DNA from: a virus
Lineage: Duplodnaviria > Caudoviricetes
IMG/VR virus record: IMGVR_UViG_3300020177_000966
Length of the DNA stretch: 64,000 bases
Reading direction: 5' to 3' (one strand)
In this document: positions 1 through 64,000 of the stretch, piece after piece
Position numbering within the stretch: position 1 is the first letter of the stretch
Layout of the letters: each line of letters starts with the position of its first letter
Program-made: the position numbers and the translations under genes
Notes under the pieces: generated by a model
The model's input: only the letters and a program-made list of their open reading frames with translations
Told to the model about the DNA's origin: nothing
Databases searched by the model: none

Positions 1-16
1 ACCACGCACAGTAGCG

Positions 17-307
17 ATGGTAGAAGTAGGCGAGCGCACAGGCAACGATGCGCTAGAGTACGCATACTTCCGCACACAGAACCTACATGGTAGCTGGAGC
101 AAAGGTCCTGTAATTGAATGGGACGGGCAAGAGCATGACAATGGTGACTACAGTGATGATGTAACAGTCATGGCCGCACTAGAAACAGTAGACGGCAAGA
201 CCTACGGCCTGCGAAGCACAAGCGTAGGCGATCACATCCTGTTTGGCACTGTGAAGTATCGTGTAGCAAGTTTTGGTTTTGAACAATTAGAGGTTGACTT
301 TGCATAA
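17..307 (+). CDS. hypothetical protein, possibly 5'-truncated by the window edge
   Basis: 96-aa ORF; the frame is open from position 2 to the ATG; codon style matches the neighbouring ORFs. Confidence 0.6.
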   Translation: MVEVGERTGNDALEYAYFRTQNLHGSWSKGPVIEWDGQEHDNGDYSDDVTVMAALETVDGKTYGLRSTSVGDHILFGTVKYRVASFGFEQLEVDFA

Positions 308-356
308 GCAAGGTCGTATACTAAGAGCATAAGTTAACAAAGCAAGAGGGCAAACA

Positions 357-731
357 ATGCAAACAACTATCGACACACAAACAATCACACAGCAAGCAGA
401 ACAAGCATGCCGTACAGCACAACAGAAGTTCCTAGACAACTGGGTAAACACTACAGGTGGCAACACATACGGTGAGCCCGTGTACTGTGGCTTTGCTTGG
501 GTAACTGTATATCCAGAGCACAAGGGTAACACACGCTTAGGCAAAGCAGAGCGAGCAGTCCTAGCACAGATGGGCTTCCGCAAAGACTGGACAGGCAAAG
601 CATACGAGCTTTGGAACCCTACAGGCTATGCGGGACAGAGCATGGACGTTAAGGAAGTAGGAGCGCAAGCATACGCAGAGGTACTGCGTGGTGCAGGCTT
701 TAAAGCATACATGGGAAGCAGAGCAGACTAA
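357..731 (+). CDS. hypothetical phage protein
   Basis: 124-aa ORF, GAGG SD-like sequence upstream, protein-like composition (YCGFAWV, WNPTGY). Confidence 0.75.
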   Translation: MQTTIDTQTITQQAEQACRTAQQKFLDNWVNTTGGNTYGEPVYCGFAWVTVYPEHKGNTRLGKAERAVLAQMGFRKDWTGKAYELWNPTGYAGQSMDVKEVGAQAYAEVLRGAGFKAYMGSRAD

Positions 732-742
732 GGGAGGTCACA

Positions 743-862
743 ATGTATACACTACACGTACCAGCAGGCACATACGCAGAGACTAGCCTACTACGGCTAG
801 CAGTACTAGTCCTAGCACACAGGCTAGAGCACTTGTTTAAAGGTGAAGGCTTTAGAGATTAG
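743..862 (+). CDS. small hypothetical protein (39 aa, MYTLHVPAGTYAETSLLRLAVLVLAHRLEHLFKGEGFRD)
   Basis: Read by hand; strong SD GGGAGG at 732-737, ATG 743, TAG 860-862; below the ORF-track length cutoff. Confidence 0.65.
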   Translation: MYTLHVPAGTYAETSLLRLAVLVLAHRLEHLFKGEGFRD

Positions 863-903
863 TCCTAGCGACTAAGGAGCGTGACACTCCATCAAGTCAC
901 ACT

Positions 904-931
904 AAGGAGGCAGGCAACTGTCTCCTTTTTT
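904..931 (+). terminator. intrinsic terminator of the left-end plus-strand operon
   Basis: AAGGAGGGCAG-GCAA-CTGTCTCCTT stem (one bulge, GNRA loop) running into a T tract. Confidence 0.7.
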
Positions 932-938
932 ATTATCT

Positions 939-1055
939 AAAAAAAATTTGTCGAGGCAAAGAAAATAAAAAAAATTTCTCGAGGGGTCGAGGCATTATAA
1001 GTTATTGTTTTTAAACAGTTTTTTAAGTGCTAGTGGTAGCAAATCACCACCTCGA
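939..1055. repeat. A8-TTT-S-TCGAGG direct repeats plus further TCGAGG copies
   Basis: AAAAAAAATTTGTCGAGG 939-956, AAAAAAAATTTCTCGAGG 967-984, GTCGAGGC 986-993, inverted CCTCGA 1050-1055. Confidence 0.75.
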
Positions 1056-1228
1056 ATCTGTAAGTACTTCTTTATAATTTTTTGCGCGACCAAATTTTTT
1101 CACCCTAAAACCCATTTCGGGCAACAGTGCGTAGAGCGATTAGCGATGCGCTACGAGCACAGCTCGTACTCTAGCGTGTAAACGAGAACCTCTTCACTGT
1201 GCGCTTACGATAGTATACGCACTCTCTC

Positions 1229-1459
1229 TTACTGTATCCATTTGTGGAAGTGTTCACAGAACTGTTGTTGATGTTGTGGGTGTTCAAACCATACAGTGTG
1301 TGCATACACGTCAGTATAGGTGTCCATGCTCCATTCCCAACGCTCACAGTGTTTGCGTAACCATGCTTTAGCTTCTATGTGTAGATCACTGTGTATGCTA
1401 GTGTGGTAGCCTTTTGCACGCCATGCACGTTTGTAGTCACTCTGTTCTAGTGGGGTCAT
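1229..1459 (-). CDS. hypothetical protein
   Basis: 76-aa ORF, Trp/His-rich, in an overlapping minus-strand gene run. Confidence 0.7.
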   Translation of the reverse strand: MTPLEQSDYKRAWRAKGYHTSIHSDLHIEAKAWLRKHCERWEWSMDTYTDVYAHTVWFEHPQHQQQFCEHFHKWIQ

Positions 1460-1607
1460 TGCTTACAGTCCAATTGTCTATGCTAGGAACTATGCCTTGA
1501 AAGTCACAGTCGTGTGCTAGGTACAGTTCGTATTCATAGAACACTTCACCGCAGGTGTTACAGCCAACCCAGCCCATCTTTTGATAGTATTGTTCTTTGT
1601 CAGTCAT
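1437..1607 (-). CDS. small zinc-finger protein (56 aa, C-x2-C-x12-H-x-C)
   Basis: Hand translation MTDKEQYYQKMGWVGCNTCGEVFYEYELYLAHDCDFQGIVPSIDNWTVSNDPTRTE; fills the gap between two ORFs and overlaps both; missing from the ORF track. Confidence 0.7.
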   Translation of the reverse strand: MTDKEQYYQKMGWVGCNTCGEVFYEYELYLAHDCDFQGIVPSIDNWTVSNDPTRTE

Positions 1608-1893
1608 CACGCATTAGATCTAACATGTGAGGATAAGTTTGTGCAAACTCTCTAGGATCTAATGGATCACAACCAGCCGCTTGTAGTACTCTAGTGCCCA
1701 GTACTGTAAGCCATATGTCACCTTGACGATTGCTTTCGAGATATCCTTTGTCAAAGAAAGGAACTAGACTTGCCATTTGATCTTTGTTACGCTTTGCATA
1801 GTCTCCACTTTTAGCACGGATCATATGCATGTAGTCTTGATAGGTTAGATCTGGATCGAAGTATTGCTTATACTGTGATTGTAATTCGTACAC
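1600..1893 (-). CDS. hypothetical protein
   Basis: 97-aa ORF, GTG start preceded by AGGAG SD. Confidence 0.7.
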   Translation of the reverse strand: MYELQSQYKQYFDPDLTYQDYMHMIRAKSGDYAKRNKDQMASLVPFFDKGYLESNRQGDIWLTVLGTRVLQAAGCDPLDPREFAQTYPHMLDLMRDD

Positions 1894-2068
1894 TGTGTTC
1901 TCCTGGTTGTAAAAATATTTATGTAAATTTTATTCTAGGTGTGTGCTATTTCGGCAGCCTAAATTTTCTGCGAAAACGCTTCGCGCTTCTAGTGCTTACC
2001 GCGGGCGGCTTCGCCGTGTTTGACTGCACGAGGGGTGTTCGTGTGTAAATACACATACTACAAGGAGA

Positions 2069-2410
2069 ATGGATATGAAATGGTTAGCCATAACGTTTCT
2101 AGCAGTGCTAACCCAAATGGCTCATGCAGAAACAGCGGAACGAATAATGCCTTTGAGCGTGGTTATACTGTGCTCTCCCTACAACACAGGTGAAAAGCTA
2201 GAGGAGCAGTACGGTGAAATACCTTTCCTAGAAGGTGATGCACAGATACTATCACCTGATCCCAATAGAGTGTACCTAGGCAAGATACGATTGTTTTTAG
2301 ATCCTCAAGACATGAGTTATACCATACTGTTTGACATAGATGACACTGCCAGTTGTTTTCTTACCACAGGTGAACAGATGACTCCTATCGTCGGGGGAGA
2401 CCCTTTATAA
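2069..2410 (+). CDS. hypothetical protein with N-terminal signal-peptide-like segment
   Basis: MKWLAITFLAVLTQMAHA|ET resembles a Sec signal with an AxA cleavage site; AAGGAG SD. Confidence 0.7.
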   Translation: MDMKWLAITFLAVLTQMAHAETAERIMPLSVVILCSPYNTGEKLEEQYGEIPFLEGDAQILSPDPNRVYLGKIRLFLDPQDMSYTILFDIDDTASCFLTTGEQMTPIVGGDPL

Positions 2411-2411
2411 C

Positions 2412-2921
2412 ATGGCTCATACACTGTTGTTAAATGCAGATGCACAGCCGGTCAGCTATTTGCCTTTGAGTGCTATTGCTTGGCAAGAAGCAATCACATA
2501 CCTATGGCTTGAAAAAGTCACAGTACTGGAATGGTATGATGATTGGATTGTGAGTTCAGCATCATGGGAAACTCGTGTGCCAGCTGTGGTCATGCTCAAA
2601 GAAATGTATCGACGGCGGCGGCAACCTAGATTTTCAAAACACAATCTTATGATCCGCGATCTCTACACCTGCCAGTACTGCAACACTCCCTATAGCAAAA
2701 GCCAACTAACACTAGACCATGTAACACCTATCAGTCGAGGTGGCAAGACCGAGTGGACTAATATTGTGGCCGCATGTGGTCCTTGTAACGGACGCAAAGG
2801 CAACAGCACACGAGTAAAGCCTCTACGTGCTCCTCATGCTCCCAGTTATTATGAACTAGTGGCCAATCGCAAACGATTAGAGATGCACATTGCACATCCC
2901 AGTTGGACAGCCTATCTCTAA
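2412..2921 (+). CDS. HNH endonuclease (McrA/HNH_5-like)
   Basis: RDLYTCQYC...TLDHVTPISRGGKTEWTNIVAACGPCNGRK motif. Confidence 0.9.
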   Translation: MAHTLLLNADAQPVSYLPLSAIAWQEAITYLWLEKVTVLEWYDDWIVSSASWETRVPAVVMLKEMYRRRRQPRFSKHNLMIRDLYTCQYCNTPYSKSQLTLDHVTPISRGGKTEWTNIVAACGPCNGRKGNSTRVKPLRAPHAPSYYELVANRKRLEMHIAHPSWTAYL

Positions 2922-3490
2922 CGACGATGTACTCGACGCTGTCTAGCGTATGTGAGTATGTGTCCTTGACTGTAGCTGTTGTGTGGTACATCGCTGGGTG
3001 CATGGCCAATGCCCATCATAAGCTCAAATACCATCAAGCAAGGATCTCGATCAAAACAGTCTGCAAATAGATCTCGTATGATGTCTCCTCTAGCACATGC
3101 ACAGAAGCCTGTGCGAAGTCCCAGCTCTTGTGCGCACAGTGCGGCCGCCGCTGATGAAATGCCTATGCTGTTGCTGGCATCTCTGCGACCTTGTAATGAC
3201 TGCTGATTACTAAACCATATCAGCTGTAGTGGAGCCAACATTTGAGGATTACCGTGACGTGGTAGTGTGCGACCTTTTTTGTCAATGGTGTTTACAGCAT
3301 ACTTGGCAACCTTTGCTCGATACCAAGGATCTGTAACCACAACTAATTCATAGTGCAGTTCATTCTGCTTGGTTGGCATAGTGGTACATGCTTCTACAAT
3401 AGTGTCAATGTCACTGGGTTGCACAGGAAGGTCTAGCCAATTGCGTTGGCAATGTTCTGCTGTTTTAGCCCATTCTAGTATCTTACTCAT
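2918..3490 (-). CDS. nitroreductase-family flavoprotein
   Basis: RNW...PVQPSDIDTIVEACTTMPTKQN...ELVVV and AAAALCAQELGLRTGF pattern typical of the nitroreductase fold. Confidence 0.7.
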   Translation of the reverse strand: MSKILEWAKTAEHCQRNWLDLPVQPSDIDTIVEACTTMPTKQNELHYELVVVTDPWYRAKVAKYAVNTIDKKGRTLPRHGNPQMLAPLQLIWFSNQQSLQGRRDASNSIGISSAAAALCAQELGLRTGFCACARGDIIRDLFADCFDRDPCLMVFELMMGIGHAPSDVPHNSYSQGHILTYARQRRVHRR

Positions 3491-3646
3491 CTAGTATTTA
3501 TTAGTGTTAAACGCACACAAATGGTGTTTAAATTGCGTTTAGAGTTTGAGATAGCCAAACATACTCCAAATGTTCTTAAGTGCAATTTAAGAGCCAATTA
3601 GGCTGGTTTTATATGCATTTGCGGTGTCTGTCGCACGGGTGGTTTT

Positions 3647-4441
3647 TTACCGTGGCCAATACTCTTTTGGTATTGTATTGCCTGGCTCCATGGCCATGCT
3701 AACCAGTTGAGGACACAGTCCAGGATGTGTGAGCTTGTCACGGTTGTGCAGGAAACCAGTTTCAAACCCTGAATCTAAATCAAGCATACCACCTTGTGTA
3801 AATCTTGTGTACAGCTTGTCAGCAAAGATAGTATGGTTCTCAAGAGTCATATGATTAGCTCTAGTGTCAATGCTTTGATTGTACCAATTAGGTATATCAG
3901 TATGGTTAGCAAATTCTCTATCGCATATACTAAAAGTCATGTTACCTCTACATGGATTAAGATCAGTCCAGTCAATATTCATCATAAACGCTGGAATAAC
4001 CTGTAGACGTATTTCACGTTCAATTGATTTCACACGAATAAAATCTGTCATCATCTGTAAGCGAAAGTCTACAAGATCATCTCTATGTAGATGTGCGTAG
4101 TACTGCATAATGGCTTCGTACTTGCCTTCATCTTCTCGTTTTACATCTGCCGCATCTTTAGTGTTTATGATACTAGCAAGATTGCTTAGGTGAGGACGAT
4201 CTTTAAAGAACCAATGCCTGCTAGGTTCAGTTAAGAACAGTACAACAATATCACCTGGAGAATGTTTATCATCAGCAAATGTTTTGAGTATCCATTCGTT
4301 GTTGGTTCCTGCACAGCTCTGTACGTAACAGTTTTCTGCGTTGAGTCTCGGGGCAAGTTGTCGCATCCAACCCCAATCAACTTTCCAGTCTACTGCAAAA
4401 CTATCTCCGTAAATCCAAAGTGATGGGTTAGTTGTCGTCAT
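3647..4441 (-). CDS. hypothetical protein, SGNH/GDSL-like N-terminal motif
   Basis: WIYGDSFA, later G-x-x-N and a C-terminal NH motif. Confidence 0.55.
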   Translation of the reverse strand: MTTTNPSLWIYGDSFAVDWKVDWGWMRQLAPRLNAENCYVQSCAGTNNEWILKTFADDKHSPGDIVVLFLTEPSRHWFFKDRPHLSNLASIINTKDAADVKREDEGKYEAIMQYYAHLHRDDLVDFRLQMMTDFIRVKSIEREIRLQVIPAFMMNIDWTDLNPCRGNMTFSICDREFANHTDIPNWYNQSIDTRANHMTLENHTIFADKLYTRFTQGGMLDLDSGFETGFLHNRDKLTHPGLCPQLVSMAMEPGNTIPKEYWPR

Positions 4442-5219
4442 GTCGAGTTTGAATCTCCATACTTACTGTGTCCATGCCTGTGTCATTGCACTTGGCAATC
4501 CATTCACCATTAGGATCAATAATGCCGCTTGGTGCTTGCACACGATGTTCTATTACTCCGCCCACCATGTCTGTACTAGCATTAGCAACAAATACAATTT
4601 GTGAATTGAGTTTTGCAAACATCTGTAAATGACTTTCATGATAGTTGTATATAACAGGATCAAATTCTTCTGTGTTGCAGTTTGCACTTACAAATACAAA
4701 GTCAGCATCTCTATAATCATTCCATAGATACGGATTGCCTTTTGGACTTGCGCTAGGAAATGCCCAAGCATCATTGCAGATCAAACTGCCTACTGTAGGG
4801 CCAGTTTCTGATAACTGTGTAATCATACCGTGTAGTCCAGGTAGGTAATAATAATTTTCACCTAATCCTGTGTGTGTTCTTGTTAGCAATTGTTTGTTGT
4901 ATGCACTTACAAGTTGTCCTTGATAGTAGTAACGGATCTGATTATAAGGAAAGCCATCTTGCTCATAGTGCCCTGTACCCAGTGCAATACTACGCTTGTT
5001 CTCATGCAAATACTTTTCTAACACTGTTAGTGCTTCAAAGTATTCGCCTTTTTGTTCTTCTGTTCCTTCGTGACACACGTTAGCACAATAACCACTAAGA
5101 CTGCCTTCTGGTGTTAAGATCCAATCTGAATCTTTGTTTGTATCTAGTACGTCTAGTATACACTCTAAATTTTCTTTAATGCTCGCAAATACTGGTTGCT
5201 GGCTAACTGTAATTTTCAT
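4428..5219 (-). CDS. carbon-nitrogen hydrolase (nitrilase superfamily)
   Basis: Catalytic triad motifs LTPEGSLSGY (E), YNKQLL (K), ICNDAW (C). Confidence 0.85.
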   Translation of the reverse strand: MKITVSQQPVFASIKENLECILDVLDTNKDSDWILTPEGSLSGYCANVCHEGTEEQKGEYFEALTVLEKYLHENKRSIALGTGHYEQDGFPYNQIRYYYQGQLVSAYNKQLLTRTHTGLGENYYYLPGLHGMITQLSETGPTVGSLICNDAWAFPSASPKGNPYLWNDYRDADFVFVSANCNTEEFDPVIYNYHESHLQMFAKLNSQIVFVANASTDMVGGVIEHRVQAPSGIIDPNGEWIAKCNDTGMDTVSMEIQTRHDDN

Positions 5220-5920
5220 TTAAATTTTTTCTTCCTGTGAAATAATTTTGCATATGCATCTGACAGGAAGAACTTGAGTCCTGTGTCTCTTTCTATTTTT
5301 GTATCTATGTCAATTTCCATTTGCCAGTCTTCACGTTTGAATGGAATGATCTGTGCAAGTGGTGCTCCTGGCTCTAATACAAAGTGATCTTTTAGTATAG
5401 CACCTGGCCAGTTGTTCCATGGTACATCAATAGTGTCAGTATCGATAATTGCAGGGAACAATCTGTAGCGTTCTTCAAAATGCCAAAACGGACTCATGAT
5501 CAAGCAACTGTATCCGGGCGGAGTTTCAATACGCCACGGTACACTAAATGTAATGTAGTCTCTGCGTTTACCTTCGATGTGTACAGGACACTGTTCGTGT
5601 TCGTGTCCTTCTTGTGGTGCTTGTATGGTCCACCCCATAGGGTACTCTCTAGCAAAGCCTGTAACTCCTGTATCAAATCTAGGAGCAATAGATACTTCTT
5701 GCTCTACAGGGTTAGGTACAATATAGCCTGCATTGATTAGATCGCCCACAGGCATACACTTCTTAATAGTAGGATAACTTTGATGCGGTTCGCCTACCCA
5801 TGCTTTGGTCTTCTTGTACCATTCCGGCTTAGCTTGACTAGCAGGTACAACAGGGTAATGTTTTGCTACACTGGGTTCGCCGCATATGAATTTAATTTTA
5901 TTCAATGTTCTTCCAAACAT
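5216..5920 (-). CDS. conserved phage hypothetical protein (DUF6065-like/dUTPase-like beta fold)
   Basis: IKKCMP...GYIVP, PWRIETPPGYSCL, PAIIDTD, GAPLAQIIPFKR; start placed at MFGRT (5920) to reduce overlap with the upstream gene. Confidence 0.55.
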   Translation of the reverse strand: MFGRTLNKIKFICGEPSVAKHYPVVPASQAKPEWYKKTKAWVGEPHQSYPTIKKCMPVGDLINAGYIVPNPVEQEVSIAPRFDTGVTGFAREYPMGWTIQAPQEGHEHEQCPVHIEGKRRDYITFSVPWRIETPPGYSCLIMSPFWHFEERYRLFPAIIDTDTIDVPWNNWPGAILKDHFVLEPGAPLAQIIPFKREDWQMEIDIDTKIERDTGLKFFLSDAYAKLFHRKKKFK

Positions 5921-6629
5921 GAAAACTGTATCCTTTACCGTTAGTATCACCGCCTTGATTATCTACTTCATTGCCGTCATACTCGATGTTTTGTACAGTG
6001 TCATCACCGTTAAGGTATTCAAGGGTATAAATTTTTAACTTCTTGGGATCAAACTCACCGACAGTTTCGATAATGGCATCAAAGAATGTACCTTTCTCTG
6101 CTGAATGCATTTGAGCAACATAATCGCCTTGTGTATCTTCACCTTCATCTACGCCCATTTCCGTTAGCTCTAGTTCGTAATTGTTAGCTTCTTCTAGATT
6201 GTTAATATAGGCTGACAAGTCTTCGCCGGCAACTACATCAGCAATATGCTTTGCATTATACTCGATACTATCAACTTCTTCAATTGTAACACGAGAATTG
6301 TTATAGTCAATACCCCACTGGTGTGTAAAACCCGTAGGCGACTCATACCAACTTGAACTGTAGTCTTCGCCGGCTACTTTTAAAAACTGTGCAAACTCTG
6401 GTACATCGTCAAGTTCGTCAAAGTCGTACTCACCATCTTCTGCACTTATGCAATAGTGTACGGCATCGCTATCGCCGTGTTCTTCAATATGTGCGCTCCA
6501 AAATTCATACTGTTCTTTTGTAAGATTCATGTATTCTGATTCGCCACCATATCCCCAAAGTTGGATTCTATAGTAGCGTGGTCCTTTTAGTGTTTCGATT
6601 GTTTCAGTTTTTTCTTCTAAGGTTGCCAT
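5898..6629 (-). CDS. acidic hypothetical protein
   Basis: ORF-track frame; start moved to MATLEEK (6629), after an AGGA SD. Confidence 0.7.
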   Translation of the reverse strand: MATLEEKTETIETLKGPRYYRIQLWGYGGESEYMNLTKEQYEFWSAHIEEHGDSDAVHYCISAEDGEYDFDELDDVPEFAQFLKVAGEDYSSSWYESPTGFTHQWGIDYNNSRVTIEEVDSIEYNAKHIADVVAGEDLSAYINNLEEANNYELELTEMGVDEGEDTQGDYVAQMHSAEKGTFFDAIIETVGEFDPKKLKIYTLEYLNGDDTVQNIEYDGNEVDNQGGDTNGKGYSFHVWKNIE

Positions 6630-6639
6630 TTTAATTTCC

Positions 6640-8067
6640 TTACTCTTCGTCGTTTCCAAGATTTGCTAAAAATGATCGTAGTTTAGTTGAGTCTGCTTCT
6701 GCTTTTACTTTGCCAACAGCTTTGCCTTCGCTTGGGTCAGCATCACTGTTAGGTTGTACTGTGGTATTCGTTCTTTTTAAACTATTCATAATAGAACTAG
6801 ATTGTCCGTTATAACTTTGATTATCGTCGTCTTCATCTAAATTATTAATACGCAATGTATCTACATCAAACTCTAAATCGATCTTTTGTCCTACACCGCT
6901 TGAACTACGTGTCTTCATCAACTGAATCTGATAACGTCCGCGTTCACGCATTGCTCTACTTGTAAAGATACCAATCAAGTTGTCCGCTGTATTAATCTTC
7001 GAAATACCGCCACTAATATGACTATGGTCAAATTCAATCTCCTCTACACTTGATCTATTCAACTGCGATGCTGTTACAAACAATGTATTAAGTTCCATTG
7101 CTAGGTTACGTAACTCTTCTGACACATACTTGTCTTTCACAAACAGGTTCTCTGCACTAATCTTAGCCGCAATAGGATGCATCAAATCCAAATAGTCTAC
7201 AAGTAGTACGTCTACTTTGCGTCCTGTTTTAATCTCATACTCTTTCAAATAACTACGGATATCGTTTGCATTTTTGCCTGTGGGCATATACTTGACTTGA
7301 AATGCTCCTGACTTCTTGCCAATCATCTTAACTTTCATTTCAACATCGTCGATATTCTTAAATACATCTCTACTTGGAATACCAGATGTCATACTATCAA
7401 CACGCATACTAACCAAGTTCTCTGAAAGCTCAAATGTCAAATAGATTACATTCAATCCTGCTAAAGCCCAATTCACACCTAAGTTAGCCAAGAACAAACT
7501 CTTACCTGAACCAGAACCGCCTGCAAAGATATTAAGCTCACCTCTGTTGAATCCGCCAAACAGTTTCTTATCTAGCGCAGGCCAGCCTGTACTTACTTGT
7601 CCGTTCTTGTCTTTGATCGCTTCCAAACGTGCCCTAGGATCCGCAAAGTAATCAGTACCAAGATCTTTTTGCAAACCAATCTGCACAGCTTTCTTAACCA
7701 AATCTTCAACAGGGCCATACTCGCCTTTCTCTAGCAAGTCAGCACTTTTAAGGATTGCCGCTTCTAGTGCTTTGTGTCTACTGAATGTTTCAAACTCTTG
7801 CAACAACCAATCATAATGATTCTCCATCAAATCGCCCGGATGCTTTAAGTTAGAATCAGTAGCCGCATTGATCATATCAAATGTAGGAAGTGCATTGTGT
7901 TCTGTTACATAATCGTTTAAGAACTTTGCACTTGCTTGTAAGCGTCTATCAAAACTATTTGGATCAAATACTGCTTGACATCTAACAAATGATTCTGCAT
8001 CTGTCATCATCATTTCAAGGTAAACCTTTTGTATATCGTATCCGTAATCTGTATTTTGTCTTGTCAT
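6640..8067 (-). CDS. replicative DNA helicase, DnaB/T4 gp41-like
   Basis: Walker A GGSGSGKS, LELSE, VDYLDL, TASQLNR, KTRSS; start MTRQN at 8067 directly after a sigma70 promoter. Confidence 0.95.
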   Translation of the reverse strand: MTRQNTDYGYDIQKVYLEMMMTDAESFVRCQAVFDPNSFDRRLQASAKFLNDYVTEHNALPTFDMINAATDSNLKHPGDLMENHYDWLLQEFETFSRHKALEAAILKSADLLEKGEYGPVEDLVKKAVQIGLQKDLGTDYFADPRARLEAIKDKNGQVSTGWPALDKKLFGGFNRGELNIFAGGSGSGKSLFLANLGVNWALAGLNVIYLTFELSENLVSMRVDSMTSGIPSRDVFKNIDDVEMKVKMIGKKSGAFQVKYMPTGKNANDIRSYLKEYEIKTGRKVDVLLVDYLDLMHPIAAKISAENLFVKDKYVSEELRNLAMELNTLFVTASQLNRSSVEEIEFDHSHISGGISKINTADNLIGIFTSRAMRERGRYQIQLMKTRSSSGVGQKIDLEFDVDTLRINNLDEDDDNQSYNGQSSSIMNSLKRTNTTVQPNSDADPSEGKAVGKVKAEADSTKLRSFLANLGNDEE

Positions 8068-8073
8068 ATTCTT

Positions 8074-8103
8074 ATTATACTTTCTTATACCACCGATTGT
8101 CAA
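8074..8103 (-). promoter_or_regulatory. sigma70-type promoter of the helicase gene
   Basis: TTGACA (8103-8098), 18 nt, TATAAT (8079-8074), 6 nt, ATG. Confidence 0.8.
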
Positions 8104-9046
8104 GTATTATTTTGGTCTTAGATTTTGCTAGTACTGCTCCTACACAACTGCCAGGGTCTCCTGGGTTAGGTGGAACCCAAACATTATCCCAATGACTGCG
8201 AATCTTATCTACAGCATCTCTGTTAAGGGCACCGCCGCCAGCTAGTGCTAAACTATTAGATCCTGTTTGTACCTTGGCCCATATGCTCAAACAACTTACT
8301 GCATATTCAAATATAGTCTGTGTAGCGGCCGCAATATCGTACATGTCTTGCTTTGAATTTAATTCGGGTCTCCACCACTGACAACCTCTGTGTAGATTTT
8401 CTCTCATCATAATCTTTTGAGGGTTGCGACTTTCATGATCTAAATTGATAAGCTCTTTACGCATCGCATGTACTAGTCGTTTCGAATTACCTTTCTTTGC
8501 CCATTGGGCTACTAGGTATTCGTCACGTTGTGGTACTAGTCCCATACGTTGTGTCATAGCACTGTAGAAAAGTCCAAGGCTATGCGGGTACCCTTGGTTA
8601 TAAATCTTTTTAAGTTTGTTGTTCTTTCCATGCCATATAGTTAGGGTCTCAAATTCTCCAATTGAATCTAAACAAATTACAGCACAGTTATCATAGGGTT
8701 GTGTGTAATAAGCATAAGCCGCATGTGATAAATGATGTTGGGTATACTCTATCTTACATGTAATGTCCCAACGTTTAAGATAGGCTCTGATATCATTCTC
8801 TTTGCGTAGCCAACCCTGCCCAGCTTTAAGCTGACGTAGTGTTTTTAAGAACGGACGTTCGTACCAAATTACTTTAGAGGGCGGACCAAAACTTTGTCGG
8901 GCTACTTCTAACTGAGTCCAATTAAAGTCTGGGTCGTTAGGAACTCCTGAAAAATCTTTTGCTAGGCTTGCCCATAACAATTGATTGTTATCAAATACTG
9001 CTAAACTTGCATCGTGGCTGTTACCAACCATACCCCATGTAATCAT
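8075..9046 (-). CDS. carbamoyltransferase (NodU/CmcH family), N-terminal Kae1-like domain only
   Basis: HDASLA, HHLSHAAYAYY, LDSIGE, SLGLFYS, ALAGGGALN, PGDPGSCVGA; ends at 323 aa with no YrdC-like C-domain. Confidence 0.85.
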   Translation of the reverse strand: MITWGMVGNSHDASLAVFDNNQLLWASLAKDFSGVPNDPDFNWTQLEVARQSFGPPSKVIWYERPFLKTLRQLKAGQGWLRKENDIRAYLKRWDITCKIEYTQHHLSHAAYAYYTQPYDNCAVICLDSIGEFETLTIWHGKNNKLKKIYNQGYPHSLGLFYSAMTQRMGLVPQRDEYLVAQWAKKGNSKRLVHAMRKELINLDHESRNPQKIMMRENLHRGCQWWRPELNSKQDMYDIAAATQTIFEYAVSCLSIWAKVQTGSNSLALAGGGALNRDAVDKIRSHWDNVWVPPNPGDPGSCVGAVLAKSKTKIILDNRWYKKV

Positions 9047-9054
9047 GTCACTTC

Positions 9055-9177
9055 CTATTTGTAAATAAATGGATCACGCTTTTTTAATTCTTCAATTTTT
9101 TGTTTTAGTAATCTATCACGCTTCCATTTTTTGTAAGGACTACTAATTATATTCCATACCTTTTTTAACCAAACCAT
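9055..9177 (-). CDS. small basic protein (40 aa, ends KKRDPFIYK)
   Basis: Hand translation MVWLKKVWNIISSPYKKWKRDRLLKQKIEELKKRDPFIYK; fills the primase-carbamoyltransferase gap. Confidence 0.7.
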   Translation of the reverse strand: MVWLKKVWNIISSPYKKWKRDRLLKQKIEELKKRDPFIYK

Positions 9178-10145
9178 TTTTTGCTCCTTAGCTGTATTTT
9201 TAATTTAGACGACTCTGCATTAGATGCAATTTTATAAAGTGTATAAAGTCTTCCATGACGTTGCACACAATCGCCTATGTCATTAATATCGCTATCCCAA
9301 TCAGGCAAAGATACTTGCCATCCTAGCTCAATTGCTTGTTCTACTAGTTTACTTCCTGCTTTGTCTCTATCGGGAACAACAATTACATCTTTACTTAACT
9401 GATTAATCAGCATGGCCTGTTGATCTTTGATTTCGCTACCAAGTAATGCACAACCTTCTATGTGTAACGCATCAATTGGTCCTTCACAAACAATAACAAA
9501 CATTTTATTATGTCTTTGTTCATCTAATCCATATACAAATCCAGGCTGTACTTCTGTAAGGTACTTAGGCTTCTTCTCTGGTGTGATAGCCCTAGCAGTC
9601 CAACCTACTACCCTACCTTCAAAGTAGAAGGGTATGATCAATCTATCACGGTATCCTAGTGATGGGCTCCAGTAATAGTCTGTGTCGTCTACGTTTAGAT
9701 TACGCTGGGCCATGTATTCTAACACAGCCATGCTGTACTTGTTGAAGTCTGTAATGTCTGTAATCTTAATCGCATCTTCTGGCAACGGGACAGTATTGAA
9801 TGTAGGTAGCTCTGTTATGCGAGTCTTGGCCACAACGCCTTCATTCTCTTGCATTACTTGTAGTGCAAGTTTATTAATAATATCGTCAGGTGTTCCAACC
9901 CATTGTAAAAGTTTACGTAATTTTTGTGAAACATTGCGTCCAGGTTGCCAACTTGCTTTGAAGCCGCAGTTAAAGCAGTGATAACTTATATTATCACCCT
10001 CTTGGATAACGCCACCGCGTCCTCGAGTATCTGCACTATTACCATTATGGTGACAGCAGGGAGCATTGAAACTAACCCACCCACTAGGAGTAGTCTTACG
10101 TTTCGCTGGTAGATATGCTAAGACTGTTTCACTGACGATACTCAT
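9165..10145 (-). CDS. DNA primase (T4 gp61/DnaG-like)
   Basis: Zn-binding CCHH...YHCFNC, TOPRIM EGPIDA and PDRD motifs. Confidence 0.92.
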   Translation of the reverse strand: MSIVSETVLAYLPAKRKTTPSGWVSFNAPCCHHNGNSADTRGRGGVIQEGDNISYHCFNCGFKASWQPGRNVSQKLRKLLQWVGTPDDIINKLALQVMQENEGVVAKTRITELPTFNTVPLPEDAIKITDITDFNKYSMAVLEYMAQRNLNVDDTDYYWSPSLGYRDRLIIPFYFEGRVVGWTARAITPEKKPKYLTEVQPGFVYGLDEQRHNKMFVIVCEGPIDALHIEGCALLGSEIKDQQAMLINQLSKDVIVVPDRDKAGSKLVEQAIELGWQVSLPDWDSDINDIGDCVQRHGRLYTLYKIASNAESSKLKIQLRSKKWFG

Positions 10146-10152
10146 AGTTACT

Positions 10153-10181
10153 ATAGTAACATCAAATGTAAGTTAAGTCAA
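10153..10181 (-). promoter_or_regulatory. sigma70-type promoter of the primase gene (extended -10)
   Basis: TTGACT (10181-10176), 17 nt ending in TGT, TACTAT (10158-10153), 7 nt, ATG. Confidence 0.7.
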
Positions 10182-10952
10182 CTAGTTTCTTAAAAGAATT
10201 TTATCAATTGTTCCAGTATTTCCGCTATCGTTAGCATATTTAAATCGTATATTACTAAACACACCATTAAAGTTAGCGTAGTATGGTTCGTCTGGAGTTG
10301 CTAGTGTTTCTGTTGATATATCAAACCAACTAACAGTATCGTTGGTATCAAGTGTTCCTTGAATAGTTACTGTGCCTGCAAAGTTAGTAGAATATATTGC
10401 AACAGTATGTAATGCAGTATTACTATTAATTTCAGGCTGTGCATCAATTACAGTGCTAGTATTGTTGATCCAGGTTGTAATAGTTTTTGAATTAATAGGT
10501 CCTGGAAATGCGCTCCCTGTTAATTCAATAGTACCAGAGATTCCAAATTGGCTGTCTGCATATGTAATAGTGTTCGTTTGATCACTATCCTTATAAAGAT
10601 AAACTGTGTAAGAAAGATATTGGGAGTTAATGTTTACAGTGTCGCCATCAGCAATATTAATTGTAAACTGTCCTTTATAGTTAGGTGTAGCAGTTTCTTT
10701 AACTGTACCTAAGTATTTTTTTAATAAAACATTGTTTTCCGTAAACACTTCTACATAAGGTGTATATGTGTTTAATATTGATACAGGTTTTTGATCACTG
10801 TTTTTAACTTCAAAGGTAATAACATTGTCAATTCCTTTTGTTACTTTTAGATTACGCTGATACACTTTTCTATACTCCACTGGTTTTCCGTGGAAGCCAT
10901 CTAAGACTACCACCGAATGATTTTGAACTAAATATCTTGACACTAGTTGCAT
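10182..10952 (-). CDS. hypothetical protein, probable virion structural protein
   Basis: Thr/Asn-rich beta-type sequence; ATAAATA late box upstream (10981-10975). Confidence 0.55.
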   Translation of the reverse strand: MQLVSRYLVQNHSVVVLDGFHGKPVEYRKVYQRNLKVTKGIDNVITFEVKNSDQKPVSILNTYTPYVEVFTENNVLLKKYLGTVKETATPNYKGQFTINIADGDTVNINSQYLSYTVYLYKDSDQTNTITYADSQFGISGTIELTGSAFPGPINSKTITTWINNTSTVIDAQPEINSNTALHTVAIYSTNFAGTVTIQGTLDTNDTVSWFDISTETLATPDEPYYANFNGVFSNIRFKYANDSGNTGTIDKILLRN

Positions 10953-10987
10953 TTAATAATTTCCCTAACTAGTGTATTTATTGGATT

Positions 10988-11359
10988 ATGTTAAGAAAAG
11001 ATATAGAAGAAAAATTTCCGTTTTTAAGTGTCGTTACTTATGGCGGCCTTGAATACATAGGAATTGTAAATAATCAAGATGCCTACATTACTAGTATGTA
11101 CGTGTTTACACAACTACGAACAGAAAATGAAAAGGCAAAGTTTATTGAATTAGGCGAAGTATGGTGGTGGGAATCAAATAGAATGATTCCTATTAATATC
11201 TTTCTTAATAAAGATATGCAACAATTTAAGTATGCAATGATGACTATGAATAGTAAAGATGTTAAGGTAGGATTAGGTCCTACCGTAAATCTAAACAAGT
11301 TGCATGTAAAAAGAGTTAAACGTAAAAGTGTACAGCTTTTGAGAAAACCTACAAAGTAA
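10988..11359 (+). CDS. conserved hypothetical phage protein
   Basis: 123-aa ORF, protein-like (EVWWWESNRMIPINIF), convergent with the mini-DnaE gene. Confidence 0.7.
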   Translation: MLRKDIEEKFPFLSVVTYGGLEYIGIVNNQDAYITSMYVFTQLRTENEKAKFIELGEVWWWESNRMIPINIFLNKDMQQFKYAMMTMNSKDVKVGLGPTVNLNKLHVKRVKRKSVQLLRKPTK

Positions 11360-11909
11360 GAGTTTCACAAATTAAATTCATGTGTACTACACATGCCATT
11401 GCATAGGAAACGGCATGTGCTTTCTTAAAGTAATATGAACCGTCAGTTGGCTTTGTCCATACTTCCTGAAAAATCGAATTCCAACTGCTCCCAGCTAGAT
11501 GTCTCTTTCCCGGTCGAATTATCGCTAGTGTCGCCGCTAATTCTAATACCGAGTTGGGCTTCAAGACTTTTAATAGACTGCTGTGTCCGTTTAGATGAAA
11601 GACCTTTTCGCTGAAGTCCTCGTGCTCCAATAGTTCCCATAGTGGTTCCCTTTCCATTAGTTCTGTTAAATGTGCTTCATCCCTAACGCCTTTGTATATG
11701 CTCACGTTAAGGAAGTCTAGTTTAAAGTAGCCACGTTCTTCTGCGGTCTTGTAGTCAACTGTGGCCAAGTTGTCTACAGGGTTGTGTGGAATCTCAGTTG
11801 CATAGACTCCGGTGTTATGCTTCTTGTCTGTATCAAGTTTAGCAACACGATGCTTGAGATTATCAAGCACAATGGTTCTATCAGCGAAGTCTATATCAAT
11901 ATCAGGCAT
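11349..11909 (-). CDS. miniature DNA polymerase III alpha (DnaE/C-family) catalytic-core protein
   Basis: PDIDIDF, KHNTGV, GYFKLDFL, VFHL, LAIIRPG and YYFKKAHAVSYA occur in DnaE order within 186 aa. Confidence 0.85.
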   Translation of the reverse strand: MPDIDIDFADRTIVLDNLKHRVAKLDTDKKHNTGVYATEIPHNPVDNLATVDYKTAEERGYFKLDFLNVSIYKGVRDEAHLTELMEREPLWELLEHEDFSEKVFHLNGHSSLLKVLKPNSVLELAATLAIIRPGKRHLAGSSWNSIFQEVWTKPTDGSYYFKKAHAVSYAMACVVHMNLICETLTL

Positions 11910-12417
11910 TTTGTTTTTGTTCTATTGCTTCAGCTTTTGCTTGAGCTTCTTTCCATTTAATTGGTGGTACATGATCAATATACATGATGCCGTTTAGATG
12001 ATCTAATTCGTGCAGGAAACATCTTGCAGTATATCCTGTAAGTGTTTCTTCTCGCACTTTACCAAATTCATTAATCCACTTTGCTTTAATTTTATGCGGA
12101 CGGTTAACTGATAACGTAATGTTAGGAGTACTCAAACATGACTCCCACATATCAACACTAGGTTCAATATATTCAACTACTTCTGGATTGATACATAGTG
12201 CATCTCTTTCTTGAATATTATTAGTACTAGTATTAAGTAATGCAAATACTCTAAAGTCATAACCCATCTGGTTAGCAGAAAGACCTATGCCGCCGTGCTC
12301 TTTCATTAATGCAAACATTTCTTTTTTAAGATTGACTGGATCCATAGGAGGGTTTTCAAAATCCCAGGGTTTACATTTAGATGTCAATCTTTCATCTGGA
12401 TAATATACTAAACTCAT
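11902..12417 (-). CDS. def: peptide deformylase
   Basis: GIGLSANQ, ESCLS and HELDH motifs. Confidence 0.95.
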   Translation of the reverse strand: MSLVYYPDERLTSKCKPWDFENPPMDPVNLKKEMFALMKEHGGIGLSANQMGYDFRVFALLNTSTNNIQERDALCINPEVVEYIEPSVDMWESCLSTPNITLSVNRPHKIKAKWINEFGKVREETLTGYTARCFLHELDHLNGIMYIDHVPPIKWKEAQAKAEAIEQKQNA

Positions 12418-12995
12418 TTTTTCTCCTTATAAAAGTAATCAACTACAAATATCCTTTTGTCAGTTCTTGTAGGATATGCTCCGTGCAAGACTGTGCTTTT
12501 AAAAATTAATACATCACCTCTGCTAGGCTTATAGCAAAGATCGTGTGTATTTCCTTGACCATCATAAAGGAATGCAAATGTTCCTCCGTGCCACGCTGTA
12601 GGATCATCGTCACCATCTGTTAGATAGCAAACTGCACTAATCTTTTTAATAGTCTGGTCACTGTGTCTATGTGCTTTTTGCCAGCCGCCTTTTTTGTAAT
12701 CAACGATCCACAATGCACATAAATCAGTTAGCTCTATATTTAATCCAACTTGGTCAATCTTTTCTTGTAAAAATGGTTTGTATTTCCATTCATTTAGATA
12801 GGCTTGTGGATGTACGTTAAATTGCTTTCCTCTGTAAGTAGTAGTTTGGTCACTTACATCTTCTCTAGTATCGCTAGGAAAAACTTTCTTATCCCAATGA
12901 AAGTCAAACTCTTCAGGATCAGGATAGTTTGTTTCAATTATCCATTGATGTTCGTTACCTAGTAAGTGAGTTTTCAAATTATATTCTCCTGCCAT
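12414..12995 (-). CDS. 2OG-Fe(II) oxygenase superfamily protein
   Basis: GGWQKAHRHSD (HxH/HxD facial motif), GDVLIFKSTVLHG and distal R in a DSBH pattern. Confidence 0.75.
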   Translation of the reverse strand: MAGEYNLKTHLLGNEHQWIIETNYPDPEEFDFHWDKKVFPSDTREDVSDQTTTYRGKQFNVHPQAYLNEWKYKPFLQEKIDQVGLNIELTDLCALWIVDYKKGGWQKAHRHSDQTIKKISAVCYLTDGDDDPTAWHGGTFAFLYDGQGNTHDLCYKPSRGDVLIFKSTVLHGAYPTRTDKRIFVVDYFYKEKK

Positions 12996-13984
12996 TTTTC
13001 TTCATCTTTCCAAGTGTAATTATAAATTTTTTGGTTGCCATCTAGTTCAATTTTATACAGATCATTGCGTTTTAGTATTTCATTAACAGTATTTTGATTA
13101 CTTTCATCTGTAATTAGATCTGCGACTACGCCTGTTTTTAGTGCAAGACGAGGATCGTGTATGTTCCAATTATTCTTTTTTAACCACTTAATATATTTTT
13201 TATTTTTTAATGTACGACTAGGTCCAGAAAACTTTACAGTCCATTCGCCAGTAACGTATTTAATTCCTGAAATATTTTTTCTTTCTATATCTGTATCATT
13301 GTCGTCAAAGACTTCTTTATGTTGTTTTCCTAACTGAGCATAATAAAGTGTTAAAGAACCAAAAGGAACTACATCAGAAAAGTCTTTATAATTTTCTAAA
13401 TTTAATTCTTCAAAAGTTTTATTCTCAAAATGTCTACCATTAGAATTAAGACCGTTAAGACTGCCAAAAATACCAGGGCTACTATTACGTTCGATTGATC
13501 CAATTATTCCTTCTATTTCATGACATAGATTGTTGAGCATTCTTATACTAAATCTTACTCTAATAGGAATATCATCTCTCAACCACCATTCGCTATGATC
13601 CCATGCTTGTCCAATTAAAATTTCAAAATGATGATGTATTTTATTCAATAACTCTTCTTGAGAATTACTTTGTAATCCTTCTAGTGTGAAATTTAAATCA
13701 ATAACAGGATACCCTATAGTTGGCATAAAACTGTTAATATTTGAAATATGAGAATTTAAAAGATTGCATAGATATGTTAAATTTCTAGGATAATTAGTTT
13801 CCCATGTATTTTGCCAGCCATGCAAACAATAGGTTTTTTCAATAGGATGATTGTTTTCAAAAAAGTTTTTATTCAAACACTTTTTCCATAATTTACCTAA
13901 GCTATTGTCTCTAATTTTATATGACAACTGATAATCAGAAAATTGTCCGTTTGTGTCTCTTAATGTAAAAACTAACTCACTCAT
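12974..13984 (-). CDS. hypothetical protein
   Basis: 336-aa ORF, AT-rich, coupled to both neighbours. Confidence 0.7.
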   Translation of the reverse strand: MSELVFTLRDTNGQFSDYQLSYKIRDNSLGKLWKKCLNKNFFENNHPIEKTYCLHGWQNTWETNYPRNLTYLCNLLNSHISNINSFMPTIGYPVIDLNFTLEGLQSNSQEELLNKIHHHFEILIGQAWDHSEWWLRDDIPIRVRFSIRMLNNLCHEIEGIIGSIERNSSPGIFGSLNGLNSNGRHFENKTFEELNLENYKDFSDVVPFGSLTLYYAQLGKQHKEVFDDNDTDIERKNISGIKYVTGEWTVKFSGPSRTLKNKKYIKWLKKNNWNIHDPRLALKTGVVADLITDESNQNTVNEILKRNDLYKIELDGNQKIYNYTWKDEEKWQENII

Positions 13985-14670
13985 AAATTAGATTCCTTTG
14001 CCACTTCTTTAACTACTTCTACATCAGCATGTTTTCTTTTAAATCTCATTGCCCAGTGTGTTGGATTAACAATCTCAAATATCATTCCAAGTTGCTCATC
14101 GTTAAATTTACTTAACATGTCTTTGCCGCTCTTACAATTTAAAAGTAGCCAAGGTGATATTTTTCCATCTTTGATATGCCACAAGGCTCTATTCAAACTC
14201 ACATGTTGGAAATAATGATTCCATGGTGCAGGTTCATTCTCTTCAGCCCATTCCATCATAGTTGTAATAGATCTTTTTATAGCAACCTGCATATCTTCTT
14301 TTAGAATTAAATCAATAGCATACTTTTCATACATTTCTTCTTTGCACCAGTGATCTAACTTTATACCACTAGTTACTACATAGTCAATATATTTTTCAGG
14401 GTATAAAGGACGAACGTTAGAAATAAAACTTCCAAACTTAACAAAAGCATTATAATACGGAGATCCGCAGAACTCGTCATATGTTTTATCTCTTTTAGAT
14501 CCTGCAGATAGTTTATAAAATCTTTGAAAAGCATAAAATCCTAACTGTACTCGTTTCTCATTCTTTTGCAATGCACGTCTTTTCTTTTCGCACATATGCA
14601 CTGCTAAAGTTTTTTCTTTAGTATAACTAGATCCGCAATATTCGCACTTGTATGGCTTTTCAATACTCAT
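13981..14670 (-). CDS. conserved phage protein with N-terminal C2HC zinc finger
   Basis: YKCEYCGSSYTKEKTLAVHMC; start moved to MSIEK (14670). Confidence 0.75.
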   Translation of the reverse strand: MSIEKPYKCEYCGSSYTKEKTLAVHMCEKKRRALQKNEKRVQLGFYAFQRFYKLSAGSKRDKTYDEFCGSPYYNAFVKFGSFISNVRPLYPEKYIDYVVTSGIKLDHWCKEEMYEKYAIDLILKEDMQVAIKRSITTMMEWAEENEPAPWNHYFQHVSLNRALWHIKDGKISPWLLLNCKSGKDMLSKFNDEQLGMIFEIVNPTHWAMRFKRKHADVEVVKEVAKESNL

Positions 14671-14674
14671 AACT

Positions 14675-15403
14675 TTAAAGGACCCATTTGATTGTTTTGC
14701 CGGCTTCAAATATTCTATCATATTTCATTAACTCTCTCGAACGTAATTTATCTTGCCAGTCTGAAACAAAACGTTTTGACTTTTCACTTACTTTATATTG
14801 TAGCACATTTTCAACAAAATTGCAATGCTCTAATGGCAACGGATGATCTTCAATTTGCCATGTTTGATTCGCTAATATTTGAGGTCTTGTTTTATCTTTT
14901 TGTATATTTGGATACCAACAATATTCTTGTAAGGTTTTTGTTTGCGGCCTTACCCAAGTTTCATATCTGTCTAAAATATTAGCAATAGTTTTATCTTCTA
15001 ATAGTAAGTTATCAGTATAAGGATTATTAATGCTAGTACTAATAACTGTTGCTCCTGTAGTACGTAAACTATATAGTGTGCTAGTTATAAGATTGCAATC
15101 TCTATACACGTAATGTGCTAAGTCTTCTACATTATCTTTATAGAAAAAGATGTTTCCTTTAGTTTGCCAACCATCTTTGTAAACATCATCTCTAAAAAAA
15201 TTACTCCACATGATAATGATTGTGTCGTCTCTATTAAATTTCTTTAACGCATTGGTTTCACAAATGCGGTTTGCAATTAGTTGATTGCCACTGCCTAAAC
15301 GTCCACAGTTATATCCTTCATCGACATCATTAATAATAATGTCAGCCCAAGTAGGATAATAGTATTTTGTAAAACTGCACCCATAGGCAAAAAAGCGACT
15401 CAA
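14675..15403 (-). CDS. hypothetical protein, SGNH-like
   Basis: AYGCSFT, GSGN, late DHP motif. Confidence 0.55.
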   Translation of the reverse strand: MSRFFAYGCSFTKYYYPTWADIIINDVDEGYNCGRLGSGNQLIANRICETNALKKFNRDDTIIIMWSNFFRDDVYKDGWQTKGNIFFYKDNVEDLAHYVYRDCNLITSTLYSLRTTGATVISTSINNPYTDNLLLEDKTIANILDRYETWVRPQTKTLQEYCWYPNIQKDKTRPQILANQTWQIEDHPLPLEHCNFVENVLQYKVSEKSKRFVSDWQDKLRSRELMKYDRIFEAGKTIKWVL

Positions 15404-15855
15404 AGTTTAACCTCGTCTATTCCCATATCTTTTGCCAGCTGAATAATTTCTTTTTTAGTAGATAGCTTTGCAATCATTTTAATTTCGTCAAGTTTTTTAT
15501 TTGGGTATAATGTAATTAGAAACTTAACTGTTTTGTTGTTATCAGCATCTTTTTTCTTGTTTCCAATCCATTCATGATACTGAATAGATTTTGTATTTCC
15601 TGATAGGCATAAAAGTTGCCATAAAAGTTTTTTATGTTTTTGTAGTGTAAAGAAATGTTTATTGTAATATTCATTTGTTTTAAACACAGCAAGTTCTTGT
15701 GCTTCTCTATTACCTTTAACTGCACTTACATATCTGTTAAGCAGATAAAAACTTACTTGTTTACGTTCTTCTTCCGACAGTTCATCCCAAACAGATATGG
15801 CCCCCATATCTATTGCGGCAAGTATATCTTTTAGTGGTAATTTTTTATCTGCCAT
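15400..15855 (-). CDS. clamp-loader small subunit (T4 gp62-like)
   Basis: FYLLNRYVS...NEYYN...LLWQLL...YHEWI pattern, size and replication-gene context. Confidence 0.65.
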   Translation of the reverse strand: MADKKLPLKDILAAIDMGAISVWDELSEEERKQVSFYLLNRYVSAVKGNREAQELAVFKTNEYYNKHFFTLQKHKKLLWQLLCLSGNTKSIQYHEWIGNKKKDADNNKTVKFLITLYPNKKLDEIKMIAKLSTKKEIIQLAKDMGIDEVKL

Positions 15856-16514
15856 GTTTCAACATCCTCCGGGGTATTAATCTCTACTCCATTAAAGTAT
15901 ACACTATTACAGCCGATTTGCCAACCGTTTTTTAGCCATCTCAACTGTTCTAGTTGCTCAATTCTTTCTTCTGCTTCTATAAGCAGGTGTGGATATGCTT
16001 GCAATGCTTGTTTGCGATAACCATAAACACCCAAGTGCCAGTCGCCATATCCTGTCATGCCTCTGCCAAACCATAATGCTTGATCACCTGCACGTACCAT
16101 CTTAACACTGTTAGGATCGTTTTGCATTTCAGCTGGCATTGTTGTGTACACTGTGCTTACTTCATATTGAGATAAACTAGCAATACAATTTTCAATTAGT
16201 TCTACAGTAACATCAGGCATGTCGCCTTGTACATTAATGAACTGATCAAAGTCGTCAAACACTCTACTGTTTACTGCTCCGGCACATCTTTCTGTGCCGT
16301 TTTGGTAATCTGTTGTGTCCATAATACACTTACCGCCGCCCATATAGTTGTATATGTCTTGGTGGTCAGTAAGCACAAATGTTGGTAGGTTAGACGCTGT
16401 ACAAGCGTCATACACACGTCTTATCATAGGAACGCCATCTAACATACACATAGGCTTTCCTTTGAAGCGTGTGCTGTTATATCTAGCCGGTATAAGAATA
16501 GCGGTGGATGTCAT
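15831..16514 (-). CDS. kdsB: 3-deoxy-manno-octulosonate cytidylyltransferase (CMP-Kdo synthetase)
   Basis: IPARYNSTRFKGKP, NVQGD, HLGVYGY, EQLEQLRWL. Confidence 0.92.
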   Translation of the reverse strand: MTSTAILIPARYNSTRFKGKPMCMLDGVPMIRRVYDACTASNLPTFVLTDHQDIYNYMGGGKCIMDTTDYQNGTERCAGAVNSRVFDDFDQFINVQGDMPDVTVELIENCIASLSQYEVSTVYTTMPAEMQNDPNSVKMVRAGDQALWFGRGMTGYGDWHLGVYGYRKQALQAYPHLLIEAEERIEQLEQLRWLKNGWQIGCNSVYFNGVEINTPEDVETWQIKNYH

Positions 16515-17259
16515 CTACAACCCTTTCAAAGTCTTCTAGTTTTAACATGTTAGGACCGTCGCTAGGTGCTAGATCAGGGTTAGCATGGACTTCCATAAAA
16601 AAGGATGTGATCCCAAGAGCAGACCCAGCCCTAGTGATCCCAGGGACATAATCACGGTTCCCACCACTACTATCACCCTGGCCTCCAGGTTTCTGTACTG
16701 CGTGAGTAGCATCAAGCACAATAGGAACATCATAGTTATCAAGCATATACTGTAGACCAGTAAAGTCCACGACCAAAGTATTGTATCCAAAACTTGTACC
16801 TCTTTCAGTAATCCAAACTTCTTTTGCGTCTGTACACTTACTTAGTATTCCTTTAACATCCCAGGGTGCTAAGAACTGTCCTTTTTTAATATTCACAATC
16901 ATTCCTGTGTCGCAGGCTGACGTAATCAAATCTGTTTGTCTACACAAGAACGCAGGAATCTGTAGAACATCTACAGCATCTCTAAACTGATTGCGTATAG
17001 TAGAAACTTGTTCAGAAGTATGTACATCAGTTAATGTTTTTAACCCTGGTATTTCTTTTTTCATAGTTTGAAAATCGTATAACGTAGTAAATAAACCTTG
17101 GCCTCTTTCTCCGTTTACACTAGTACGATTTGCTTTGTCGTAACTGGCTTTGAAGTAATATTCAATGCCATACTTGGCGCAAACTCTTGCACACTTTTCT
17201 GCAATCTCAATACTTTGTTCTAGTGTTTCGTGTTGGCAGGGTCCTGCAATAATTCTCAT
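16483..17259 (-). CDS. kdsA: Kdo-8-phosphate synthase
   Basis: IAGPC, KASYDKANRTS, QIPAFLCRQTDL, NIKKGQFLAPW, TERG, DATHAVQKPG, SDGPN. Confidence 0.95.
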   Translation of the reverse strand: MRIIAGPCQHETLEQSIEIAEKCARVCAKYGIEYYFKASYDKANRTSVNGERGQGLFTTLYDFQTMKKEIPGLKTLTDVHTSEQVSTIRNQFRDAVDVLQIPAFLCRQTDLITSACDTGMIVNIKKGQFLAPWDVKGILSKCTDAKEVWITERGTSFGYNTLVVDFTGLQYMLDNYDVPIVLDATHAVQKPGGQGDSSGGNRDYVPGITRAGSALGITSFFMEVHANPDLAPSDGPNMLKLEDFERVVDDIHRYSYTG

Positions 17260-17519
17260 TTTTCGTCCTTTACTACATAATACATTGTTACTAATTGATC
17301 TAATAATTTTTCTAATGTAGAATGTTCTTTTGCTAGTCTACACAAGTCTTGCCATTCACTATAGTCTAACAATTTTCCTTGGGCTTTAGCAACCGCACTG
17401 GAATCTCCGCCAATGATCCATCGAGGTACATTATTGTGCGGAGGATCTCTATAACGTGCATATACTACTCCGTCTGCACGTTCGTATATTATAGCTTCTC
17501 CTGGCAGGAGTTTAGCCAT
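17256..17519 (-). CDS. hypothetical protein
   Basis: 87-aa ORF coupled to neighbours (IYERADGVVYAR). Confidence 0.7.
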   Translation of the reverse strand: MAKLLPGEAIIYERADGVVYARYRDPPHNNVPRWIIGGDSSAVAKAQGKLLDYSEWQDLCRLAKEHSTLEKLLDQLVTMYYVVKDEK

Positions 17520-17719
17520 TACTCAGCTTTCTTAGGACGACCGCGTCTTTTAGGAGCGTCAGCTTTAGGCGCTGTCTTAGTAGTTGTTTTTTTAGTTGCT
17601 TTAATTGCCGCTGGCTTTTTAGTCACTGGCTTTTTAGCAACTGGTGCTTCTTCTACTTTGACTGCTTCAGAAGGTGTTTCTGAACTGCTACTAAACAAAT
17701 TTTTAAACCATGTAAACAT
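17519..17719 (-). CDS. small Lys/Ala/Pro-rich basic protein with AT-hook-like motif
   Basis: KKPVTKKPAAIKATKK and PKRRGRPKK. Confidence 0.7.
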   Translation of the reverse strand: MFTWFKNLFSSSSETPSEAVKVEEAPVAKKPVTKKPAAIKATKKTTTKTAPKADAPKRRGRPKKAE

Positions 17720-18078
17720 TATTTTTTTCCTTTATTAACTTCTGTGCCACTTGTACGACGAACAATGTCATCGTGATTAAATTCCGCCCAGTATAGTTCA
17801 AAAGCGACACCGTCTTCTAAACCTTCAAACTGGTGGATCTTGCCAGGCTTTACTTGAGTAAAGTCTCCTGCTTTAAGGATAGTCTCATCGACTAGTCCTT
17901 GATCATCTTGCCAAACACGGACAATCATCTTGCCCGATTCAACAAAGAATCCGTTCCATTTAAATTGATGCTCATGCTCTGAGCATTTGTATCCTGCTTT
18001 GTATTCGATGCGGTGAAACTCTAGTACACCGTTAGCATGGATAAGTTCTGTTTGTCCCCAAATCTTTCCTGCTTTCAT
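17719..18078 (-). CDS. cupin-domain protein (sugar isomerase-like)
   Basis: KIWGQTE, CSEHEHQFKWNGFFVESG, PGKIHQF. Confidence 0.8.
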   Translation of the reverse strand: MKAGKIWGQTELIHANGVLEFHRIEYKAGYKCSEHEHQFKWNGFFVESGKMIVRVWQDDQGLVDETILKAGDFTQVKPGKIHQFEGLEDGVAFELYWAEFNHDDIVRRTSGTEVNKGKK

Positions 18079-18584
18079 TATAATAATTCTCCATATTTAA
18101 TTACTTCTGTCTGCCTTGTTACATCTTTAATAAAGTACGCACACAGAGGTTCTTTCTTATCTTCTAACGGAACTGCAAGCAGTTGTCCGTTTTTAACCTT
18201 TGGAAAAAACCATTTAACATCATTATAATAATTAATTACCTTTACTTCTGCCCAGTCTGCTTTAAAGCTGGCCATTGGGTTGAACAAGAACGCTTCAAAT
18301 CCTCTATCGCCAACACTTGTTAATGGTAATACTTCTAAATCATTTCCGCTGTCACTGCATCCAACTGCAATATTCCAATCAATAGGCATTTGAATTTCTG
18401 TCCCTCCAATTTGTAATACTACACTTGGCGAACTAAAACTTTCTAAAAAGATTAGCGGAATAAAAAAGAAGTCAGGATTATCATTATCCGAATTATCTAA
18501 AATGCTGAAACGAATATCCTCTTCAATTTGATCTGGCAAAGTGTTTAAGTCTAACGGAGTATTTTCTAGTGTTAATATTTTCAT
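18078..18584 (-). CDS. conserved hypothetical phage protein
   Basis: 168-aa ORF immediately downstream of the UvsW-like gene. Confidence 0.7.
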   Translation of the reverse strand: MKILTLENTPLDLNTLPDQIEEDIRFSILDNSDNDNPDFFFIPLIFLESFSSPSVVLQIGGTEIQMPIDWNIAVGCSDSGNDLEVLPLTSVGDRGFEAFLFNPMASFKADWAEVKVINYYNDVKWFFPKVKNGQLLAVPLEDKKEPLCAYFIKDVTRQTEVIKYGELL

Positions 18585-18585
18585 T

Positions 18586-20049
18586 TTAATTCCAATCTAC
18601 CTTTTCTATGGTGAAGGGGTATTCAGCCTCCTTATAGAACTTTTTACGTTGTGTTAAATGTCGCTTCGCAAACTTACACGTAGAAGTTATATCCCATATT
18701 TGAACGAAGTCTTTGTCCTTTGCCTTTCTTACGCCCCTACCAATAGACTGAATAACACGAACAAAAGACTTACCAGGTTCAAGAAGAACAAGATTAAAGA
18801 TCCGCGGTATATTAAGTCCAACAGCGGCGACCCCGTAGGTTGCGATAATGACCTCATTAGTCCCTTCACGAATCGTGTCATACGTTTCCTTTCTGTCTTT
18901 GTTTTTGACAGCGCCGCTGATAAACGTGCTGTCTGGTATTAGTTCAGCTAGTGCTTGTCCTGCACTAATTCTGTCTACTAGTATAAGTGTATTGCCTGAT
19001 TGTTTTACTGTGTTTAATAGTTTGCCTAGATATTCGATTCTTGCTGTATTTGTTGTTAAGTATTTTAGTTCGCTTTGATAATCACTATGTACTACAGTAT
19101 CAATTAACTGTACAACATTAACATGACACTCTGATAGTACGCCTTTGTCTTGTAATTCTTTTGCACTAATTTGTCCAATGACTGGCCCAAGACTAGCGTG
19201 AATACTTTCAAACTCAAACTTCTCTCTAGGTACTGTGCCAGTTAGTCCCCATCGAATAGGTGCATTACGTAGGTTGCGAGTGAGCAAGTTCTTTAGAACT
19301 TCTGCTTTGGCTTGGTGTACTTCGTCGACAATAATAGTGCTTACACCTTCTAAGAACTCAGCTAGTGATAGTACAGCTGATCCGTCCTTATGCTTCTTGT
19401 CCAGAATATTCAAACTCTGCCAAGTGCAAATAGTGTGAGTCTTACCTAAGTTCTTTCTGTCTCCGAAGTACACCCCTACGTCGAGCCCACAGTTAATATA
19501 GTCTTCTTCTGTTTGTTCAACAAGTGATTTGTTTGGAACAATAACAAGACTACGTCCGTAAGGCTCAGTTATGTGTGACAGTGTTGCTGTAGTAATAGTT
19601 TTGCCTGCACCAGTAGCAATTTGTTGCAAGCTCTGTGGATTATTTAAAAAGTTATTAATTGCTTCTACTTGGTAGTCACGTAGAATAATATCTTCGCCTT
19701 CTGCTGGATGACCTTTAGGCCATACAACGCCTTGGTCCTTCCAATAGTTTTCTGTAACTGGCTGAAAGTTAAATTGAATTGGATGTCGTCTATCTTCAAT
19801 GTCTACAATTTGTACATTATTTTTAGCAAGTACCTCGCTAACTACATCAAGATGATTAACGTAGCCTGTGCCGCCAATACCAAAGAAAGCAACTTTGCCA
19901 TCCCAACGTCCTAGCTTGTACTGTGGCATATACTTTGCATATGGCACTTCAAACTTAAGAGCATTGGCGAGCTTTCGTCGTACATCTACGTCAAGTCCTT
20001 CTAACTTTATGTTTACTTCGTCTTCAATAATTAGCTTACAACTAGCCAC
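18586..20049 (-). CDS. uvsW: SF2 DNA helicase, T4 UvsW-like
   Basis: LRDYQ, ATGAGKT, VDEVH, GLTGT, QSIGRGVR; GTG start. Confidence 0.93.
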   Translation of the reverse strand: MASCKLIIEDEVNIKLEGLDVDVRRKLANALKFEVPYAKYMPQYKLGRWDGKVAFFGIGGTGYVNHLDVVSEVLAKNNVQIVDIEDRRHPIQFNFQPVTENYWKDQGVVWPKGHPAEGEDIILRDYQVEAINNFLNNPQSLQQIATGAGKTITTATLSHITEPYGRSLVIVPNKSLVEQTEEDYINCGLDVGVYFGDRKNLGKTHTICTWQSLNILDKKHKDGSAVLSLAEFLEGVSTIIVDEVHQAKAEVLKNLLTRNLRNAPIRWGLTGTVPREKFEFESIHASLGPVIGQISAKELQDKGVLSECHVNVVQLIDTVVHSDYQSELKYLTTNTARIEYLGKLLNTVKQSGNTLILVDRISAGQALAELIPDSTFISGAVKNKDRKETYDTIREGTNEVIIATYGVAAVGLNIPRIFNLVLLEPGKSFVRVIQSIGRGVRKAKDKDFVQIWDITSTCKFAKRHLTQRKKFYKEAEYPFTIEKVDWN

Positions 20050-21286
20050 GTATATATTTCCTCAAAGTTCTATTCCAATAGCCTATGTTACTAGAATTAT
20101 CATAAATCAAATGTAAGTCAAACTGATCTAAGTATTCTCGCACAGCTCTTGTCCGACCAGCGTTATAACTAATAACACAATTAGCTCTCCAGTCTGCACT
20201 AAGCAATGGTTTAGGTAGTTTATTGTTACTAATATACACTACTTTTGTATTCTTGTCAACCGAATTGTTAATTTTCTTTTCTTTAATATATTCGTTAAAA
20301 GGATTACTAGATCCGTCTAGTCTAAACATAACGCTAATTTGTGATGTATCAATAAAGTTATATAAAGAATTAAATGTTGTTACCAACTGATCATATGCAT
20401 TTTTTTCGTCTAGTACAAAAAGTATTGGGAATCTTTTTAGATCGTTTATACTAGAAGTAAGCTCGTTAAATGAATACACTTCGTTGTTTACTATATGAGT
20501 TGAGTGTTCTCGTTTAATAATTTGTTGACTTAGGATAGTATGTTTATTAATTGATTTTTCTAATTCAGCATTAGGGAAATAATGAATTCCGTATAGCTTG
20601 CGTCTATCAAAATATAGATCTAAATTATCTGTAGATAAAAGACCAATATCATTTTCGAGATATTTAATTGCTTCTTGTGGAATATTTTTAATTTTTAAAT
20701 CAAATATGCCAGGAAGATAGTCTTGTTTATTGTCTTCGTAAATTCGTAACTGTTTATAAATTTCTAAGATAGAATCGTGGATAACAAACTTACTTTCAAA
20801 TCTGTTAGCAATCTCTACTAATGTAAATATATTTTTTGCACTCATTGGAAAGAAATGCGTATTATCCTCATACTTAACTTCTGAAGGTTGTAATTTACGT
20901 AGTGACTCAACGTGTTGAATCACTTTCTTATTAAAAGGAAAGCGAATACCTAGTATATCTTCGTCTTTGTATCTAAGAACTTTAATCCAATGTGACCTAT
21001 CAATTACTCTCAACGGATACATTAAATTTTGACACACAGTTTCGACGTCAATATTATTAGATGTATATTGATCGCTGTATTCTAAAAGTTTTGTTTTTAC
21101 TAATTGGTATTGTCTATCAGTCATTGCAATCCCCTTAGACAATTGGCGAGCAATACTAGATAAAATAGCAACATCAGGTGTCTTGAGAGTATAATTAGTA
21201 TCTAATTTACTAGAAGACTTTGGAATTGCTACTCCGGTTAGCAAAGACAAACATTCTTCACATGTAGTTGGACTTGTTACATTCAT
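20042..21286 (-). CDS. hypothetical protein
   Basis: 414-aa ORF with its own consensus sigma70 promoter. Confidence 0.75.
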   Translation of the reverse strand: MNVTSPTTCEECLSLLTGVAIPKSSSKLDTNYTLKTPDVAILSSIARQLSKGIAMTDRQYQLVKTKLLEYSDQYTSNNIDVETVCQNLMYPLRVIDRSHWIKVLRYKDEDILGIRFPFNKKVIQHVESLRKLQPSEVKYEDNTHFFPMSAKNIFTLVEIANRFESKFVIHDSILEIYKQLRIYEDNKQDYLPGIFDLKIKNIPQEAIKYLENDIGLLSTDNLDLYFDRRKLYGIHYFPNAELEKSINKHTILSQQIIKREHSTHIVNNEVYSFNELTSSINDLKRFPILFVLDEKNAYDQLVTTFNSLYNFIDTSQISVMFRLDGSSNPFNEYIKEKKINNSVDKNTKVVYISNNKLPKPLLSADWRANCVISYNAGRTRAVREYLDQFDLHLIYDNSSNIGYWNRTLRKYIRG

Positions 21287-21292
21287 AGTCTT

Positions 21293-21321
21293 ATTATAAT
21301 GTATTACAACTTAGATGTCAA
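21293..21321 (-). promoter_or_regulatory. sigma70-type promoter
   Basis: TTGACA (21321-21316), 17 nt, TATAAT (21298-21293), 6 nt, ATG. Confidence 0.85.
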
Positions 21322-22146
21322 GTGTTTTATAGGTATTCCTTTAGAAATTTCTTCAATAGTCCATTCGGTGTGTGCGTAGTCATTAAGCCATTGTATTCTA
21401 TCACCGTACAGTGGATTTTCAATATTGCGTAAGTTTTGTTCTGCAACGTCTACTGCTAAACTGCTAGGGCCTGTAAATGCAGGTACTCCGTTAATAATAC
21501 TATGTATGCCAGGGTTACTTGACCAACTTACAGTAGCCCATATGTTATTGAAGCCCATATCAAAATCGTCATAGCTACCAGTAATATGCTTAGGGTTTTC
21601 TCGTTTAACATTCTTAAATTCGTGTTCAATATGCGGTAATGGACATCTTGGATGTGGTCGAAATATTATAGGACGTTTTGTTTGTGCTTGTATAAAAGTT
21701 ATGGTATCTATTATCCATTGACTCATACTTGGCATACCTTGCCATTGTAAACTCTTATCGTGTTGGCCACAAATTAATATGTATTCACCGTCGTAGGTCC
21801 AAGGTTTTAATGTAAGTCCGAGAAGAGAAGCACGACTACTATCATTCCCCATAGGCCCAAAATAAGCATCTCTATTAATACCATTGAGTCCTACTTTCCA
21901 GGTTGTTCCTCGTTTGATCCCGCCGACTTCAAGTACGATGGTCGGTTTGGATTGTAAAACGTTCCTTTCCCAAATAGCACGGTTTCCAACCATACGACCG
22001 TTCCAAAGTACGCTCCAAATAACATCAATCCCATCATCACTGTTATCGACACAAGTATGCCCAAGAGCATTAGCGCCAGCGTGAAAGGCGTCAAAAACAG
22101 GGCCAGAATTAAGTGCGCCATATTGCCTCCAAAGATTAAATTTCAT
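21304..22146 (-). CDS. capsule-biosynthesis (KpsC/KpsS-like) putative beta-Kdo/ulosonate transferase
   Basis: ILICGQ...D, FRPHPR, SSNPGIHSIINGVPAF motifs. Confidence 0.55.
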   Translation of the reverse strand: MKFNLWRQYGALNSGPVFDAFHAGANALGHTCVDNSDDGIDVIWSVLWNGRMVGNRAIWERNVLQSKPTIVLEVGGIKRGTTWKVGLNGINRDAYFGPMGNDSSRASLLGLTLKPWTYDGEYILICGQHDKSLQWQGMPSMSQWIIDTITFIQAQTKRPIIFRPHPRCPLPHIEHEFKNVKRENPKHITGSYDDFDMGFNNIWATVSWSSNPGIHSIINGVPAFTGPSSLAVDVAEQNLRNIENPLYGDRIQWLNDYAHTEWTIEEISKGIPIKHLTSKL

Positions 22147-22978
22147 TCCAATACGCTTCAGTTCTATTTACCATAATGTCTTTAGCATCAGACTTGCCTT
22201 TGTCTTTGCGGCCGCCTTTCATATGATCAATCCATTTGCCTAACGGACCATTAATCAACGGATGGCCGCCTCCGCCTGACTTTGCTTCACGTAGATACAT
22301 TTCTGCTGAGTAGTCGTGTGACGGAAATTCGCTATACTTCTTTAGCAGTTCGCCAAACACATAACTGTCGTGCCATTCTTCTAATGTGAAGATACCGTTC
22401 TCAGCATCCTCGTACATACGCTCAAAGTCTTCTAAGAAACTGTGACACACAGGATGATTTAGATTCATACCGTAGAACCCGCACTCTGGCCAAGTCTGCG
22501 ATCCTTTACCTCTACCAACATATGTAATGTAAGCATTGTCTGGTAGTAGTTGTGCAAAGTCTTCATATTCCCAAGGGCTGTGAATAAAACTATCTGCATC
22601 CATCCACACACACCACCCCTTAGACCGCGCACAAGCGTCATACACAGCATATGTTTTATTAGCGAACCTAACTGCATCCCACTTGAATTCTTTGTTCCAA
22701 TCCTTGCGTGTGTGACGCTGTGGCTCATTGCTAACGTCTCCGTTAGCTTTGGGAACATTACGCCATTTGTCTTTAAACGCATTTAATTTAGGTAATACTG
22801 CTTTTGCATCTAATATTTCAATACGACTTGGATCGGGATTGTCGGGCACTACATCTTCTGCATACACAAGTAGTTTGATACGTTTATCAACCTTTGATGC
22901 AAAACTTTCTAAAAAACGTTTTCCGTATTTTACATATCCTGCCGGATGAAAAGTTGTTACTACTGTTATTTGTTTCAT
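22136..22978 (-). CDS. GT-A fold glycosyltransferase
   Basis: VVTTF N-terminus, WMDADS DxD motif; start at MKQIT (ATGA overlap). Confidence 0.7.
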   Translation of the reverse strand: MKQITVVTTFHPAGYVKYGKRFLESFASKVDKRIKLLVYAEDVVPDNPDPSRIEILDAKAVLPKLNAFKDKWRNVPKANGDVSNEPQRHTRKDWNKEFKWDAVRFANKTYAVYDACARSKGWCVWMDADSFIHSPWEYEDFAQLLPDNAYITYVGRGKGSQTWPECGFYGMNLNHPVCHSFLEDFERMYEDAENGIFTLEEWHDSYVFGELLKKYSEFPSHDYSAEMYLREAKSGGGGHPLINGPLGKWIDHMKGGRKDKGKSDAKDIMVNRTEAYWNEI

Positions 22979-23916
22979 TTTTTTGCCCATTCTCTCATAT
23001 GTTTCCAACACTCGCCGGATTTTAATTCATTTAACGTCCAATGACTCATTGCAACTCTTCGAAGCCAAGATTCTCTATCAAAGTCGTAATTAGGTGTATC
23101 TATTTTAGTTAAATCTGTATTTGCAACTTCTGCGGCTTGACTTCTTTGAGGATCAATAACAAATACAGGAACTCCTTCAATTGCAGATATTACACCAGGA
23201 CTACTGTTGTAACTAACTACAGCATATGCATCATGGAGGTCTTTTAATAAAGAACTAGTCGGTGACGATATCTTAACTTTGTGTCCAATTGCTCTTAGTT
23301 GCTGAATATGTTTTTCAATTTTCTTATCGCCAGGATGAAACCTAACCATTATTTCTCTGTCAGTATATCTTCTAAGATTTTGTAATAAAGGATGCAACCA
23401 ATTCATAATTTTAAGACCGTCCATACTCCATCCACCATCTCGTTGACATGTAATTAATATATAATCACCGTGTTTTTTCCATGGCTTTAAATTTATACCT
23501 AACGAATCTCGTAGTATTGCCCAGCGTTGCGCAAGTATTTTACTATCACAATATTCTCCAGTGTTTGGAAAAATTCCGTCGAAGCTATATCTTAAAAATG
23601 TATTTGAATTTTTTGGATCGTATGCTAGGAATAAATTTGCATCAGCAATAACAGTTCTTCCATTTATCTCGGACTGTCCTGCAAGAACCCTACGTCTTAA
23701 ATCTAAATGAGGAACGTGTTTACTTTCAGGATGTACAAATCCTTGTAGTACACCAATGTCAGCAGGTTCAAATTGAAATGTATTAATAATCTGTCCTTTA
23801 TCTCCAACAGCGTTTACTCCTTGAATAAAATACTCTATTAACTTTGGTTTTTCTAAATTTTTATTTCCGGGAGGTATAGCCTTCATATAGGCATTTACTC
23901 TTAAATTATTAGTCAT
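22975..23916 (-). CDS. KpsC/KpsS-like putative transferase
   Basis: ILITCQ, VRFHPGD, YNSSPGVISAIEGVPVF. Confidence 0.55.
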   Translation of the reverse strand: MTNNLRVNAYMKAIPPGNKNLEKPKLIEYFIQGVNAVGDKGQIINTFQFEPADIGVLQGFVHPESKHVPHLDLRRRVLAGQSEINGRTVIADANLFLAYDPKNSNTFLRYSFDGIFPNTGEYCDSKILAQRWAILRDSLGINLKPWKKHGDYILITCQRDGGWSMDGLKIMNWLHPLLQNLRRYTDREIMVRFHPGDKKIEKHIQQLRAIGHKVKISSPTSSLLKDLHDAYAVVSYNSSPGVISAIEGVPVFVIDPQRSQAAEVANTDLTKIDTPNYDFDRESWLRRVAMSHWTLNELKSGECWKHMREWAKK

Positions 23917-24775
23917 ATAACTTCATCCTCTCGATCATACCTAATGCAACTCCGCTACTCATTTCTTCTAATGAATATTGGCAGTATGCAAGATAATGTA
24001 AGACCCTTAAAAATTCACTTGCTTTAGGATAGTATGGATTTTCAATATTAGATAAATCTTTATTTGCTACCTCGTCAATACAGGACGGTGCCATAGTAAA
24101 TGCAGGAATACCATAATGCATTGCTTCAAGTCCGGCCATACTTTGGTATGTAACTACAGCATGCACGTTATCTCTTTTACATTGATGTGCTACGCTGTTT
24201 TCTTTAATTCTTTCAAACCGTAACCCTTTGTCACGTATAACAATAGGCCTATCTGTATATTGTTTAAGTTTGGATATAGTTTCTTCTACCCAGCTGTCTT
24301 TATCAATATTATAAAACTTACACGGTTTTTCTGATGGTGTTACAAGTAATATAGGACCGTTGTGGTCCTTTGGATCTTTCCTACCATTATATTTCATATA
24401 TGGTGCAAAGGATACCAATCTGTTAAATCTATCTCCAGGCACATCTTTAATTTTAGTATGTTGTACGTTGTTCTTTACAATTCTATAAAAGTATTTTTTC
24501 TTTTCTAAATTGCCCATATAACCATTATCGATATAATAAAAGTCTCTTCTAGTTTCCCAACAACGCCAAATTTCTTTACGTTTAGTCATGCTACGGAATG
24601 ATACTGGAATACTAATATCCCAGGGCGACTTGTCTATTTTACTACAAATTTCTTTTCGATCAACAGTTAATGCTTTCGTGCCTTTCTGCCAATGTTTCAT
24701 AATTTCGTCTTCGTCATTAAGCATTAGCATCCTAGGTGGTATTGGAGAATTTCCCTCCATATCAAAAGTTCCCAT
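23909..24775 (-). CDS. KpsC/KpsS-like putative transferase
   Basis: IDNGY, ILLVTPS, IRDK, TYQSMAGLEAMHYGIPAF. Confidence 0.5.
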   Translation of the reverse strand: MGTFDMEGNSPIPPRMLMLNDEDEIMKHWQKGTKALTVDRKEICSKIDKSPWDISIPVSFRSMTKRKEIWRCWETRRDFYYIDNGYMGNLEKKKYFYRIVKNNVQHTKIKDVPGDRFNRLVSFAPYMKYNGRKDPKDHNGPILLVTPSEKPCKFYNIDKDSWVEETISKLKQYTDRPIVIRDKGLRFERIKENSVAHQCKRDNVHAVVTYQSMAGLEAMHYGIPAFTMAPSCIDEVANKDLSNIENPYYPKASEFLRVLHYLAYCQYSLEEMSSGVALGMIERMKLYD

Positions 24776-24777
24776 AT

Positions 24778-25455
24778 CTATTCCTTATTCATCATTTCCT
24801 GTAGTTCTTTTTTCCACAGTTCGTGGAATTCACAATTGCGGTAGTTTTCAAACCATGGTCCGCCTTCAGTGTAGTGTATTAGTTTTGGTGTTTCAATATC
24901 ATCATACACTCCTACTAAGTAGTTCCATGTATGATCTAGTTCTCCAATTTCTTCATCTTTAAGCCAGCTAAATCTGTGTAGGTATGCTCCATTGATTTCT
25001 AAACTGTTTACTAAATCTTGATCAAGTACCTTATTACTAGGATGCCCACAGTTAAACAACACAACACTTGACCAGTTCTTACGTGGATAAATTGTTTGTT
25101 TCTGACCATCCATTTTAGTAGTCTCAGTTACTTTGTAATCATGTTTAACACACATAACTGCATACTTGTCATCTGCTTGATCAAACAGTTCTTTAATGTC
25201 TGTAGTAAGGATCATGTCACAATCCATAAACACTGCCCAGCCTTCGAAGTTAGTAAGTTCTGGTATAAGGAATCGTGTAAATGTAAATTCTGTTGATGCG
25301 AGTTTATCTACAGGACGAGTATACCATCCTGCATCTCTTAGCTCTTTTTGTTTTAATGGACGCACATCTGCGTCAGGTTGTCTACTTAGTATGCTGTGTT
25401 TACATACTTGATAAGCAATATCTTCTCTTGGGTCGTAACCTACAAATACCTTCAT
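24778..25455 (-). CDS. glycosyltransferase (GT8-like)
   Basis: VFVGYD, STEFTFTRF, FMDCDM, RKNWSS, IHYTEGGPW; start MKVFV at a TAATG overlap. Confidence 0.85.
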   Translation of the reverse strand: MKVFVGYDPREDIAYQVCKHSILSRQPDADVRPLKQKELRDAGWYTRPVDKLASTEFTFTRFLIPELTNFEGWAVFMDCDMILTTDIKELFDQADDKYAVMCVKHDYKVTETTKMDGQKQTIYPRKNWSSVVLFNCGHPSNKVLDQDLVNSLEINGAYLHRFSWLKDEEIGELDHTWNYLVGVYDDIETPKLIHYTEGGPWFENYRNCEFHELWKKELQEMMNKE

Positions 25456-26216
25456 TAATCCCTTCTTTCTATATCTTCTTCGTAACACACTCCGCGTTGT
25501 ATTTCGAGTATGTGTGCATTTTCTGTTCCTGGATTACTTGCTTTGTGCCAGACTTCTTTATTAATTTCGTACGGTCTACTCAATGGAGTTAGGTAAGTAA
25601 TCTCTTGGCGTTTGTTCCATTCAGTTACCATTTTAACTTCGCCTTCAAGTATTGTCCATTGTTCGCTACGTTTGAAATGTTTTTGGTCACTGAGTGCTTT
25701 GCCTGGATAGATTACAAGTTCTTTTACTTTATAACCTTTCTCTGGTTTGTTGTCTAGCACCCGCCAGTATCCCCAATCACGTTCTGTCTTTTGTGTTTTC
25801 CATTCGTCAAGTATCCAACTGCTACTATTAGCTTTGTTGTTCCCACCTACGCCAAACTCAAAAGAAATATTTTCTACTTCAGTATCCATTTCTGGAATAT
25901 TGTTTGATGTTCGATCGCCGCCGTTTGCAAATATAATATGAGCATCCGGATACATCATTCTTACATTTTTAATTGCTTCCTTAGACGAATTATCATCATC
26001 GTCAAATAGTAAACAATGGTCAACCATAGATAAGTGTTGTATGATTGTCGTGCGTTCGGCGCCCGGCATAAACGGACGACCTTTCTTGCGTGTAAGCCAA
26101 GCATCGGTGTTAATACCTACAACTAATTTATCGCCTAGTTGTTTTGCTGACTTAAAGTATTCAATATGTCCTGAGTGGAGTGGATCAAATCCTCCGGTAA
26201 CTAATACTACTTTCAT
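25455..26216 (-). CDS. cytidylyltransferase-like (HxGH) domain fused to C-terminal cupin
   Basis: TGGFDPLHSGH, FANGGDR, then ERDWGYW...SDQKHFKRSEQW...WHK cupin. Confidence 0.85.
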   Translation of the reverse strand: MKVVLVTGGFDPLHSGHIEYFKSAKQLGDKLVVGINTDAWLTRKKGRPFMPGAERTTIIQHLSMVDHCLLFDDDDNSSKEAIKNVRMMYPDAHIIFANGGDRTSNNIPEMDTEVENISFEFGVGGNNKANSSSWILDEWKTQKTERDWGYWRVLDNKPEKGYKVKELVIYPGKALSDQKHFKRSEQWTILEGEVKMVTEWNKRQEITYLTPLSRPYEINKEVWHKASNPGTENAHILEIQRGVCYEEDIERRD

Positions 26217-26221
26217 GTAGA

Positions 26222-26229
26222 TATTTATA
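26222..26229 (-). promoter_or_regulatory. T4-type late promoter inside the glycan locus
   Basis: TATAAATA, 5 nt, ATG (26216). Confidence 0.65.
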
Positions 26230-26236
26230 TGCGTAC

Positions 26237-26896
26237 TTATTTGCTAGTTGTTGATTTGATACCTTGTACTTTAGTAAAGTAAGGCTTATATGCTCGTAAC
26301 CAAGGACATAACTGTTTACACATAATAGCATCGTTAGGCCACCAACCAATATTGTCTTGTAAGTTACATATCTGCTGTGCGGCTTCTGGTTTAATAATAT
26401 ATGCGCTGTGTCCTGGCAATCCCTGAGGAATATTTTGATCAGTTACCCACGGAACTTCCTGTTCTCCTGAATTATCTAGCTCATTGTAAAGTTTCCAATT
26501 AAAGGTAGCATGGTCTGGATTATTAATACTAATAGCGCCGGCAACAAATTCAAATGGTTTAAATTGTCTTGTAAAAATAGCATCGTGTTCAAGAATCATA
26601 ATTGTTTCATTAAGCTCAACACTCTTTTGCCATAGTGCATAATGGCTACCTGCGGCAGCAATACGTTTAGTCATATCATATGTTTTATATGCCTTAAGTG
26701 TCATGCCAGTTGTAGGACAAATTGTCTTCTTAGTGTAAGGCCATTTCCAATTTACTTCCCACATAGTATCAGGTGTAATTGCGTCAAACTTTTGAATATC
26801 TAATTCTGAGTTTGTATCCTTTACAGATTGAATACATCTATCAGCATGTAGCTGACTATCTTTATGCCCTGGTATAGTAATTACATACGCTTTCAT
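26237..26896 (-). CDS. glycosyltransferase (GT25/Lex2B-like)
   Basis: YVITIP, SHYALWQKSVE...MILEHDA, AYIIKPEAA. Confidence 0.75.
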   Translation of the reverse strand: MKAYVITIPGHKDSQLHADRCIQSVKDTNSELDIQKFDAITPDTMWEVNWKWPYTKKTICPTTGMTLKAYKTYDMTKRIAAAGSHYALWQKSVELNETIMILEHDAIFTRQFKPFEFVAGAISINNPDHATFNWKLYNELDNSGEQEVPWVTDQNIPQGLPGHSAYIIKPEAAQQICNLQDNIGWWPNDAIMCKQLCPWLRAYKPYFTKVQGIKSTTSK

Positions 26897-27468
26897 TTTG
26901 ACAGTACATATACTCTACAAGGAACTTTGCCTTTTAGTCCGGTTGATTCAAAAACTGATTCTAATATTAAGCCTGTATTTTTAAACAGTTGCCGCAATTC
27001 GTCATCATAAATTTCAACTGGATCCCACGGTCTAGCATTATTATCATCAGGACCGTAGCCGTGTTCTAAGTACAACTTACCAGTTGACTTTATTTGATCA
27101 GCCCAAACTTTAATAGTTTTAATAGGATCAAATGCATGATCAAATGCATTTGAATATACAATGTCAAAATATCCTACCCATTGATCATTTACTTCATTAA
27201 AGTCATGTTGTACAGTCATAGGAAATTCAGATGCTGTATGTGATACTTCAGTTCCAATAATTTCTGCATTAGGAAAGTTTTCTTTAAAGTAATATTGTTC
27301 TGCGGCATTGCGTGTGCCGTGACATAAAATTCTTTCTGCTTGTTTTTTATCTTCACAAATCTTATTAATTGTTTTCTTTTCAACGTAAATGTTTTTAAGT
27401 TTCTTTACATTAGCTTCTATTTGATTTTCTAAGTATTCATCATAACTTTTATATTCATAAACTTTCAT
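26893..27468 (-). CDS. SAM-dependent methyltransferase-like protein
   Basis: ILCHGTRN, IGTE, FDIVYSNAFDH. Confidence 0.65.
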   Translation of the reverse strand: MKVYEYKSYDEYLENQIEANVKKLKNIYVEKKTINKICEDKKQAERILCHGTRNAAEQYYFKENFPNAEIIGTEVSHTASEFPMTVQHDFNEVNDQWVGYFDIVYSNAFDHAFDPIKTIKVWADQIKSTGKLYLEHGYGPDDNNARPWDPVEIYDDELRQLFKNTGLILESVFESTGLKGKVPCRVYVLSK

Positions 27469-27483
27469 AATACACTCCTAATG

Positions 27484-28173
27484 TTATTTAATTCTCTGAA
27501 CAAAGCCGTGCATACTAGTGTGAATGTCATTAGTCCATTCACTCATAACTTGATACCATCCAAACTCTGCTGGATAAAGTTTATGTTGATCTACTAACTC
27601 TGTTACTAATTTTGTATTAAAGTGGTCTCTTCTATGTATAATAAAATCACAAGGCAAAAATCCATTCCAGTCATCTTCTAAATTTAATTTGTCTGCTTCT
27701 TCAACTCGACCTGAGCCAAATTTTGGACCTCGATTAGGTCTTGTCATAAATCCAACTGGTCCGTGTTCGTATGCTTTGCGCATCCAATTTTCAATAGGTA
27801 CCTGTCTATCTATTTCAGTATTCCAATCAACCCTAATAATTAAATCGTGATGCTTTGGTATTTTTTTACATATATCTGCATGGGCAATAATTGGTGCAAC
27901 ACCAAAATACATTTCGCCAATTTCTAATCCTTCGCCGCCTTTATGTTTTAAATATTTTGGGTGCTTTGAAGGCGGGTCTACTTGAAGTGGGTGATAATGC
28001 CACTTAGGATAGTGCATTGTAAATAATCTTTCATGCAACTCTCTAGGTACAAGATGTGTTTTATTAGTCCAGGTATGAAAATAAAAGTTGACACCGGGTA
28101 TACGTTGTCTTAGCATTGGCAATATATTTGATTGCTTATCATTAACTCCACTAATACAAATTGCTATATTCAT
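27484..28173 (-). CDS. hypothetical protein in glycan locus (possible transferase)
   Basis: MNIAICISG, FHTW, IIRVD; context. Confidence 0.5.
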   Translation of the reverse strand: MNIAICISGVNDKQSNILPMLRQRIPGVNFYFHTWTNKTHLVPRELHERLFTMHYPKWHYHPLQVDPPSKHPKYLKHKGGEGLEIGEMYFGVAPIIAHADICKKIPKHHDLIIRVDWNTEIDRQVPIENWMRKAYEHGPVGFMTRPNRGPKFGSGRVEEADKLNLEDDWNGFLPCDFIIHRRDHFNTKLVTELVDQHKLYPAEFGWYQVMSEWTNDIHTSMHGFVQRIK

Positions 28174-28868
28174 TTAAAAAACCAATTCCTTATGTTTACT
28201 GCAAACTGTTTGTGACTTACTACACCCGGGTGAACGTTATCTAACGCATTATCAATTTTAAACCCTGGATGCCAGCTAAATTCTTTATAATTTAAATTAG
28301 GTAATAGCATGTGTTTAAATTGATTAATGTGCATTTCTGTATCTATAAGCAAATGATAACTTTTTACCTTTTTAGATTCTAGTAATGCATGTACATGATT
28401 TATTCTATTAATTTGGTCAAACTGTGCATCATATTCTTCAAAAAATTCAGAAAAATACGTGCTTATATTTTGTTTGTATTGATCTACTTCACTTCCGTAC
28501 TTGTCGTTAATAGTTTTCCAAAATCCTTTTGACATTTTCTTTTCGACAAATGCTGGCATCATATGTAGATATTTGTCTTTGGATTTATAAATGGTTTGTC
28601 TTGCTAAACGAGTCCATAGCACTACTACAACATCGCCTTCATTAAATGTTGAATTAAAAATTCTATGAGCAATCATTTTATTTGATGCACCGGGTATTGA
28701 TCTATTATCTAAATGTTTTATTTGTAATAATTGCCGTAAAATTGAAGGCCATGCTAAAGCACTAGGATCTGGGCCTGCTTGAAGAACATCAGACTCGTTT
28801 ACACAGTCGGGTAACCCTTGTCCGTAAGTATGAGAACAACCGTAGGTTATTAACTGCGATGGTTTCAT
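28170..28868 (-). CDS. hypothetical protein, SGNH-like
   Basis: TYGCSHTYG, PGASN, DNVHPG. Confidence 0.6.
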   Translation of the reverse strand: MKPSQLITYGCSHTYGQGLPDCVNESDVLQAGPDPSALAWPSILRQLLQIKHLDNRSIPGASNKMIAHRIFNSTFNEGDVVVVLWTRLARQTIYKSKDKYLHMMPAFVEKKMSKGFWKTINDKYGSEVDQYKQNISTYFSEFFEEYDAQFDQINRINHVHALLESKKVKSYHLLIDTEMHINQFKHMLLPNLNYKEFSWHPGFKIDNALDNVHPGVVSHKQFAVNIRNWFFK

Positions 28869-30173
28869 TTAAAACAATCCTACATTGTTTAATACATCAA
28901 ATGGATCGCTACCAAATGTTGCTTCAAATTTTACAAGCATTTCTTTCTTCAATGCTGACTTTACTTCTTCAAATACAAACGCCCATTTTTCTTCTGGTAT
29001 GCATACTACTCCGTCAGGATCTCCAAAGACAATATCATTATTACGTACCGTAATACCATTAATAATTACAGGCATATTCATTTCTTCTAATGTGCCTTCG
29101 TATCTAATATCGTCTGGCATGCGCCCATGGGCAAACAACGGCAATCCCATTTGTGTTACACGATCTACATCTCTAGTTTGTCCATCTACAACTACACCTA
29201 CTGCACCACTACGGTATGCAAAGTGCGCATTAAGATCACCAAAGTATGCTTTATCTTTTACGTCAGTGCTTACAATAATAACATCACCTGGGGCTACAAA
29301 TTGATAACTGCCAAGAGCATCAAATATACCTTCCCAATGTTTTTGTTTAGGATCTTTCTCATCTTCTGGTAATGCTTTTAGTTTTAATGTTTTTGCATAT
29401 CCTAAAAATGTTCCGTTGTTCATTGATTTAATTTCACTACTTAAAAAATGATCAATACCGTGTTCTTTACAAATATCACTTAGTAAACAACTTGAAATTG
29501 ATTTACTTAACATCTTAAGTTGTTGAACTTTCTTTGCACGTTGTCCTGCACAAATATCTTTTGCAAAATCCAAATCTTCTTGATTATTAATATCAACTAA
29601 CTGCAACGGAGTTACAGACCATAGTAATGCATCAGAAGTATATCTTTTTTGTACAGGTTTACCATTTGTTTTAACAGCATAGAAACTCATTGCTTCTATT
29701 GTATGAATAGGTAAATCAACACTGTTAGGAATAGTTTGACCATATGTAGGTTTGCCATTTTCCCATAGATATAATTTTTGTTCTGAAACTGCAACTAAAC
29801 TTGTTTTATTACTTTTCTTTAATTCAGCTAACGCAGGATCAATAACAGTTTTATCAATAAAAGGTGCTGTACATAAAACTTGTACAATTATGTCTGCCTC
29901 AGCAACCTTAGATTCATTAGCAAACATAGCATGTCCATCAGTAGTATTATTTGCTAAACTAGAATCTCTATAATGATGCTTAATTGGCAAGTCGCTTGCT
30001 AACTCATGTATTTCTTTACTTTCGCTATCTAACCAAACTTCGTCAATTTCATCACACTTTAGTAATTGCTTTAATTTTCTTTTGAAGAGGTATTCACCAT
30101 CTAAAATTTGTAAATTTTTATTTTTAATTCTCTCGCTGGTTCCTTTTGCAGGTACAAATGCTATAGTTTTCAT
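28869..30173 (-). CDS. acylneuraminate/ulosonate cytidylyltransferase fused to RraA/HMG-aldolase-like domain
   Basis: FVPAKGTSERIKNKN, CTAPF, VDINNQED; C-terminal GDVIIVS...AYFGDL...GVVVDGQTRD...DIVFGDPDGVVCIP. Confidence 0.85.
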   Translation of the reverse strand: MKTIAFVPAKGTSERIKNKNLQILDGEYLFKRKLKQLLKCDEIDEVWLDSESKEIHELASDLPIKHHYRDSSLANNTTDGHAMFANESKVAEADIIVQVLCTAPFIDKTVIDPALAELKKSNKTSLVAVSEQKLYLWENGKPTYGQTIPNSVDLPIHTIEAMSFYAVKTNGKPVQKRYTSDALLWSVTPLQLVDINNQEDLDFAKDICAGQRAKKVQQLKMLSKSISSCLLSDICKEHGIDHFLSSEIKSMNNGTFLGYAKTLKLKALPEDEKDPKQKHWEGIFDALGSYQFVAPGDVIIVSTDVKDKAYFGDLNAHFAYRSGAVGVVVDGQTRDVDRVTQMGLPLFAHGRMPDDIRYEGTLEEMNMPVIINGITVRNNDIVFGDPDGVVCIPEEKWAFVFEEVKSALKKEMLVKFEATFGSDPFDVLNNVGLF

Positions 30174-30174
30174 T

Positions 30175-30894
30175 CTATTTCTTTCTAATAATATTTTCTA
30201 ATCTATCAACGTGCATAACATCTTTATGCTTAAAACCTTTGCTTAGATTTTTAAAAACAACGTCATGTATACCAAAGTGTTTTGTTAAATGTTTTATTGT
30301 AGCTACAGTACGTCTAAATGTGATTTGCTTCTTATCTTCTAATCGTTCAAGAACTAACAGTTGTTCTCTTGGCCCAGTTCCGTAGAAATGTGTACGCTCT
30401 AAATTACTATAATCATAATCAACACCGAGCCAATAAATTTCTTTAAATCCCATATAAAATGCTATAATAGAGGCATCAATAACTGTTGCCCTAGTAGTGC
30501 CCCATCCTTTTTCAATATTACTAGGAAATCCTTTTATTTCTACTGATTGTTTATCAGCGTATGTTTTAGGTATATTGACATAGTCTTCTCTTATGTTTAA
30601 TGTTGGATTAATTTCTGCTACTTTACTAGAATAAAATCTTGTAGCTTTCATATTAGCTAGTGCATCATATCTATGATTATATAATTCTTTATATACAATT
30701 GCGTCGCCAACAAAATAATAATCAAACTTTTTTAACTTAAGAGTATCCTTAGCATAAAAGGCCTTATTACATGCAAATACTATTTCATCATCTAATAACT
30801 CTAATCGTTCGTCAGATAAACTTGGTGCGCATCCTAAAATAAAACAGCGTTTACCTTTATGAATATTTTTAAAATCTTTTATTTCTTTCTTCAT
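30175..30894 (-). CDS. DUF115/Maf-like (motility-associated factor) transferase domain protein
   Basis: FKNIHKGKRCFILGCAPSL, FACNK, MGFKEIYWLGVD. Confidence 0.75.
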   Translation of the reverse strand: MKKEIKDFKNIHKGKRCFILGCAPSLSDERLELLDDEIVFACNKAFYAKDTLKLKKFDYYFVGDAIVYKELYNHRYDALANMKATRFYSSKVAEINPTLNIREDYVNIPKTYADKQSVEIKGFPSNIEKGWGTTRATVIDASIIAFYMGFKEIYWLGVDYDYSNLERTHFYGTGPREQLLVLERLEDKKQITFRRTVATIKHLTKHFGIHDVVFKNLSKGFKHKDVMHVDRLENIIRKK

Positions 30895-31382
30895 AATTCT
30901 GCCACCGCATAAAAAGAATGATTTAAATCGTACCCTTCTGTAACAAATACTTTATTAAATTTTTTAGCACAAAAATAATCTTTAATATCGCTTGGATGTA
31001 ATAAATGTACATGCTTTCTATTGTTCCACGGTTTCCAATACTGTTGATTAGGATGTGGCAGATACAAAAATACAATTCCGCCTTTATGTAATCTTGTTGT
31101 CCAATGATCGAGAGCACCTACCCAATCATTTAAATGTTCTAAGCAATGAGAAGAAAATATGTAATCAACCTTTTTATCTGGTAAATTATAAGCATCGTAT
31201 TCGTCATCAAATACAAGGTCAATCATTTGTGCGCCCGGATAAGCCCATTGTTCTCTATTACAACCAATGTCGAATCCTTTGCCTATACAAAATTGTTTTG
31301 CAAACGGAAACGCATACTGTGCGGCAAATCCTTTTCCTTGTAATTCAGGATATTCAACGCCGTTAAATTCAATTGTATTCAT
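30891..31382 (-). CDS. class I SAM-dependent methyltransferase
   Basis: GFDIGC, DYIFSSHCLEH, FLYLPH. Confidence 0.85.
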   Translation of the reverse strand: MNTIEFNGVEYPELQGKGFAAQYAFPFAKQFCIGKGFDIGCNREQWAYPGAQMIDLVFDDEYDAYNLPDKKVDYIFSSHCLEHLNDWVGALDHWTTRLHKGGIVFLYLPHPNQQYWKPWNNRKHVHLLHPSDIKDYFCAKKFNKVFVTEGYDLNHSFYAVAEL

Positions 31383-32136
31383 TAATCTTTGCTCCGTTAT
31401 CTCTAAACATTTTTAAATGATGTTCCCATTGACTTTCGCTTCTATTAGTATATATGTGTATATTCTCTGGTGGGAAATACATCTGAGCAAAGTGCATGTA
31501 ACCACTATCTACACCTATATGAGCTCTTGCCTTACTCATTACGTATCCAACATGCGTTGCTTTACGAAGTAATAGATTAGATGATTGTCCGCCTACAGTA
31601 ATTACTTCATATCCTAATGATTGCCACTTTTCAAAAATTAATGACAATTGATCAGGTTTTAATTTACGTTTCTTACTAGTAGGATCAAACTGTGCAGTTA
31701 CAAACTTTTTAGGTAATTTTATCTCAGACGACTTTGTAAAAGGTAAACACGGAAATGTTTTCATATATTCATCGACAAAGAAACTTGGCTGTAAAACTTT
31801 TTGTAATTTTCCTGGATACTTTTCGTAGTAATGTAATAATGCATCTGGATACGACTGCTGAACAAATTCTAAAAACTTTCCGTCATCTTCTTCAAAAAAC
31901 TCATGCACTTTTAAATGCAAACTATCCTTAGGAAATAAATCAATCACTTCACGCCAAGTATCAGGTTTATCTCTATTATATTGATGAGGAGCAATGTGTA
32001 AAGTTGCAGGTTCGTTATGTGCTAAACCGTAGTTGTAAGTTAGTAAACAACTATGTACAATATCGCCAAACCCTGGACAACCGTAAGGCAAGTGTTTAAT
32101 ACGAGTGCTCATGTATCTCATTACTACATGTTTCAT
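31369..32136 (-). CDS. GT9 (heptosyltransferase)-like GT-B protein
   Basis: GFGDIV near the N-terminus and HIGVDSGYMHFA near the C-terminus. Confidence 0.6.
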   Translation of the reverse strand: MKHVVMRYMSTRIKHLPYGCPGFGDIVHSCLLTYNYGLAHNEPATLHIAPHQYNRDKPDTWREVIDLFPKDSLHLKVHEFFEEDDGKFLEFVQQSYPDALLHYYEKYPGKLQKVLQPSFFVDEYMKTFPCLPFTKSSEIKLPKKFVTAQFDPTSKKRKLKPDQLSLIFEKWQSLGYEVITVGGQSSNLLLRKATHVGYVMSKARAHIGVDSGYMHFAQMYFPPENIHIYTNRSESQWEHHLKMFRDNGAKINEYN

Positions 32137-32918
32137 TTTATTGATTCCATTAGTGCAGGTACATTTTCTCCGTGCGCTGGCAATAAATCTTTAAGGAAAA
32201 AATGAACAAAGTATGCTTCGGGCAATCTTTTATCATCAATTCCTTTGTACAAACCATTCCATTTCCAATTCATATTAAGTGTAGGAATTTTTTCTTTTTT
32301 AACCCACCAGTTTAGTAACATTTGATCCGTGGACCATTTACGATAGCCAACTCCATCGACAAAGTCTTTAAACTCGGGTCTACTTAAAAATTCCTTTGGT
32401 GTTTGATCTTTTAGATATGGAAGAAACTTTTGACAATTAATTACCATTAATCCCATATTATAGAATTCAGCACCTAGTTCGTTCCATTTCCAGTCTACAT
32501 CTGTACATGGTTCAAATGCAGACTTGCTGTATTTTTTAATTTTTGATTTGTATTTTTTTGCACACGGTAGTTCACGTTCTGCAACCGCGCCAAAGGCATA
32601 TTCACTTGTTAGCTCTTCGAAAATATTTGGTGCTGTTGGTCTGATATAAATGTCGCTGTCTACAATTGCAACTTGGTCATATTTGTATAGATGCGAAAAT
32701 GCATTTTCTTTTTCAAAAATTGGTAGATACCCGAGGCGTTCAACAGCTTCTTTACTGCGCCCGGTCCGTTCAATATCTGGTCTAATTTTTAAAATAGGTT
32801 GTGTTTGAACTACATGATCAATATTGTATTTTGCACAATACTGTCTTACACTTTCAATACAATGCAAGTATAGTTTGCTTTGGGCACCAACTGCTACCTG
32901 ATAAATCATACGCTTCAT
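32133..32918 (-). CDS. GT-A glycosyltransferase (GT8-like)
   Basis: AIVDSDIYI, YNMGLMV, DQMLLN, WKWNG, VHFF. Confidence 0.75.
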   Translation of the reverse strand: MKRMIYQVAVGAQSKLYLHCIESVRQYCAKYNIDHVVQTQPILKIRPDIERTGRSKEAVERLGYLPIFEKENAFSHLYKYDQVAIVDSDIYIRPTAPNIFEELTSEYAFGAVAERELPCAKKYKSKIKKYSKSAFEPCTDVDWKWNELGAEFYNMGLMVINCQKFLPYLKDQTPKEFLSRPEFKDFVDGVGYRKWSTDQMLLNWWVKKEKIPTLNMNWKWNGLYKGIDDKRLPEAYFVHFFLKDLLPAHGENVPALMESIK

Positions 32919-33487
32919 GATAGATCCTTTGTAAAACTTACGTTTGTTTCATATGTGACTTTACTATACTTATCAAAGCGCATATCCACAATACCGTCGC
33001 ATAACATCCAGTCTGCTGGCATGACTCCATTAGTATGCACCCAGTCTAGTATCTTTTTTGCCCCAGTAGGCGTAATGCGATATGCTCTAGCACCTTCAAA
33101 CCAGTTACCTGCTGGTATAGGTTTTGCCTTGTTAAAGCCTTCAAATTTATATACATCACAATCTTCATATTCTCCCATTGGCTTTTTAAATACAACATCG
33201 TGCTCAAAAATACAAATAGGTGTATTAATGTTAACACACTTTTTCCATAAATTATATTGGCTTAAAAAGCATCCTTGTGTGCCAGGACGAGCTAATAGTC
33301 TTTTTGCTTTCTTATGCTCGATTGGATATAGATTATTTTGTTCGAGTGTATTAGTAGTACCTAATACACCTTCGTAGAGACTAATATTCCATCCATGTTC
33401 TCTACCTGTTTGTATCGCCCTATTTGCCATCTTGACACTAATAGGATATGATGGCAAGTAAATGACAAATCCATCATTTACTGCCAT
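32915..33487 (-). CDS. glycosyltransferase (GT25-like)
   Basis: GCFLSQYNLWKKC...IFEHDV, AYRITPTGA. Confidence 0.75.
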   Translation of the reverse strand: MAVNDGFVIYLPSYPISVKMANRAIQTGREHGWNISLYEGVLGTTNTLEQNNLYPIEHKKAKRLLARPGTQGCFLSQYNLWKKCVNINTPICIFEHDVVFKKPMGEYEDCDVYKFEGFNKAKPIPAGNWFEGARAYRITPTGAKKILDWVHTNGVMPADWMLCDGIVDMRFDKYSKVTYETNVSFTKDLS

Positions 33488-34337
33488 AATTTAACTCTCG
33501 TAATTCTTGTTCAATTTTAACTTTCCAATGATTTGGTAACCAACGTAGTTGAGCCGCTTTATAACGTTTGTCATTTTTCTTGCCGCCTTTACCTGTTGAA
33601 AAGATATCATCTTTTTTTAGACCCCAAGCATTCCACTTATATGGAATACTATGATAAGGTTTGTTTAATTCGTTATTCCATTGCGAGATAGTCTGCCTGA
33701 GAATATCTTGATCAATAAACCAATAACATCCGTCATCAAACCCTTGTTTCATGTTATCGCTAAACAATTTTCTAAAAAGTTGTCCGTCGTCATTGATTCC
33801 TAATGTTAACGCACTTGCAATAAACACATTTGTATCTTTTGGTTTAGGCATAATGCCAACGTGACAAGCAAGATTCATAAATGCTGATTGATGAAATCCG
33901 TTTCTTAAAATACTATCGCAGTCAATTTGAAAAACGTGTTGAGTTTTATTAGGAAATAATTCATCTAATCTCATAAATCTAACACTTGCAAGATAAGTTC
34001 TTCTTGCAATATAATCTAAATCAGAAGTCTTAAAAATATCAATGCCGTCTTTCATGCGCTTATGATTCTTTTTTAGATTAGTGTAAAATTTATTATCGAC
34101 ATCTTCCCATGTATACGTAAACTTATATTTGGATTGTAAATCATCTAACACAAGTTTATTCATGTTTCCTTCATTTATAATATGACAGTGTACGTGCATC
34201 CAACCTAGTGTTCTATTAATACTTTGTTGTAATGCAAATCCGTGTCGATCAAAATAATCGTAATCACAACTAAAGAATACAACACAGCTTTCACTTGCTG
34301 GCGTTAAACTTCCATATAATCTCGGTAACTCAAACAT
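33474..34337 (-). CDS. putative GT-A glycosyltransferase
   Basis: RFMRL, QIDCDS, WFIDQDIL. Confidence 0.55.
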   Translation of the reverse strand: MFELPRLYGSLTPASESCVVFFSCDYDYFDRHGFALQQSINRTLGWMHVHCHIINEGNMNKLVLDDLQSKYKFTYTWEDVDNKFYTNLKKNHKRMKDGIDIFKTSDLDYIARRTYLASVRFMRLDELFPNKTQHVFQIDCDSILRNGFHQSAFMNLACHVGIMPKPKDTNVFIASALTLGINDDGQLFRKLFSDNMKQGFDDGCYWFIDQDILRQTISQWNNELNKPYHSIPYKWNAWGLKKDDIFSTGKGGKKNDKRYKAAQLRWLPNHWKVKIEQELRELNYGSK

Positions 34338-35004
34338 CTGGTGCCATTCCGGGTCGATAACCTATTACTGCATTTTTTTCGCCGCGGCCTATTTTTCTAA
34401 TCATTCTATATCCTAATGGACTTAAAATTTCTCTAATACTATTAGCATGATACCCATAACGTGTTGGGTGGTCTTTACATTCATATAAGATTATAGGCCT
34501 ACAACGTTCAATGGTTTTTATTCCGCCCATTGCTACAAACGGTTCATATCCCTCAGCATCAATTTTAATAAAATCTACATCTCGCAGATTAAAAAAATCT
34601 AAAGGTTTTACAGGAATTGAACCTGTACTGTTTGGACGAACGTGTGTACTGAAACTTTTATTTGTCGTGTTAATTTCAACAGTTTCTTCTATTGCTCCTA
34701 AACCAACAGGATATGTTGTAACATTATCAACTTTTCTAACAGCAAGATTATGTTTCATACAGTTGTAAATCTGAGGATTAATTTCAAATGCATGAACGTG
34801 TTCAAAACTTTTTGCCATTTGATATGCTGTAATACCTACATGAGCTCCTACATCAACGGCAACTCGCCATTTTGCACACGAGCTCATTGCTGTTGCAAGT
34901 TCTAAGTTTTGATAGTTATTAATGTTACCTGCGCCTTGCTTTTTAGCAGACTTTAAACAAATGTCACCTTCAATACTTCTCCATCCATCAATTTCTACAT
35001 ACAT
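34330..35004 (-). CDS. FkbM-family methyltransferase
   Basis: VDVGAHVG, AFEIN, DFIKIDAEGYE. Confidence 0.9.
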   Translation of the reverse strand: MYVEIDGWRSIEGDICLKSAKKQGAGNINNYQNLELATAMSSCAKWRVAVDVGAHVGITAYQMAKSFEHVHAFEINPQIYNCMKHNLAVRKVDNVTTYPVGLGAIEETVEINTTNKSFSTHVRPNSTGSIPVKPLDFFNLRDVDFIKIDAEGYEPFVAMGGIKTIERCRPIILYECKDHPTRYGYHANSIREILSPLGYRMIRKIGRGEKNAVIGYRPGMAPDV

Positions 35005-35005
35005 A

Positions 35006-35776
35006 TTATTTTACCTGATATTTAAATGTGCATTTCCATGCAGTTCCGCTTGCAAATTCATTTCTTGAAAATTGACTCCATGCAATATGTTCAAGCATTT
35101 CTGAACGATCAAAATTAGTTTGTCCTTGCCAGTGTTCTACAGCACTTTGACCTAGTATTTTTATTGGCTTTCCTAAACATAGTGCTTCAACTGCCGCCAT
35201 ACTATGGTATGTGATTACTTGTTTTGCATTAGACATCAACGGCAAAACTTCTTTAAATCTTTGTCTACGCTTACCTTCTTTTTCTCTAATAACTAATTTA
35301 GTTGGTTGACTCTCATAATACTGTATAGTATCTCGTCTCCAGGTATCATAATCCTGTCCCAAGTATTTAAAAATATTACTATTGTTGGGCATTACTAAAA
35401 GATTATATTCTCCAATTGGATTCCAGTCTTGCCATAAGTTATCGTCAAATTCTAAAAATTCGCGCCGACTATGCGGTACAGGACAAGGCTTTGTATTTTG
35501 TAATGAGTTGTAACTGATTCGATAATAGAACGGAGTCTTGTGTCTATGATTGCCAATATAACCATTATCAATATGAAAGAAATTTAATTTAGGATTAGCT
35601 CGAATAGCATCAAATACCCAATCATCAAAAGGATGACTAAATGCAAGAAATCGATCTTCTTGTATTTCTTGAGGAGATTCTATTGTTATTGTATCGCACA
35701 TTCTGTACAAATACGTAAAAAGTTGTCCTCTTACTTCTTTTGAATTTTTAGGTACCTGAAACTTATATTGATGCAT
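35006..35776 (-). CDS. KpsC/KpsS-like putative transferase
   Basis: IDNGYIG, LLVMP, IREK, TYHSMAAVEALCLGKP; paralog of 23909-24775. Confidence 0.5.
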   Translation of the reverse strand: MHQYKFQVPKNSKEVRGQLFTYLYRMCDTITIESPQEIQEDRFLAFSHPFDDWVFDAIRANPKLNFFHIDNGYIGNHRHKTPFYYRISYNSLQNTKPCPVPHSRREFLEFDDNLWQDWNPIGEYNLLVMPNNSNIFKYLGQDYDTWRRDTIQYYESQPTKLVIREKEGKRRQRFKEVLPLMSNAKQVITYHSMAAVEALCLGKPIKILGQSAVEHWQGQTNFDRSEMLEHIAWSQFSRNEFASGTAWKCTFKYQVK

Positions 35777-36218
35777 CTTCCATGCCCGCAACTCTTAGTT
35801 TAACGACATTGGTAATTTGCCATTGTTTTTGATCAAGTGCTTTTAACACACCTAACCATTTGTTCCGCATAAGTGCAAACTCGTTAATAATCTTTTCATA
35901 GTCAACTACGTCTGTTTCACCGTCAACGTATTTTTCAACGTCACGACTAGATAGAGCTCGCTGATAATTTTCAAGATATTTTTTAAAATATGAGCTACGC
36001 AATCTGCGTAGCTCAATATTTAGGTAATTAAGGATTGCTTCAATTTCTTGAAGTTGATTAAACCGATGCTCAACAATGCCAGGCATTTCCGCCGCGGCTC
36101 GTTCTACATTGCCTGATAACTTACACTCATGCCTAGCTTTCACTAATTCAGTTTCAAAGTATGCAATCGCATCTGGAATCTTATTAATGTTACGGCTAAC
36201 TTCGCTGTACCATCCCAT
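35763..36218 (-). CDS. uvsY: recombination mediator UvsY-like
   Basis: LSSRDVEKYVDGE...KALDQKQWQITNVVKLRVAG; follows uvsX. Confidence 0.8.
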   Translation of the reverse strand: MGWYSEVSRNINKIPDAIAYFETELVKARHECKLSGNVERAAAEMPGIVEHRFNQLQEIEAILNYLNIELRRLRSSYFKKYLENYQRALSSRDVEKYVDGETDVVDYEKIINEFALMRNKWLGVLKALDQKQWQITNVVKLRVAGMEDASI

Positions 36219-36220
36219 AA

Positions 36221-36454
36221 TCATTCATCCCAGCCGTCATCTTCGACATCATAATCATCTGGTTCTTCATCTAAGTAGTAAGAGATTGCACTATCTAAGA
36301 TATCACATGCTCCCATTGAGTCTCTAAAATGTGTATCGTCTGCACCGTAATCTGCACATACATCTACAAATCTTTCGGCTACAGTTTCGATCTGTTTTTT
36401 ATCAACTGCTTCTTTAAACGTATTCCAAATGTCAACGATTAAACCACTGTCCAT
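36221..36454 (-). CDS. small acidic hypothetical protein
   Basis: 77-aa ORF between uvsX and uvsY. Confidence 0.7.
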   Translation of the reverse strand: MDSGLIVDIWNTFKEAVDKKQIETVAERFVDVCADYGADDTHFRDSMGACDILDSAISYYLDEEPDDYDVEDDGWDE

Positions 36455-36457
36455 ATA

Positions 36458-37543
36458 TTACTCCTGTTCTGTAATTTCAATTTCAACATCGTCATCAACG
36501 ATGTCATCTTGGGTATTTACCACAGGAGTCATTTTCTCGTTATATTCCGACATAATTAAATCCATCTTCTCAGGAGACATCCATGCCTTACGATAATCAA
36601 GATGTTCATTGCCGGCTAAGTCAACATACTTGAGTCGATTGCCTTGCTTTTCTAACAAGCCTTTTTTCTCAAATAATTCAATAAGACCGCTATAAGGATT
36701 CATACCAGTTTCATAAGGAATCTTAACCTGCACACCTTCGAACGGTTTTGCATAGCGTGTCTTCATTACTTTACAACCAGCACGGATACCCATAACATCT
36801 GAGATCTTGTTGCCGTCTTCGTCTTCTTTAAGTTTCAACTTCTTCATTGCAACTACAATCGAACTTGCATAGATAAAGCCTGAACCACCTGAAATCTTGT
36901 CATCTGGGTCAAACATATCTTGCGATGCATATGTGTGATTAGTACACACTAGTCCAACGTTCAACGAGCCAATCATGTTAACAGTATTACGTACAAGTGA
37001 TGTTAGTGCTTTAGGCTTACGACCCATATCACCTTTCATATCACCTTTGTTAAACTGATCAACATCTGTAGGCGTTAGCAACATACCTAGTGAGTCAATT
37101 ACAAACAATACTTTAGGACGGTCTTCTTCCGCCATTGCTTTGTAGTCTGTAATAAATGTTGAAATGGTTTTTGCTACATCGTCAATCATTGACATATTAA
37201 GTTTAAGAAGTTTTTCTTCACTTGTGTCAACTTCGAGAGCCTGTAGCCATGCTTCATCAAGTGCGTTCTCTGAGTCAATTAGTACTACAAAGATGCCTTG
37301 ATCTTGTGCGTGTTTTACAATGTTACCTGAGCAAAAGTAAGATTTACCTGCTCCTGATTCACCTGCAAACACAGTTACCTTACCAAGCGGAACACCTTTA
37401 TGAAAGTCTCCTGAGATAAGATAGTTTAATGCATATGATCCTGTTGAAATCCAATCAGTAGGATCGTTAAATCCAGCACTCATGCCTGAGATACTTTTAG
37501 TCAAGTCCTTGCGGAACTTACTAACATCAAATGATTTAGCCAT
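36458..37543 (-). CDS. uvsX: RecA-like recombinase UvsX
   Basis: GESGAGKS, DSENA, IDSLG, TNHTY, GGSG. Confidence 0.95.
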   Translation of the reverse strand: MAKSFDVSKFRKDLTKSISGMSAGFNDPTDWISTGSYALNYLISGDFHKGVPLGKVTVFAGESGAGKSYFCSGNIVKHAQDQGIFVVLIDSENALDEAWLQALEVDTSEEKLLKLNMSMIDDVAKTISTFITDYKAMAEEDRPKVLFVIDSLGMLLTPTDVDQFNKGDMKGDMGRKPKALTSLVRNTVNMIGSLNVGLVCTNHTYASQDMFDPDDKISGGSGFIYASSIVVAMKKLKLKEDEDGNKISDVMGIRAGCKVMKTRYAKPFEGVQVKIPYETGMNPYSGLIELFEKKGLLEKQGNRLKYVDLAGNEHLDYRKAWMSPEKMDLIMSEYNEKMTPVVNTQDDIVDDDVEIEITEQE

Positions 37544-37614
37544 TGTTTCTCCTATATTAAAGTTAGAAAGTGCCCCCAGGCTGCCTATATAGCAAGCCTA
37601 GGGGTGTTGTTATC

Positions 37615-38598
37615 TTATTGCGATTGACGTGCTCTAATCATTGACAGAATATCTTCTGCCTTGTTTTCAGTCTTAGGTGCTTCCTCTGTTGCAGGCGCTA
37701 CTTCAGCTACTGGTGCTGGAGTTGCTTCTGCTGTTGGAGTAGGTGCTGCCTGAGATGCTACTGGAGCCGGAGTACTTGCCGCAGGAGTGTTTGGATCACC
37801 TGTACGCTGTGCCATACCTGCTGGACGGAAGTATTGACCCCAACGATCCATGTCAAATGCTTCACCGTCTACTGACGCTTCAAACATTTCTTTCATCACT
37901 TTAATTTCAACTTCACCTGGTTTCTTTGGAAGGAAGTCTGACAAATTAAACAATCCATGTGTATTGATTGCATTCATTTCAGCATCACCTAATGGACGCT
38001 CTCTACGAGCCCAATTTGATGTGCCATAGTCAGCATAGCCGCCTTTAGATGTCTTATTAAGACGGAAGTCTACACCAGCAGTGTAATCTGTTGGTAATTC
38101 TTCCATGTCTGGATCCATAAGTGCCGCTTTAATAGTTTGGAAAATTTGTGGTCCAATGATAAATCTACGGATTGGATTTTCTGGAGTTGTATCCTCTGAC
38201 AAAGGATTGTCAGTTACAAAACCTTGGAATACGTATGAACGTTTTTTCCAATATTTACGACCCATGTCTTCTAGACTAGGATCCTTAAACCAACCTCGAA
38301 CTTCGTTTAGAATTTCACAAGTTTCGCCATACATTTCCATACATGGAATTTGTACTTGCACAGGACGCGAATCAGTCTGACCTTTTACACCTGCAAAAGG
38401 AAGTTTGATCATCAAACGTTCTTTCCAGAAGAAAGTGTTTGTATCGTCGCCATCTGGAAGGAAACGGAACGTTGCGCTCTCGCCTTCTTTGATATTCCAA
38501 AATGGGTAAATTGCGTTGTCGCCACCTGATGAGCGGTTGTTGCCTGTGCCGGCTTCTTGTTCTTTGAGCTTTGCTCGGATTTCTGCTAATGATGCCAT
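37615..38598 (-). CDS. single-stranded DNA-binding protein, T4 gp32-like
   Basis: RFLPDG, YWKKRSY, IGPQIF, G.DFRLNKT.KGGYADY. Confidence 0.9.
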   Translation of the reverse strand: MASLAEIRAKLKEQEAGTGNNRSSGGDNAIYPFWNIKEGESATFRFLPDGDDTNTFFWKERLMIKLPFAGVKGQTDSRPVQVQIPCMEMYGETCEILNEVRGWFKDPSLEDMGRKYWKKRSYVFQGFVTDNPLSEDTTPENPIRRFIIGPQIFQTIKAALMDPDMEELPTDYTAGVDFRLNKTSKGGYADYGTSNWARRERPLGDAEMNAINTHGLFNLSDFLPKKPGEVEIKVMKEMFEASVDGEAFDMDRWGQYFRPAGMAQRTGDPNTPAASTPAPVASQAAPTPTAEATPAPVAEVAPATEEAPKTENKAEDILSMIRARQSQ

Positions 38599-38685
38599 AG
38601 TTAATGCCTCCTAAATGTTAATGCCTATGTGCAAGAGTAACATTATTGCTACTCTTTGTGCCTTTTTTTGTATAGCACAGTTACT

Positions 38686-38714
38686 ACTATACAGTCTTAC
38701 TTATATAAAGTCAA
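38686..38714 (-). promoter_or_regulatory. sigma70-type promoter of the gp32-uvsX-uvsY operon
   Basis: TTGACT (38714-38709), 17 nt, TATAGT (38691-38686); GGAGG SD before the gp32 ATG. Confidence 0.75.
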
Positions 38715-38741
38715 GTATTATTTTGACTTTTTTGAAAAAAT

Positions 38742-40979
38742 TTATCGTACGCCTGCTAGATGCTGAATACGAGCCATTTCTTCGTCTTGCCCGCTCACTA
38801 ATTGTGACATTACTGATTGAGCTTCATCTACAGCATGATCACCATACTGTTTTTGAACTTGTGTTAATACTGCTGTTTCACCTTTTGGAAAACTATTGCG
38901 AGTATAATCATACATACTTTTAACAAACTCTTCAAGCGGAACATCGTTGTTCGTTTCGCTTCTCTTGTTCATCTTGTCTTCGATACCTTCTTTTTCGTCT
39001 TTGCCGCCAAACAAGTACCCTAATAATTTAGAACCGCCAAAAATTGCCGCAATTACTAGTCCTACTGGGAGGGCATATTTTGCTGCCATTGCACCAATTT
39101 CGCCAATATTTGGAACCATTCCTGCTAGTTGATCTCCTAGAGCCGCTGTTAAGTCACCTGCTGATGTTACAATTTTATCACCAGCTGCCGCAATAGCATC
39201 ACCTGCCGCGCCCATTAATTGATCGCCTGCTAAGTATGCTCCGCCGCCAATTGCTCCAACAGTGCCAGCTGCCTTAGCCGCAGGCTGTACTACGTTTCTA
39301 CCAACTGCTCCAGCTGTTGCTGCCGCGCCTTTACCGATTGCTTGTCCAGTAGTTCTTGCCGCTTGGCCCACTGCTGGTGCCGCTGCCTGAGCCGCTGTTC
39401 TTGCACCTTGGGCCGCTTTGCTTGCTCCGGACGTTGCCGCGCGAGCAATGTCATCTAGTCCTTGTCTTGCGCCTGCACCAACGGATGGTAAAAGTTTTGC
39501 CGCGCCTTGTGCAATCCATCTTAGTGGATTTTCAGCAAGTACTTGTTCTGCCAATTTACTATCCATGTTAACTGTAATTGTTTTATTATTAAAATTAAAT
39601 TCTTTTAAACCAACAATTGACGAAATTGCCATTTGTTCTTTAAACATTTCAAATTGTTTTGTTTTTTCCATAGTAGGATCCTTCTCGTGTTTCGCATTAC
39701 TAATAATTGACTCTAAATGTGCCTCGTATGCACTTTCCATATCGTATTGTCCGTGATCCCAATCATCACCGCCATGTAGATCTTGATACTCGTCATATGA
39801 ACTAGGTTGTCCGTCGTCATCATCCTCGCCGCCCATGCCTGCTAGATCGTCAAAAACTTCACCTTCAAAATTTCTGTCGTTCATGTACTTACCATAGCCC
39901 ATGTCAATCATCATATCATGAATTTTGTCTTCGTCTTCGACGCTATTATAACGCACACCTTGGTCAAACAATTCTCTTGCAACTTGATTAGCAAGGTCGT
40001 CTCTTTCGCCTAATAGTTCATCTGGACCAATTTCTTCAACTTTGTTTGCTTCACTTACTAGTTTATAGATATAAGGAAATACACCTTTTAATTCTTCGTT
40101 AAACTGTTTAATAGTTAATTCATCAATCCAAGTATTTGAAACATCTTCTGGAACATCTTCTAGCACGGCTGTTTTAAAAGTACTAACACTTTCTTTATAG
40201 AAGTTTTCTCTTTGAAGCATTTCAACAGTCTTTTTAACTGTATTAAGTCTTTCATTAACTATATCCATATACCCTAGTAAGCCTTCTGCCATTACACTTG
40301 AGCGATTCATGTATGTTTTAAATTTACGTAGGTTTACTAGTTCTTCAGAAAGTCCTGTAATATGTTTACCAAAGTCATCGTAAGGTGTTCCGCCTTCCGC
40401 AACGTGTCTTGTCATTGCTCTTGCACCGTTTAGATGACGATAAGGATATTTAAATCTCTCTCCGCCGTCACTTTCGATATAAATGCTATGTACGTTTTGT
40501 GTACGTCCTGCGGCATTTTCGTGGTTAACTGGGCCAGCATGTTTTACTACCATTCTTGCTGTTCCTACGTCTTGGTAACTAGTTCTACTAGTACCATACA
40601 TCTTTGATTCGCTCATTTGTTTCTCCGTGCTAAGGTATTCATAATCTCGTTTATCTAAGTTTGATTTATTAATATCTCTTGTATCAAAATTAAGCATTCT
40701 CTTCTTTGCAAATTGTCTTAACTCTTTTAAAAAATCAAACCATTTATCTTTTAAAACATTCTCATCTTCGCCAAAAAGATTTTTACTATACATAATAGTT
40801 AAATCTTTTTCATTCAATGATATATTTACTTTTTTACCGCTTGCAAAAGTAAATTCAAAAAATCTACCTGTATTAGGCTGATTAGTAATAGTGGCACTTT
40901 CATCGCCCACTGTTACACTAGGAAATCTACCCCTAATCTTATTAAATAATTCTTCTGCAACTGTATCAAGGTTTTTCAT
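38742..40979 (-). CDS. large hypothetical late protein with Ala/Gly-rich amphipathic region (putative internal virion protein)
   Basis: 745 aa; ATAAATA-N5-ATG late box; next to terminase. Confidence 0.6.
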   Translation of the reverse strand: MKNLDTVAEELFNKIRGRFPSVTVGDESATITNQPNTGRFFEFTFASGKKVNISLNEKDLTIMYSKNLFGEDENVLKDKWFDFLKELRQFAKKRMLNFDTRDINKSNLDKRDYEYLSTEKQMSESKMYGTSRTSYQDVGTARMVVKHAGPVNHENAAGRTQNVHSIYIESDGGERFKYPYRHLNGARAMTRHVAEGGTPYDDFGKHITGLSEELVNLRKFKTYMNRSSVMAEGLLGYMDIVNERLNTVKKTVEMLQRENFYKESVSTFKTAVLEDVPEDVSNTWIDELTIKQFNEELKGVFPYIYKLVSEANKVEEIGPDELLGERDDLANQVARELFDQGVRYNSVEDEDKIHDMMIDMGYGKYMNDRNFEGEVFDDLAGMGGEDDDDGQPSSYDEYQDLHGGDDWDHGQYDMESAYEAHLESIISNAKHEKDPTMEKTKQFEMFKEQMAISSIVGLKEFNFNNKTITVNMDSKLAEQVLAENPLRWIAQGAAKLLPSVGAGARQGLDDIARAATSGASKAAQGARTAAQAAAPAVGQAARTTGQAIGKGAAATAGAVGRNVVQPAAKAAGTVGAIGGGAYLAGDQLMGAAGDAIAAAGDKIVTSAGDLTAALGDQLAGMVPNIGEIGAMAAKYALPVGLVIAAIFGGSKLLGYLFGGKDEKEGIEDKMNKRSETNNDVPLEEFVKSMYDYTRNSFPKGETAVLTQVQKQYGDHAVDEAQSVMSQLVSGQDEEMARIQHLAGVR

Positions 40980-40987
40980 ATTAATAT

Positions 40988-42577
40988 TTATCCTAAACCG
41001 CCTGTAACGAAGATCGGCATCGGCGGCTCGTAATCTTCATAATCTGTATCAGATTGGTTAAATGTGTTATATATTCTCGGATCCCAATCTTTTAATACTG
41101 CCATCATTCTAATAGCTAATAATGTAGCACTTATTAAGTCATCTGTGGCGCCTGTTTTTGCTTTAAAACTAGTACCTGTAGCAACAAATCCTTTAAGTTC
41201 TGTAATTAGTGCAGAACTATTAATCTTCATTTTATCGTTTTCAATCATAGTTTTTAGTCTGCTACATGCTGTAATTTTAGTGCCGTGTGTAGTATTAAAT
41301 CCTTTACGGAACTTGCGAACATGTCCTTTGCGAATAGGTTCACTTACAAATAATCCAGGTATATTTTCTTCACCAAAGTCATTAATAACAATAAGTGCGG
41401 CTTCGCCAATACTATTGTTTTCAACGCTCCAATATATATTAGTACCAGATGTGTTACAACTATCTTTAATATGCTGACAGATATCTTTTAAAATTCTAAT
41501 TTGTGCAGGAATAGCAGTTTCATTATGCCTCCACTCTGCAATTTGTCTGTAACTAGGTAATTCAAAAACTTGTATTGCGGCATAATCTCCGCCGGTACCC
41601 ATTGCTGGATCAAGTGCAACGGCATAATTTTGATCTGCTGTTGGTTTTGAATACCATCTAGTTTGACCCATATTCATTAATGGAGGAGTCCCTTCCATTC
41701 CAGCTAATTTGATAGCATTAATTAATGTTTCATCATATACTAAGAACTCACATCCATACTCACGACGGAAACGTTCTTCACCAATACGTCCAATTTCTTG
41801 TTTTTTCCATTCGTCATCACGATCAGGATGTTCGTCCCAATTACATGTAAATCCATGGAAGCCGTTTACACCTAATTCTTGTTCATTGCCGTATTCATCA
41901 AATTTATTTTGTGACTCTTTCCAAATCATTGCAAATGTATCTTCATCACTGTTTGGTGTACTTGTAATAATAGCGCGACCACCTGTTGCTAGTGTAGGTG
42001 AAATAGCAGTCCAAAACTCAGTAGCAATATTAGGACCAACAAATGCAAACTCATCACAATATAGCAACGAGATACTCATACCACGGCCAGTATTTTCAGT
42101 TGTTGTTGCACTAACAATTCTACTTCCATTTTCAAACTCAATGCTACCTTTGTTATAACTTGTAACACCTGCTCTAATATAATCCGGACAGCATTCATAA
42201 ACATATCGAATACGTTGCATAATTTCTTGTGCACCTGTATACTTGTGTGCGGCAATTAGTATTGTTTGATCTGGGTGGAACATTGCATACCATGCTAGAT
42301 ATACTGCGGCACACGTTGTTTTGCCCGTTTGTCTAGGCAACATGTTAATATTAAATCGAAAATCATGATAACTTTTTAGTAGACGTTCTTGATAGTCAAA
42401 CGGTGCAAACAACAGTTTTCCTTTTACGGGGTGCTGAATGAATGCAAACTTTTTAGCAAAGTGCATATAACCGTTTGTTGGATCCATACACTTTGCAAGA
42501 TCTTCAATCTGTGTGTCAGTGAATGTTTCTTTTTTATTCGCCTTCTTAATTAAGACGCCGTCTAATGATGATGCCAT
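40988..42577 (-). CDS. terminase large subunit (T4 gp17-like)
   Basis: PRQTGKT, YCDEFAF, ITSTPN, LDPAMG.GGDYA, DDL. Confidence 0.95.
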   Translation of the reverse strand: MASSLDGVLIKKANKKETFTDTQIEDLAKCMDPTNGYMHFAKKFAFIQHPVKGKLLFAPFDYQERLLKSYHDFRFNINMLPRQTGKTTCAAVYLAWYAMFHPDQTILIAAHKYTGAQEIMQRIRYVYECCPDYIRAGVTSYNKGSIEFENGSRIVSATTTENTGRGMSISLLYCDEFAFVGPNIATEFWTAISPTLATGGRAIITSTPNSDEDTFAMIWKESQNKFDEYGNEQELGVNGFHGFTCNWDEHPDRDDEWKKQEIGRIGEERFRREYGCEFLVYDETLINAIKLAGMEGTPPLMNMGQTRWYSKPTADQNYAVALDPAMGTGGDYAAIQVFELPSYRQIAEWRHNETAIPAQIRILKDICQHIKDSCNTSGTNIYWSVENNSIGEAALIVINDFGEENIPGLFVSEPIRKGHVRKFRKGFNTTHGTKITACSRLKTMIENDKMKINSSALITELKGFVATGTSFKAKTGATDDLISATLLAIRMMAVLKDWDPRIYNTFNQSDTDYEDYEPPMPIFVTGGLG

Positions 42578-42591
42578 AATACTATTTAACC

Positions 42592-42617
42592 AAAAAAATA
42601 CCCGCCGAAGCGGGTAT
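42592..42617 (-). terminator. intrinsic terminator with C(UUCG)G tetraloop
   Basis: Minus strand AATACCCGC-TTCG-GCGGGTATT followed by a T tract. Confidence 0.85.
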
Positions 42618-42643
42618 TGAGTTAGTAGTAGTAGAGTTTATTA

Positions 42644-43531
42644 TTACTTATTTTGAAATTGTTTGTAAAGTGCTGATAACTCTTCTTTAATTTTATCTTT
42701 TATTGCCATTGGATTATCTCCGCCTGCTACTGGTGGATATGATTTTTTAGACTTATTAATATCGTTACCGCCTCTAACCATATCTGAAGCTGGTCTATAA
42801 TCTTCGTCTGGCTCGTTTTCGTAATCTTCGCCTGTTAGTTTGTCACCAATTTTTGAACCAACCACTGAGCCTGCTAGTGCTGGAATTGCTCTGCCTGCCG
42901 CGCCACCAATTGCTCCGCCAACTGGTCCGCCAACTGCTGTTCCTAATGCTGTTCCTGCGGCACCTAATGCGGCACTTGCTGGTGCGCCTGCTACTTGTCC
43001 AGCCGCTCCGCCTAATAATCCGCCTGCTAATGATCCACCCATTCCTGCTTGTAGATCTTGGTCACCCGGTACATCATCTTTTCCTGGAATATTTGGATCG
43101 TCATGATCATCGCTTGTTAGTGCTGAACCAATGCCGCCGCCTACTGCCGCGCCAATTGGTCCGCCTGCCATTGCACCTAAGCCTGCTCCTACAGCAGAGC
43201 CAAGTGCTCCTGCTTTTAGATCTTGGTCTCCTGGTACATCGTCACGTCCTGGGATGTTTGGATTATCTATAAATGCATTTCCTACTGGTTGCGGATTCAT
43301 ACCTGCATTACGCATTAATGCCATTAGTTCACCAACTTGACTTGCGTCATCTGCTGTCATGCTAATATTCATTGATGCTGATTCATTAATAACTTGCTTA
43401 GTTGGTTGTTGATTTACTTTGTTCAACCCTTCTAAGATCTTTTTCATATCGTTATAATTTTCGTCACCTTTGAAAGGTTTGTTGCCGACGGCTGCCGCGT
43501 CCATATTTTGTAAGATTTTTTTCATATCCAT
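42644..43531 (-). CDS. hypothetical late protein with duplicated acidic motif and glycine-zipper segments
   Basis: D(N/D)PNIPG(R/K)DDVPGDQDL(K/Q)AG twice, each followed by GxxxG repeats. Confidence 0.7.
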   Translation of the reverse strand: MDMKKILQNMDAAAVGNKPFKGDENYNDMKKILEGLNKVNQQPTKQVINESASMNISMTADDASQVGELMALMRNAGMNPQPVGNAFIDNPNIPGRDDVPGDQDLKAGALGSAVGAGLGAMAGGPIGAAVGGGIGSALTSDDHDDPNIPGKDDVPGDQDLQAGMGGSLAGGLLGGAAGQVAGAPASAALGAAGTALGTAVGGPVGGAIGGAAGRAIPALAGSVVGSKIGDKLTGEDYENEPDEDYRPASDMVRGGNDINKSKKSYPPVAGGDNPMAIKDKIKEELSALYKQFQNK

Positions 43532-43532
43532 A

Positions 43533-44093
43533 TTATTTGCTCCCTATCGGTGACACTGAATTTTCTTTATCACTAATATCTTTTTGATTTCCTGATTTTA
43601 CTTCTGCAATAGGATCATATTCTTGTTCCTTTCTTGCAGTTTCTAGTTCTTTGAGTAAATCCATTACTCTGTTTGTACCAACAGTATTTTGTGCCTTTGG
43701 ATCGGCTTGTTCCATTTCTAATGTTTCTAGTTTAGATACATATGGACTACCATCGCCTGTTTCTTGATAGCTGTCAATTGGGTCGTTTACATTACGTACA
43801 ATTACATTAGCTCTGTCAATACCGCAACACATTGGAATGTATTCCTCTAATACCTGTGGTGTAGTAGGATAGTTTAATGCAACTTCGTAATATGTAACTT
43901 CACAATTAGATAACTGTGGAAAATCTAGCGGACGTTCTTGAATTGGTGTTTTCTTTCCGGCGCTCATTGACGCTACACTGTAACGCTTTAACGCGGTCTC
44001 AATTGAATCGGCAAACCCGTCAGGTAATTCTCCTGCAACTCCAACTTTAAACTCGTAAATCTTTTTTGCTTCTGCTAGATATTTTTCAAACAT
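43533..44093 (-). CDS. conserved hypothetical late protein
   Basis: 186-aa ORF in the packaging cluster; ATAAATA upstream. Confidence 0.7.
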   Translation of the reverse strand: MFEKYLAEAKKIYEFKVGVAGELPDGFADSIETALKRYSVASMSAGKKTPIQERPLDFPQLSNCEVTYYEVALNYPTTPQVLEEYIPMCCGIDRANVIVRNVNDPIDSYQETGDGSPYVSKLETLEMEQADPKAQNTVGTNRVMDLLKELETARKEQEYDPIAEVKSGNQKDISDKENSVSPIGSK

Positions 44094-44110
44094 GTTTCCG
44101 TCCTTATAAA

Positions 44111-44599
44111 TTATTTATCCATATTCTTAAGTTTTTCAAGTAAACTATTACGATCTGTTATAATATAGCCTTCACCAGAAATAACGCCGTCATCACCAGT
44201 TCCGCCTTCTTTGTCCATTTTTTCTTTTTTAAGTTGCAGGTCAATCATTTTTAGTTTTTTATCTAACTTAGCAACTTTAGCATCAAGCGATGTTTTAAGC
44301 ATGCCGCCTGCTACTTCAAATACTCTACTAGCATACCGACTTTCAACATTCATACCTAAGTCCATTAGATCATCATATGCTTCCATTGCTTTGTCAGCGA
44401 TTTCGTTAAGCTCTTTATCAGCCATTTCACCTAGCCCTTTTACTGCGGGCAATGCACTAGCAATTTTATCAAACTCTGCGATATCACGCATCGTGTTATT
44501 TTGTTGCTCAACTACTTCTTTTTTTTCTTTCTTTTGTTCTTGCTTGATTAGTTCTTTACTATCAGGCAAGTCAAGAAGTTCTTCTAATTTTTTGGTCAT
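44111..44599 (-). CDS. probable terminase small subunit (gp16-like)
   Basis: Helical; SRVFEVAGGMLKTSLDAK...ITDRNSLL pattern; near the large subunit. Confidence 0.65.
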   Translation of the reverse strand: MTKKLEELLDLPDSKELIKQEQKKEKKEVVEQQNNTMRDIAEFDKIASALPAVKGLGEMADKELNEIADKAMEAYDDLMDLGMNVESRYASRVFEVAGGMLKTSLDAKVAKLDKKLKMIDLQLKKEKMDKEGGTGDDGVISGEGYIITDRNSLLEKLKNMDK

Positions 44600-44628
44600 T
44601 ATATACTCACATTAACTGCTACTATTAT

Positions 44629-45063
44629 TTATCGTTTTCCTTGATGGAACATATCTTTTTCTGTGATAACTCTAAATGTTATTCCTTTTGATTTACAATA
44701 TGCTCTTGCGGCTTCCCATTTTGCCATATTTAATATTGCATGTGCTTGATTATGTTTACTGTTTCCTGCCTTTTCCATCATAGTTTGATTATCAGGTTTA
44801 ACTTCGATTAGTTCAACCATATTTTTACCTTTTTTAGTTTTGTATTGTATAAAAAAGTCTGGAACGTATATAGTAGCTTTACCTGTAAATGGATTGCGAT
44901 AAGGTATTTTTATCGCTTCACTTGCCCAAGTTTGTATGCTAGGATTTTCGTCGCAGAATTTCATAAAAGCAAATTCCCATCCACTTCTATATGTTGGTGT
45001 TTTGCCTCCTACATATTTTTCAGGATTTTTAAGAGTATATTTGCCTTGAGCAAACTTAGCCAT
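44629..45063 (-). CDS. head completion nuclease (T4 gp4-like)
   Basis: YRSGWE..FM..CD.NP, WASE, YVPDF, IEVKP. Confidence 0.88.
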   Translation of the reverse strand: MAKFAQGKYTLKNPEKYVGGKTPTYRSGWEFAFMKFCDENPSIQTWASEAIKIPYRNPFTGKATIYVPDFFIQYKTKKGKNMVELIEVKPDNQTMMEKAGNSKHNQAHAILNMAKWEAARAYCKSKGITFRVITEKDMFHQGKR

Positions 45064-45067
45064 AACA

Positions 45068-45454
45068 CTAACCTAAAATGTTTCTAGCTTCTAGATAATT
45101 ATATTGATTATCAGTTTTAAATCCAATAGAACTTGTTTTTTCTCTATTAAAATTTAATACTTGAGCAACAGTAGCACTTAGCTGTAGCTTATCAAAACCA
45201 GATAATGTATCTAATAATTCAAACACTTTAATGTTATCAAGTTTTGCTTGTTGAAGTAGTATTGCGCCAGTTGACGCTGCCGCCGCGGGGTCAAACCCTT
45301 TTTGTTCTAAAAATCCAATTACTGCATCTACTTCGTTTGCAGGATATGATAGCTGTTTAGCATAGTATGTATTAAAATATTTTTTAGTGTTATCTGCACT
45401 GTCAGTTACCTTCTTAGGAGGTAAATTTCCTCTAATTGATCCGGTATCACTCAT
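45068..45454 (-). CDS. hypothetical virion-module protein
   Basis: ORF-track frame; start moved to MSDTG (45454). Confidence 0.65.
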   Translation of the reverse strand: MSDTGSIRGNLPPKKVTDSADNTKKYFNTYYAKQLSYPANEVDAVIGFLEQKGFDPAAAASTGAILLQQAKLDNIKVFELLDTLSGFDKLQLSATVAQVLNFNREKTSSIGFKTDNQYNYLEARNILG

Positions 45455-46634
45455 CGTATTCATCTCCTGGTCCAGCCTTTGCGTTAGGTAATCGAGTCTT
45501 ATTTGCAAACGCTGAAAGTATTCCGCCTGATGGATTACTACTGCTTGTTGCTTTTGCTCCTAAACTTACTGCGGCGGCTGTTGCTAATGTTCCTAGTTGT
45601 CCTATTCCTCCACTTGGGAATGAAACACCTGCTACTCCACTTACGTCAATTCCTTGACTACGTCCAAGTGCGCCGACTGCACTACCTAGTAGTTCTTGTC
45701 CAATACCTTTTGCATTTAATGATTTTCCGTTTCCAATCGCATTCGCGGCTTTAAGTACAGTTCCGAAACTAACGTTACCTCCGGTAATATCGTCAAGTAC
45801 TCCCATTCCTCCAGCAAGTACGCCTCCTACTCCCAATAAACTAGCGGCGCCGCCGCCTGATAAACTATTAGGACTTGGCATTTTATCGTAATGGTTTATA
45901 GCAAATCCTGCTGGTTGGCCATTTTTAACAGGACCTCTACTGTAGTGAACTGTTTCATATTCAATCTGCATAGAACTTTCTACACCAGTACCTTGATCAC
46001 TGTAATCCATTGTATCATGTGTCCAAGATGCTATTAAGGGATTTACTAATGTAAATGCAGTATAACGCTTCCTTGACATTTGATAGATTGTAATGTGATT
46101 AAAGAACGGAGTTAAACTATCGTTATCAAATCCATACCTATATTGCTTTTCGTTAAATAATGAACTATTATCATAATGTCTGTTTAATGGCTCAACTCCT
46201 CCGGCAGGTCCAACTTTTGCATAATTGCCATCTCTATAATAATACCTATAATATGCTTCCCATAATGCTGTAGAAATACCAAGATTGTCGTCATGGAAAG
46301 TAATTCCTACAGGAGTATAATCAATTCTTTTTTGTATTACTTTTTTTCTATTGTACTGATGTTTTACATCTGTTTGGATATTAAATCCAGGTAATTGTGC
46401 TGTTTTTACTAACAAAGAAATTTCGTCTTTGTGTCGTTGATCAAACTGAGGTATAATTGCTGCCGCTTGAGGATTAATACTAAAAGACACGTGATAAAGA
46501 AATTTAACTTTAGGAGCAAGTCTGTGATTGTCATCAACAAACGTTCTAGCCGCGTGGGCAAAATCCGCAAGATTACCTTTAGGATTTAAAGCACCCGATG
46601 CTACATTATCTAAAAAACCGTTTAAGAAACTCAT
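45447..46634 (-). CDS. tail-tube-like/baseplate tube-initiator protein (gp19/gp48/gp54 fold)
   Basis: VKTAQLPGF, YNRKK.IQ.RIDY.PV.ITFHDD, W.HDT.DY. Confidence 0.7.
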   Translation of the reverse strand: MSFLNGFLDNVASGALNPKGNLADFAHAARTFVDDNHRLAPKVKFLYHVSFSINPQAAAIIPQFDQRHKDEISLLVKTAQLPGFNIQTDVKHQYNRKKVIQKRIDYTPVGITFHDDNLGISTALWEAYYRYYYRDGNYAKVGPAGGVEPLNRHYDNSSLFNEKQYRYGFDNDSLTPFFNHITIYQMSRKRYTAFTLVNPLIASWTHDTMDYSDQGTGVESSMQIEYETVHYSRGPVKNGQPAGFAINHYDKMPSPNSLSGGGAASLLGVGGVLAGGMGVLDDITGGNVSFGTVLKAANAIGNGKSLNAKGIGQELLGSAVGALGRSQGIDVSGVAGVSFPSGGIGQLGTLATAAAVSLGAKATSSSNPSGGILSAFANKTRLPNAKAGPGDEYDE

Positions 46635-46680
46635 GCAAATATTTAGCCTTTTTAATTAAGTGTGTAGATAATTCGGTCAT

Positions 46681-46704
46681 AAAAAAAGGGACAATAAAGT
46701 CCCT
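46681..46704 (-). terminator. intrinsic terminator after the tail tube gene
   Basis: AGGGAC/GTCCCT stem; A7 on the plus strand gives U7 on the minus strand. Confidence 0.75.
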
Positions 46705-46725
46705 AATTTTATTATTTTTTTAAAA

Positions 46726-47355
46726 TTAACTAGCGCCGCCGCCTGTAATAGCAGTGTTAATTGTACGTCCAATTGCTGTACCAATACCAGTACCTTGTGG
46801 TGATTGGATTGCATTATCGTAACGTATAGAAAGGGCAACAGTAACAACTTCTGAAGTTGCATAATTTAAGCTATTGTAGTTTGCGCTTTCTAAATAACAT
46901 CCGTATAATTCAAATGTTTCTAGTACGCTTGCCGCGTTCGCTCCGTTACCGCCATCTAAAATTTCAATTCTAGTAACAAACTTGTAGTCTGCACCACTTG
47001 CCGCACTTGACTGCTCAAAGAAGTCAAATTGTTTCTGAAGTTGTTCACCAACAAGTTTTTGTACATTGTTGGATACATCTTCACGCAAGTTTAGTGTAAT
47101 TGGTTCCCAAGTATGCTTACCTGCTAAAAATACTTTTGAGTTGTAAATGTCAACTGTCATTTGTTCAAAACTAACATTAGGTCTTGTTACGTCCATAACT
47201 TGTTTTGTTAGTTCGGTTGACGGACTTGATACCCCAAAGTTTTCTAGTGATACTCTAAAACGATATTGTAATTTGGGCATCAATAGTCCCTGATTAGATG
47301 CACTTGCGTTACTATCTAATGGTACTGTTAATTTTGAAAGTGTTGATATTGCCAT
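46726..47355 (-). CDS. tail tube protein (T4 gp19-like)
   Basis: PKLQYRFRV, GKHTWEPITLNLRED, LSIRYDNA; follows the sheath gene. Confidence 0.9.
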   Translation of the reverse strand: MAISTLSKLTVPLDSNASASNQGLLMPKLQYRFRVSLENFGVSSPSTELTKQVMDVTRPNVSFEQMTVDIYNSKVFLAGKHTWEPITLNLREDVSNNVQKLVGEQLQKQFDFFEQSSAASGADYKFVTRIEILDGGNGANAASVLETFELYGCYLESANYNSLNYATSEVVTVALSIRYDNAIQSPQGTGIGTAIGRTINTAITGGGAS

Positions 47356-47385
47356 TATATGCTCCTGTTACTTTTATTTATCCGA

Positions 47386-50300
47386 TTATAGCCCTGAAAT
47401 TTCACCAGTGTTTTTCAGTCTTAACGGAATGTAAATAAATTCAACTGCTTTAACTGGTTCAATAGCAATGTCTACGTACAATTCATTTCTATCAATTCTA
47501 CTTGGAGTATTGTTAGATTCATCACATACAACTAGGAAGTCATACAATGCTCTTTGTGATACTAACTCTAGCATCAAGCTATCTACTTGCGCCTTGATTT
47601 CATCACGTGTGATTTTATCGTTAGGCTCAAAAATGTATGGCTTAGCAAGTTTCTTAAGTTGTGAACGTAAGTAAATTACTAAACGTGCTACGTTAATTCT
47701 ATCCAACGCACTTGCATTTCTTGCACGAGTCTTTTGACCGTAGTTAACAAGTCCTGCTCCTGTTAGGAATGTAATTGGGTTAATATTAAGTGAATATAGT
47801 GTATCGCGCTGACCTTCGTTTAGTGCAATTGACTTAAATTCGCCTTCTGCATCAATGTATCCTGCGGCTGTTGCGTTAGTAATACCACCACGTCTTGTAC
47901 CTGCTGGTGCAAACCATGGATAGCTAACTTGATCACTTAGTGCAAGTGTTCTAATAATACCGTGACTTGGTGGAACAATAATGTTGTTACCAGCATTATC
48001 ACTAGTAAACAAGCTAGGATAGAACATACCTAAATATTCGTCTCTGCTTACTGCACCATCATCGTTATCTTCAACTGCTAGTGCAACGTTGTTACCCCAG
48101 TCATTTAGTGTTGTAGCATCGGATGCTAGTCTCATTGGACTATCGCCAACGATAAATGCTGTTAAACCTCTATCGTAATTTAGGCTTACCATTTCACCAA
48201 TTAGTTCTGGATAACCTGGAGTTGCCATAACGTTGAATAGTCTTGATTCGTCATCGCGGATATCTTGGTTGCTGTTAACCATTGCTTGTAGTGCTTGGAT
48301 AACAACTTTACGCTGTGCTTTACGTCCAAAGCTACCTGCACCATTTGGTTGGTTAGCTGACTCTGTTACCCAACGATGTGGATAGTACAATGCCATACTT
48401 ACATCACCTTGACGAACGTTTTTAGCTGTAGTATCTACATAATTACGTACAAATTTCTTAACATTAAATCCACTTCTGCGTAGATTCCATAGCAACATAC
48501 CTTTTGGATATAATGCAGGATCTGGTGCATCTGTGTCTAGATAATCACTTACTAATAGTTCAGGAATAGTTCCACTTGGTGCTTCTGTAGCTGTACCGCC
48601 GCTTGTACCAAAACGTGCATCAGCAAACAAAATACCATCTTCTGTAGTTTGATCACCTTCGTCTAATGCAATCCATTTTTGTAAATCTGCATTGTACTTG
48701 TGTACTTGTGGATAGTTCTCTAAATCTGCTGTACTAATCCATAAATCGCCAGTTACTAATGGAGATGATCCATCTGTCTGTTGAGTAGGTTCAGTTGCAG
48801 AAACAATTGGTCCTGTTGGATCAGCATCTGGATAAACATTTGCATATCCCTTCCAAATGGTACCGTTATGTACCATAATGTCAACTTCATCAACAATTGA
48901 ATTGTACCACAATGCTCCATCAGTTGTTAGTGCTGTTGGTGCATCTGGTCCGGCAGTTTGTGTTAGGATTCTCCAATTTGAAGCATGGAAATCATAAACA
49001 CTATCGCCTGCTGGAGCCGCATACAAGTTTGCTGTTCCTGCTTTAGTTGAATAGTTGTAAGCCGCAAAGCCAATGTCGCCTAGTGCGCTATTTGTATCTG
49101 CAATACGGATTTCGCCTCCATCGTTGTGTTCAATTACAACTCTGTTAGAAGCATCTACGCTTGCTACAATGTTTTCAAATCCTGCTGAATTAATTGCGCC
49201 AGCAATTTCATCTGCATCAGTAATTGCTCCTGCAACAGTAATGCTAATTGCCTTGCCGCCTTGGATGGCTGCTTTGTTTGGATCGCTTTCTGCCATTGTA
49301 AAGCCGTATGTTCCTGCTGTAAGACTACTTGCAGTAACAGGACTTGAAACAATCTTTGTTGCTCCTGAAGTTGATCTAGCAAAAATTGTAAAGTCTAATT
49401 CTTCATTTTCTGCTTCTGTAGTATGAGACTGGACATAAACTGTACCTAGTGCTAGGTTAATTCCGCCGCCTGTTTTATCTAAATTGTAAAGTGCTTCCTG
49501 GTGTGTTTTATACACAGGAGCCGCTTTGTCTGCCCAAAGTTTAGTTGTTGAGTTATAAACTTTAACTTTCATCTGAGCACCTAAATTAGCTTCAGTCATT
49601 TTAAACCAAACTGAACCTGTTGGTCTAGGCTGTGTATCAGATGATTTAAATCCTGGAACGTTAGTGTGCGGTGCAATAATTAGTTGCGGTGCGTAATATG
49701 TTCCAGCTGTCAAACCTAAGTCTGCTAGTAGTGTACCTGATGAACCTGCGGCAATTTCAATTGCTCCGTCAACATCACTTCCACCGTCAGTAATAGAACT
49801 ACCATCACTGTAAATGTATAGCTTACTATCGACAACTCCAGCTGTTACGCCAGTAATGCCTGCGCCGTTAATATCAGCTGCCATTTGTGTAACATTTACG
49901 CCAGTAACGGCAGTAGTTGTACCATTAATAATGATAGTTTCACCATTTACTAGTGTTGGGTTAGTTGCTGTTCCCTTAATAGTTGGATGACTTGCAACCC
50001 AATCAGCTGTTCCTACTTTAACCCATGTTCCTGAGGAATTCTTGTAGTATACTTTGTTAGTAGTAGTTGTTGTTACTACTGCATAGTCGCCTACTTGTCC
50101 TACACTAGCTTTTGGAAGTCCTGTATTTGATCCGCCAACTAGATTAGTGTTAGAAGTAATTACCAATGGAATCTTATTTGTAAATGACTGTCCACCAGTA
50201 ACAGTCACAGCATTTGAATTCCATTCAAAAATTCCGTACTTTGTTAGGGAAGTATCAAACCAATATGTTCCGTTTGCCGGAGCTGCCGCTGGCGCACTTG

Positions 50301-50667
50301 CGCTTGGCTCTAGTTCACCTAAGTCAACATCTGCTCTTACAACAAACGCTCTGTTTGAAACTCCTAAATATGAGTAAGCCGCTTGTAGACCATACTCGTT
50401 AAGTTCCCCACCGTTTACTGGGTTATTGTTTGCATCAGTTTGAAAGATTGGATCTCCAAACGTATCTGCTAAATCTCTTTGTGAGGTAATTAAGAATGGA
50501 ACGCCTGCGTTCGCTTTTGTTGTACCTCTTGCTGTACCTGTTCCTGCCGCGTTTGCTTTGTCCTGTTTAGACGCAACAAACAACATTGGAGTAGTACCTG
50601 GTTCTGCTGGTGTGTAAAAACTTTCATCGATTACACTGACTTGTACACCTGGTGATATTAATGCCAT
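47386..50667 (-). CDS. contractile tail sheath protein (T4 gp18-like)
   Basis: SPGVQVSVIDES, PWFAPAG.RRG, G.KT...SALDRINVARL, IEPVKAVEFIY. Confidence 0.95.
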   Translation of the reverse strand: MALISPGVQVSVIDESFYTPAEPGTTPMLFVASKQDKANAAGTGTARGTTKANAGVPFLITSQRDLADTFGDPIFQTDANNNPVNGGELNEYGLQAAYSYLGVSNRAFVVRADVDLGELEPSASAPAAAPANGTYWFDTSLTKYGIFEWNSNAVTVTGGQSFTNKIPLVITSNTNLVGGSNTGLPKASVGQVGDYAVVTTTTTNKVYYKNSSGTWVKVGTADWVASHPTIKGTATNPTLVNGETIIINGTTTAVTGVNVTQMAADINGAGITGVTAGVVDSKLYIYSDGSSITDGGSDVDGAIEIAAGSSGTLLADLGLTAGTYYAPQLIIAPHTNVPGFKSSDTQPRPTGSVWFKMTEANLGAQMKVKVYNSTTKLWADKAAPVYKTHQEALYNLDKTGGGINLALGTVYVQSHTTEAENEELDFTIFARSTSGATKIVSSPVTASSLTAGTYGFTMAESDPNKAAIQGGKAISITVAGAITDADEIAGAINSAGFENIVASVDASNRVVIEHNDGGEIRIADTNSALGDIGFAAYNYSTKAGTANLYAAPAGDSVYDFHASNWRILTQTAGPDAPTALTTDGALWYNSIVDEVDIMVHNGTIWKGYANVYPDADPTGPIVSATEPTQQTDGSSPLVTGDLWISTADLENYPQVHKYNADLQKWIALDEGDQTTEDGILFADARFGTSGGTATEAPSGTIPELLVSDYLDTDAPDPALYPKGMLLWNLRRSGFNVKKFVRNYVDTTAKNVRQGDVSMALYYPHRWVTESANQPNGAGSFGRKAQRKVVIQALQAMVNSNQDIRDDESRLFNVMATPGYPELIGEMVSLNYDRGLTAFIVGDSPMRLASDATTLNDWGNNVALAVEDNDDGAVSRDEYLGMFYPSLFTSDNAGNNIIVPPSHGIIRTLALSDQVSYPWFAPAGTRRGGITNATAAGYIDAEGEFKSIALNEGQRDTLYSLNINPITFLTGAGLVNYGQKTRARNASALDRINVARLVIYLRSQLKKLAKPYIFEPNDKITRDEIKAQVDSLMLELVSQRALYDFLVVCDESNNTPSRIDRNELYVDIAIEPVKAVEFIYIPLRLKNTGEISGL

Positions 50668-50782
50668 TTTGTAGTTCTCCTGTTAAAATAAAACAACTGT
50701 TAAAAGTATTTATATGATTTGATTAAAAAAGTATGGAGAAACACCGAATAAAAGGTGGTGTAAAGGTATGGTAAATAGTATT

Positions 50783-51121
50783 ATGAGACCTTTGTGTAAA
50801 TGTGGATACAGGCCGGCGGCCGTAAACTATAAAAAAGACGGTAAAACTTATTATAGGAAATCGTGTGATACTTGTTTACATCACGGACAGAAAAAATGGG
50901 GTATTCCTAAATGGTATCAGAACGGATATCGTCAAAAAGAGCAATGCGAAAAATGCGGATTCAAATCACTACATAAAGAACAATTTAATGTATACCATAT
51001 AGATGGTGATTTATCTAACACGTTGCACAGTAACTTAAAAACAATATGTGCTAACTGTCAGAGGGTACTACAGAAGCAAGGCGTAAGGTGGAAGCAAGGC
51101 GACCTTGTACCTGACTTTTAA
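50783..51121 (+). CDS. zinc-ribbon/HNH-like protein
   Basis: C.CG, CDTC, CEKCGF, VYHIDGD.SN...NL.T.CANC; start moved to MRPLC after GTAAATA-N5. Confidence 0.75.
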   Translation: MRPLCKCGYRPAAVNYKKDGKTYYRKSCDTCLHHGQKKWGIPKWYQNGYRQKEQCEKCGFKSLHKEQFNVYHIDGDLSNTLHSNLKTICANCQRVLQKQGVRWKQGDLVPDF

Positions 51122-51677
51122 GATCGTCAAGAGTACCTTCGTTATAGATATTAAAATCAAATGGAACTTTGGCCCAAGCCCATTCTGACATATGTACGTC
51201 TGTTGGTTGTATATCTAAATCAATGTATTGTCTAAACCATAAAGGATCAGGTCCACGTTTTACACACCAAACATTTCCGCCAAGCTCTTTGATCATACTT
51301 GCTTCGTTTTCAAAACGACAGTCTGGTACTACAAAATTAGTTTTAGGATTATCTAATACTGTTTTTTTAAAAAAACTAACCCAAACTCCGTCATAGAATC
51401 CATTTCTCATACAATCTGTGCCAAATTCTTGTAGTACTAATCTAGGTGTAATTGTGCGGCCAGTTTCTTTTGACCAGAAATTATCCGGTTGTTCTCGCCA
51501 ATATCTGCTTTCAGCAGTGTCGCCTTCAAGCATGTCTCTATCCCAATCAAACAAAAGTGATACAGCATCTTTAAGTTTATCTGCGAAACTAATCTTTTGG
51601 AAATTGTGTTCTTCTACAAGAATATCAGCAACGGTACCTTTACCACTACCAATTAATCCACAAATACCTATAATCAT
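51051..51677 (-). CDS. deoxynucleoside monophosphate kinase (T4 gp1-like)
   Basis: IIGICGLIGSGKGT, SFADKLK, PRLVLQEFGTD, DCRFENE. Confidence 0.92.
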   Translation of the reverse strand: MIIGICGLIGSGKGTVADILVEEHNFQKISFADKLKDAVSLLFDWDRDMLEGDTAESRYWREQPDNFWSKETGRTITPRLVLQEFGTDCMRNGFYDGVWVSFFKKTVLDNPKTNFVVPDCRFENEASMIKELGGNVWCVKRGPDPLWFRQYIDLDIQPTDVHMSEWAWAKVPFDFNIYNEGTLDDLKSQVQGRLASTLRLASVVPSDS

Positions 51678-51702
51678 GACGAATCCTTACAAATTTACAT
51701 AT

Positions 51703-51731
51703 ATTATACATAATAATTTATAAAGTGTCAA
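51703..51731 (-). promoter_or_regulatory. sigma70-type promoter of the dNMP kinase gene
   Basis: TTGACA (51731-51726), 17 nt, TATAAT (51708-51703). Confidence 0.85.
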
Positions 51732-51739
51732 CCTTTATG

Positions 51740-52501
51740 TTAGCCGATTGTGAATCCGTATCCTGTGCCGCCTGGTACAGCCATTGCTACATCGTTTTCT
51801 AACTTTTCTAACTCGGCAGCGGCTTCTGCTTTAAGGGCATCACCATTAAGACTACTACCACCTTGTGGTCCTGCAATGGTAGCAAATTTACTACGTGCTT
51901 CGCCTAGCATATATTTGCATTTTGCAAGTGTGTAATCTTTAATCCACTGGCTTGCTAGATAGTCGTCTAGCAGTTCAAAGTCGGGTCTATAGTTATACAC
52001 ATATAGTAGTAACTCTTCTTCTGCTCTTGATCGTTGTAGAATTGTAAGTTTTTTGTTAGATCTATTCCATTTAAATTCAATGAATGATCCAAACATGCGT
52101 CCTACTAGTTCTTGGTATCCTGCAAACATTGCATACGTAGCAAGACCGCCCATATTAGAAGAACTTAGCAAATAGGTATTTGTGTAAGCCATATTGAATG
52201 GTTCGAACAATGTTCCGCCATCGCCACCGCCTGTTCTTGACCCTATTGATCTGCGGAAAATTTGTCTAACTTCCATAACTTCGTCTGGTAATATATAATC
52301 ATTTTGATCAATAACTGTTGGCAAGAAAAAATACGATTCTTCAACACTGTTATCAGAACGCTGTCTAAATTTTGCAAGTGCTGTATTTAATGCTGTTTCG
52401 TAGTGATCCGGATCTAATTCAACGTCAATCATGCCGCCGCCTAGATTAAGTTCTACATACTTGTAAACTTCTTGTCTTTTTGTGTTAATATTATTAGCCA
52501 T
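51740..52501 (-). CDS. neck protein (T4 gp13-like)
   Basis: LGGGMIDVEL, KDYTLAKCK..LGEARSKF, GG.SLNG. Confidence 0.85.
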   Translation of the reverse strand: MANNINTKRQEVYKYVELNLGGGMIDVELDPDHYETALNTALAKFRQRSDNSVEESYFFLPTVIDQNDYILPDEVMEVRQIFRRSIGSRTGGGDGGTLFEPFNMAYTNTYLLSSSNMGGLATYAMFAGYQELVGRMFGSFIEFKWNRSNKKLTILQRSRAEEELLLYVYNYRPDFELLDDYLASQWIKDYTLAKCKYMLGEARSKFATIAGPQGGSSLNGDALKAEAAAELEKLENDVAMAVPGGTGYGFTIG

Positions 52502-52522
52502 GTTCTTTCATCTCCGCTATAC

Positions 52523-52542
52523 TATTTATGCAACGATAAATA
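52523..52542. promoter_or_regulatory. back-to-back late promoter boxes for gp13 (minus) and gp14 (plus)
   Basis: TATTTAT 52523-52529 and ATAAATA 52536-52542. Confidence 0.65.
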
Positions 52543-52550
52543 ACATTACT

Positions 52551-53714
52551 ATGCCAAGACTCAGTTTATATAAACCCGAAAGAGGGAAAGATTACGATTT
52601 CTTAGATAAGACTATAACAGAGATGTTTACTGTCGGAGGTACCGACGTATTTGTTCACAAATACTTAGGTCCTAAGAACCCAGAGGAAGTAGATGCAACT
52701 GCTGATCAACCTCGTTATGATGCTGTTAAAGAAACTAACATACAAGATATGTTGTTTATGGAAAACAGAGATAGAAAATACGATCCAAACATTTATACTA
52801 TGAGAGGAATCTACAACGTAAGTGATGTAGATTTTGACATGAGTCAATTTGGATTGTTCTTACAAAACGATATTGTTTTTATGACAATACCTATTAATTA
52901 CAGTGTTAAGGCACTGGGTCGAAAAATTATGGCAGGAGATGTAATTGAATTGCCGCATCTAAAAGACGAATTTGCATTAAATGATTATAGTGTAGCATTA
53001 AAAAGATTTTATGTTGTAGAAGATGTTAATCGTGCAAGCGAAGGATTTAGTCCTACTTGGTATCCGCATTTGTATCGTGTTAAAATGAAACAGATTATGG
53101 ATAGTCAAGAGTTTAAAGAAATTCTTGACTTGCCAACTGAAGAAGGTAGTTCACAAACATTACGTGATGTATTATCAACTTACGAAAAAGAAATGCAAAT
53201 TAATAATGCAATTATTTCGCAAGCTGAAGCAGATGCAGATATGTCAGGTTATGATACTACAAGTTTCTTTACATTACAAGTTGATGAAAATAATATTCCA
53301 GAAGTAGTTAGAGCTGATCAAAATGACATTGATGCTAGTATTGCTAGTGGAAATTTAGATGCAAGTAGAGTTAATCAAACACCTGATAGAAATGGATATC
53401 AGGGATATTTGATTGGAGACGGAATTGCACCCAATGGTGAAGCATTTGGTAGCGGAATCAGTTTCCCTACAACTAGTGTTGAAGGCGACTATTTCTTAAG
53501 AGTTGATATGTTTCCAAATAGATTGTTTAGATACAATGGATCAATGTGGGTTAAAATGGAAGATAAAGTACGTATGACGCTGAGTAATACTGATACTAAG
53601 AAAACACAAAAAGGTAGCTTTATTAATAACACTAATACTGATACTATTGGCGGCGAAGAGACTGTTGAAAGACAAAGTATTTCGAAAGCACTTAGACCAA
53701 AGGCGGATAATTAA
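52551..53714 (+). CDS. neck/head-closure protein (T4 gp14-like)
   Basis: DMLFMENRDRKYD, SQFGLFL, GDVIELPHL, TWYPHL; start MPRLS at 52551. Confidence 0.8.
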   Translation: MPRLSLYKPERGKDYDFLDKTITEMFTVGGTDVFVHKYLGPKNPEEVDATADQPRYDAVKETNIQDMLFMENRDRKYDPNIYTMRGIYNVSDVDFDMSQFGLFLQNDIVFMTIPINYSVKALGRKIMAGDVIELPHLKDEFALNDYSVALKRFYVVEDVNRASEGFSPTWYPHLYRVKMKQIMDSQEFKEILDLPTEEGSSQTLRDVLSTYEKEMQINNAIISQAEADADMSGYDTTSFFTLQVDENNIPEVVRADQNDIDASIASGNLDASRVNQTPDRNGYQGYLIGDGIAPNGEAFGSGISFPTTSVEGDYFLRVDMFPNRLFRYNGSMWVKMEDKVRMTLSNTDTKKTQKGSFINNTNTDTIGGEETVERQSISKALRPKADN

Positions 53715-55249
53715 TGCAACATTTCTATGATGGTCAAATAAGAAGATATGTTACACAATTAGTAAGGTTGTTTAGTAACTTTTCGTATAAAGACGGCGAC
53801 GGTAAAATAGTACAAGTACCTGTTTTATATGGAGATATTACACGTCAAGTAGGACATATTCTTAGAGACAATTCCGAAAATAAAGTTCCGAGTGCACCTC
53901 GTATTGGTGTATATATTACTGGACTTGAACAAGACAGATCAAGGACAGCTGATTCTACATATACTAATAAAGTTAATATTCGTGAACGTGCTTATGATGT
54001 CGAAAATAAAGAGTACTTAAACACTCAAGGAAAAAATTATACAGTCGAACGTATTATGCCAAGTCCATATACACTTAACATAAATGTAGATATATGGTCA
54101 ACTAATACAGATCAAAAATTACAAATACTTGAACAGATATTAATGCTGTTTAATCCTAGTTTAGAAATACAAACTACAGACAACTATATTGACTGGAGTA
54201 GTTTAACTAGTGTTGAACTTACATCTATGAGTTTTAGTAGTAGATCAATTCCAATTGGTACAGAAAGTGATATTGATGTAGCGCAATTAGGATTTACAAC
54301 ACCTATCTATATTAATATGCCAGTTAAAGTTAAAAAGCTCGGTGTTATTACTGATGTCGTAATGAGTATATTTGACGAATCAAGAGGAAGTATTTCGTTA
54401 GGTACATCACAACCAGAATTACTTGCATGGACTGATACAAATCGTCCTGCAATGAGAGGTACAGATCCTAATAACTTTACCCCGGCTGGCAATGGTCCGT
54501 TTGATACTAGCAGTCTTACAGGAAACGTAATGGCATCTAGTTGGGGTAGTTTTGATATGCAAGTACTCAACGGAATTGCACAACTAATATATAAAGGTAG
54601 ACTTGGTGGAGTATCTTGGCCTAAATTCTTAGAAGGAGCTCCAGAAGGACCTGGCTTTCAAAACGGACTTACACAATTACAAGTACAACGAGTTACAATC
54701 GAAGGAGAATCAGTTACTAATAGCGTAAATGGTGTTGTCACATTAAACTCTCTTGATGATACACAATTATTAGTGCAATGGGACCCAGACACTATACCTA
54801 CAAATACTGATTTTCCAACTGTTAGCGGAAGAAACAATACTGGAAGTGTAGATTTAATTATCGATCCTGAAAAATATAATCCAGATGTAGATCCAACAGA
54901 TGCTGGAGCAAGAGTACTATTACTTGGCAATCTAAATAACAGTGAAAATGTTGGCGGATTAATGACATTTGGCCAAGATCCAAATGACGGAAGTAGTAGA
55001 GACCCGTATGATGGTCCAGATGCTTGGAAAAATGCAGACGGTACAGATTTTGTAGCAAACGAAAACGACATTGTAGAATGGGATGGATATCAATGGCATA
55101 TCGTATTTGATGCTAGTGCAGACCCAGGTACAACTACAAAGTATGTTACTAATCTTAACACTGGAATTCAGTACAGATGGACCGGATCTGATTGGATTTT
55201 ATCGTTCGAAGGATTATACCGAAAAGGAACATGGCGACTAGCATTCTAA
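53714..55249 (+). CDS. tail terminator/sheath stabiliser (T4 gp15-like) with C-terminal extension
   Basis: FYDGQIRRY, VPVLYGD, QILEQILMLFNPSLE. Confidence 0.8.
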   Translation: MQHFYDGQIRRYVTQLVRLFSNFSYKDGDGKIVQVPVLYGDITRQVGHILRDNSENKVPSAPRIGVYITGLEQDRSRTADSTYTNKVNIRERAYDVENKEYLNTQGKNYTVERIMPSPYTLNINVDIWSTNTDQKLQILEQILMLFNPSLEIQTTDNYIDWSSLTSVELTSMSFSSRSIPIGTESDIDVAQLGFTTPIYINMPVKVKKLGVITDVVMSIFDESRGSISLGTSQPELLAWTDTNRPAMRGTDPNNFTPAGNGPFDTSSLTGNVMASSWGSFDMQVLNGIAQLIYKGRLGGVSWPKFLEGAPEGPGFQNGLTQLQVQRVTIEGESVTNSVNGVVTLNSLDDTQLLVQWDPDTIPTNTDFPTVSGRNNTGSVDLIIDPEKYNPDVDPTDAGARVLLLGNLNNSENVGGLMTFGQDPNDGSSRDPYDGPDAWKNADGTDFVANENDIVEWDGYQWHIVFDASADPGTTTKYVTNLNTGIQYRWTGSDWILSFEGLYRKGTWRLAF

Positions 55250-55262
55250 GATAACTAGTTAT

Positions 55263-55712
55263 ATGAACCATGAGATAATTTGTAGCGGAGCATTAATTTA
55301 TTCGCTAAGTACGAAACGATTCTTATTATTACACCGCACACAAAGCAAACAAAAAAATGTTTGGGGACTTGTTGGCGGCACTAACGGTAAGGATGAACTC
55401 CCTTGGCCTGCTTTGCAACGAGAAATTCACGAAGAAGTAGGTGGATTACCTAATATAATCAAAACTATTCCCCTTGAAACATTTGTTAGTACTGACGAAA
55501 AATTTAGCTTTCATACGTATCTAGTAGTTATAAAAGAAGAATTTTTACCTGTACTTAATGCCGAACACGATGGATATGCATGGGTTAGTTTTGGAAAGTG
55601 GCCTATGCCTTTACATATGGGATTACGTAGCACTTTGCAAAATAAATCAAATCAAACAAAATTAAAAACAGTTTTTGATTTAATAGGATTTTTAGAAAAT
55701 GAAGAAAATTAA
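55263..55712 (+). CDS. Nudix hydrolase
   Basis: Nudix box G-TNGKD-E-LPWPALQ-REIHEEVG. Confidence 0.9.
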   Translation: MNHEIICSGALIYSLSTKRFLLLHRTQSKQKNVWGLVGGTNGKDELPWPALQREIHEEVGGLPNIIKTIPLETFVSTDEKFSFHTYLVVIKEEFLPVLNAEHDGYAWVSFGKWPMPLHMGLRSTLQNKSNQTKLKTVFDLIGFLENEEN

Positions 55713-57210
55713 AAACATTACTATAGTAGGTGGTGGATCAGCGGCATGGCTTGCGGCTACTTATATTCAAAATAACTTTTGGGATTTACCTGTTACAGTA
55801 ATTGACAAAGAAGTAGGTAATCCTATTGGCGTTGGTGAAGCAACCGTTTTAACTTTTCCGCATTTTTTAAGAAAGTGCGGAATTAATCTACCCCAATGGT
55901 TTGCTAATATTGATGCAACTTATAAATCAGGAATTGAATTTCCTGGATGGCGGAAGCCAGAAAACAATGTGTGGCATCCTTTTTACTTGAATAGAAGTTA
56001 TTTCACTCAAGGATGTACAGCGTATGATCTTTGGGCGCAACACCAAAATTTAGATTTCAAAACTACATCTGTACCTACATACGAAGTTAACATGATGAAT
56101 AAATTAGATATGTGGGGAGCATTTGAAACCTTAGCGTATCATATTGATGCAGGTAAATTAGTAACTGAATTACAAAGAATTTGTCAAAATAATGTAACTG
56201 TAATTAAAAGTGATGTTGTTAAAGTAAACAAAGACGGAAATAATGTAACCAGCGTAGAACTTAAAAATGGTGTTGTTCATCATAGTGATTTTTTTATTGA
56301 TTGTACAGGATTTGCAAGTATACTTAAAGAAGCAGACAGGGTAGAACTGCTAGGTGAAGGTAGATTGTTTACTAATGCCGCTGTTGCTGGACACATTCCA
56401 TATGATGATTTTGAAAAAGAATGTGTACCATATGTAAAATGTCCTGCTGTTGATCATGGATGGATTTGGAAAATTCCAGTACAATCACGTATTGGTTCAG
56501 GACTAGTATTTAACAAGGATATTACAGACGTAGAAGAGGCAAAACGCTATTTCTGTGAGCATTGGAATAATCGAATCAAACCAGAAGATTTAAAATTAAT
56601 TGATTGGGTACCTTACTACAGTAAAAACTTTTGGGAGGGCAACGTTGTTTCGATTGGATTAAGTGGTGGATTTATCGAACCGCTAGAATCAACTGGACTT
56701 GCTAGTATGACTACGGGTGTTGAGAAACTAATGGATATGATCCCTCAATACGCTTATAATGATACTAATATAGAAACCTACAATAGAGAAATGGAAGTTT
56801 GGTATAATGACGCTGTTGATTTTGTAAACAGTCATTATGCTGACACAGAATGGGATACGCCATTCTGGAATTATGTAAAAGAAACACATGTAAAATCAGA
56901 AAAACATCTATGGTATGAGGATTGGTTAAAAGATCCACAACGTAAATTTTACACTCCTGTCCAATCAAGAACATTATTCCATCCGCCTAATTGGCACTTA
57001 TGGTTAATACAAATGGGTTATCCTGTAAACGTAGATTTAAACTATATGCCACCACAGGAGATTGATTTTTTGTTACATGATTTTCAAAAAGCAGAAGAGA
57101 TTAGAATGCACACTAGTTTAAAGCATACAGATGCTATCAAATCAACTAACTTAGGACTAGATTGGTTTCAGTTAGCCCAGGCTAGGGGCGATAGAGGATC
57201 GCTGGTATGA
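55699..57210 (+). CDS. flavin-dependent (tryptophan) halogenase-like protein
   Basis: IVGGGSA, IGVGEAT, ATYK, FIDCTGF, GWIWKIP, GFIEPLESTGL. Confidence 0.88.
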   Translation: MKKIKNITIVGGGSAAWLAATYIQNNFWDLPVTVIDKEVGNPIGVGEATVLTFPHFLRKCGINLPQWFANIDATYKSGIEFPGWRKPENNVWHPFYLNRSYFTQGCTAYDLWAQHQNLDFKTTSVPTYEVNMMNKLDMWGAFETLAYHIDAGKLVTELQRICQNNVTVIKSDVVKVNKDGNNVTSVELKNGVVHHSDFFIDCTGFASILKEADRVELLGEGRLFTNAAVAGHIPYDDFEKECVPYVKCPAVDHGWIWKIPVQSRIGSGLVFNKDITDVEEAKRYFCEHWNNRIKPEDLKLIDWVPYYSKNFWEGNVVSIGLSGGFIEPLESTGLASMTTGVEKLMDMIPQYAYNDTNIETYNREMEVWYNDAVDFVNSHYADTEWDTPFWNYVKETHVKSEKHLWYEDWLKDPQRKFYTPVQSRTLFHPPNWHLWLIQMGYPVNVDLNYMPPQEIDFLLHDFQKAEEIRMHTSLKHTDAIKSTNLGLDWFQLAQARGDRGSLV

Positions 57211-58682
57211 AAATAGTTATTGTCGGTGGAGGCACTGCCGGCTGGCTAGCCGCGCTAATGATTTCAAAAATACGTTCTGAACATAAAGTTACTGTAATTG
57301 AAAGCTCTAAGATAGGTATTATCGGTGCTGGTGAAGGATCAACTGGATCACTAACTAACATTGTACAAAATGAGATGTGGGATCTTGGATGTAATGAACA
57401 AGATTTTATTAAAGAATGTGATGCTACTATTAAACTAGGTATTAAACATATTGGGTGGAACAAAGATCCTAGTAAGTTTTACATAGGTCCAATTGACGGT
57501 AGCCCAACATCAAATGATCGGTCTGATCTTATTTTTCAGCATGCACTAGGTTACCGAGATAATAACTTATTACATATTTCAACAGAATTAGGTTATAAAA
57601 TACATCATAATAAAAACAGTTTTGTAGAGCCAGCAGGAAATCACGCTTATCATTTTGATGCTCACAAAGTAGGACAATACTTTAAAAAGATTAGTAATGC
57701 TGAACATATTGACAGTGAAGTAAATGATGTTATACTTAACAGTGAGTCAGGATACATTGAAAAACTAAATTTATCTAATGGTCAATCTGTAATTGGAGAT
57801 ATGTTTATTGATGCTAGTGGATTTAATCAAGTGCTAATGAAAGCAGTAGGTGGAAAATGGAAAAGTTATAAAGAAAACTTGCCTGTAAATAGTGCCTTAC
57901 CATTTTTATTACCGTATGAAGATGATGAAATTATTGAACCTGTTACTAATGCATGGGCGCAGAACAATGGATGGTGTTGGCAGATTCCGACAAAGAATCG
58001 GAGAGGATGCGGATATGTATTTTGTGATGACTTTGTTACCCCTGATCAAGCACATGCTGAACTAGAGCAAACAATTGGACGCAAAGTTGATCCAATTAGA
58101 TTATTAAAGTTTGATAGTGGCCGTCAAGAAAAGTTGTGGATTAAAAACGTATTGTCAATTGGCTTGTGTGCGGCGTTTGCTGAACCGTTAGAAGCAACTA
58201 GTATTCATACAACTATTTTCCAATTAAAACATTTTATATTTGGTTGTTTAGGATCACATGTCCAAGAAACATGTAATGATGCACAAGTAGAAAACTACAA
58301 TAAAGTTAATGGACACTTGTACGATACAATGAAAGATTTTCTTGTAGCACATTATACCTGCGGCAGAAATGATACAGAATTTTGGAAACATATTGATAGC
58401 GGTGCAACAAAAACTGATTTTGTAAACTCCATTCACGAAATATGCAAACACAGAGTTCCTAATGCTACACTATTTCCAAGACAAGAAGGAAGTGCCGGAT
58501 GGCCACTATGGAGTTTTGTTTTAACTGGTACTGGCGCATTAACAGATATAGTTGCACGTAAAGAATTGAACTATAATAATGATGTAGTGTTAAGTGATAG
58601 TGCATATCTATACCATGTTCAACAACATCATATGAAGTCAGAAAATTTACCCGATAACACAAAATATATAAGAGGAATGTAA
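57207..58682 (+). CDS. flavin-dependent (tryptophan) halogenase-like protein
   Basis: IVGGGTAG, IGAGEGS, ATIK, FIDASGF, GWCWQIP, FAEPLEATSI. Confidence 0.88.
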   Translation: MKIVIVGGGTAGWLAALMISKIRSEHKVTVIESSKIGIIGAGEGSTGSLTNIVQNEMWDLGCNEQDFIKECDATIKLGIKHIGWNKDPSKFYIGPIDGSPTSNDRSDLIFQHALGYRDNNLLHISTELGYKIHHNKNSFVEPAGNHAYHFDAHKVGQYFKKISNAEHIDSEVNDVILNSESGYIEKLNLSNGQSVIGDMFIDASGFNQVLMKAVGGKWKSYKENLPVNSALPFLLPYEDDEIIEPVTNAWAQNNGWCWQIPTKNRRGCGYVFCDDFVTPDQAHAELEQTIGRKVDPIRLLKFDSGRQEKLWIKNVLSIGLCAAFAEPLEATSIHTTIFQLKHFIFGCLGSHVQETCNDAQVENYNKVNGHLYDTMKDFLVAHYTCGRNDTEFWKHIDSGATKTDFVNSIHEICKHRVPNATLFPRQEGSAGWPLWSFVLTGTGALTDIVARKELNYNNDVVLSDSAYLYHVQQHHMKSENLPDNTKYIRGM

Positions 58683-59953
58683 TGATCAAAGTTTATGGCG
58701 ATGTAATGTTAGATCGATGGATTATCGGAGAAGCATCTAGGATTAGTCCGGAAGCACCTGTACCAGTATTGCTCGAAACACATCAAGAATTAAAACCAGG
58801 AGGCGCTGGCAATGTTGCATTAAATATTTCTAGTTTAGTTGGTGAAATTAGTTTATACGGTGCCATATCTACAGATAAAGAAGGATATCAGCTCGTCGAA
58901 TGTTTTGATAAAAATACAAATATTGATTTTAATGTAGTAATGGATGCAAATGTAACCACTAGTAAAAATAGAGTAGTAGGACAAAATGGACAACAGATAG
59001 TACGATGGGACAGAGAAGAAAAATATTCTAATAATACTGCATTTGAAAAATTATTAAAAGAAATTAATAAAGACGATGTTGTTGTAATAAGCGATTATGA
59101 TAAAGGTGTAATTAGAAAAAATACTGTACAAACCTTAGTATCTAAAGGATGTAAAGTAATTGTTGATCCTAAACAATCACCTGATTTTTATGATGGTGCA
59201 TTTTTAGTAAAACCTAATATGAAAGAATATACTGAATGGTTTGGTGAATTTAAAAAAGAATTAGCTATTGTACATCTTAAAAATCATAACTGGAAATATC
59301 TCGTAGTCACAGACGGTGCAAACGGAATGCATGTACTATGTAACGATTTAACCTACAGGCATTTTAAAGAACCTGTTAAAGAAGTTGCTGATGTTACTGG
59401 TGCTGGTGATACTGCATTGGCAGTAATTGCATATGGAATTAACGAAGGTATGGATATTTTTAAAGCATGCGAACTTGCATGCTATGCAAGTGCAAGATCT
59501 GTTGAACATCGTGGAGTGCATGTTGTAACAATGCGTGATATTAAAAGAAAAGTAATATTTACAAATGGAGTGTTTGATGTACTACACGCCGGACACTTAG
59601 AATTGTTAAAATATGCAAAAAGTAGAGGTGATAAATTAGTAGTTGGTGTTAATAGTGATGCTAGTGTTCAAAGATTAAAAGGTTCTAATAGACCAATTAA
59701 CGATATTGCTACACGTATTGAACAACTTGAAGTGCTTCCTTGGGTAGATGAAGTAAAGGTATTTACAGAAGATACCCCAGAAAATTTGCTCAAAATAGTC
59801 AATCCAGACTTGATTATTAAGGGCGGAGACTATATAATAGAGACTGTAGTTGGTCATCAAGATTATAATGTAGAAATTTTTCCTACAGTTAAAGGAAAGT
59901 CAACCACAAATATAGTAGAGAGAATACATGAAAATTTTAGTAACAGGACATAA
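58682..59953 (+). CDS. hldE: bifunctional heptose-7-phosphate kinase/heptose-1-phosphate adenylyltransferase
   Basis: GDVMLD...RISPEAPVPV, DVTGAGD; C-terminal FTNGVFD.LH.GH...G.NSD.SV.RLKG. Confidence 0.92.
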   Translation: MIKVYGDVMLDRWIIGEASRISPEAPVPVLLETHQELKPGGAGNVALNISSLVGEISLYGAISTDKEGYQLVECFDKNTNIDFNVVMDANVTTSKNRVVGQNGQQIVRWDREEKYSNNTAFEKLLKEINKDDVVVISDYDKGVIRKNTVQTLVSKGCKVIVDPKQSPDFYDGAFLVKPNMKEYTEWFGEFKKELAIVHLKNHNWKYLVVTDGANGMHVLCNDLTYRHFKEPVKEVADVTGAGDTALAVIAYGINEGMDIFKACELACYASARSVEHRGVHVVTMRDIKRKVIFTNGVFDVLHAGHLELLKYAKSRGDKLVVGVNSDASVQRLKGSNRPINDIATRIEQLEVLPWVDEVKVFTEDTPENLLKIVNPDLIIKGGDYIIETVVGHQDYNVEIFPTVKGKSTTNIVERIHENFSNRT

Positions 59954-60764
59954 AGGCTTTATTGGAAGTCACATTGCAAATTATATGTTGCATAAAGGGC
60001 ACGAGGTTGAAGGTTTTGAATATGTTGAAAACGTTGTTCCGGCAGTAGATCAATATGATTGGGTAATTCATACTGGTGCAATTTCAGATACGACAGAAAG
60101 AGATATTGAAAAAGTTTGGGCTCATAATTACGAGTTTACGCTAAGGCTATTGCAAGTTTGTGATAATTACGGCACAAATATTCAACTAGCAAGTAGTGCA
60201 AGTGTGTATGGTCCATATACCGATTTTAATGAAGATGCGCCAAAATATCCGCAAACACCTTATGCTTGGAGCAAATACTTAGTTGATAAATTTCTAGTTG
60301 ATCATGGAATTTATCAACCAGACTCATTTCAAATGAATGTACAGAGCTTCCGTTATTTTAACGTATACGGTCCTGGAGAAGGTCATAAAGGTGATCAAAT
60401 GAGTCTTGTAAGCAAGTTTCAGCGTCAAGCAGAACAAGACGGTGTTATTAAACTTTTTAAAAACAGTGATCAGTATAAACGTGATTGTGTCTGTGTATAT
60501 GATATAGTGCGTATACACGAACAAATGATGGAACAAGATGTTAGCGGTATCTATAATGTTGGAACTGGTAACGCAATTAGTGTAGAAAAAGTTGCTCAAT
60601 TAGTTGCTGAAAAACATAATGCAACTATTGAATATATTGATATGCCTGATAAACTTAAAGGACAATATCAAGAATATACATGTGCAGATAATGCAAGATT
60701 ACATAATACAATTCCAATTAGACATTGGATTACTGTGGAGGAATATTTAAATGGAGCCAACTAG
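59928..60764 (+). CDS. hldD: ADP-L-glycero-D-manno-heptose 6-epimerase-like SDR
   Basis: TGHKGFIGS, ASSASVYG, YAWSK, RYFNVYGPGE.HKG. Confidence 0.88.
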   Translation: MKILVTGHKGFIGSHIANYMLHKGHEVEGFEYVENVVPAVDQYDWVIHTGAISDTTERDIEKVWAHNYEFTLRLLQVCDNYGTNIQLASSASVYGPYTDFNEDAPKYPQTPYAWSKYLVDKFLVDHGIYQPDSFQMNVQSFRYFNVYGPGEGHKGDQMSLVSKFQRQAEQDGVIKLFKNSDQYKRDCVCVYDIVRIHEQMMEQDVSGIYNVGTGNAISVEKVAQLVAEKHNATIEYIDMPDKLKGQYQEYTCADNARLHNTIPIRHWITVEEYLNGAN

Positions 60765-61170
60765 ACTTGAAGGCAAAGTAGATAAAGGTTGGGGATATGA
60801 ACTAATCTGGGCAACTAATGACAAGTACTGTGGTAAGATTATGGTGTTTGATCGCGTTGGGGCAAAATTTAGTATGCATTTTCATAAAGAAAAAGACGAA
60901 ACATGGTTTGTAAACAACGGAAGATTTTTGTTAAAATGGATCGATACTGAAACTGCTGAATTTAAATCGCAAGAACTTACTGAAGGAATGACTTGGCATA
61001 ATCCTCCTCTTCAACCTCATCAAGTAGTATGTATGGAAGCAGGTAGTAGTATTACAGAGGTAAGTACTCCTGACAGTGTAGAAGATAATTATAGAATTAT
61101 GCCAGGAGATAGTCAAAAAAAATCTCAGGCAATACCTGAGATTCTTTCCGATGAAAGTACGGGCTGTTAA
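60751..61170 (+). CDS. cupin-domain protein (sugar isomerase-like)
   Basis: KGWGYE, SMHFHKEKDETW, PLQPHQ. Confidence 0.8.
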   Translation: MEPTRLEGKVDKGWGYELIWATNDKYCGKIMVFDRVGAKFSMHFHKEKDETWFVNNGRFLLKWIDTETAEFKSQELTEGMTWHNPPLQPHQVVCMEAGSSITEVSTPDSVEDNYRIMPGDSQKKSQAIPEILSDESTGC

Positions 61171-64000
61171 GCCTGTGCTTCACCCCATTTAATAATAATA
61201 TTAGCATTTACAGGTTCACCTGACGTTTTATAAACGTTTAGTGCCAATACGTCTGGTCCGTTCGGGAACGTACCTCTACCACCTAATGTAGTATTTGTAA
61301 GTTCTTTCAACTGTCCTAAATCTAGTGTAGCTCTTTCTCCAGGTTGCGCAATGAACGAGAATACTGTTTCTCCTGGTTGTGCATACGGAGGCTGTTGGAA
61401 TGTAAAGTTAAACAAATCTCCTGGACTAACTGTACCATTAAACGAGTTATTAAAGTTAACTTTAAAGTATTCAATACCTCCTGATCCTGTAACACCAAAA
61501 GTTAACGGACCTTGAATACTGTTAACCGCTGTACCTGAAGGCATAGTAATATCAGGTTGGTTAGTTGGATCTCCTGCCGCGTCGCCTAATGCTGTGCCTG
61601 CTCTTGCACCTGATGCGTCCCAAACAGCTTTAGTAAAGAATGCATAAGAAGCGTTATCTAGATCGCCACCTTTTTCAAATGTTTGTATAGCACCGTTGCC
61701 ACTGTTATTATTTGAGTTACGTGTAAAGTAAACTAAATATCTTCCGTAAATAGTCTGGTCTACAATTTGTTGAATTGTAGTTCCTGCTGGGAAGTATTCG
61801 TTGCCGCCGCCATCTGCATTTACAAGATCACCTGTAGATAAGTTAGCTTGTTCCCAAGATACTTGGTCAAAGTATGCATAGTTTCTATTTGTTCTAAAAG
61901 CCCACCATGGCATTAACTGCGCTGACGTTGTAACTTTTGGCATAACTGCCGCTGTAGTATATGTAGCAGTATCACCACTGTTCCAGTTAACACTACCGCC
62001 CGAAGCAACCTGAGCAAAACTTGGCTGTCCACCTTGTGCTAGTCCTGACAATCCTGTCCAACCAATATCGTTTGGATTGAGTGGGTAGTTTTGTGGATTA
62101 AGAATACCTTCAATAACAATACCACCGTAAATTGGTGCGTTAGAGTTGGTTGGATCAAGTCCGTCTGAGGTAATTTCTAGACCTTGCATAAGTAACTGCG
62201 CTCTGTTTAGTAGTTCTCTATCTCCTAAATCTCCAACAATAGCATTTGAAACACTAGGTGCTAGACGTAGCAAGAACGCTGTTTGTCTTGTTGTTGTCAC
62301 TGCCAGTCCTGTTTCTGTGTATGAGAAGATATAACCACGATCTTCGTCGAATCCGCCATCTGTAATAAACGCAGAACCCCAGTGACTAATAAGCGGAGTA
62401 ATTGTATTACTAATTAATACAACTCCTGTTCTAATCTCATGATTACTTGCTGGACCAGCTTGATATTGTCTATTGGCTCCAGCTTGGAAATTACTTAAGA
62501 ATGTCCCACGTGTACAGTTTAGAAGTCGTTTAGCAGTATGATCAATTGATGAATATGTAATAATTTCGTTATCAATATACACTGTACCGTTGTTTGGGAA
62601 GAACTTCGATTCTACTAACGGAATATAATCTTGAGTAGTATCCATGCTTTCCGCTAGTGCAGTAGTTGCACCTTCGTTAGTAACTTCATAACGCACAGGC
62701 AAGTTACCTGAACGCATAAATGCTTCTGTGTTTACGTTTGAGTTACGCATTCTGTGACAGAATACAAAGTTACCATCAGCACCACGTAGCATCCAGTCAA
62801 TAAAACCAGCACCATACCAACTGTATTGAATACCAATCATCTGCATGTATCTAACATCCATATTGTATCCACTTGGCCCTGTGCCGTCTAGTCTGTCTAA
62901 GTTCCATTCTTCTTGTAGAACTTTTTTATCTGTAATTAAGTTAATTTTGGCTGCACCTATTGAGCTAACACCTCTATAGTCTGGTGTTACAGTAATTTGT
63001 GAGTTTGAGTCAACGTTAGCAACAACGTGTGTCATACCTTTTAATACAATTCTATCACCAGCTTTTAACTGATCTCTAAATCTTGTATTAGTACCGTAAA
63101 GAACGTTATTATCCGGTGTAGCACTTACTGTTCCAGCTAATTGTTTTGTACTTGTTCTTTGGGCTACACTTACATTTTTACCGTCAAATTCCCAGTAAAT
63201 TCCGTTTTGATCGTCAAAGATGCCGGATCGTACTGTTGCACCATGCCAACTAACTACACTCATCTGTGCGGCAAATCCAAGTGTGGCTGTTGTACTTCCT
63301 AGTCTTCTTAAATTCTGACAGCGTAGTGTGCGCTCATCTACAATTTGTGTCACTATATATTCGCCGTTATACCCAGCTGTTTCAACTCCAATAAGTCTAA
63401 TTTTACCACCAACTTGTGCGCCGTGATCATTGTCGTCAGTAACGATAGTAATAGTATTTCCTAGTTCTGTGCCTGTTGATGTTACAGTACGTACATCATA
63501 ACTTGGAGCAAACAATGCACCAGTTGTGTACATAATACCTTTACCTGACTGATATCTAATATATTTTTTACTCTGACGAATTGCTTGCGCACCGTGTTGT
63601 GGACCACCTGTGCCTAACTGCACGCCGCCGTCATATGGTCTGTGAATAAAGAAACTGTCTGGACGCATATAAATGTTACCTTGAATCTTATCAACAGTAC
63701 TATCGCCGGCTGTGGCTTCTAAAATATTTCCTGGGGCTCTAGCATTGTATCTAAGTTTCTTAGTGGTCGGAATATTAATTGCAATAAACGAACCTGATGC
63801 TAACGAGTGATTATTAGTTCCTCCATCATCAGATGCAACGTCAACAATAAATGTATCACCTGGAACAATACCGTGTGCATACGGCCATGTAATTTCAATA
63901 GTTGCAAGTGCTTCAAAGTCGACTGCAGATCCTGAAGTAATTGTTTGAGTACTAAAGTCAGTAAGTGTAACACCGTTAACTAAATTTAAACTGCCGCCAC
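61167..64000 (-). CDS. large virion structural/tail-fibre-like protein, 5' part outside the window
   Basis: The part of the frame read by hand upstream of 63668 is open (GSFIAINIPTTKK...QGNIYMRP) and no start was recognised before the window edge; Gly/Thr/Asn-rich beta sequence. Confidence 0.75.
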   Translation of the reverse strand, partial: GGSLNLVNGVTLTDFSTQTITSGSAVDFEALATIEITWPYAHGIVPGDTFIVDVASDDGGTNNHSLASGSFIAINIPTTKKLRYNARAPGNILEATAGDSTVDKIQGNIYMRPDSFFIHRPYDGGVQLGTGGPQHGAQAIRQSKKYIRYQSGKGIMYTTGALFAPSYDVRTVTSTGTELGNTITIVTDDNDHGAQVGGKIRLIGVETAGYNGEYIVTQIVDERTLRCQNLRRLGSTTATLGFAAQMSVVSWHGATVRSGIFDDQNGIYWEFDGKNVSVAQRTSTKQLAGTVSATPDNNVLYGTNTRFRDQLKAGDRIVLKGMTHVVANVDSNSQITVTPDYRGVSSIGAAKINLITDKKVLQEEWNLDRLDGTGPSGYNMDVRYMQMIGIQYSWYGAGFIDWMLRGADGNFVFCHRMRNSNVNTEAFMRSGNLPVRYEVTNEGATTALAESMDTTQDYIPLVESKFFPNNGTVYIDNEIITYSSIDHTAKRLLNCTRGTFLSNFQAGANRQYQAGPASNHEIRTGVVLISNTITPLISHWGSAFITDGGFDEDRGYIFSYTETGLAVTTTRQTAFLLRLAPSVSNAIVGDLGDRELLNRAQLLMQGLEITSDGLDPTNSNAPIYGGIVIEGILNPQNYPLNPNDIGWTGLSGLAQGGQPSFAQVASGGSVNWNSGDTATYTTAAVMPKVTTSAQLMPWWAFRTNRNYAYFDQVSWEQANLSTGDLVNADGGGNEYFPAGTTIQQIVDQTIYGRYLVYFTRNSNNNSGNGAIQTFEKGGDLDNASYAFFTKAVWDASGARAGTALGDAAGDPTNQPDITMPSGTAVNSIQGPLTFGVTGSGGIEYFKVNFNNSFNGTVSPGDLFNFTFQQPPYAQPGETVFSFIAQPGERATLDLGQLKELTNTTLGGRGTFPNGPDVLALNVYKTSGEPVNANIIIKWGEAQA

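What the first reader, a model, noticed from the sequence alone, without database searches (positions are those of the whole stretch)
15831..35776. Phage-encoded CMP-Kdo supply plus four KpsC/KpsS-like transferases: a candidate viral Kdo-glycan system
Seen: kdsA and kdsB side by side, and four related ORFs (21304-22146, 22975-23916, 23909-24775, 35006-35776) sharing a late S-x-x-G/A-x-(E/H/I)-A/S-x-x-x-G-x-P motif, two with an R-x-H-P motif. Known: that pattern characterises the CMP-Kdo-dependent beta-Kdo transferases of capsule synthesis (KpsC/KpsS/WbbB, GT99/GT107). Inference: the phage makes its own activated Kdo and builds a Kdo-containing glycan on the virion or host surface (receptor masking, superinfection exclusion or capsid shielding). 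KdsD and KdsC are not in the window, so they would come from the host or elsewhere in the genome.
Basis: partly seen in the sequence, partly recalled or inferred. Interest (0 to 1): 0.75.

Follow-up and report, generated by a model that had tools for sequence, protein, structure and literature searches.

The report
Phage Kdo genes plus KpsC-like transferases
An uncultured marine jumbo phage carries genes for making the activated bacterial sugar Kdo and four related enzymes with the unusual fold of bacterial Kdo-attaching enzymes, but they lack that family's key catalytic residue, so the phage probably builds an acidic sugar coat by altered chemistry on a target not yet known.

Summary
kdsA passes NCBI's KDO8P-synthase model. 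kdsB matches only KdsB models, below their cut-offs. The four ORFs are true paralogues (BLASTP E 1e-20 to 3e-4).

AlphaFold models of two of them, including the most divergent, match only the retaining beta-Kdo transferases KpsC, WbbB and KrkA at the top of the PDB. Profile comparison aligns them to E. coli KpsC and KpsS.

They are not members of GT99, GT107 or GT140.
- No Pfam model reaches threshold.
- The nucleophilic Asp of the QXXXD motif is absent from all four.
- Two keep Gln plus RxHP (CMP binding). The other two have Pro plus RxK.

They belong to a large unnamed family, mostly from metagenomes and viral contigs (about 4,600 clusters at 50% identity).

Three paralogues lie in an operon behind a conserved T4-type late promoter. 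No island protein has a membrane segment. The phage also encodes HldE/HldD and a second CMP-sugar synthetase.

Best reading: late, cytoplasmic assembly of an acidic glycan containing Kdo or another ulosonic acid, most likely on virion proteins. Donor, chemistry and target are all inferred.

This scan has noted the same pattern in at least 14 other phage genomes.

The parts
15831..16514 (-). kdsB-like CMP-Kdo synthetase (227 aa)
   Evidence: Pfam CTP_transf_3 E 2.3e-25. All five best NCBIfam hits are KdsB models, best 168 bits against a cut-off of 193.
16483..17259 (-). kdsA, Kdo-8-phosphate synthase (258 aa)
   Evidence: NF003543 equivalog 325 bits, above the 242 cut-off. TIGR01362 312.9 bits against 314.
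17719..18078 (-). Small cupin that travels with kdsA-kdsB. It may be a sugar-phosphate isomerase (inferred).
   Evidence: Cupin_2 E 1e-7 and weak MannoseP_isomer E 0.006. About 91% identity among relatives. It is kept next to kdsA/kdsB in other gene contexts. Atlas neighbours are viral cupins, a minority of which carry isomerase Pfam families.
21304..22146 (-). KpsC-fold transferase paralogue 1, Q...RPHP type (280 aa)
   Evidence: BLASTP to paralogue 2 gives 1e-20. Motifs read ICGQHDKS and FRPHPR, with Ser at Q+4.
22136..23011 (-). Unassigned 291-aa protein, probably a GT-A type transferase (inferred)
   Evidence: Contains a MDADS (DxD-like) motif. Only a weak Glyco_tranf_2_4 hit, E 0.1. Conserved in synteny at about 70% identity.
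22975..23916 (-). KpsC-fold transferase paralogue 2, Q...RFHP type (313 aa)
   Evidence: AF2 model pLDDT 96.4. The top 22 Foldseek PDB hits are all KpsC, WbbB or KrkA, E 4.9e-9 to 2e-5. VIA-align Z 13.0-14.9, against 11.4 or less for other GT-B chains. The top 8 Swiss-Prot models are all KpsC/KpsS/LipA/LipB/LpsZ/FixF. Gly at Q+4.
23909..24775 (-). KpsC-fold transferase paralogue 3, P...RDKG type (288 aa)
   Evidence: BLASTP 3e-14 and 5e-12 to paralogues 1 and 2, and 1.5e-17 to paralogue 4. Pro replaces the Gln and Lys replaces the His.
24778..25488 (-). GT8-family glycosyltransferase
   Evidence: Pfam Glyco_transf_8 E 1.6e-6, above cut-off.
25455..26216 (-). Nucleotidyltransferase (HldE domain II-like) fused to a cupin; first gene of the late operon
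   Evidence: CTP_transf_like E 6e-14 and MannoseP_isomer E 6e-15. rfaE_dom_II 77.6 bits, below cut-off.
26222..26229 (-). T4-type late promoter TATAAATA. It heads the operon 25455 > 24778 > 23909 > 22975 > 22136 > 21304.
   Evidence: One of only 2 exact matches in the window, against 9.65 expected. TAAATA begins 11 nt before the ATG, as for terminase and other late genes. The motif is kept in 11 of 15 relatives whose protein is only 49-72% identical.
26237..26896 (-). GT25-family glycosyltransferase
   Evidence: Pfam Glyco_transf_25 E 7e-13.
28869..30173 (-). Second CMP-sugar synthetase fused to an RraA-like aldolase domain; possible second CMP-ulosonic acid supply
   Evidence: CTP_transf_3 E 5e-19 and RraA-like E 4.5e-27. 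Weak PseF and KdsB hits. It is one of only two CTP_transf_3 genes in the contig.
30175..30894 (-). MptE/Maf-like protein
   Evidence: Pfam MptE-like E 1.1e-7, 32.2 bits, below the 34.6 cut-off.
30891..31382 (-). SAM-dependent methyltransferase
   Evidence: Pfam Methyltransf_23 E 9e-10.
31369..32136 (-). Unassigned 255-aa protein with a faint GT9 (heptosyltransferase) signal
   Evidence: PF01075 E 0.0011, 14.9 bits, below cut-off. The match at G000:C1:136372-136497 equals window 31426-31551.
32915..33487 (-). GT25-family glycosyltransferase, second copy
   Evidence: Pfam Glyco_transf_25 E 2.8e-12. BLASTP 4.6e-9 to 26237-26896.
34330..35004 (-). FkbM-type methyltransferase
   Evidence: Pfam Methyltransf_21 E 9e-18.
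35006..35791 (-). KpsC-fold transferase paralogue 4, P...REKE type (261 aa from TTG 35791, 256 aa from ATG 35776)
   Evidence: AF2 model pLDDT 90.8. The top 20 Foldseek PDB hits are all KpsC, KrkA or WbbB, E 1.3e-6 to 3.4e-4. Weak PF05159 E 0.069 and DUF6716 E 0.03.
58682..60764 (+). HldE-like and HldD-like genes (ADP-heptose supply), elsewhere in the window
   Evidence: HldE NF008454 356 bits (cut-off 521). HldD TIGR02197 225 bits (cut-off 274.6). Each is the best-matching family for its protein.

Best explanation
The window is part of an uncultured marine T4-like jumbo phage. It carries a glycan-building island of about 20 kb (15.8-35.8 kb), broken only by three non-sugar genes: uvsW and two unassigned ORFs.

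Supply. KdsA and KdsB provide steps two and four of the CMP-Kdo pathway. The isomerase and phosphatase steps would come from the host, from the unsequenced half of the genome, or from a non-orthologous enzyme.

Transferases. Four paralogous soluble proteins have the modified GT-B architecture otherwise known only from the retaining beta-Kdo transferases KpsC/KpsS, WbbB and KrkA.
- Two (21304, 22975) keep the Gln that holds the Kdo carboxylate and the RxHP motif that binds CMP. These most likely transfer Kdo, or another CMP-activated ulosonic acid, from its CMP donor.
- None of the four has the Asp nucleophile of QXXXD. They cannot use the double-displacement chemistry through that Asp described for the retaining beta-Kdo transferases. 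They probably act by direct displacement, giving an alpha linkage, or by some other route.
- The other two (23909, 35006) have Pro and Lys at the Gln and His positions. They may use a different donor or contact CMP in another way.

Assembly. Together with GT8, GT25 (two copies), a GT-A-like protein, a Maf-like protein, methyltransferases, a second CMP-sugar synthetase and phage HldE/HldD, they would assemble a complex acidic glycan in the cytoplasm. Three of the four paralogues sit behind a conserved T4-type late promoter. The island has no membrane proteins, flippase, polymerase or exporter. The most likely acceptor is therefore a virion protein, not a lipid-linked host polymer.

Shown: gene identities, paralogy, fold, motif states, promoter motif, synteny. 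Inferred: donor, stereochemistry, acceptor and biological role.
For: - KdsA passes its equivalog model and KdsB is the best family for its gene.
- The four ORFs are paralogues.
- Fold of 22975: pLDDT 96.4. The top 22 Foldseek PDB hits are all KpsC, WbbB or KrkA. Z is 13-14.9 over about 250 residues, against 11.4 or less for other GT-B chains. The top 8 Swiss-Prot models are all PF05159 proteins.
- Fold of 35006, the most divergent copy: pLDDT 90.8, and the top 20 hits are again only KpsC, KrkA or WbbB.
- Sequence: the family profile puts WbbB first in the PDB at E 0.0022, and KpsC is the only other natural protein listed.
- hhalign gives 87% probability to E. coli KpsC-C (E 3.9e-6, both domains) and to KpsS (E 4e-6). 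Gln aligns on Gln, HP on HP and the S...EA...G.P block on its counterpart.
- 9 of 120 family members hit PF05159 and 25 of 120 hit DUF6716.
- (K/R)XHP is the CMP-binding motif shared by sialyl- and Kdo-transferases (PMC12887879).
- Late promoter.
- No membrane segments in the glycan genes; one unassigned 168-aa ORF is borderline.
- The kdsAB-uvsW-transferase arrangement is kept in 32 of 42 informative IMG/VR loci.
- A phage with kdsA in a different context (G001, 91% complete) also has three family members.
- In CcrColossus the family member sits in a GT cluster straight after a 5-kb tail-protein gene. In a 42-kb podovirus it sits near a TibC-like protein heptosyltransferase.
Against: - No biochemical data exist for any member of this family.
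- The Asp nucleophile reported as absolutely conserved in the Kdo transferases is absent. Gly, Ser, Pro and Asn occupy Q+4 in the four ORFs. 21 of 67 HP-type relatives have no acidic residue within six positions. Catalysis by the known route is excluded, and activity itself is unproven.
- That reading rests on sequence alignment, not on a superposition.
- Deposited phages that carry the family (Caulobacter jumbo phages, Pelagibacter phage Mosig) did not appear among the kdsA or kdsB tblastn hits.
- The cyanophage S-SCSM2R has kdsA/B but no family member. The two are therefore not obligately coupled.
- Ten kdsA loci in other contexts have no family member within 10 kb.
- A second CMP-sugar synthetase in the island could supply a different donor.
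- KdsD and KdsC were not found.
- The late promoter is a motif match, not a mapped transcript start.
- No Thr-rich or mucin-like candidate acceptor lies next to the transferases.
Confidence: 0.5

Rival explanations
1. Host-envelope remodelling. The island modifies host LPS, capsule or another lipid-linked glycan during infection, for receptor masking, superinfection exclusion or grazer evasion. It would use host carriers and exporters.
For: KpsS, KpsC and WbbB all act on lipid-linked acceptors at the inner face of the membrane without being membrane proteins themselves. GT8, GT25 and HldE/HldD are classic LPS-core families. Cyanophage literature interprets such genes as host-surface modifiers (PMC12801897).
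Against: The island has no priming transferase, flippase, polymerase, ligase or transporter, and no membrane segments in the glycan genes. Three of the four paralogues lie behind a late promoter of the type used by terminase and structural genes, which is late for changing the surface of a cell about to lyse. In CcrColossus the family member follows a tail gene.
Confidence: 0.25
2. The coupling is only apparent. KdsA/KdsB are ordinary auxiliary metabolic genes that sustain host Kdo and LPS synthesis. The four transferases would use another donor: a different CMP-ulosonic acid from the cytidylyltransferase-RraA fusion, or for the Lys-type pair a non-CMP sugar.
For: The family occurs in phages that did not appear among kdsA/B hits, and kdsA/B occur without the family. 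A second CMP-sugar synthetase and a Maf-like protein lie in the island. The GT107 family is already known to include a pseudaminic-acid transferase (PMC12887879). Two paralogues lack both the Gln and the His.
Against: No NeuB/PseI-type synthase is present in the contig, so Kdo is the only ulosonic acid with a recognised synthase here. Gram-negative hosts such as Caulobacter and Pelagibacter are expected to make CMP-Kdo anyway for LPS (general knowledge), so a phage lacking kdsA/B could still draw on it. kdsAB and the family co-occur in two different genomic arrangements and, according to this scan's notes, in at least 14 genomes.
Confidence: 0.2
3. DNA hypermodification. The sugars are attached to phage DNA, as in T4 glucosyl-hmC or RB69 arabinosyl-hmC.
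For: T4-like phages are known to glycosylate DNA with GT-B enzymes. The island lies among replication and recombination genes: uvsW, uvsX and gp32.
Against: No thymidylate-synthase or dCMP-hydroxymethylase homologue is present in the contig. More than ten transferase-like genes plus O-methyltransferases point to a complex glycan. A late promoter is not the timing expected for DNA modification. The fold matches Kdo transferases, and no DNA glucosyltransferase appears among the matches shown.
Confidence: 0.04

Closest known systems
KpsC and KpsS (CAZy GT107; Pfam PF05159 Capsule_synth), E. coli group 2 capsule beta-Kdo linker transferases
   Same: Same modified GT-B architecture: best structural matches, Z 14.4-14.9, Foldseek E 4.9e-9. 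hhalign gives 87% probability to KpsC-C and to KpsS. Shared features are an EDGF-like motif in the N-domain, the Gln after the first C-domain strand, RxHP, and the S..G.EA...G.P block.
   Different: Identity is only 9-15%. PF05159 is below threshold for all four ORFs. The nucleophile Asp (KpsC D160) is replaced by Gly, Ser, Pro or Asn. The phage proteins are single-module, 260-313 aa. There are no kpsMTED export genes. The setting is a phage late operon.
WbbB N-terminal module (GT99), Raoultella terrigena O-antigen terminating beta-Kdo transferase
   Same: Best sequence-profile match in the PDB, E 0.0022, aligned across the HP motif and the S..G.EA..G block. Z 13.1-13.8.
   Different: WbbB has QXXXKD with the Asp232 nucleophile and large insertions (about 400 aa). 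The phage proteins are smaller and lack the Asp.
KrkA (GT140), E. coli K13 capsule retaining Kdo transferase (PMC12887879)
   Same: KrkA is a precedent for a deeply divergent family that has the same fold but negligible sequence identity. Z 13.0-13.2.
   Different: KrkA keeps Q189TLND193, with Gln and Asp absolutely conserved. The phage family keeps the Gln in only about 58% of sampled members and Asp at Q+4 in about a quarter of those.
Synechococcus phage S-SCSM2R kdsA/kdsB (PMC12801897)
   Same: Adjacent kdsA and kdsB in a marine T4-like phage that has many glycosyltransferases.
   Different: Only 37% and 28% identity. No KpsC-fold family member is present. The genes were annotated only as host cell-wall modification genes.
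Mycobacteriophage virion O-glycosylation (Freeman et al. 2023, cited in PMC12619734)
   Same: Phage-encoded transferases that decorate capsid and tail-tube proteins in the cytoplasm. This is the functional model proposed here.
   Different: The transferase families, sugars and hosts are different. No Kdo or CMP-sugar supply is involved.

Membership tests
Retaining beta-Kdo transferases (GT99 / GT107 / GT140) | Modified GT-B fold of the KpsC/WbbB/KrkA type | tested here: met
   AF2 models of 22975 (pLDDT 96.4) and 35006 (pLDDT 90.8). The top 22 and top 20 Foldseek PDB hits are exclusively these enzymes. Z 13-14.9 against 11.4 or less for other GT-B chains.
Retaining beta-Kdo transferases (GT99 / GT107 / GT140) | QXXXD motif: nucleophilic Asp, reported as absolutely conserved in WbbB, KpsC and KrkA homologues (PMC12887879) | tested here: not met
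   hhalign places the family's Gln on the Gln of KpsC-N, KpsC-C and KpsS with no gap to Q+4. Q+4 is Ser (21304), Gly (22975), Pro (23909) and Asn (35006). Among 67 HP-type relatives it is Ser 32, Asp 17, Gly 16, Cys 2, and 21 have no acidic residue within six positions. This rests on alignment; no superposition was possible.
Retaining beta-Kdo transferases (GT99 / GT107 / GT140) | Gln of QXXXD that binds the Kdo carboxylate | tested here: inconclusive
   Present in 21304 and 22975. Replaced by Pro in 23909 and 35006.
CMP-sugar GT-B enzymes (sialyl- and Kdo-transferases) | (K/R)XHP CMP-binding motif | tested here: inconclusive
   Met in 21304 (RPHP) and 22975 (RFHP). 23909 has RDKG and 35006 has REKE. 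Across the family, Arg is in 118 of 120 members, His in 69 and Lys in 45.
Pfam PF05159 Capsule_synth (KpsC/KpsS/LipA/LipB) | Score at or above the Pfam gathering threshold (20 bits) | tested here: not met
   No hit for three ORFs. 35006 scores 13 bits, E 0.069. 9 of 120 family members hit at E 0.1 or better, best 6.3e-5.
Retaining beta-Kdo transferases | Transfer of Kdo from CMP-beta-Kdo with retention of configuration | not testable with these tools
   Needs an enzyme assay and NMR of the product.
KdsA (Kdo-8-phosphate synthase) | Equivalog model score above cut-off | tested here: met
   NF003543 325 bits, above 242. TIGR01362 312.9 bits against 314.
KdsB (CMP-Kdo synthetase) | Equivalog or subfamily model score above cut-off | tested here: not met
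   The five best hits are all KdsB models but below their cut-offs: 168 against 193, and TIGR00466 119 against 155. It is the best family for this protein, but substrate specificity is not certain.
Complete CMP-Kdo pathway (KdsD, KdsA, KdsC, KdsB) | All four enzymes encoded | tested here: not met
   TIGR00393 (KdsD/KpsF) and TIGR01670 (KdsC) give no match in the 167.5-kb contig. The contig is about 46% complete, so absence from the phage is not shown.

The most novel reading that the evidence does not exclude
The phage builds a glycan resembling the LPS inner core, made of Kdo and heptose, on its own virion proteins. It would use a new glycosyltransferase family that has the KpsC/WbbB fold but has dropped the covalent Asp mechanism, possibly inverting to give alpha-Kdo linkages. 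The small cupin that always accompanies kdsA-kdsB would be a non-orthologous arabinose-5-phosphate isomerase replacing KdsD. Virions would then be coated in the host's own conserved envelope sugars.
Probability: 0.15. Interest if true: 0.85.

Novelty: new variant of a known kind. Interest (0 to 1): 0.62.

Why it matters
Kdo is treated as a signature sugar of Gram-negative LPS and capsules. Its known transferases are WaaA and the retaining KpsC/KpsS, WbbB and KrkA group.

This work points to a large, unnamed and mostly viral family: about 4,600 clusters at 50% identity with E at or below 1e-3. It shares the rare KpsC fold but has mostly lost the catalytic Asp.
- It would be a new CAZy family.
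- It would be a natural experiment in how that fold changes mechanism.
- If the product decorates virions, it would extend phage virion glycosylation, so far shown in mycobacteriophages, to abundant marine and freshwater jumbo phages, and to an acidic LPS-type sugar. That bears on adsorption, grazing, particle stickiness and defence.

The family has members in cultured phages (Caulobacter CcrColossus gp128 and its relatives, Pelagibacter phage Mosig gp187), so the question can be tested directly.

Tried and rejected
- Megablast of the 20-kb region against deposited phages: no match.
- PHROGs: no family for any of eight island proteins, including KdsA and KdsB.
- Pfam at E up to 10: only sub-threshold hints.
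- A four-sequence profile against the PDB gave WbbB at only E 0.18. It needed the 120-sequence profile to reach 0.0022.
I therefore have no picture of the family's cellular distribution or neighbours.
- Cluster look-up of ten long or fused members returned only unnamed metagenomic records. Pfam on ten fused members showed only GT8 fusions in two.
- Independent kdsA-family coupling: ten non-syntenic kdsA loci had no family member within 10 kb. Of five whole contigs, only one phage lineage (G001/G002) had members. S-SCSM2R had none, and the 462-kb phage LR756500 had only a marginal match.
- Thr/Ser-rich acceptor proteins next to the transferases, a lead from another report of this scan: none in the window. 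The single very S/T-rich ORF in the contig is about 45 kb beyond the window and may be spurious.
- GT9 heptosyltransferase: only a faint match, inside 31369-32136.
- The paper on a new aquatic jumbo-phage lineage (PMC12619734) mentions glycosyltransferases but nothing about Kdo.
- I could not superpose the models on 8csb at residue level, because no coordinates are returned.

Full report
**Setting**

The window lies on a 167.5-kb IMG/VR virus contig that CheckV rates about 46% complete. That implies a jumbo phage of roughly 350 kb.

T4-type core genes frame the region:
- a UvsW-like helicase (18586-20049)
- a RecA/UvsX-like protein (36458-37543)
- a gp32-like protein (37615-38598)
- a T4-type large terminase (40988-42577)

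The nearest deposited relatives of the terminase are PA5oct-like Pseudomonas jumbo phages, at 54% identity. The 20-kb region has no nucleotide match among deposited phages. All genes from about 2.9 to 52.5 kb run on the minus strand.

**Observation**

kdsA (16483-17259) scores 325 bits on the KDO8P-synthase equivalog NF003543, whose cut-off is 242. kdsB (15831-16514) matches only KdsB models, the best at 168 bits against a cut-off of 193.

The four ORFs are real paralogues, with BLASTP E-values from 1e-20 to 3e-4. A profile built from them finds exactly four copies in the contig. The C-terminal S..G/A...G.P block is in all four, and RxHP is in two.

**What the four proteins are**

No Pfam, PHROG or NCBIfam model reaches threshold. 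The only hints are PF05159 at E 0.069 and DUF6716 at E 0.03, both for 35006.

The family is large and unnamed.
- A profile search of 1.84 billion cluster representatives gives 4,577 clusters at E 1e-3 or better, and 276 at 1e-30 or better.
- 3,074 close relatives of 21304 turned up, mostly in marine metagenomes, and none has an informative name.

I built a 120-sequence alignment (A2). With it:
- WbbB (GT99) is the best PDB sequence match at E 0.0022. KpsC is the only other natural protein listed.
- 25 members weakly hit DUF6716 and 9 hit PF05159.

The AlphaFold model of 22975-23916 is confident, with pLDDT 96.4 and pTM 0.92.
- Its top 22 Foldseek PDB matches are all retaining beta-Kdo transferases: KpsC, WbbB and KrkA, at E 4.9e-9 to 2e-5. 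Generic GT-B enzymes appear only below them.
- VIA-align gives Z 13.0-14.9 over about 250 residues for these 15 entries. The best other GT-B chains score 11.4 or less, and those that cover both domains have rmsd above 6 Å.
- Among Swiss-Prot models, the top eight are KpsC, FixF, LipA, LipB, LpsZ and KpsS. LpxB comes next, two orders of magnitude weaker.

The most divergent paralogue, 35006-35791, gives pLDDT 90.8. Its top 20 matches are again only KpsC, KrkA and WbbB. The other two paralogues are linked to these by BLASTP E-values of 1e-14 or better. They are KpsC-fold proteins.

**Residue-level comparison**

I took E. coli CFT073 KpsC and KpsS from the genome and aligned the family profile to them with hhalign.
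- KpsC-C: 87% probability, E 3.9e-6, spanning both domains. This includes the family's D.GY motif aligned on KpsC's EDGF.
- KpsS: 87% probability, E 4e-6.
- KpsC-N: 30% probability.

In all three alignments the family's Gln sits on the Gln of QXXXD, RxHP sits on HP, and the S...EA...G.P block sits on its counterpart.

The KrkA paper (PMC12887879) states the defining elements of these enzymes:
- the nucleophilic Asp, absolutely conserved, and the carboxylate-binding Gln of QXXXD
- the (K/R)XHP CMP-binding motif, which is shared with sialyltransferases

Here Q+4 is Ser (21304), Gly (22975), Pro (23909) and Asn (35006).

The family splits into two types:
- 67 of 120 members have Q...RxHP. The window's 21304 and 22975 belong here.
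- At least 28 have PP(S/T)xK...RxKP. The window's 23909 and 35006 are variants of this type.

Among the 67 HP-type members, Q+4 is Ser in 32, Asp in 17, Gly in 16 and Cys in 2. Twenty-one have no acidic residue within six positions. For the Lys type, 28 of 42 have none.

So the fold and the CMP-binding signature are present, but the catalytic nucleophile is not a feature of this family. I do not file these proteins under GT99, GT107 or GT140. They look like a new family in the same fold group that must use different chemistry. This inference rests on sequence alignment, because I could not superpose coordinates.

**Context**

The island also holds:
- GT8 (24778)
- two GT25 genes (26237, 32915)
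- a DxD-bearing protein of unknown family (22136)
- a weakly GT8/24-like protein (33474)
- a faintly GT9-like protein (31369)
- an MptE/Maf-like protein (30175)
- two methyltransferases (30891, and the FkbM type at 34330)
- a nucleotidyltransferase-cupin fusion (25455)
- a second CMP-sugar synthetase fused to an RraA-like aldolase (28869)

Elsewhere in the window are HldE- and HldD-like genes (58682-60764). The phage therefore supplies parts of the pathways for both signature sugars of the LPS inner core.

The contig has no KdsD, KdsC, NeuB-type synthase or thymidylate-synthase-like gene. It has exactly two CTP_transf_3 genes. None of the island's glycan genes has a membrane-like segment. One unassigned 168-aa ORF (18078-18584) is borderline.

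**Expression signal**

An exact T4 late-promoter octamer, TATAAATA, lies at 26222-26229 on the minus strand. It sits in the 20-nt gap before 25455-26216.
- It is one of only two copies in the window, against 9.65 expected. The motif is therefore depleted, and the other copy also sits in the gap before a minus-strand gene (the 1,093-aa ORF 47386-50667).
- Its TAAATA core begins 11 nt before the ATG. Terminase and three other late-region genes have the same spacing.
- The ATAAATATC...ATG element is kept in 11 of 15 relatives whose encoded protein is only 49-72% identical.

The tightly packed genes downstream (25455, 24778, 23909, 22975, 22136, 21304) would form a late operon that contains three of the four paralogues. 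A perfect sigma-70 consensus then precedes the next gene, 20042-21286.

**Distribution**

At least 129 IMG/VR stretches encode a relative of this kdsA; the 80 loci kept are 68-90% identical. Of 42 loci with enough flank, 32 keep the order transferases - uvsW - cupin - kdsA - kdsB.

Ten loci carry kdsA in other contexts, with no family member within 10 kb. One of those phages, 182.7 kb and 91% complete, does have three members about 20 kb away.

Among deposited phages:
- kdsA/kdsB occur essentially only in cyanophage S-SCSM2R and one 462-kb megaphage. S-SCSM2R was published in 2025 as the first report of these genes in a cyanophage (PMC12801897). Two "Acinetobacter phage MD-2021a" assemblies also matched, but their status as phage is uncertain.
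- Neither carries a clear family member.
- The family is present in Caulobacter jumbo phages and Pelagibacter phage Mosig, which did not appear among the kdsA/B hits.

The coupling is therefore real within lineages but not obligate. Gram-negative hosts are expected to make CMP-Kdo in any case (general knowledge).

In CcrColossus the member (gp128) lies in a transferase cluster straight after a 5-kb tail-protein gene. Its neighbours are a sialyltransferase-like gene and a GT9 gene. In a 42-kb podovirus the family match lies near a TibC-like protein heptosyltransferase and next to the terminase gene. Both fit protein glycosylation.

**Interpretation**

The best-supported reading is late, cytoplasmic assembly of a complex acidic glycan. 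The HP-type paralogues would transfer a CMP-activated ulosonic acid, most simply the Kdo that the phage helps to make. The likeliest acceptor is a virion protein.

Rivals:
- host LPS or capsule remodelling
- a donor other than Kdo, with kdsAB acting as plain auxiliary metabolic genes
- DNA hypermodification, which is the least likely

None of the donor, stereochemistry or acceptor claims has been shown.

**Relation to earlier work**

The full-text searches I ran returned no paper that describes phage KpsC-like transferases, and the KrkA paper does not mention phages.

Within this scan, the same pattern was noted in at least 14 other phage genomes. Other follow-up agents reached similar verdicts, including the missing Asp. 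I re-tested those points here independently.

Noticed in passing
window 17719-18078 (-): This 119-aa cupin is about 91% identical among relatives, far more conserved than its neighbours. It stays beside kdsA-kdsB even in phages where the rest of the synteny is gone (L062-L064, L067). Its nearest Atlas clusters are viral cupins, a minority of which carry mannose-6-P or lyxose isomerase Pfam families. It may be a sugar-phosphate isomerase standing in for the missing KdsD.
   Followed up: partly
window 28869-30894 (-): A CMP-sugar synthetase fused to a full RraA-like (HMG/CHA aldolase-type) domain lies next to an MptE/Maf-like protein. This could be a pyruvate-aldolase route to a second CMP-activated ulosonic acid. 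No NeuB-type synthase is present in the contig.
   Followed up: partly
window 58682-61170 (+): HldE-like (356 bits), HldD-like (225 bits) and a WbuC-like cupin point to a phage ADP-heptose supply. They lie in the same plus-strand gene block as the large ORFs 55699-57210 and 57207-58682.
   Followed up: partly
window 21293-21321 (-): A perfect 12/12 sigma-70 consensus (TTGACA-17-TATAAT) ends 7 nt before the ATG of the unassigned 414-aa gene 20042-21286. That gene evolves fast (about 35% identity among relatives) and sits between the transferases and uvsW.
   Followed up: no
window 26222-26229 and 50707-50714 (-): TATAAATA occurs only twice in 64 kb, against 9.65 expected, and both copies lie just upstream of minus-strand genes. 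This depletion fits selection against stray late promoters.
   Followed up: partly
L093 (Caulobacter phage CcrColossus 98.8-103.4 kb): A transferase cluster, gp126 (sialyltransferase-like), gp128 (KpsC-fold family member), gp129 (GT-A) and gp131 (GT9), follows a 5-kb tail-protein gene and precedes the lysis cassette. This is a cultured system in which the family could be tested.
   Followed up: no
L095 (podovirus MW202713.1): In this 42.7-kb phage, the tblastn match to the family lies mostly in unannotated sequence just upstream of, and slightly overlapping, a gene annotated as a PLP-dependent enzyme. A TibC-like heptosyltransferase and a methyltransferase lie nearby, and the terminase gene follows.
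   Followed up: no
G001:C1:109490-110407 and G002:C1:39764-40681: The best-scoring family member in this second kdsA-bearing phage lineage has three in-frame stops (1 TGA, 2 TAA) inside the match. It could be a pseudogene, two genes, or an assembly problem.
   Followed up: no
window 8075-9046, 11902-12417, 12414-12995 (-): Among the replication genes are a carbamoyltransferase N-terminal-domain-only gene, a peptide deformylase and a 2OG-Fe(II) oxygenase.
   Followed up: no

Follow-up and report, generated by a model that had tools for sequence, protein, structure and literature searches.

The window examined here, a 64,000-nucleotide stretch of viral DNA (Duplodnaviria; Caudoviricetes; IMG/VR record IMGVR_UViG_3300020177_000966), encodes a protein, P0001, in which a cytidylyltransferase (CT) domain is joined to an RraA-like domain (Table 1). 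Upstream of the fusion lies the gene for a glycosyltransferase of the MptE/DUF115 superfamily, P0002, which ends one nucleotide before the ATG of the fusion, and the two genes are translationally coupled. The virus is a T4-like jumbo phage and the surrounding island is rich in glycosyl- and methyltransferases. Methyltransferases had been claimed nearby in an earlier note on this DNA, and Pfam does place two of them there; the 163-residue enzyme (cluster 49) is syntenic in related phage loci, and O-methyltransferases accompany the fusion in bacteria too. The ORF directly downstream of the fusion is a conserved partner in loci L097-L099 and L114 and gives a non-significant N-terminal hint of GT99 (E 0.03).

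Table 1. Features of the fusion locus and of the surrounding glycan island (positions in the window).
Feature	Coordinates	Strand	Evidence or remark
Stand-alone KdsB-type CMP-Kdo synthetase	15831..16514	-	CTP_transf_3 full length; KdsB subfamily models 140-168 bits, just under cut-offs
Phage KdsA (Kdo-8-phosphate synthase)	16483..17259	-	PF00793 E 1.7e-49; NF003543 equivalog 325 bits, cut-off 242
Cluster 12, three of four paralogues (~280-313 aa), candidate beta-Kdo transferases	21304..24775	-	
291-aa ORF (cluster 15)	22136..23011		Inside the cluster-12 span, unrelated to cluster 12
232-aa ORF directly downstream of the fusion	28170..28868	-	Starts right after the fusion stop
Cytidylyltransferase-RraA-like fusion, 434 aa (P0001)	28869..30173	-	Open ORF; Pfam CTP_transf_3 and RraA-like; AF2 pLDDT 95; 864 homologues
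RraA/HMG-CHA-aldolase-fold domain, C-terminal, ~residues 225-434	28872..29501	-	PF03737 and Foldseek
CMP-ulosonate synthetase domain, N-terminal, ~residues 1-210	29544..30173	-	NeuA/PseF/Kdn type, not KdsB type
MptE/DUF115-superfamily glycosyltransferase, WaaZ-like, 239 aa (P0002)	30175..30894	-	PF01973, AF2, homologues; probable CMP-sugar user
SAM methyltransferase, 163 aa	30891..31382	-	Methyltransf_23, E 9e-10; overlaps P0002 start
Second methyltransferase	34330..35004		Pfam
Fourth cluster-12 paralogue	35006..35791		Capsule_synth hint, E 0.069

The earlier description of P0001 as a CMP-transferase joined to a complete RraA-like domain is borne out by the open reading frame, by Pfam and by the AF2 model. 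Residues 4-126 match CTP_transf_3 (PF02348; E 5e-19, 69.4 bits against a gathering cut-off of 22.6), residues 229-390 match RraA-like (PF03737; E 4.5e-27, 95.6 bits against 24.5), and both domains are complete in the model (pLDDT 95, pTM 0.90); the motifs GDVII, FGDL, VVDGQTRD and DPDGVV that had been listed are all found in the translation. The family is widespread, and since 864 homologues were found and mean column identity reaches 59% over 68 aligned sequences, with conservation in both domains, the fusion is not a product of chance. P0001 is a phage member of an already known, uncharacterised family. No tblastn match to the fusion was obtained in the INPHARED phage database, PHROGs gave no match for P0001 or for P0002, and literature searches on RraA with cytidylyltransferase, and on RraA-like with Kdo, returned nothing relevant.

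A comparable arrangement exists in the giant virus of a protist, Cafeteria roenbergensis virus (CroV), whose genes crov265-267 go back to Fischer et al. 2010, as reviewed in PMC9614988. These genes have been predicted to form a Kdo pathway cluster, in which crov265 combines KdsC with A5P isomerase, crov267 combines KdsA with an O-methyltransferase, and crov266 combines a CT, grouping with CMP-Neu5Ac synthetases and not with KdsB, with a 'demethylmenaquinone methyltransferase' domain (PMC9614988). The latter term is an old name of the RraA fold, and the same name appears in PDB titles. Judged from the published domain description alone, crov266 has the same two-domain CT-RraA design, also in a virus and beside Kdo genes, and the architecture is therefore already published as a prediction; the T4-like jumbo phage differs from CroV in its WaaZ-like neighbouring transferase and in its separate KdsB.

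Within the CT domain, the P-loop reads VPAKGTSERIKNKN, with P8, K10, S13, R15, K19 and N20 unchanged throughout the 68 aligned sequences; an N-terminal P-A-R/K-x-x-S-x-R-x-x-x-K is what we take to be the CTP-binding P-loop of CMP-ulosonate cytidylyltransferases. Foldseek matched the AF2 model of the domain to the CMP-Kdn synthetase 9t4z (TMt 0.84, rmsd 2.2) and to mouse CMAS (1qwj, 0.80), and comparison with these two structures predicts that the full catalytic fold of approximately 210-230 residues is present. KdsB scored about 0.64, and the KdsB equivalog TIGR00466 gave 19.5 bits, over the N-terminal half only, against a cut-off of 155.2. The domain had been called NeuA/KdsB-type, of which the NeuA/PseF-like part stands but the KdsB-like part does not. 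The best full-length NCBIfam model was PseF (TIGR03584), at 52.7 bits well below the 205.7 required of the equivalog. The fusion thus has in common with KdsB/KpsU CMP-Kdo synthetases (EC 2.7.7.38) the PF02348 superfamily, the P-loop and the presence of kpsF and kdsA as neighbours, but differs in failing the KdsB equivalog models, in folding closer to NeuA-type enzymes and in having the additional RraA domain.

For the RraA-like domain, Foldseek returned 3k4i (TMt 0.83-0.86), RraAS2 and 3noj (0.68). Residues R334, D335 and E411 align with Arg-123, Asp-124 and Glu-199 of the HMG/CHA aldolase, the last pair by sequence alignment alone, and are invariant across all fusion types; the aldolase-type core, including the metal-binding Asp/Arg, is intact. 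In the aldolase, Arg-123 is catalytic, Asp-124 and Glu-199 are metal ligands, and Asn-71 as well as Lys-147 is needed for activity and for binding of the CHA carboxylate/phosphate (PMC5065237). Asn-71, His-75 and Lys-147 are all replaced in the RraA-like domain, so that the distal substrate residues are not kept, and the HMG/CHA aldolase (LigK/GalC) equivalog TIGR02798 gives 62.7 bits against a cut-off of 304.5. The clade has its own motif, D355-I-(K/R), strictly kept across divergent fusion partners and stand-alone genes. The likeness to HMG/CHA aldolase (LigK/GalC, PDB 3NOJ) and RraA therefore lies in the fold and the metal-enolate core, whereas identity is 20-24% and the clade is always tied to ulosonate-pathway genes rather than to aromatic catabolism or RNase E.

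It may be asked whether the domain is catalytic at all, given that Escherichia coli RraA is a non-enzymatic regulator. A role in trimerisation, as a scaffold or in regulation, within a capsule-type, KpsU-like CMP-Kdo synthetase, would be in keeping with residue 313 (aldolase Asp-102), which is D, E, N or Q across the family and hence not strictly acidic, and with the long CMP-sialate synthetases of animals and streptococci, bearing accessory C-terminal domains, that Foldseek aligned. Nevertheless, R334, D335, E411 and the D355-I-(K/R) motif are invariant across very divergent partners and stand-alone genes, the domain shuffles among KdsA, KdsC and CT partners like a pathway enzyme, and the phage already has a KdsB, all of which make a non-catalytic domain unlikely.

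The protein encoded upstream of the fusion had been described as DUF115/Maf-like. Its membership of the MptE/DUF115 superfamily holds: P0002 matches MptE-like PF01973 (E 1e-7) at 32.2 bits, slightly under the gathering score of 34.6, and its homologues carry PF01973 and in many cases also PF27901 (WaaZ_KDO_III), several PF27901 carriers being 40-43% identical to P0002. Adjacency is also conserved, in that P0002 adjoins the fusion, in either gene order, in 22 of 35 viral places (34 IMG/VR loci and the window, scored by tblastn), and the fusion and a transferase of this superfamily are neighbours in one Planctomycetota locus as well. What does not hold is the likeness to a three-domain Maf. Maf flagellin glycosyltransferases are proteins of approximately 600 residues with three domains, including Maf_flag10_N and an MptE-like core, encoded in flagellar loci; P0002 has 239 residues, a single domain and no flagellar genes nearby, and its context is a phage island. 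In its AF2 model (pLDDT 92), P0002 is one compact domain, for which the best AFDB match is WaaZ (TM 0.70-0.73 over residues 5-238, the full length), whereas the Cst-I/II and Maf structures score about 0.5 (Maf 5mu5, TMq 0.55). Among the MptE/DUF115 proteins of GT42-like fold, the predicted structure thus best resembles the Kdo III transferase WaaZ rather than Maf, although P0002 is only 16% identical to WaaZ. P0002 is probably the user of the CMP-sugar made by the fusion.

The CT domain being closer to NeuA, PseF and Kdn enzymes than to KdsB, a nonulosonate is a conceivable substrate of the phage copy, and the fusion might serve a Maf-like glycosylation of proteins by activating a Pse-, Leg- or Kdn-type acid, without connection to the Kdo genes of the island. 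The nearest CT structures are indeed CMP-Kdn, Neu5Ac and Pse synthetases, P0002 belongs to the Maf/sialyltransferase superfamily, and in one flagellin island (L124) a split homologue, with separate CT and RraA genes, lies beside a true Maf. In that island too, however, KdsA follows directly after the RraA gene; P0002 is much closer to WaaZ than to Maf; and the Pfam scan of island ORFs of the phage showed no gene for a NeuB-type synthase, an aminotransferase or a dehydratase. We therefore consider this use of the phage copy improbable.

The phage itself carries kdsA, in the same-strand island and 12.6 kb downstream of the fusion, together with the stand-alone KdsB-type gene. The CT of the fusion and this KdsB have the P-loop as their sole common part, which, on sequence grounds, would fit two different CMP-sugars. 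Of the canonical four-enzyme set, KdsD-KdsA-KdsC-KdsB, the 167-kb phage contig (46% complete by CheckV) contains KdsA and the KdsB-like enzyme alone, with no match to SIS/KpsF or to KdsC (TIGR01670). The cluster-12 paralogues are present in 20 viral loci, and their profile has as its best PDB match the GT99 of WbbB (5fa0), a weak one at E 0.035. Comparison by hhalign of shallow alignments (the bacterial 393-residue gene, the MptE-like gene of the phage, the paralogues of cluster 12, and clusters 15, 34 and 61) gave no links, nor did blastp among the unknown neighbour genes of different contexts.

Gene neighbours were also surveyed in bacteria. Within 3 kb of the fusion at 80 bacterial loci, KdsA was found in 25 and KpsF in 26, and in at least 23 of the 80 the three genes form a contiguous one-strand kpsF-fusion-kdsA array, with KpsF directly upstream and KdsA directly downstream (TIGR00393, 232 bits, for KpsF; NF003543, 427 bits, for KdsA). 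LpxC is absent from five sphingomonad genomes that have this operon. Each of them has one KdsA, encoded beside the fusion in four cases, and in three of the genomes no good CTP_transf_3 protein occurs besides the fusion. Since four LPS-less genomes have no kdsA apart from the one beside the fusion, the product of that kdsA must feed the pathway of the fusion. The gene order in sphingomonads is transferase-like gene, kpsF, fusion, kdsA, with a phosphatase as the only missing enzyme. In 12 loci a gene of the IMPase family runs convergent to kdsA; its best match was HisN-like and far below the cut-off, and it was taken as synteny rather than as a pathway member. The profile of the 393-residue gene upstream in bacteria had no PDB sequence match; a likeness to Capsule_synth/GT99 came from language-model features alone. 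In 22 Rhodospirillaceae loci the fusion occurs without adjacent kdsA, its neighbours being an IspD-like nucleotidyltransferase and a TagF-like gene.

These data bear directly on the route proposed in the earlier note, by which the RraA domain would condense pyruvate with an aldose to a 2-keto-3-deoxy acid, to be activated by the CT and transferred by a Maf-like enzyme, independently of PEP. The aldolase fold and the conserved Arg/Asp/Glu core would suit such a reaction, as would the lack of an adjacent synthase in some loci, including those of the Rhodospirillaceae, and class II pyruvate aldolases are common among RraA homologues (PMC5065237). The survey of neighbours across genomes that the note had called for upholds the link to the MptE/DUF115 superfamily, but the position of the fusion beside kpsF and kdsA runs contrary to a bypass of PEP. 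The sole kdsA of four LPS-less genomes, the kdsA and kdsB of the phage and the fusion of the RraA clade to KdsA, to KdsC and to DAHP-synthase-II-containing proteins also contradict it, and synthesis by a pyruvate aldolase has, in our view, little probability.

The wider distribution of the RraA clade points the same way. A word-index search for stand-alone relatives of the RraA half returned fusion fragments only, whereas an exhaustive HMM search recovered genuine stand-alone genes as well as fusions to other partners. The clade is fused to KdsA in P0366 (NF003543, 317 bits) and to KdsC in P0350 (TIGR01670, 123 bits against a cut-off of 107), the gene for the latter adjoining one for an Rpe-DAHP_synth_2-CT protein, and giant Rpe-DAHPS2-CT-RraA proteins also occur (P0305, P0299 and P0311). 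A domain fused to KdsA, to KdsC or to DAHPS2 proteins, or split beside KdsA, probably has a fifth function and replaces neither synthase nor phosphatase; the RraA-like domain therefore accompanies a PEP-dependent synthase rather than replacing it.

The same fusions bear on the suggestion that the domain substitutes for a missing Kdo-8-phosphate phosphatase, KdsC. This would account for the sphingomonad operon, short of a phosphatase alone, and for the failure of TIGR01670 to find a match in the five sphingomonad genomes or on the phage contig, but a Caulobacter control likewise had no TIGR01670 match and P0350 joins the clade to a bona fide KdsC, above cut-off. We know of no phosphatase with the RraA fold. 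Furthermore, CroV has a KdsC domain as well as the fusion (PMC9614988), and KdsC is often absent and dispensable (PMC5615194). The phosphatase reading was rejected on the KdsC-RraA fusions, the CroV domain and the Caulobacter control, and its probability is very slight.

Most likely, the fusion puts CMP on a sugar acid of the Kdo type, for use by the product of the adjacent transferase gene. The kpsF-fusion-kdsA operons, the sole kdsA of four genomes and the kdsA and kdsB of the phage indicate that the ordinary route through PEP and KdsA supplies this sugar. On balance we favour, with reasonable though not strong confidence, a bifunctional enzyme. It would belong to a pathway of Kdo (3-deoxy-2-ulosonic acid) type fed by KdsA, pass its CMP product to P0002 and have in its RraA domain a fifth function. 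In this scheme, PEP-dependent KdsA would supply the sugar acid, the NeuA/PseF-like domain would convert it with CTP to the CMP-activated form, and the coupled WaaZ-like P0002 would move the sugar from the CMP-sugar to an acceptor. The RraA-like domain would be catalytically separate, acting neither as synthase, phosphatase, isomerase nor activating enzyme; a divalent metal may hold the open-chain 2-oxo-4-hydroxy-acid end of the sugar, free or 8-phosphorylated, and the domain may work at C3/C4 ahead of CMP activation. Its chemistry could possibly be C4 epimerisation by a retro-aldol/aldol sequence, or some related isomerisation, giving a non-Kdo ulosonate, and this would make clear why a dedicated cytidylyltransferase other than KdsB is needed; we offer this tentatively, and know of no precedent for C4 epimerisation by the RraA fold. 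More generally, it is speculated that the clade is an unrecognised fifth enzyme of a 'second' Kdo-type pathway, in which the product of KdsA or DAHP synthase II is remodelled at C3/C4 through a metal enolate, for instance by C4 epimerisation, to an undescribed ulosonic acid that is served by its own NeuA-like CT and by WaaZ-, Maf- or KpsS-like transferases, so that the phage would gain a second CMP-sugar alongside CMP-Kdo. Such a second pathway would be widespread, reaching from bacteria and prasinophyte-like algae to giant viruses and jumbo phages.

Sugar acids of the Kdo type have a central place in the envelopes and capsules of bacteria, the scales of algae and the pectin of plants, and the Kdo pathway with its four enzymes is, to our knowledge, regarded as complete. 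Here, a conserved and apparently catalytic fifth domain goes with the Kdo pathway across organisms and viruses of very different kinds. If its reaction were found, the RraA domain might reveal an ulosonic acid or a control step not known before, and the many annotations as 'RraA / demethylmenaquinone methyltransferase' would be corrected. As to phages, the island is a case of one jumbo phage with two separate predicted CMP-sugar-acid modules within a large set of glycan-building genes.

The earlier note had described one ORF joining a cytidylyltransferase (CT) to an RraA-like domain, and this was borne out: its 434-aa product, P0001, matches CTP_transf_3 (E 5e-19) and RraA-like (E 4.5e-27), and all four quoted motifs are present in the translation. 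The ORF of the neighbouring transferase, P0002, stops 1 nt ahead of the fusion ATG, a small methyltransferase gene overlaps the P0002 start, and the next ORF starts directly after the fusion stop. In an AlphaFold2 model of P0001 built on a 68-sequence alignment (pLDDT 95, pTM 0.90), the N-terminal domain superposes best on NeuA-type structures, namely Prymnesium CMP-Kdn synthetase 9t4z (TMt 0.84) and mouse CMAS (0.80), and also on Neisseria and Vibrio NeuA, with KdsB poorer (~0.64). NCBIfam results agree with a NeuA-type rather than KdsB-type assignment, the sole full-length match being PseF (52.7 bits, far under cut-off) and the KdsB models covering only the N-terminal half. A nonulosonate substrate for the phage fusion is possible given this fold, but less likely than a Kdo-type one. 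The C-terminal domain matches 3k4i (TMt 0.83-0.86), RraAS2, HMG/CHA aldolase 3noj and yeast YER010c. In the aldolase, Arg-123 is the essential enolate-stabilising residue and Asp-124 and Glu-199 are metal ligands (PMC5065237). R334, D335 and E411, which align with these, are invariant in the fusion family, and the aldolase Asn-71, His-75 and Lys-147 are replaced; the metal-2-oxoacid core is thus retained and the substrate-distal part is different. The domain also carries a clade-specific motif, D355-I-(K/R). A non-catalytic RraA domain is possible but less likely.

The fusion is no phage oddity. A total of 864 homologues were found, including ~50%-identical proteins in Alphaproteobacteria, and their source annotations read 'RraA family protein' or 'NTP transferase domain-containing protein'. 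Neighbours were surveyed in 80 bacterial and 34 viral loci by ORF clustering, with partner genes placed by tblastn. In at least 23 Sphingomonadales-type loci an uninterrupted same-strand series runs from a 393-aa gene through KpsF (TIGR00393, 232 bits) and the fusion to KdsA (NF003543, 427 bits), with a TylF-type O-methyltransferase nearby in 10 loci; protein-language-model features liken the 393-aa product to Capsule_synth/GT99 beta-Kdo transferases, as a lead only. LpxC was absent from all five genomes examined with the KpsF-fusion-KdsA operon, indicating that LPS is not made there. Each of the five has one KdsA, adjoining the fusion in four, and in three the fusion is the sole convincing CTP_transf_3; the KdsA product must therefore pass through the fusion. 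The PEP-independent aldolase route proposed in the earlier note is thus not supported, because the pathway is fed by KdsA. KdsC is often missing (PMC5615194) and, consistent with this, a control search of the Caulobacter vibrioides genome gave no TIGR01670 (KdsC) match although this organism produces LPS, so that KdsC absence is weak evidence in Alphaproteobacteria. In Parvularcula, the fusion lies beside KdsA within an ABC-transporter capsule cluster. Rhodospirillaceae MAGs offer a context different from the KdsA-linked one: in 22 loci (including L020, L021, L028, L037, L044 and L045) the fusion is followed by a 275-aa IspD/MobA-like nucleotidyltransferase, with a 405-aa TagF-like protein also following in 21, and kdsA is adjacent in none.

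When only the RraA half served as query in an exhaustive HMM search, further architectures containing this clade came to light. One of them, P0350, is a KdsC-RraA protein (TIGR01670, 123 bits, above cut-off; JGI name, YrbI-family Kdo8P phosphatase) whose gene is convergent with an Rpe-DAHP_synth_2-CT gene, a pair repeated in locus L122. These contigs, with 22% GC, genes dense in GT10, GT11, GT25, GT92, methyltransferase and DUF1796 families, and ribonucleotide reductase on a sister contig, look like giant-virus glycan islands. P0366 is KdsA-RraA (NF003543, 317 bits). P0305, P0299 and P0311 (1023-1149 aa) combine, in order, Rpe (ribulose-phosphate 3-epimerase), class II DAHP synthase, CT and RraA; each may amount to a whole pathway in one protein, ending in a CMP-activated ulosonate of 7 or 8 carbons. 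The P0305 gene, on a 65% GC locus that looks algal (prasinophyte-like), adjoins Nuc_sug_transp (nucleotide-sugar transporter) and sulfotransferase-like genes. In locus L124 the CT and RraA are split: genes for flagellin, FliW and CsrA are followed downstream by a true Maf (627 aa), DUF4915, CT (220 aa), RraA-like (214 aa, with an overlapping start) and a KdsA 52% identical to that of sphingomonads. This arrangement implies that flagellin is modified with a sugar derived from KdsA. The clade is fused to or co-occurs with every canonical enzyme, and therefore replaces none and provides an extra step. Synthase-substitute and phosphatase-substitute models are excluded by the KdsC-RraA, KdsA-RraA and Rpe-DAHPS2-CT-RraA forms.

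The window forms the terminal part of an IMG/VR contig of 167.5 kb (46% complete by CheckV). The contig belongs to a T4-like jumbo myovirus and has genes for tail sheath, tail tube, UvsX, a gp32-like protein and TerL, the last being 54% identical to that of PA5oct-type phages. Minus-strand runs, interspersed with replication genes, encode GT25, GT8, FkbM and other methyltransferases, a nucleotidyltransferase-cupin fusion, KdsA, KdsB and many ORFs without a family match. The nucleotidyltransferase-cupin fusion adjoins GT8 and may be a third sugar-activation module. The profile of four paralogous ORFs has WbbB beta-Kdo transferase (GT99, 5fa0) as its top PDB sequence match, a weak one (E 0.035).

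Features and their coordinates
Feature	Location	Coordinates	Remarks
CT-RraA fusion, P0001	window	28869-30173 (-)
Transferase, P0002	window	30175-30894 (-)	239 aa
Minus-strand ORF runs	window	~21.3-36.2 kb; 12.4-17.3 kb
Nucleotidyltransferase-cupin fusion	window	25455-26216	253 aa; cytidylyl/adenylyltransferase-like (RfaE domain II-like, E 8e-22) plus mannose-6-phosphate-isomerase-type cupin; kept in 16 related phage loci
Four paralogous ORFs	window	21304-22146; 22975-23916; 23909-24775; 35006-35791	56 members across 20 related phage loci
CN-hydrolase, carbamoyltransferase N-terminal domain protein, peptide deformylase and 2OG-Fe(II) oxygenase ORFs	window	4428-5219; 8075-9046; 11902-12417; 12414-12995	among replication genes
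KdsC-RraA, P0350	L121	3985-5100
Rpe-DAHP_synth_2-CT	L121	5087-7645	852 aa
Rpe-DAHPS2-CT-RraA, P0305	L123	10001-13450
Maf to KdsA	L124	4167-9491

The 'Maf-like' label given previously to P0002 holds at superfamily level, and the nearest form appears instead to be a compact WaaZ-type Kdo transferase. Many homologues combine PF01973 with PF27901 WaaZ_KDO_III, and along its entire length the AlphaFold2 model of P0002 (pLDDT 92) aligns with WaaZ of E. coli and Salmonella at TM 0.70-0.73, against ~0.5 for Cst-I/II sialyltransferases and Maf 5mu5. A P0002 homologue adjoins the fusion in 22 of 35 viral places scored, sometimes upstream and sometimes downstream, a variable order that favours functional coupling over frozen synteny; the adjacency also occurs in one Planctomycetota locus. 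The phage has an orthodox kdsA-kdsB pair and, apart from it, the fusion, which comes with a transferase and a methyltransferase of its own. Its KdsB shares only the P-loop with the fusion CT, and two such cytidylyltransferases would fit two distinct CMP-sugars. We infer that the RraA domain remodels a Kdo-type intermediate, turning it into a product that KdsB would not handle. It would act at C3/C4 of a 2-oxo-4-hydroxy acid, to which the RraA active site is suited, and in the simplest version would epimerise C4 through retro-aldol/aldol chemistry.

By published description, CroV crov265 is KdsC plus A5P isomerase, crov266 a NeuA-like CT plus 'demethylmenaquinone methyltransferase', and crov267 KdsA plus O-methyltransferase, in a cluster predicted in silico without validation (PMC9614988). 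This cluster follows the same logic as the associations of the RraA clade with Kdo enzymes, 'demethylmenaquinone methyltransferase' being the legacy name of the RraA fold. The CT-RraA architecture was already published with the CroV genome, and to our knowledge has no characterised member. What is new is a jumbo-phage member with a conserved WaaZ-like partner, the argument from LPS-less sphingomonads, and the KdsC-RraA, KdsA-RraA and Rpe-DAHPS2-CT-RraA forms.
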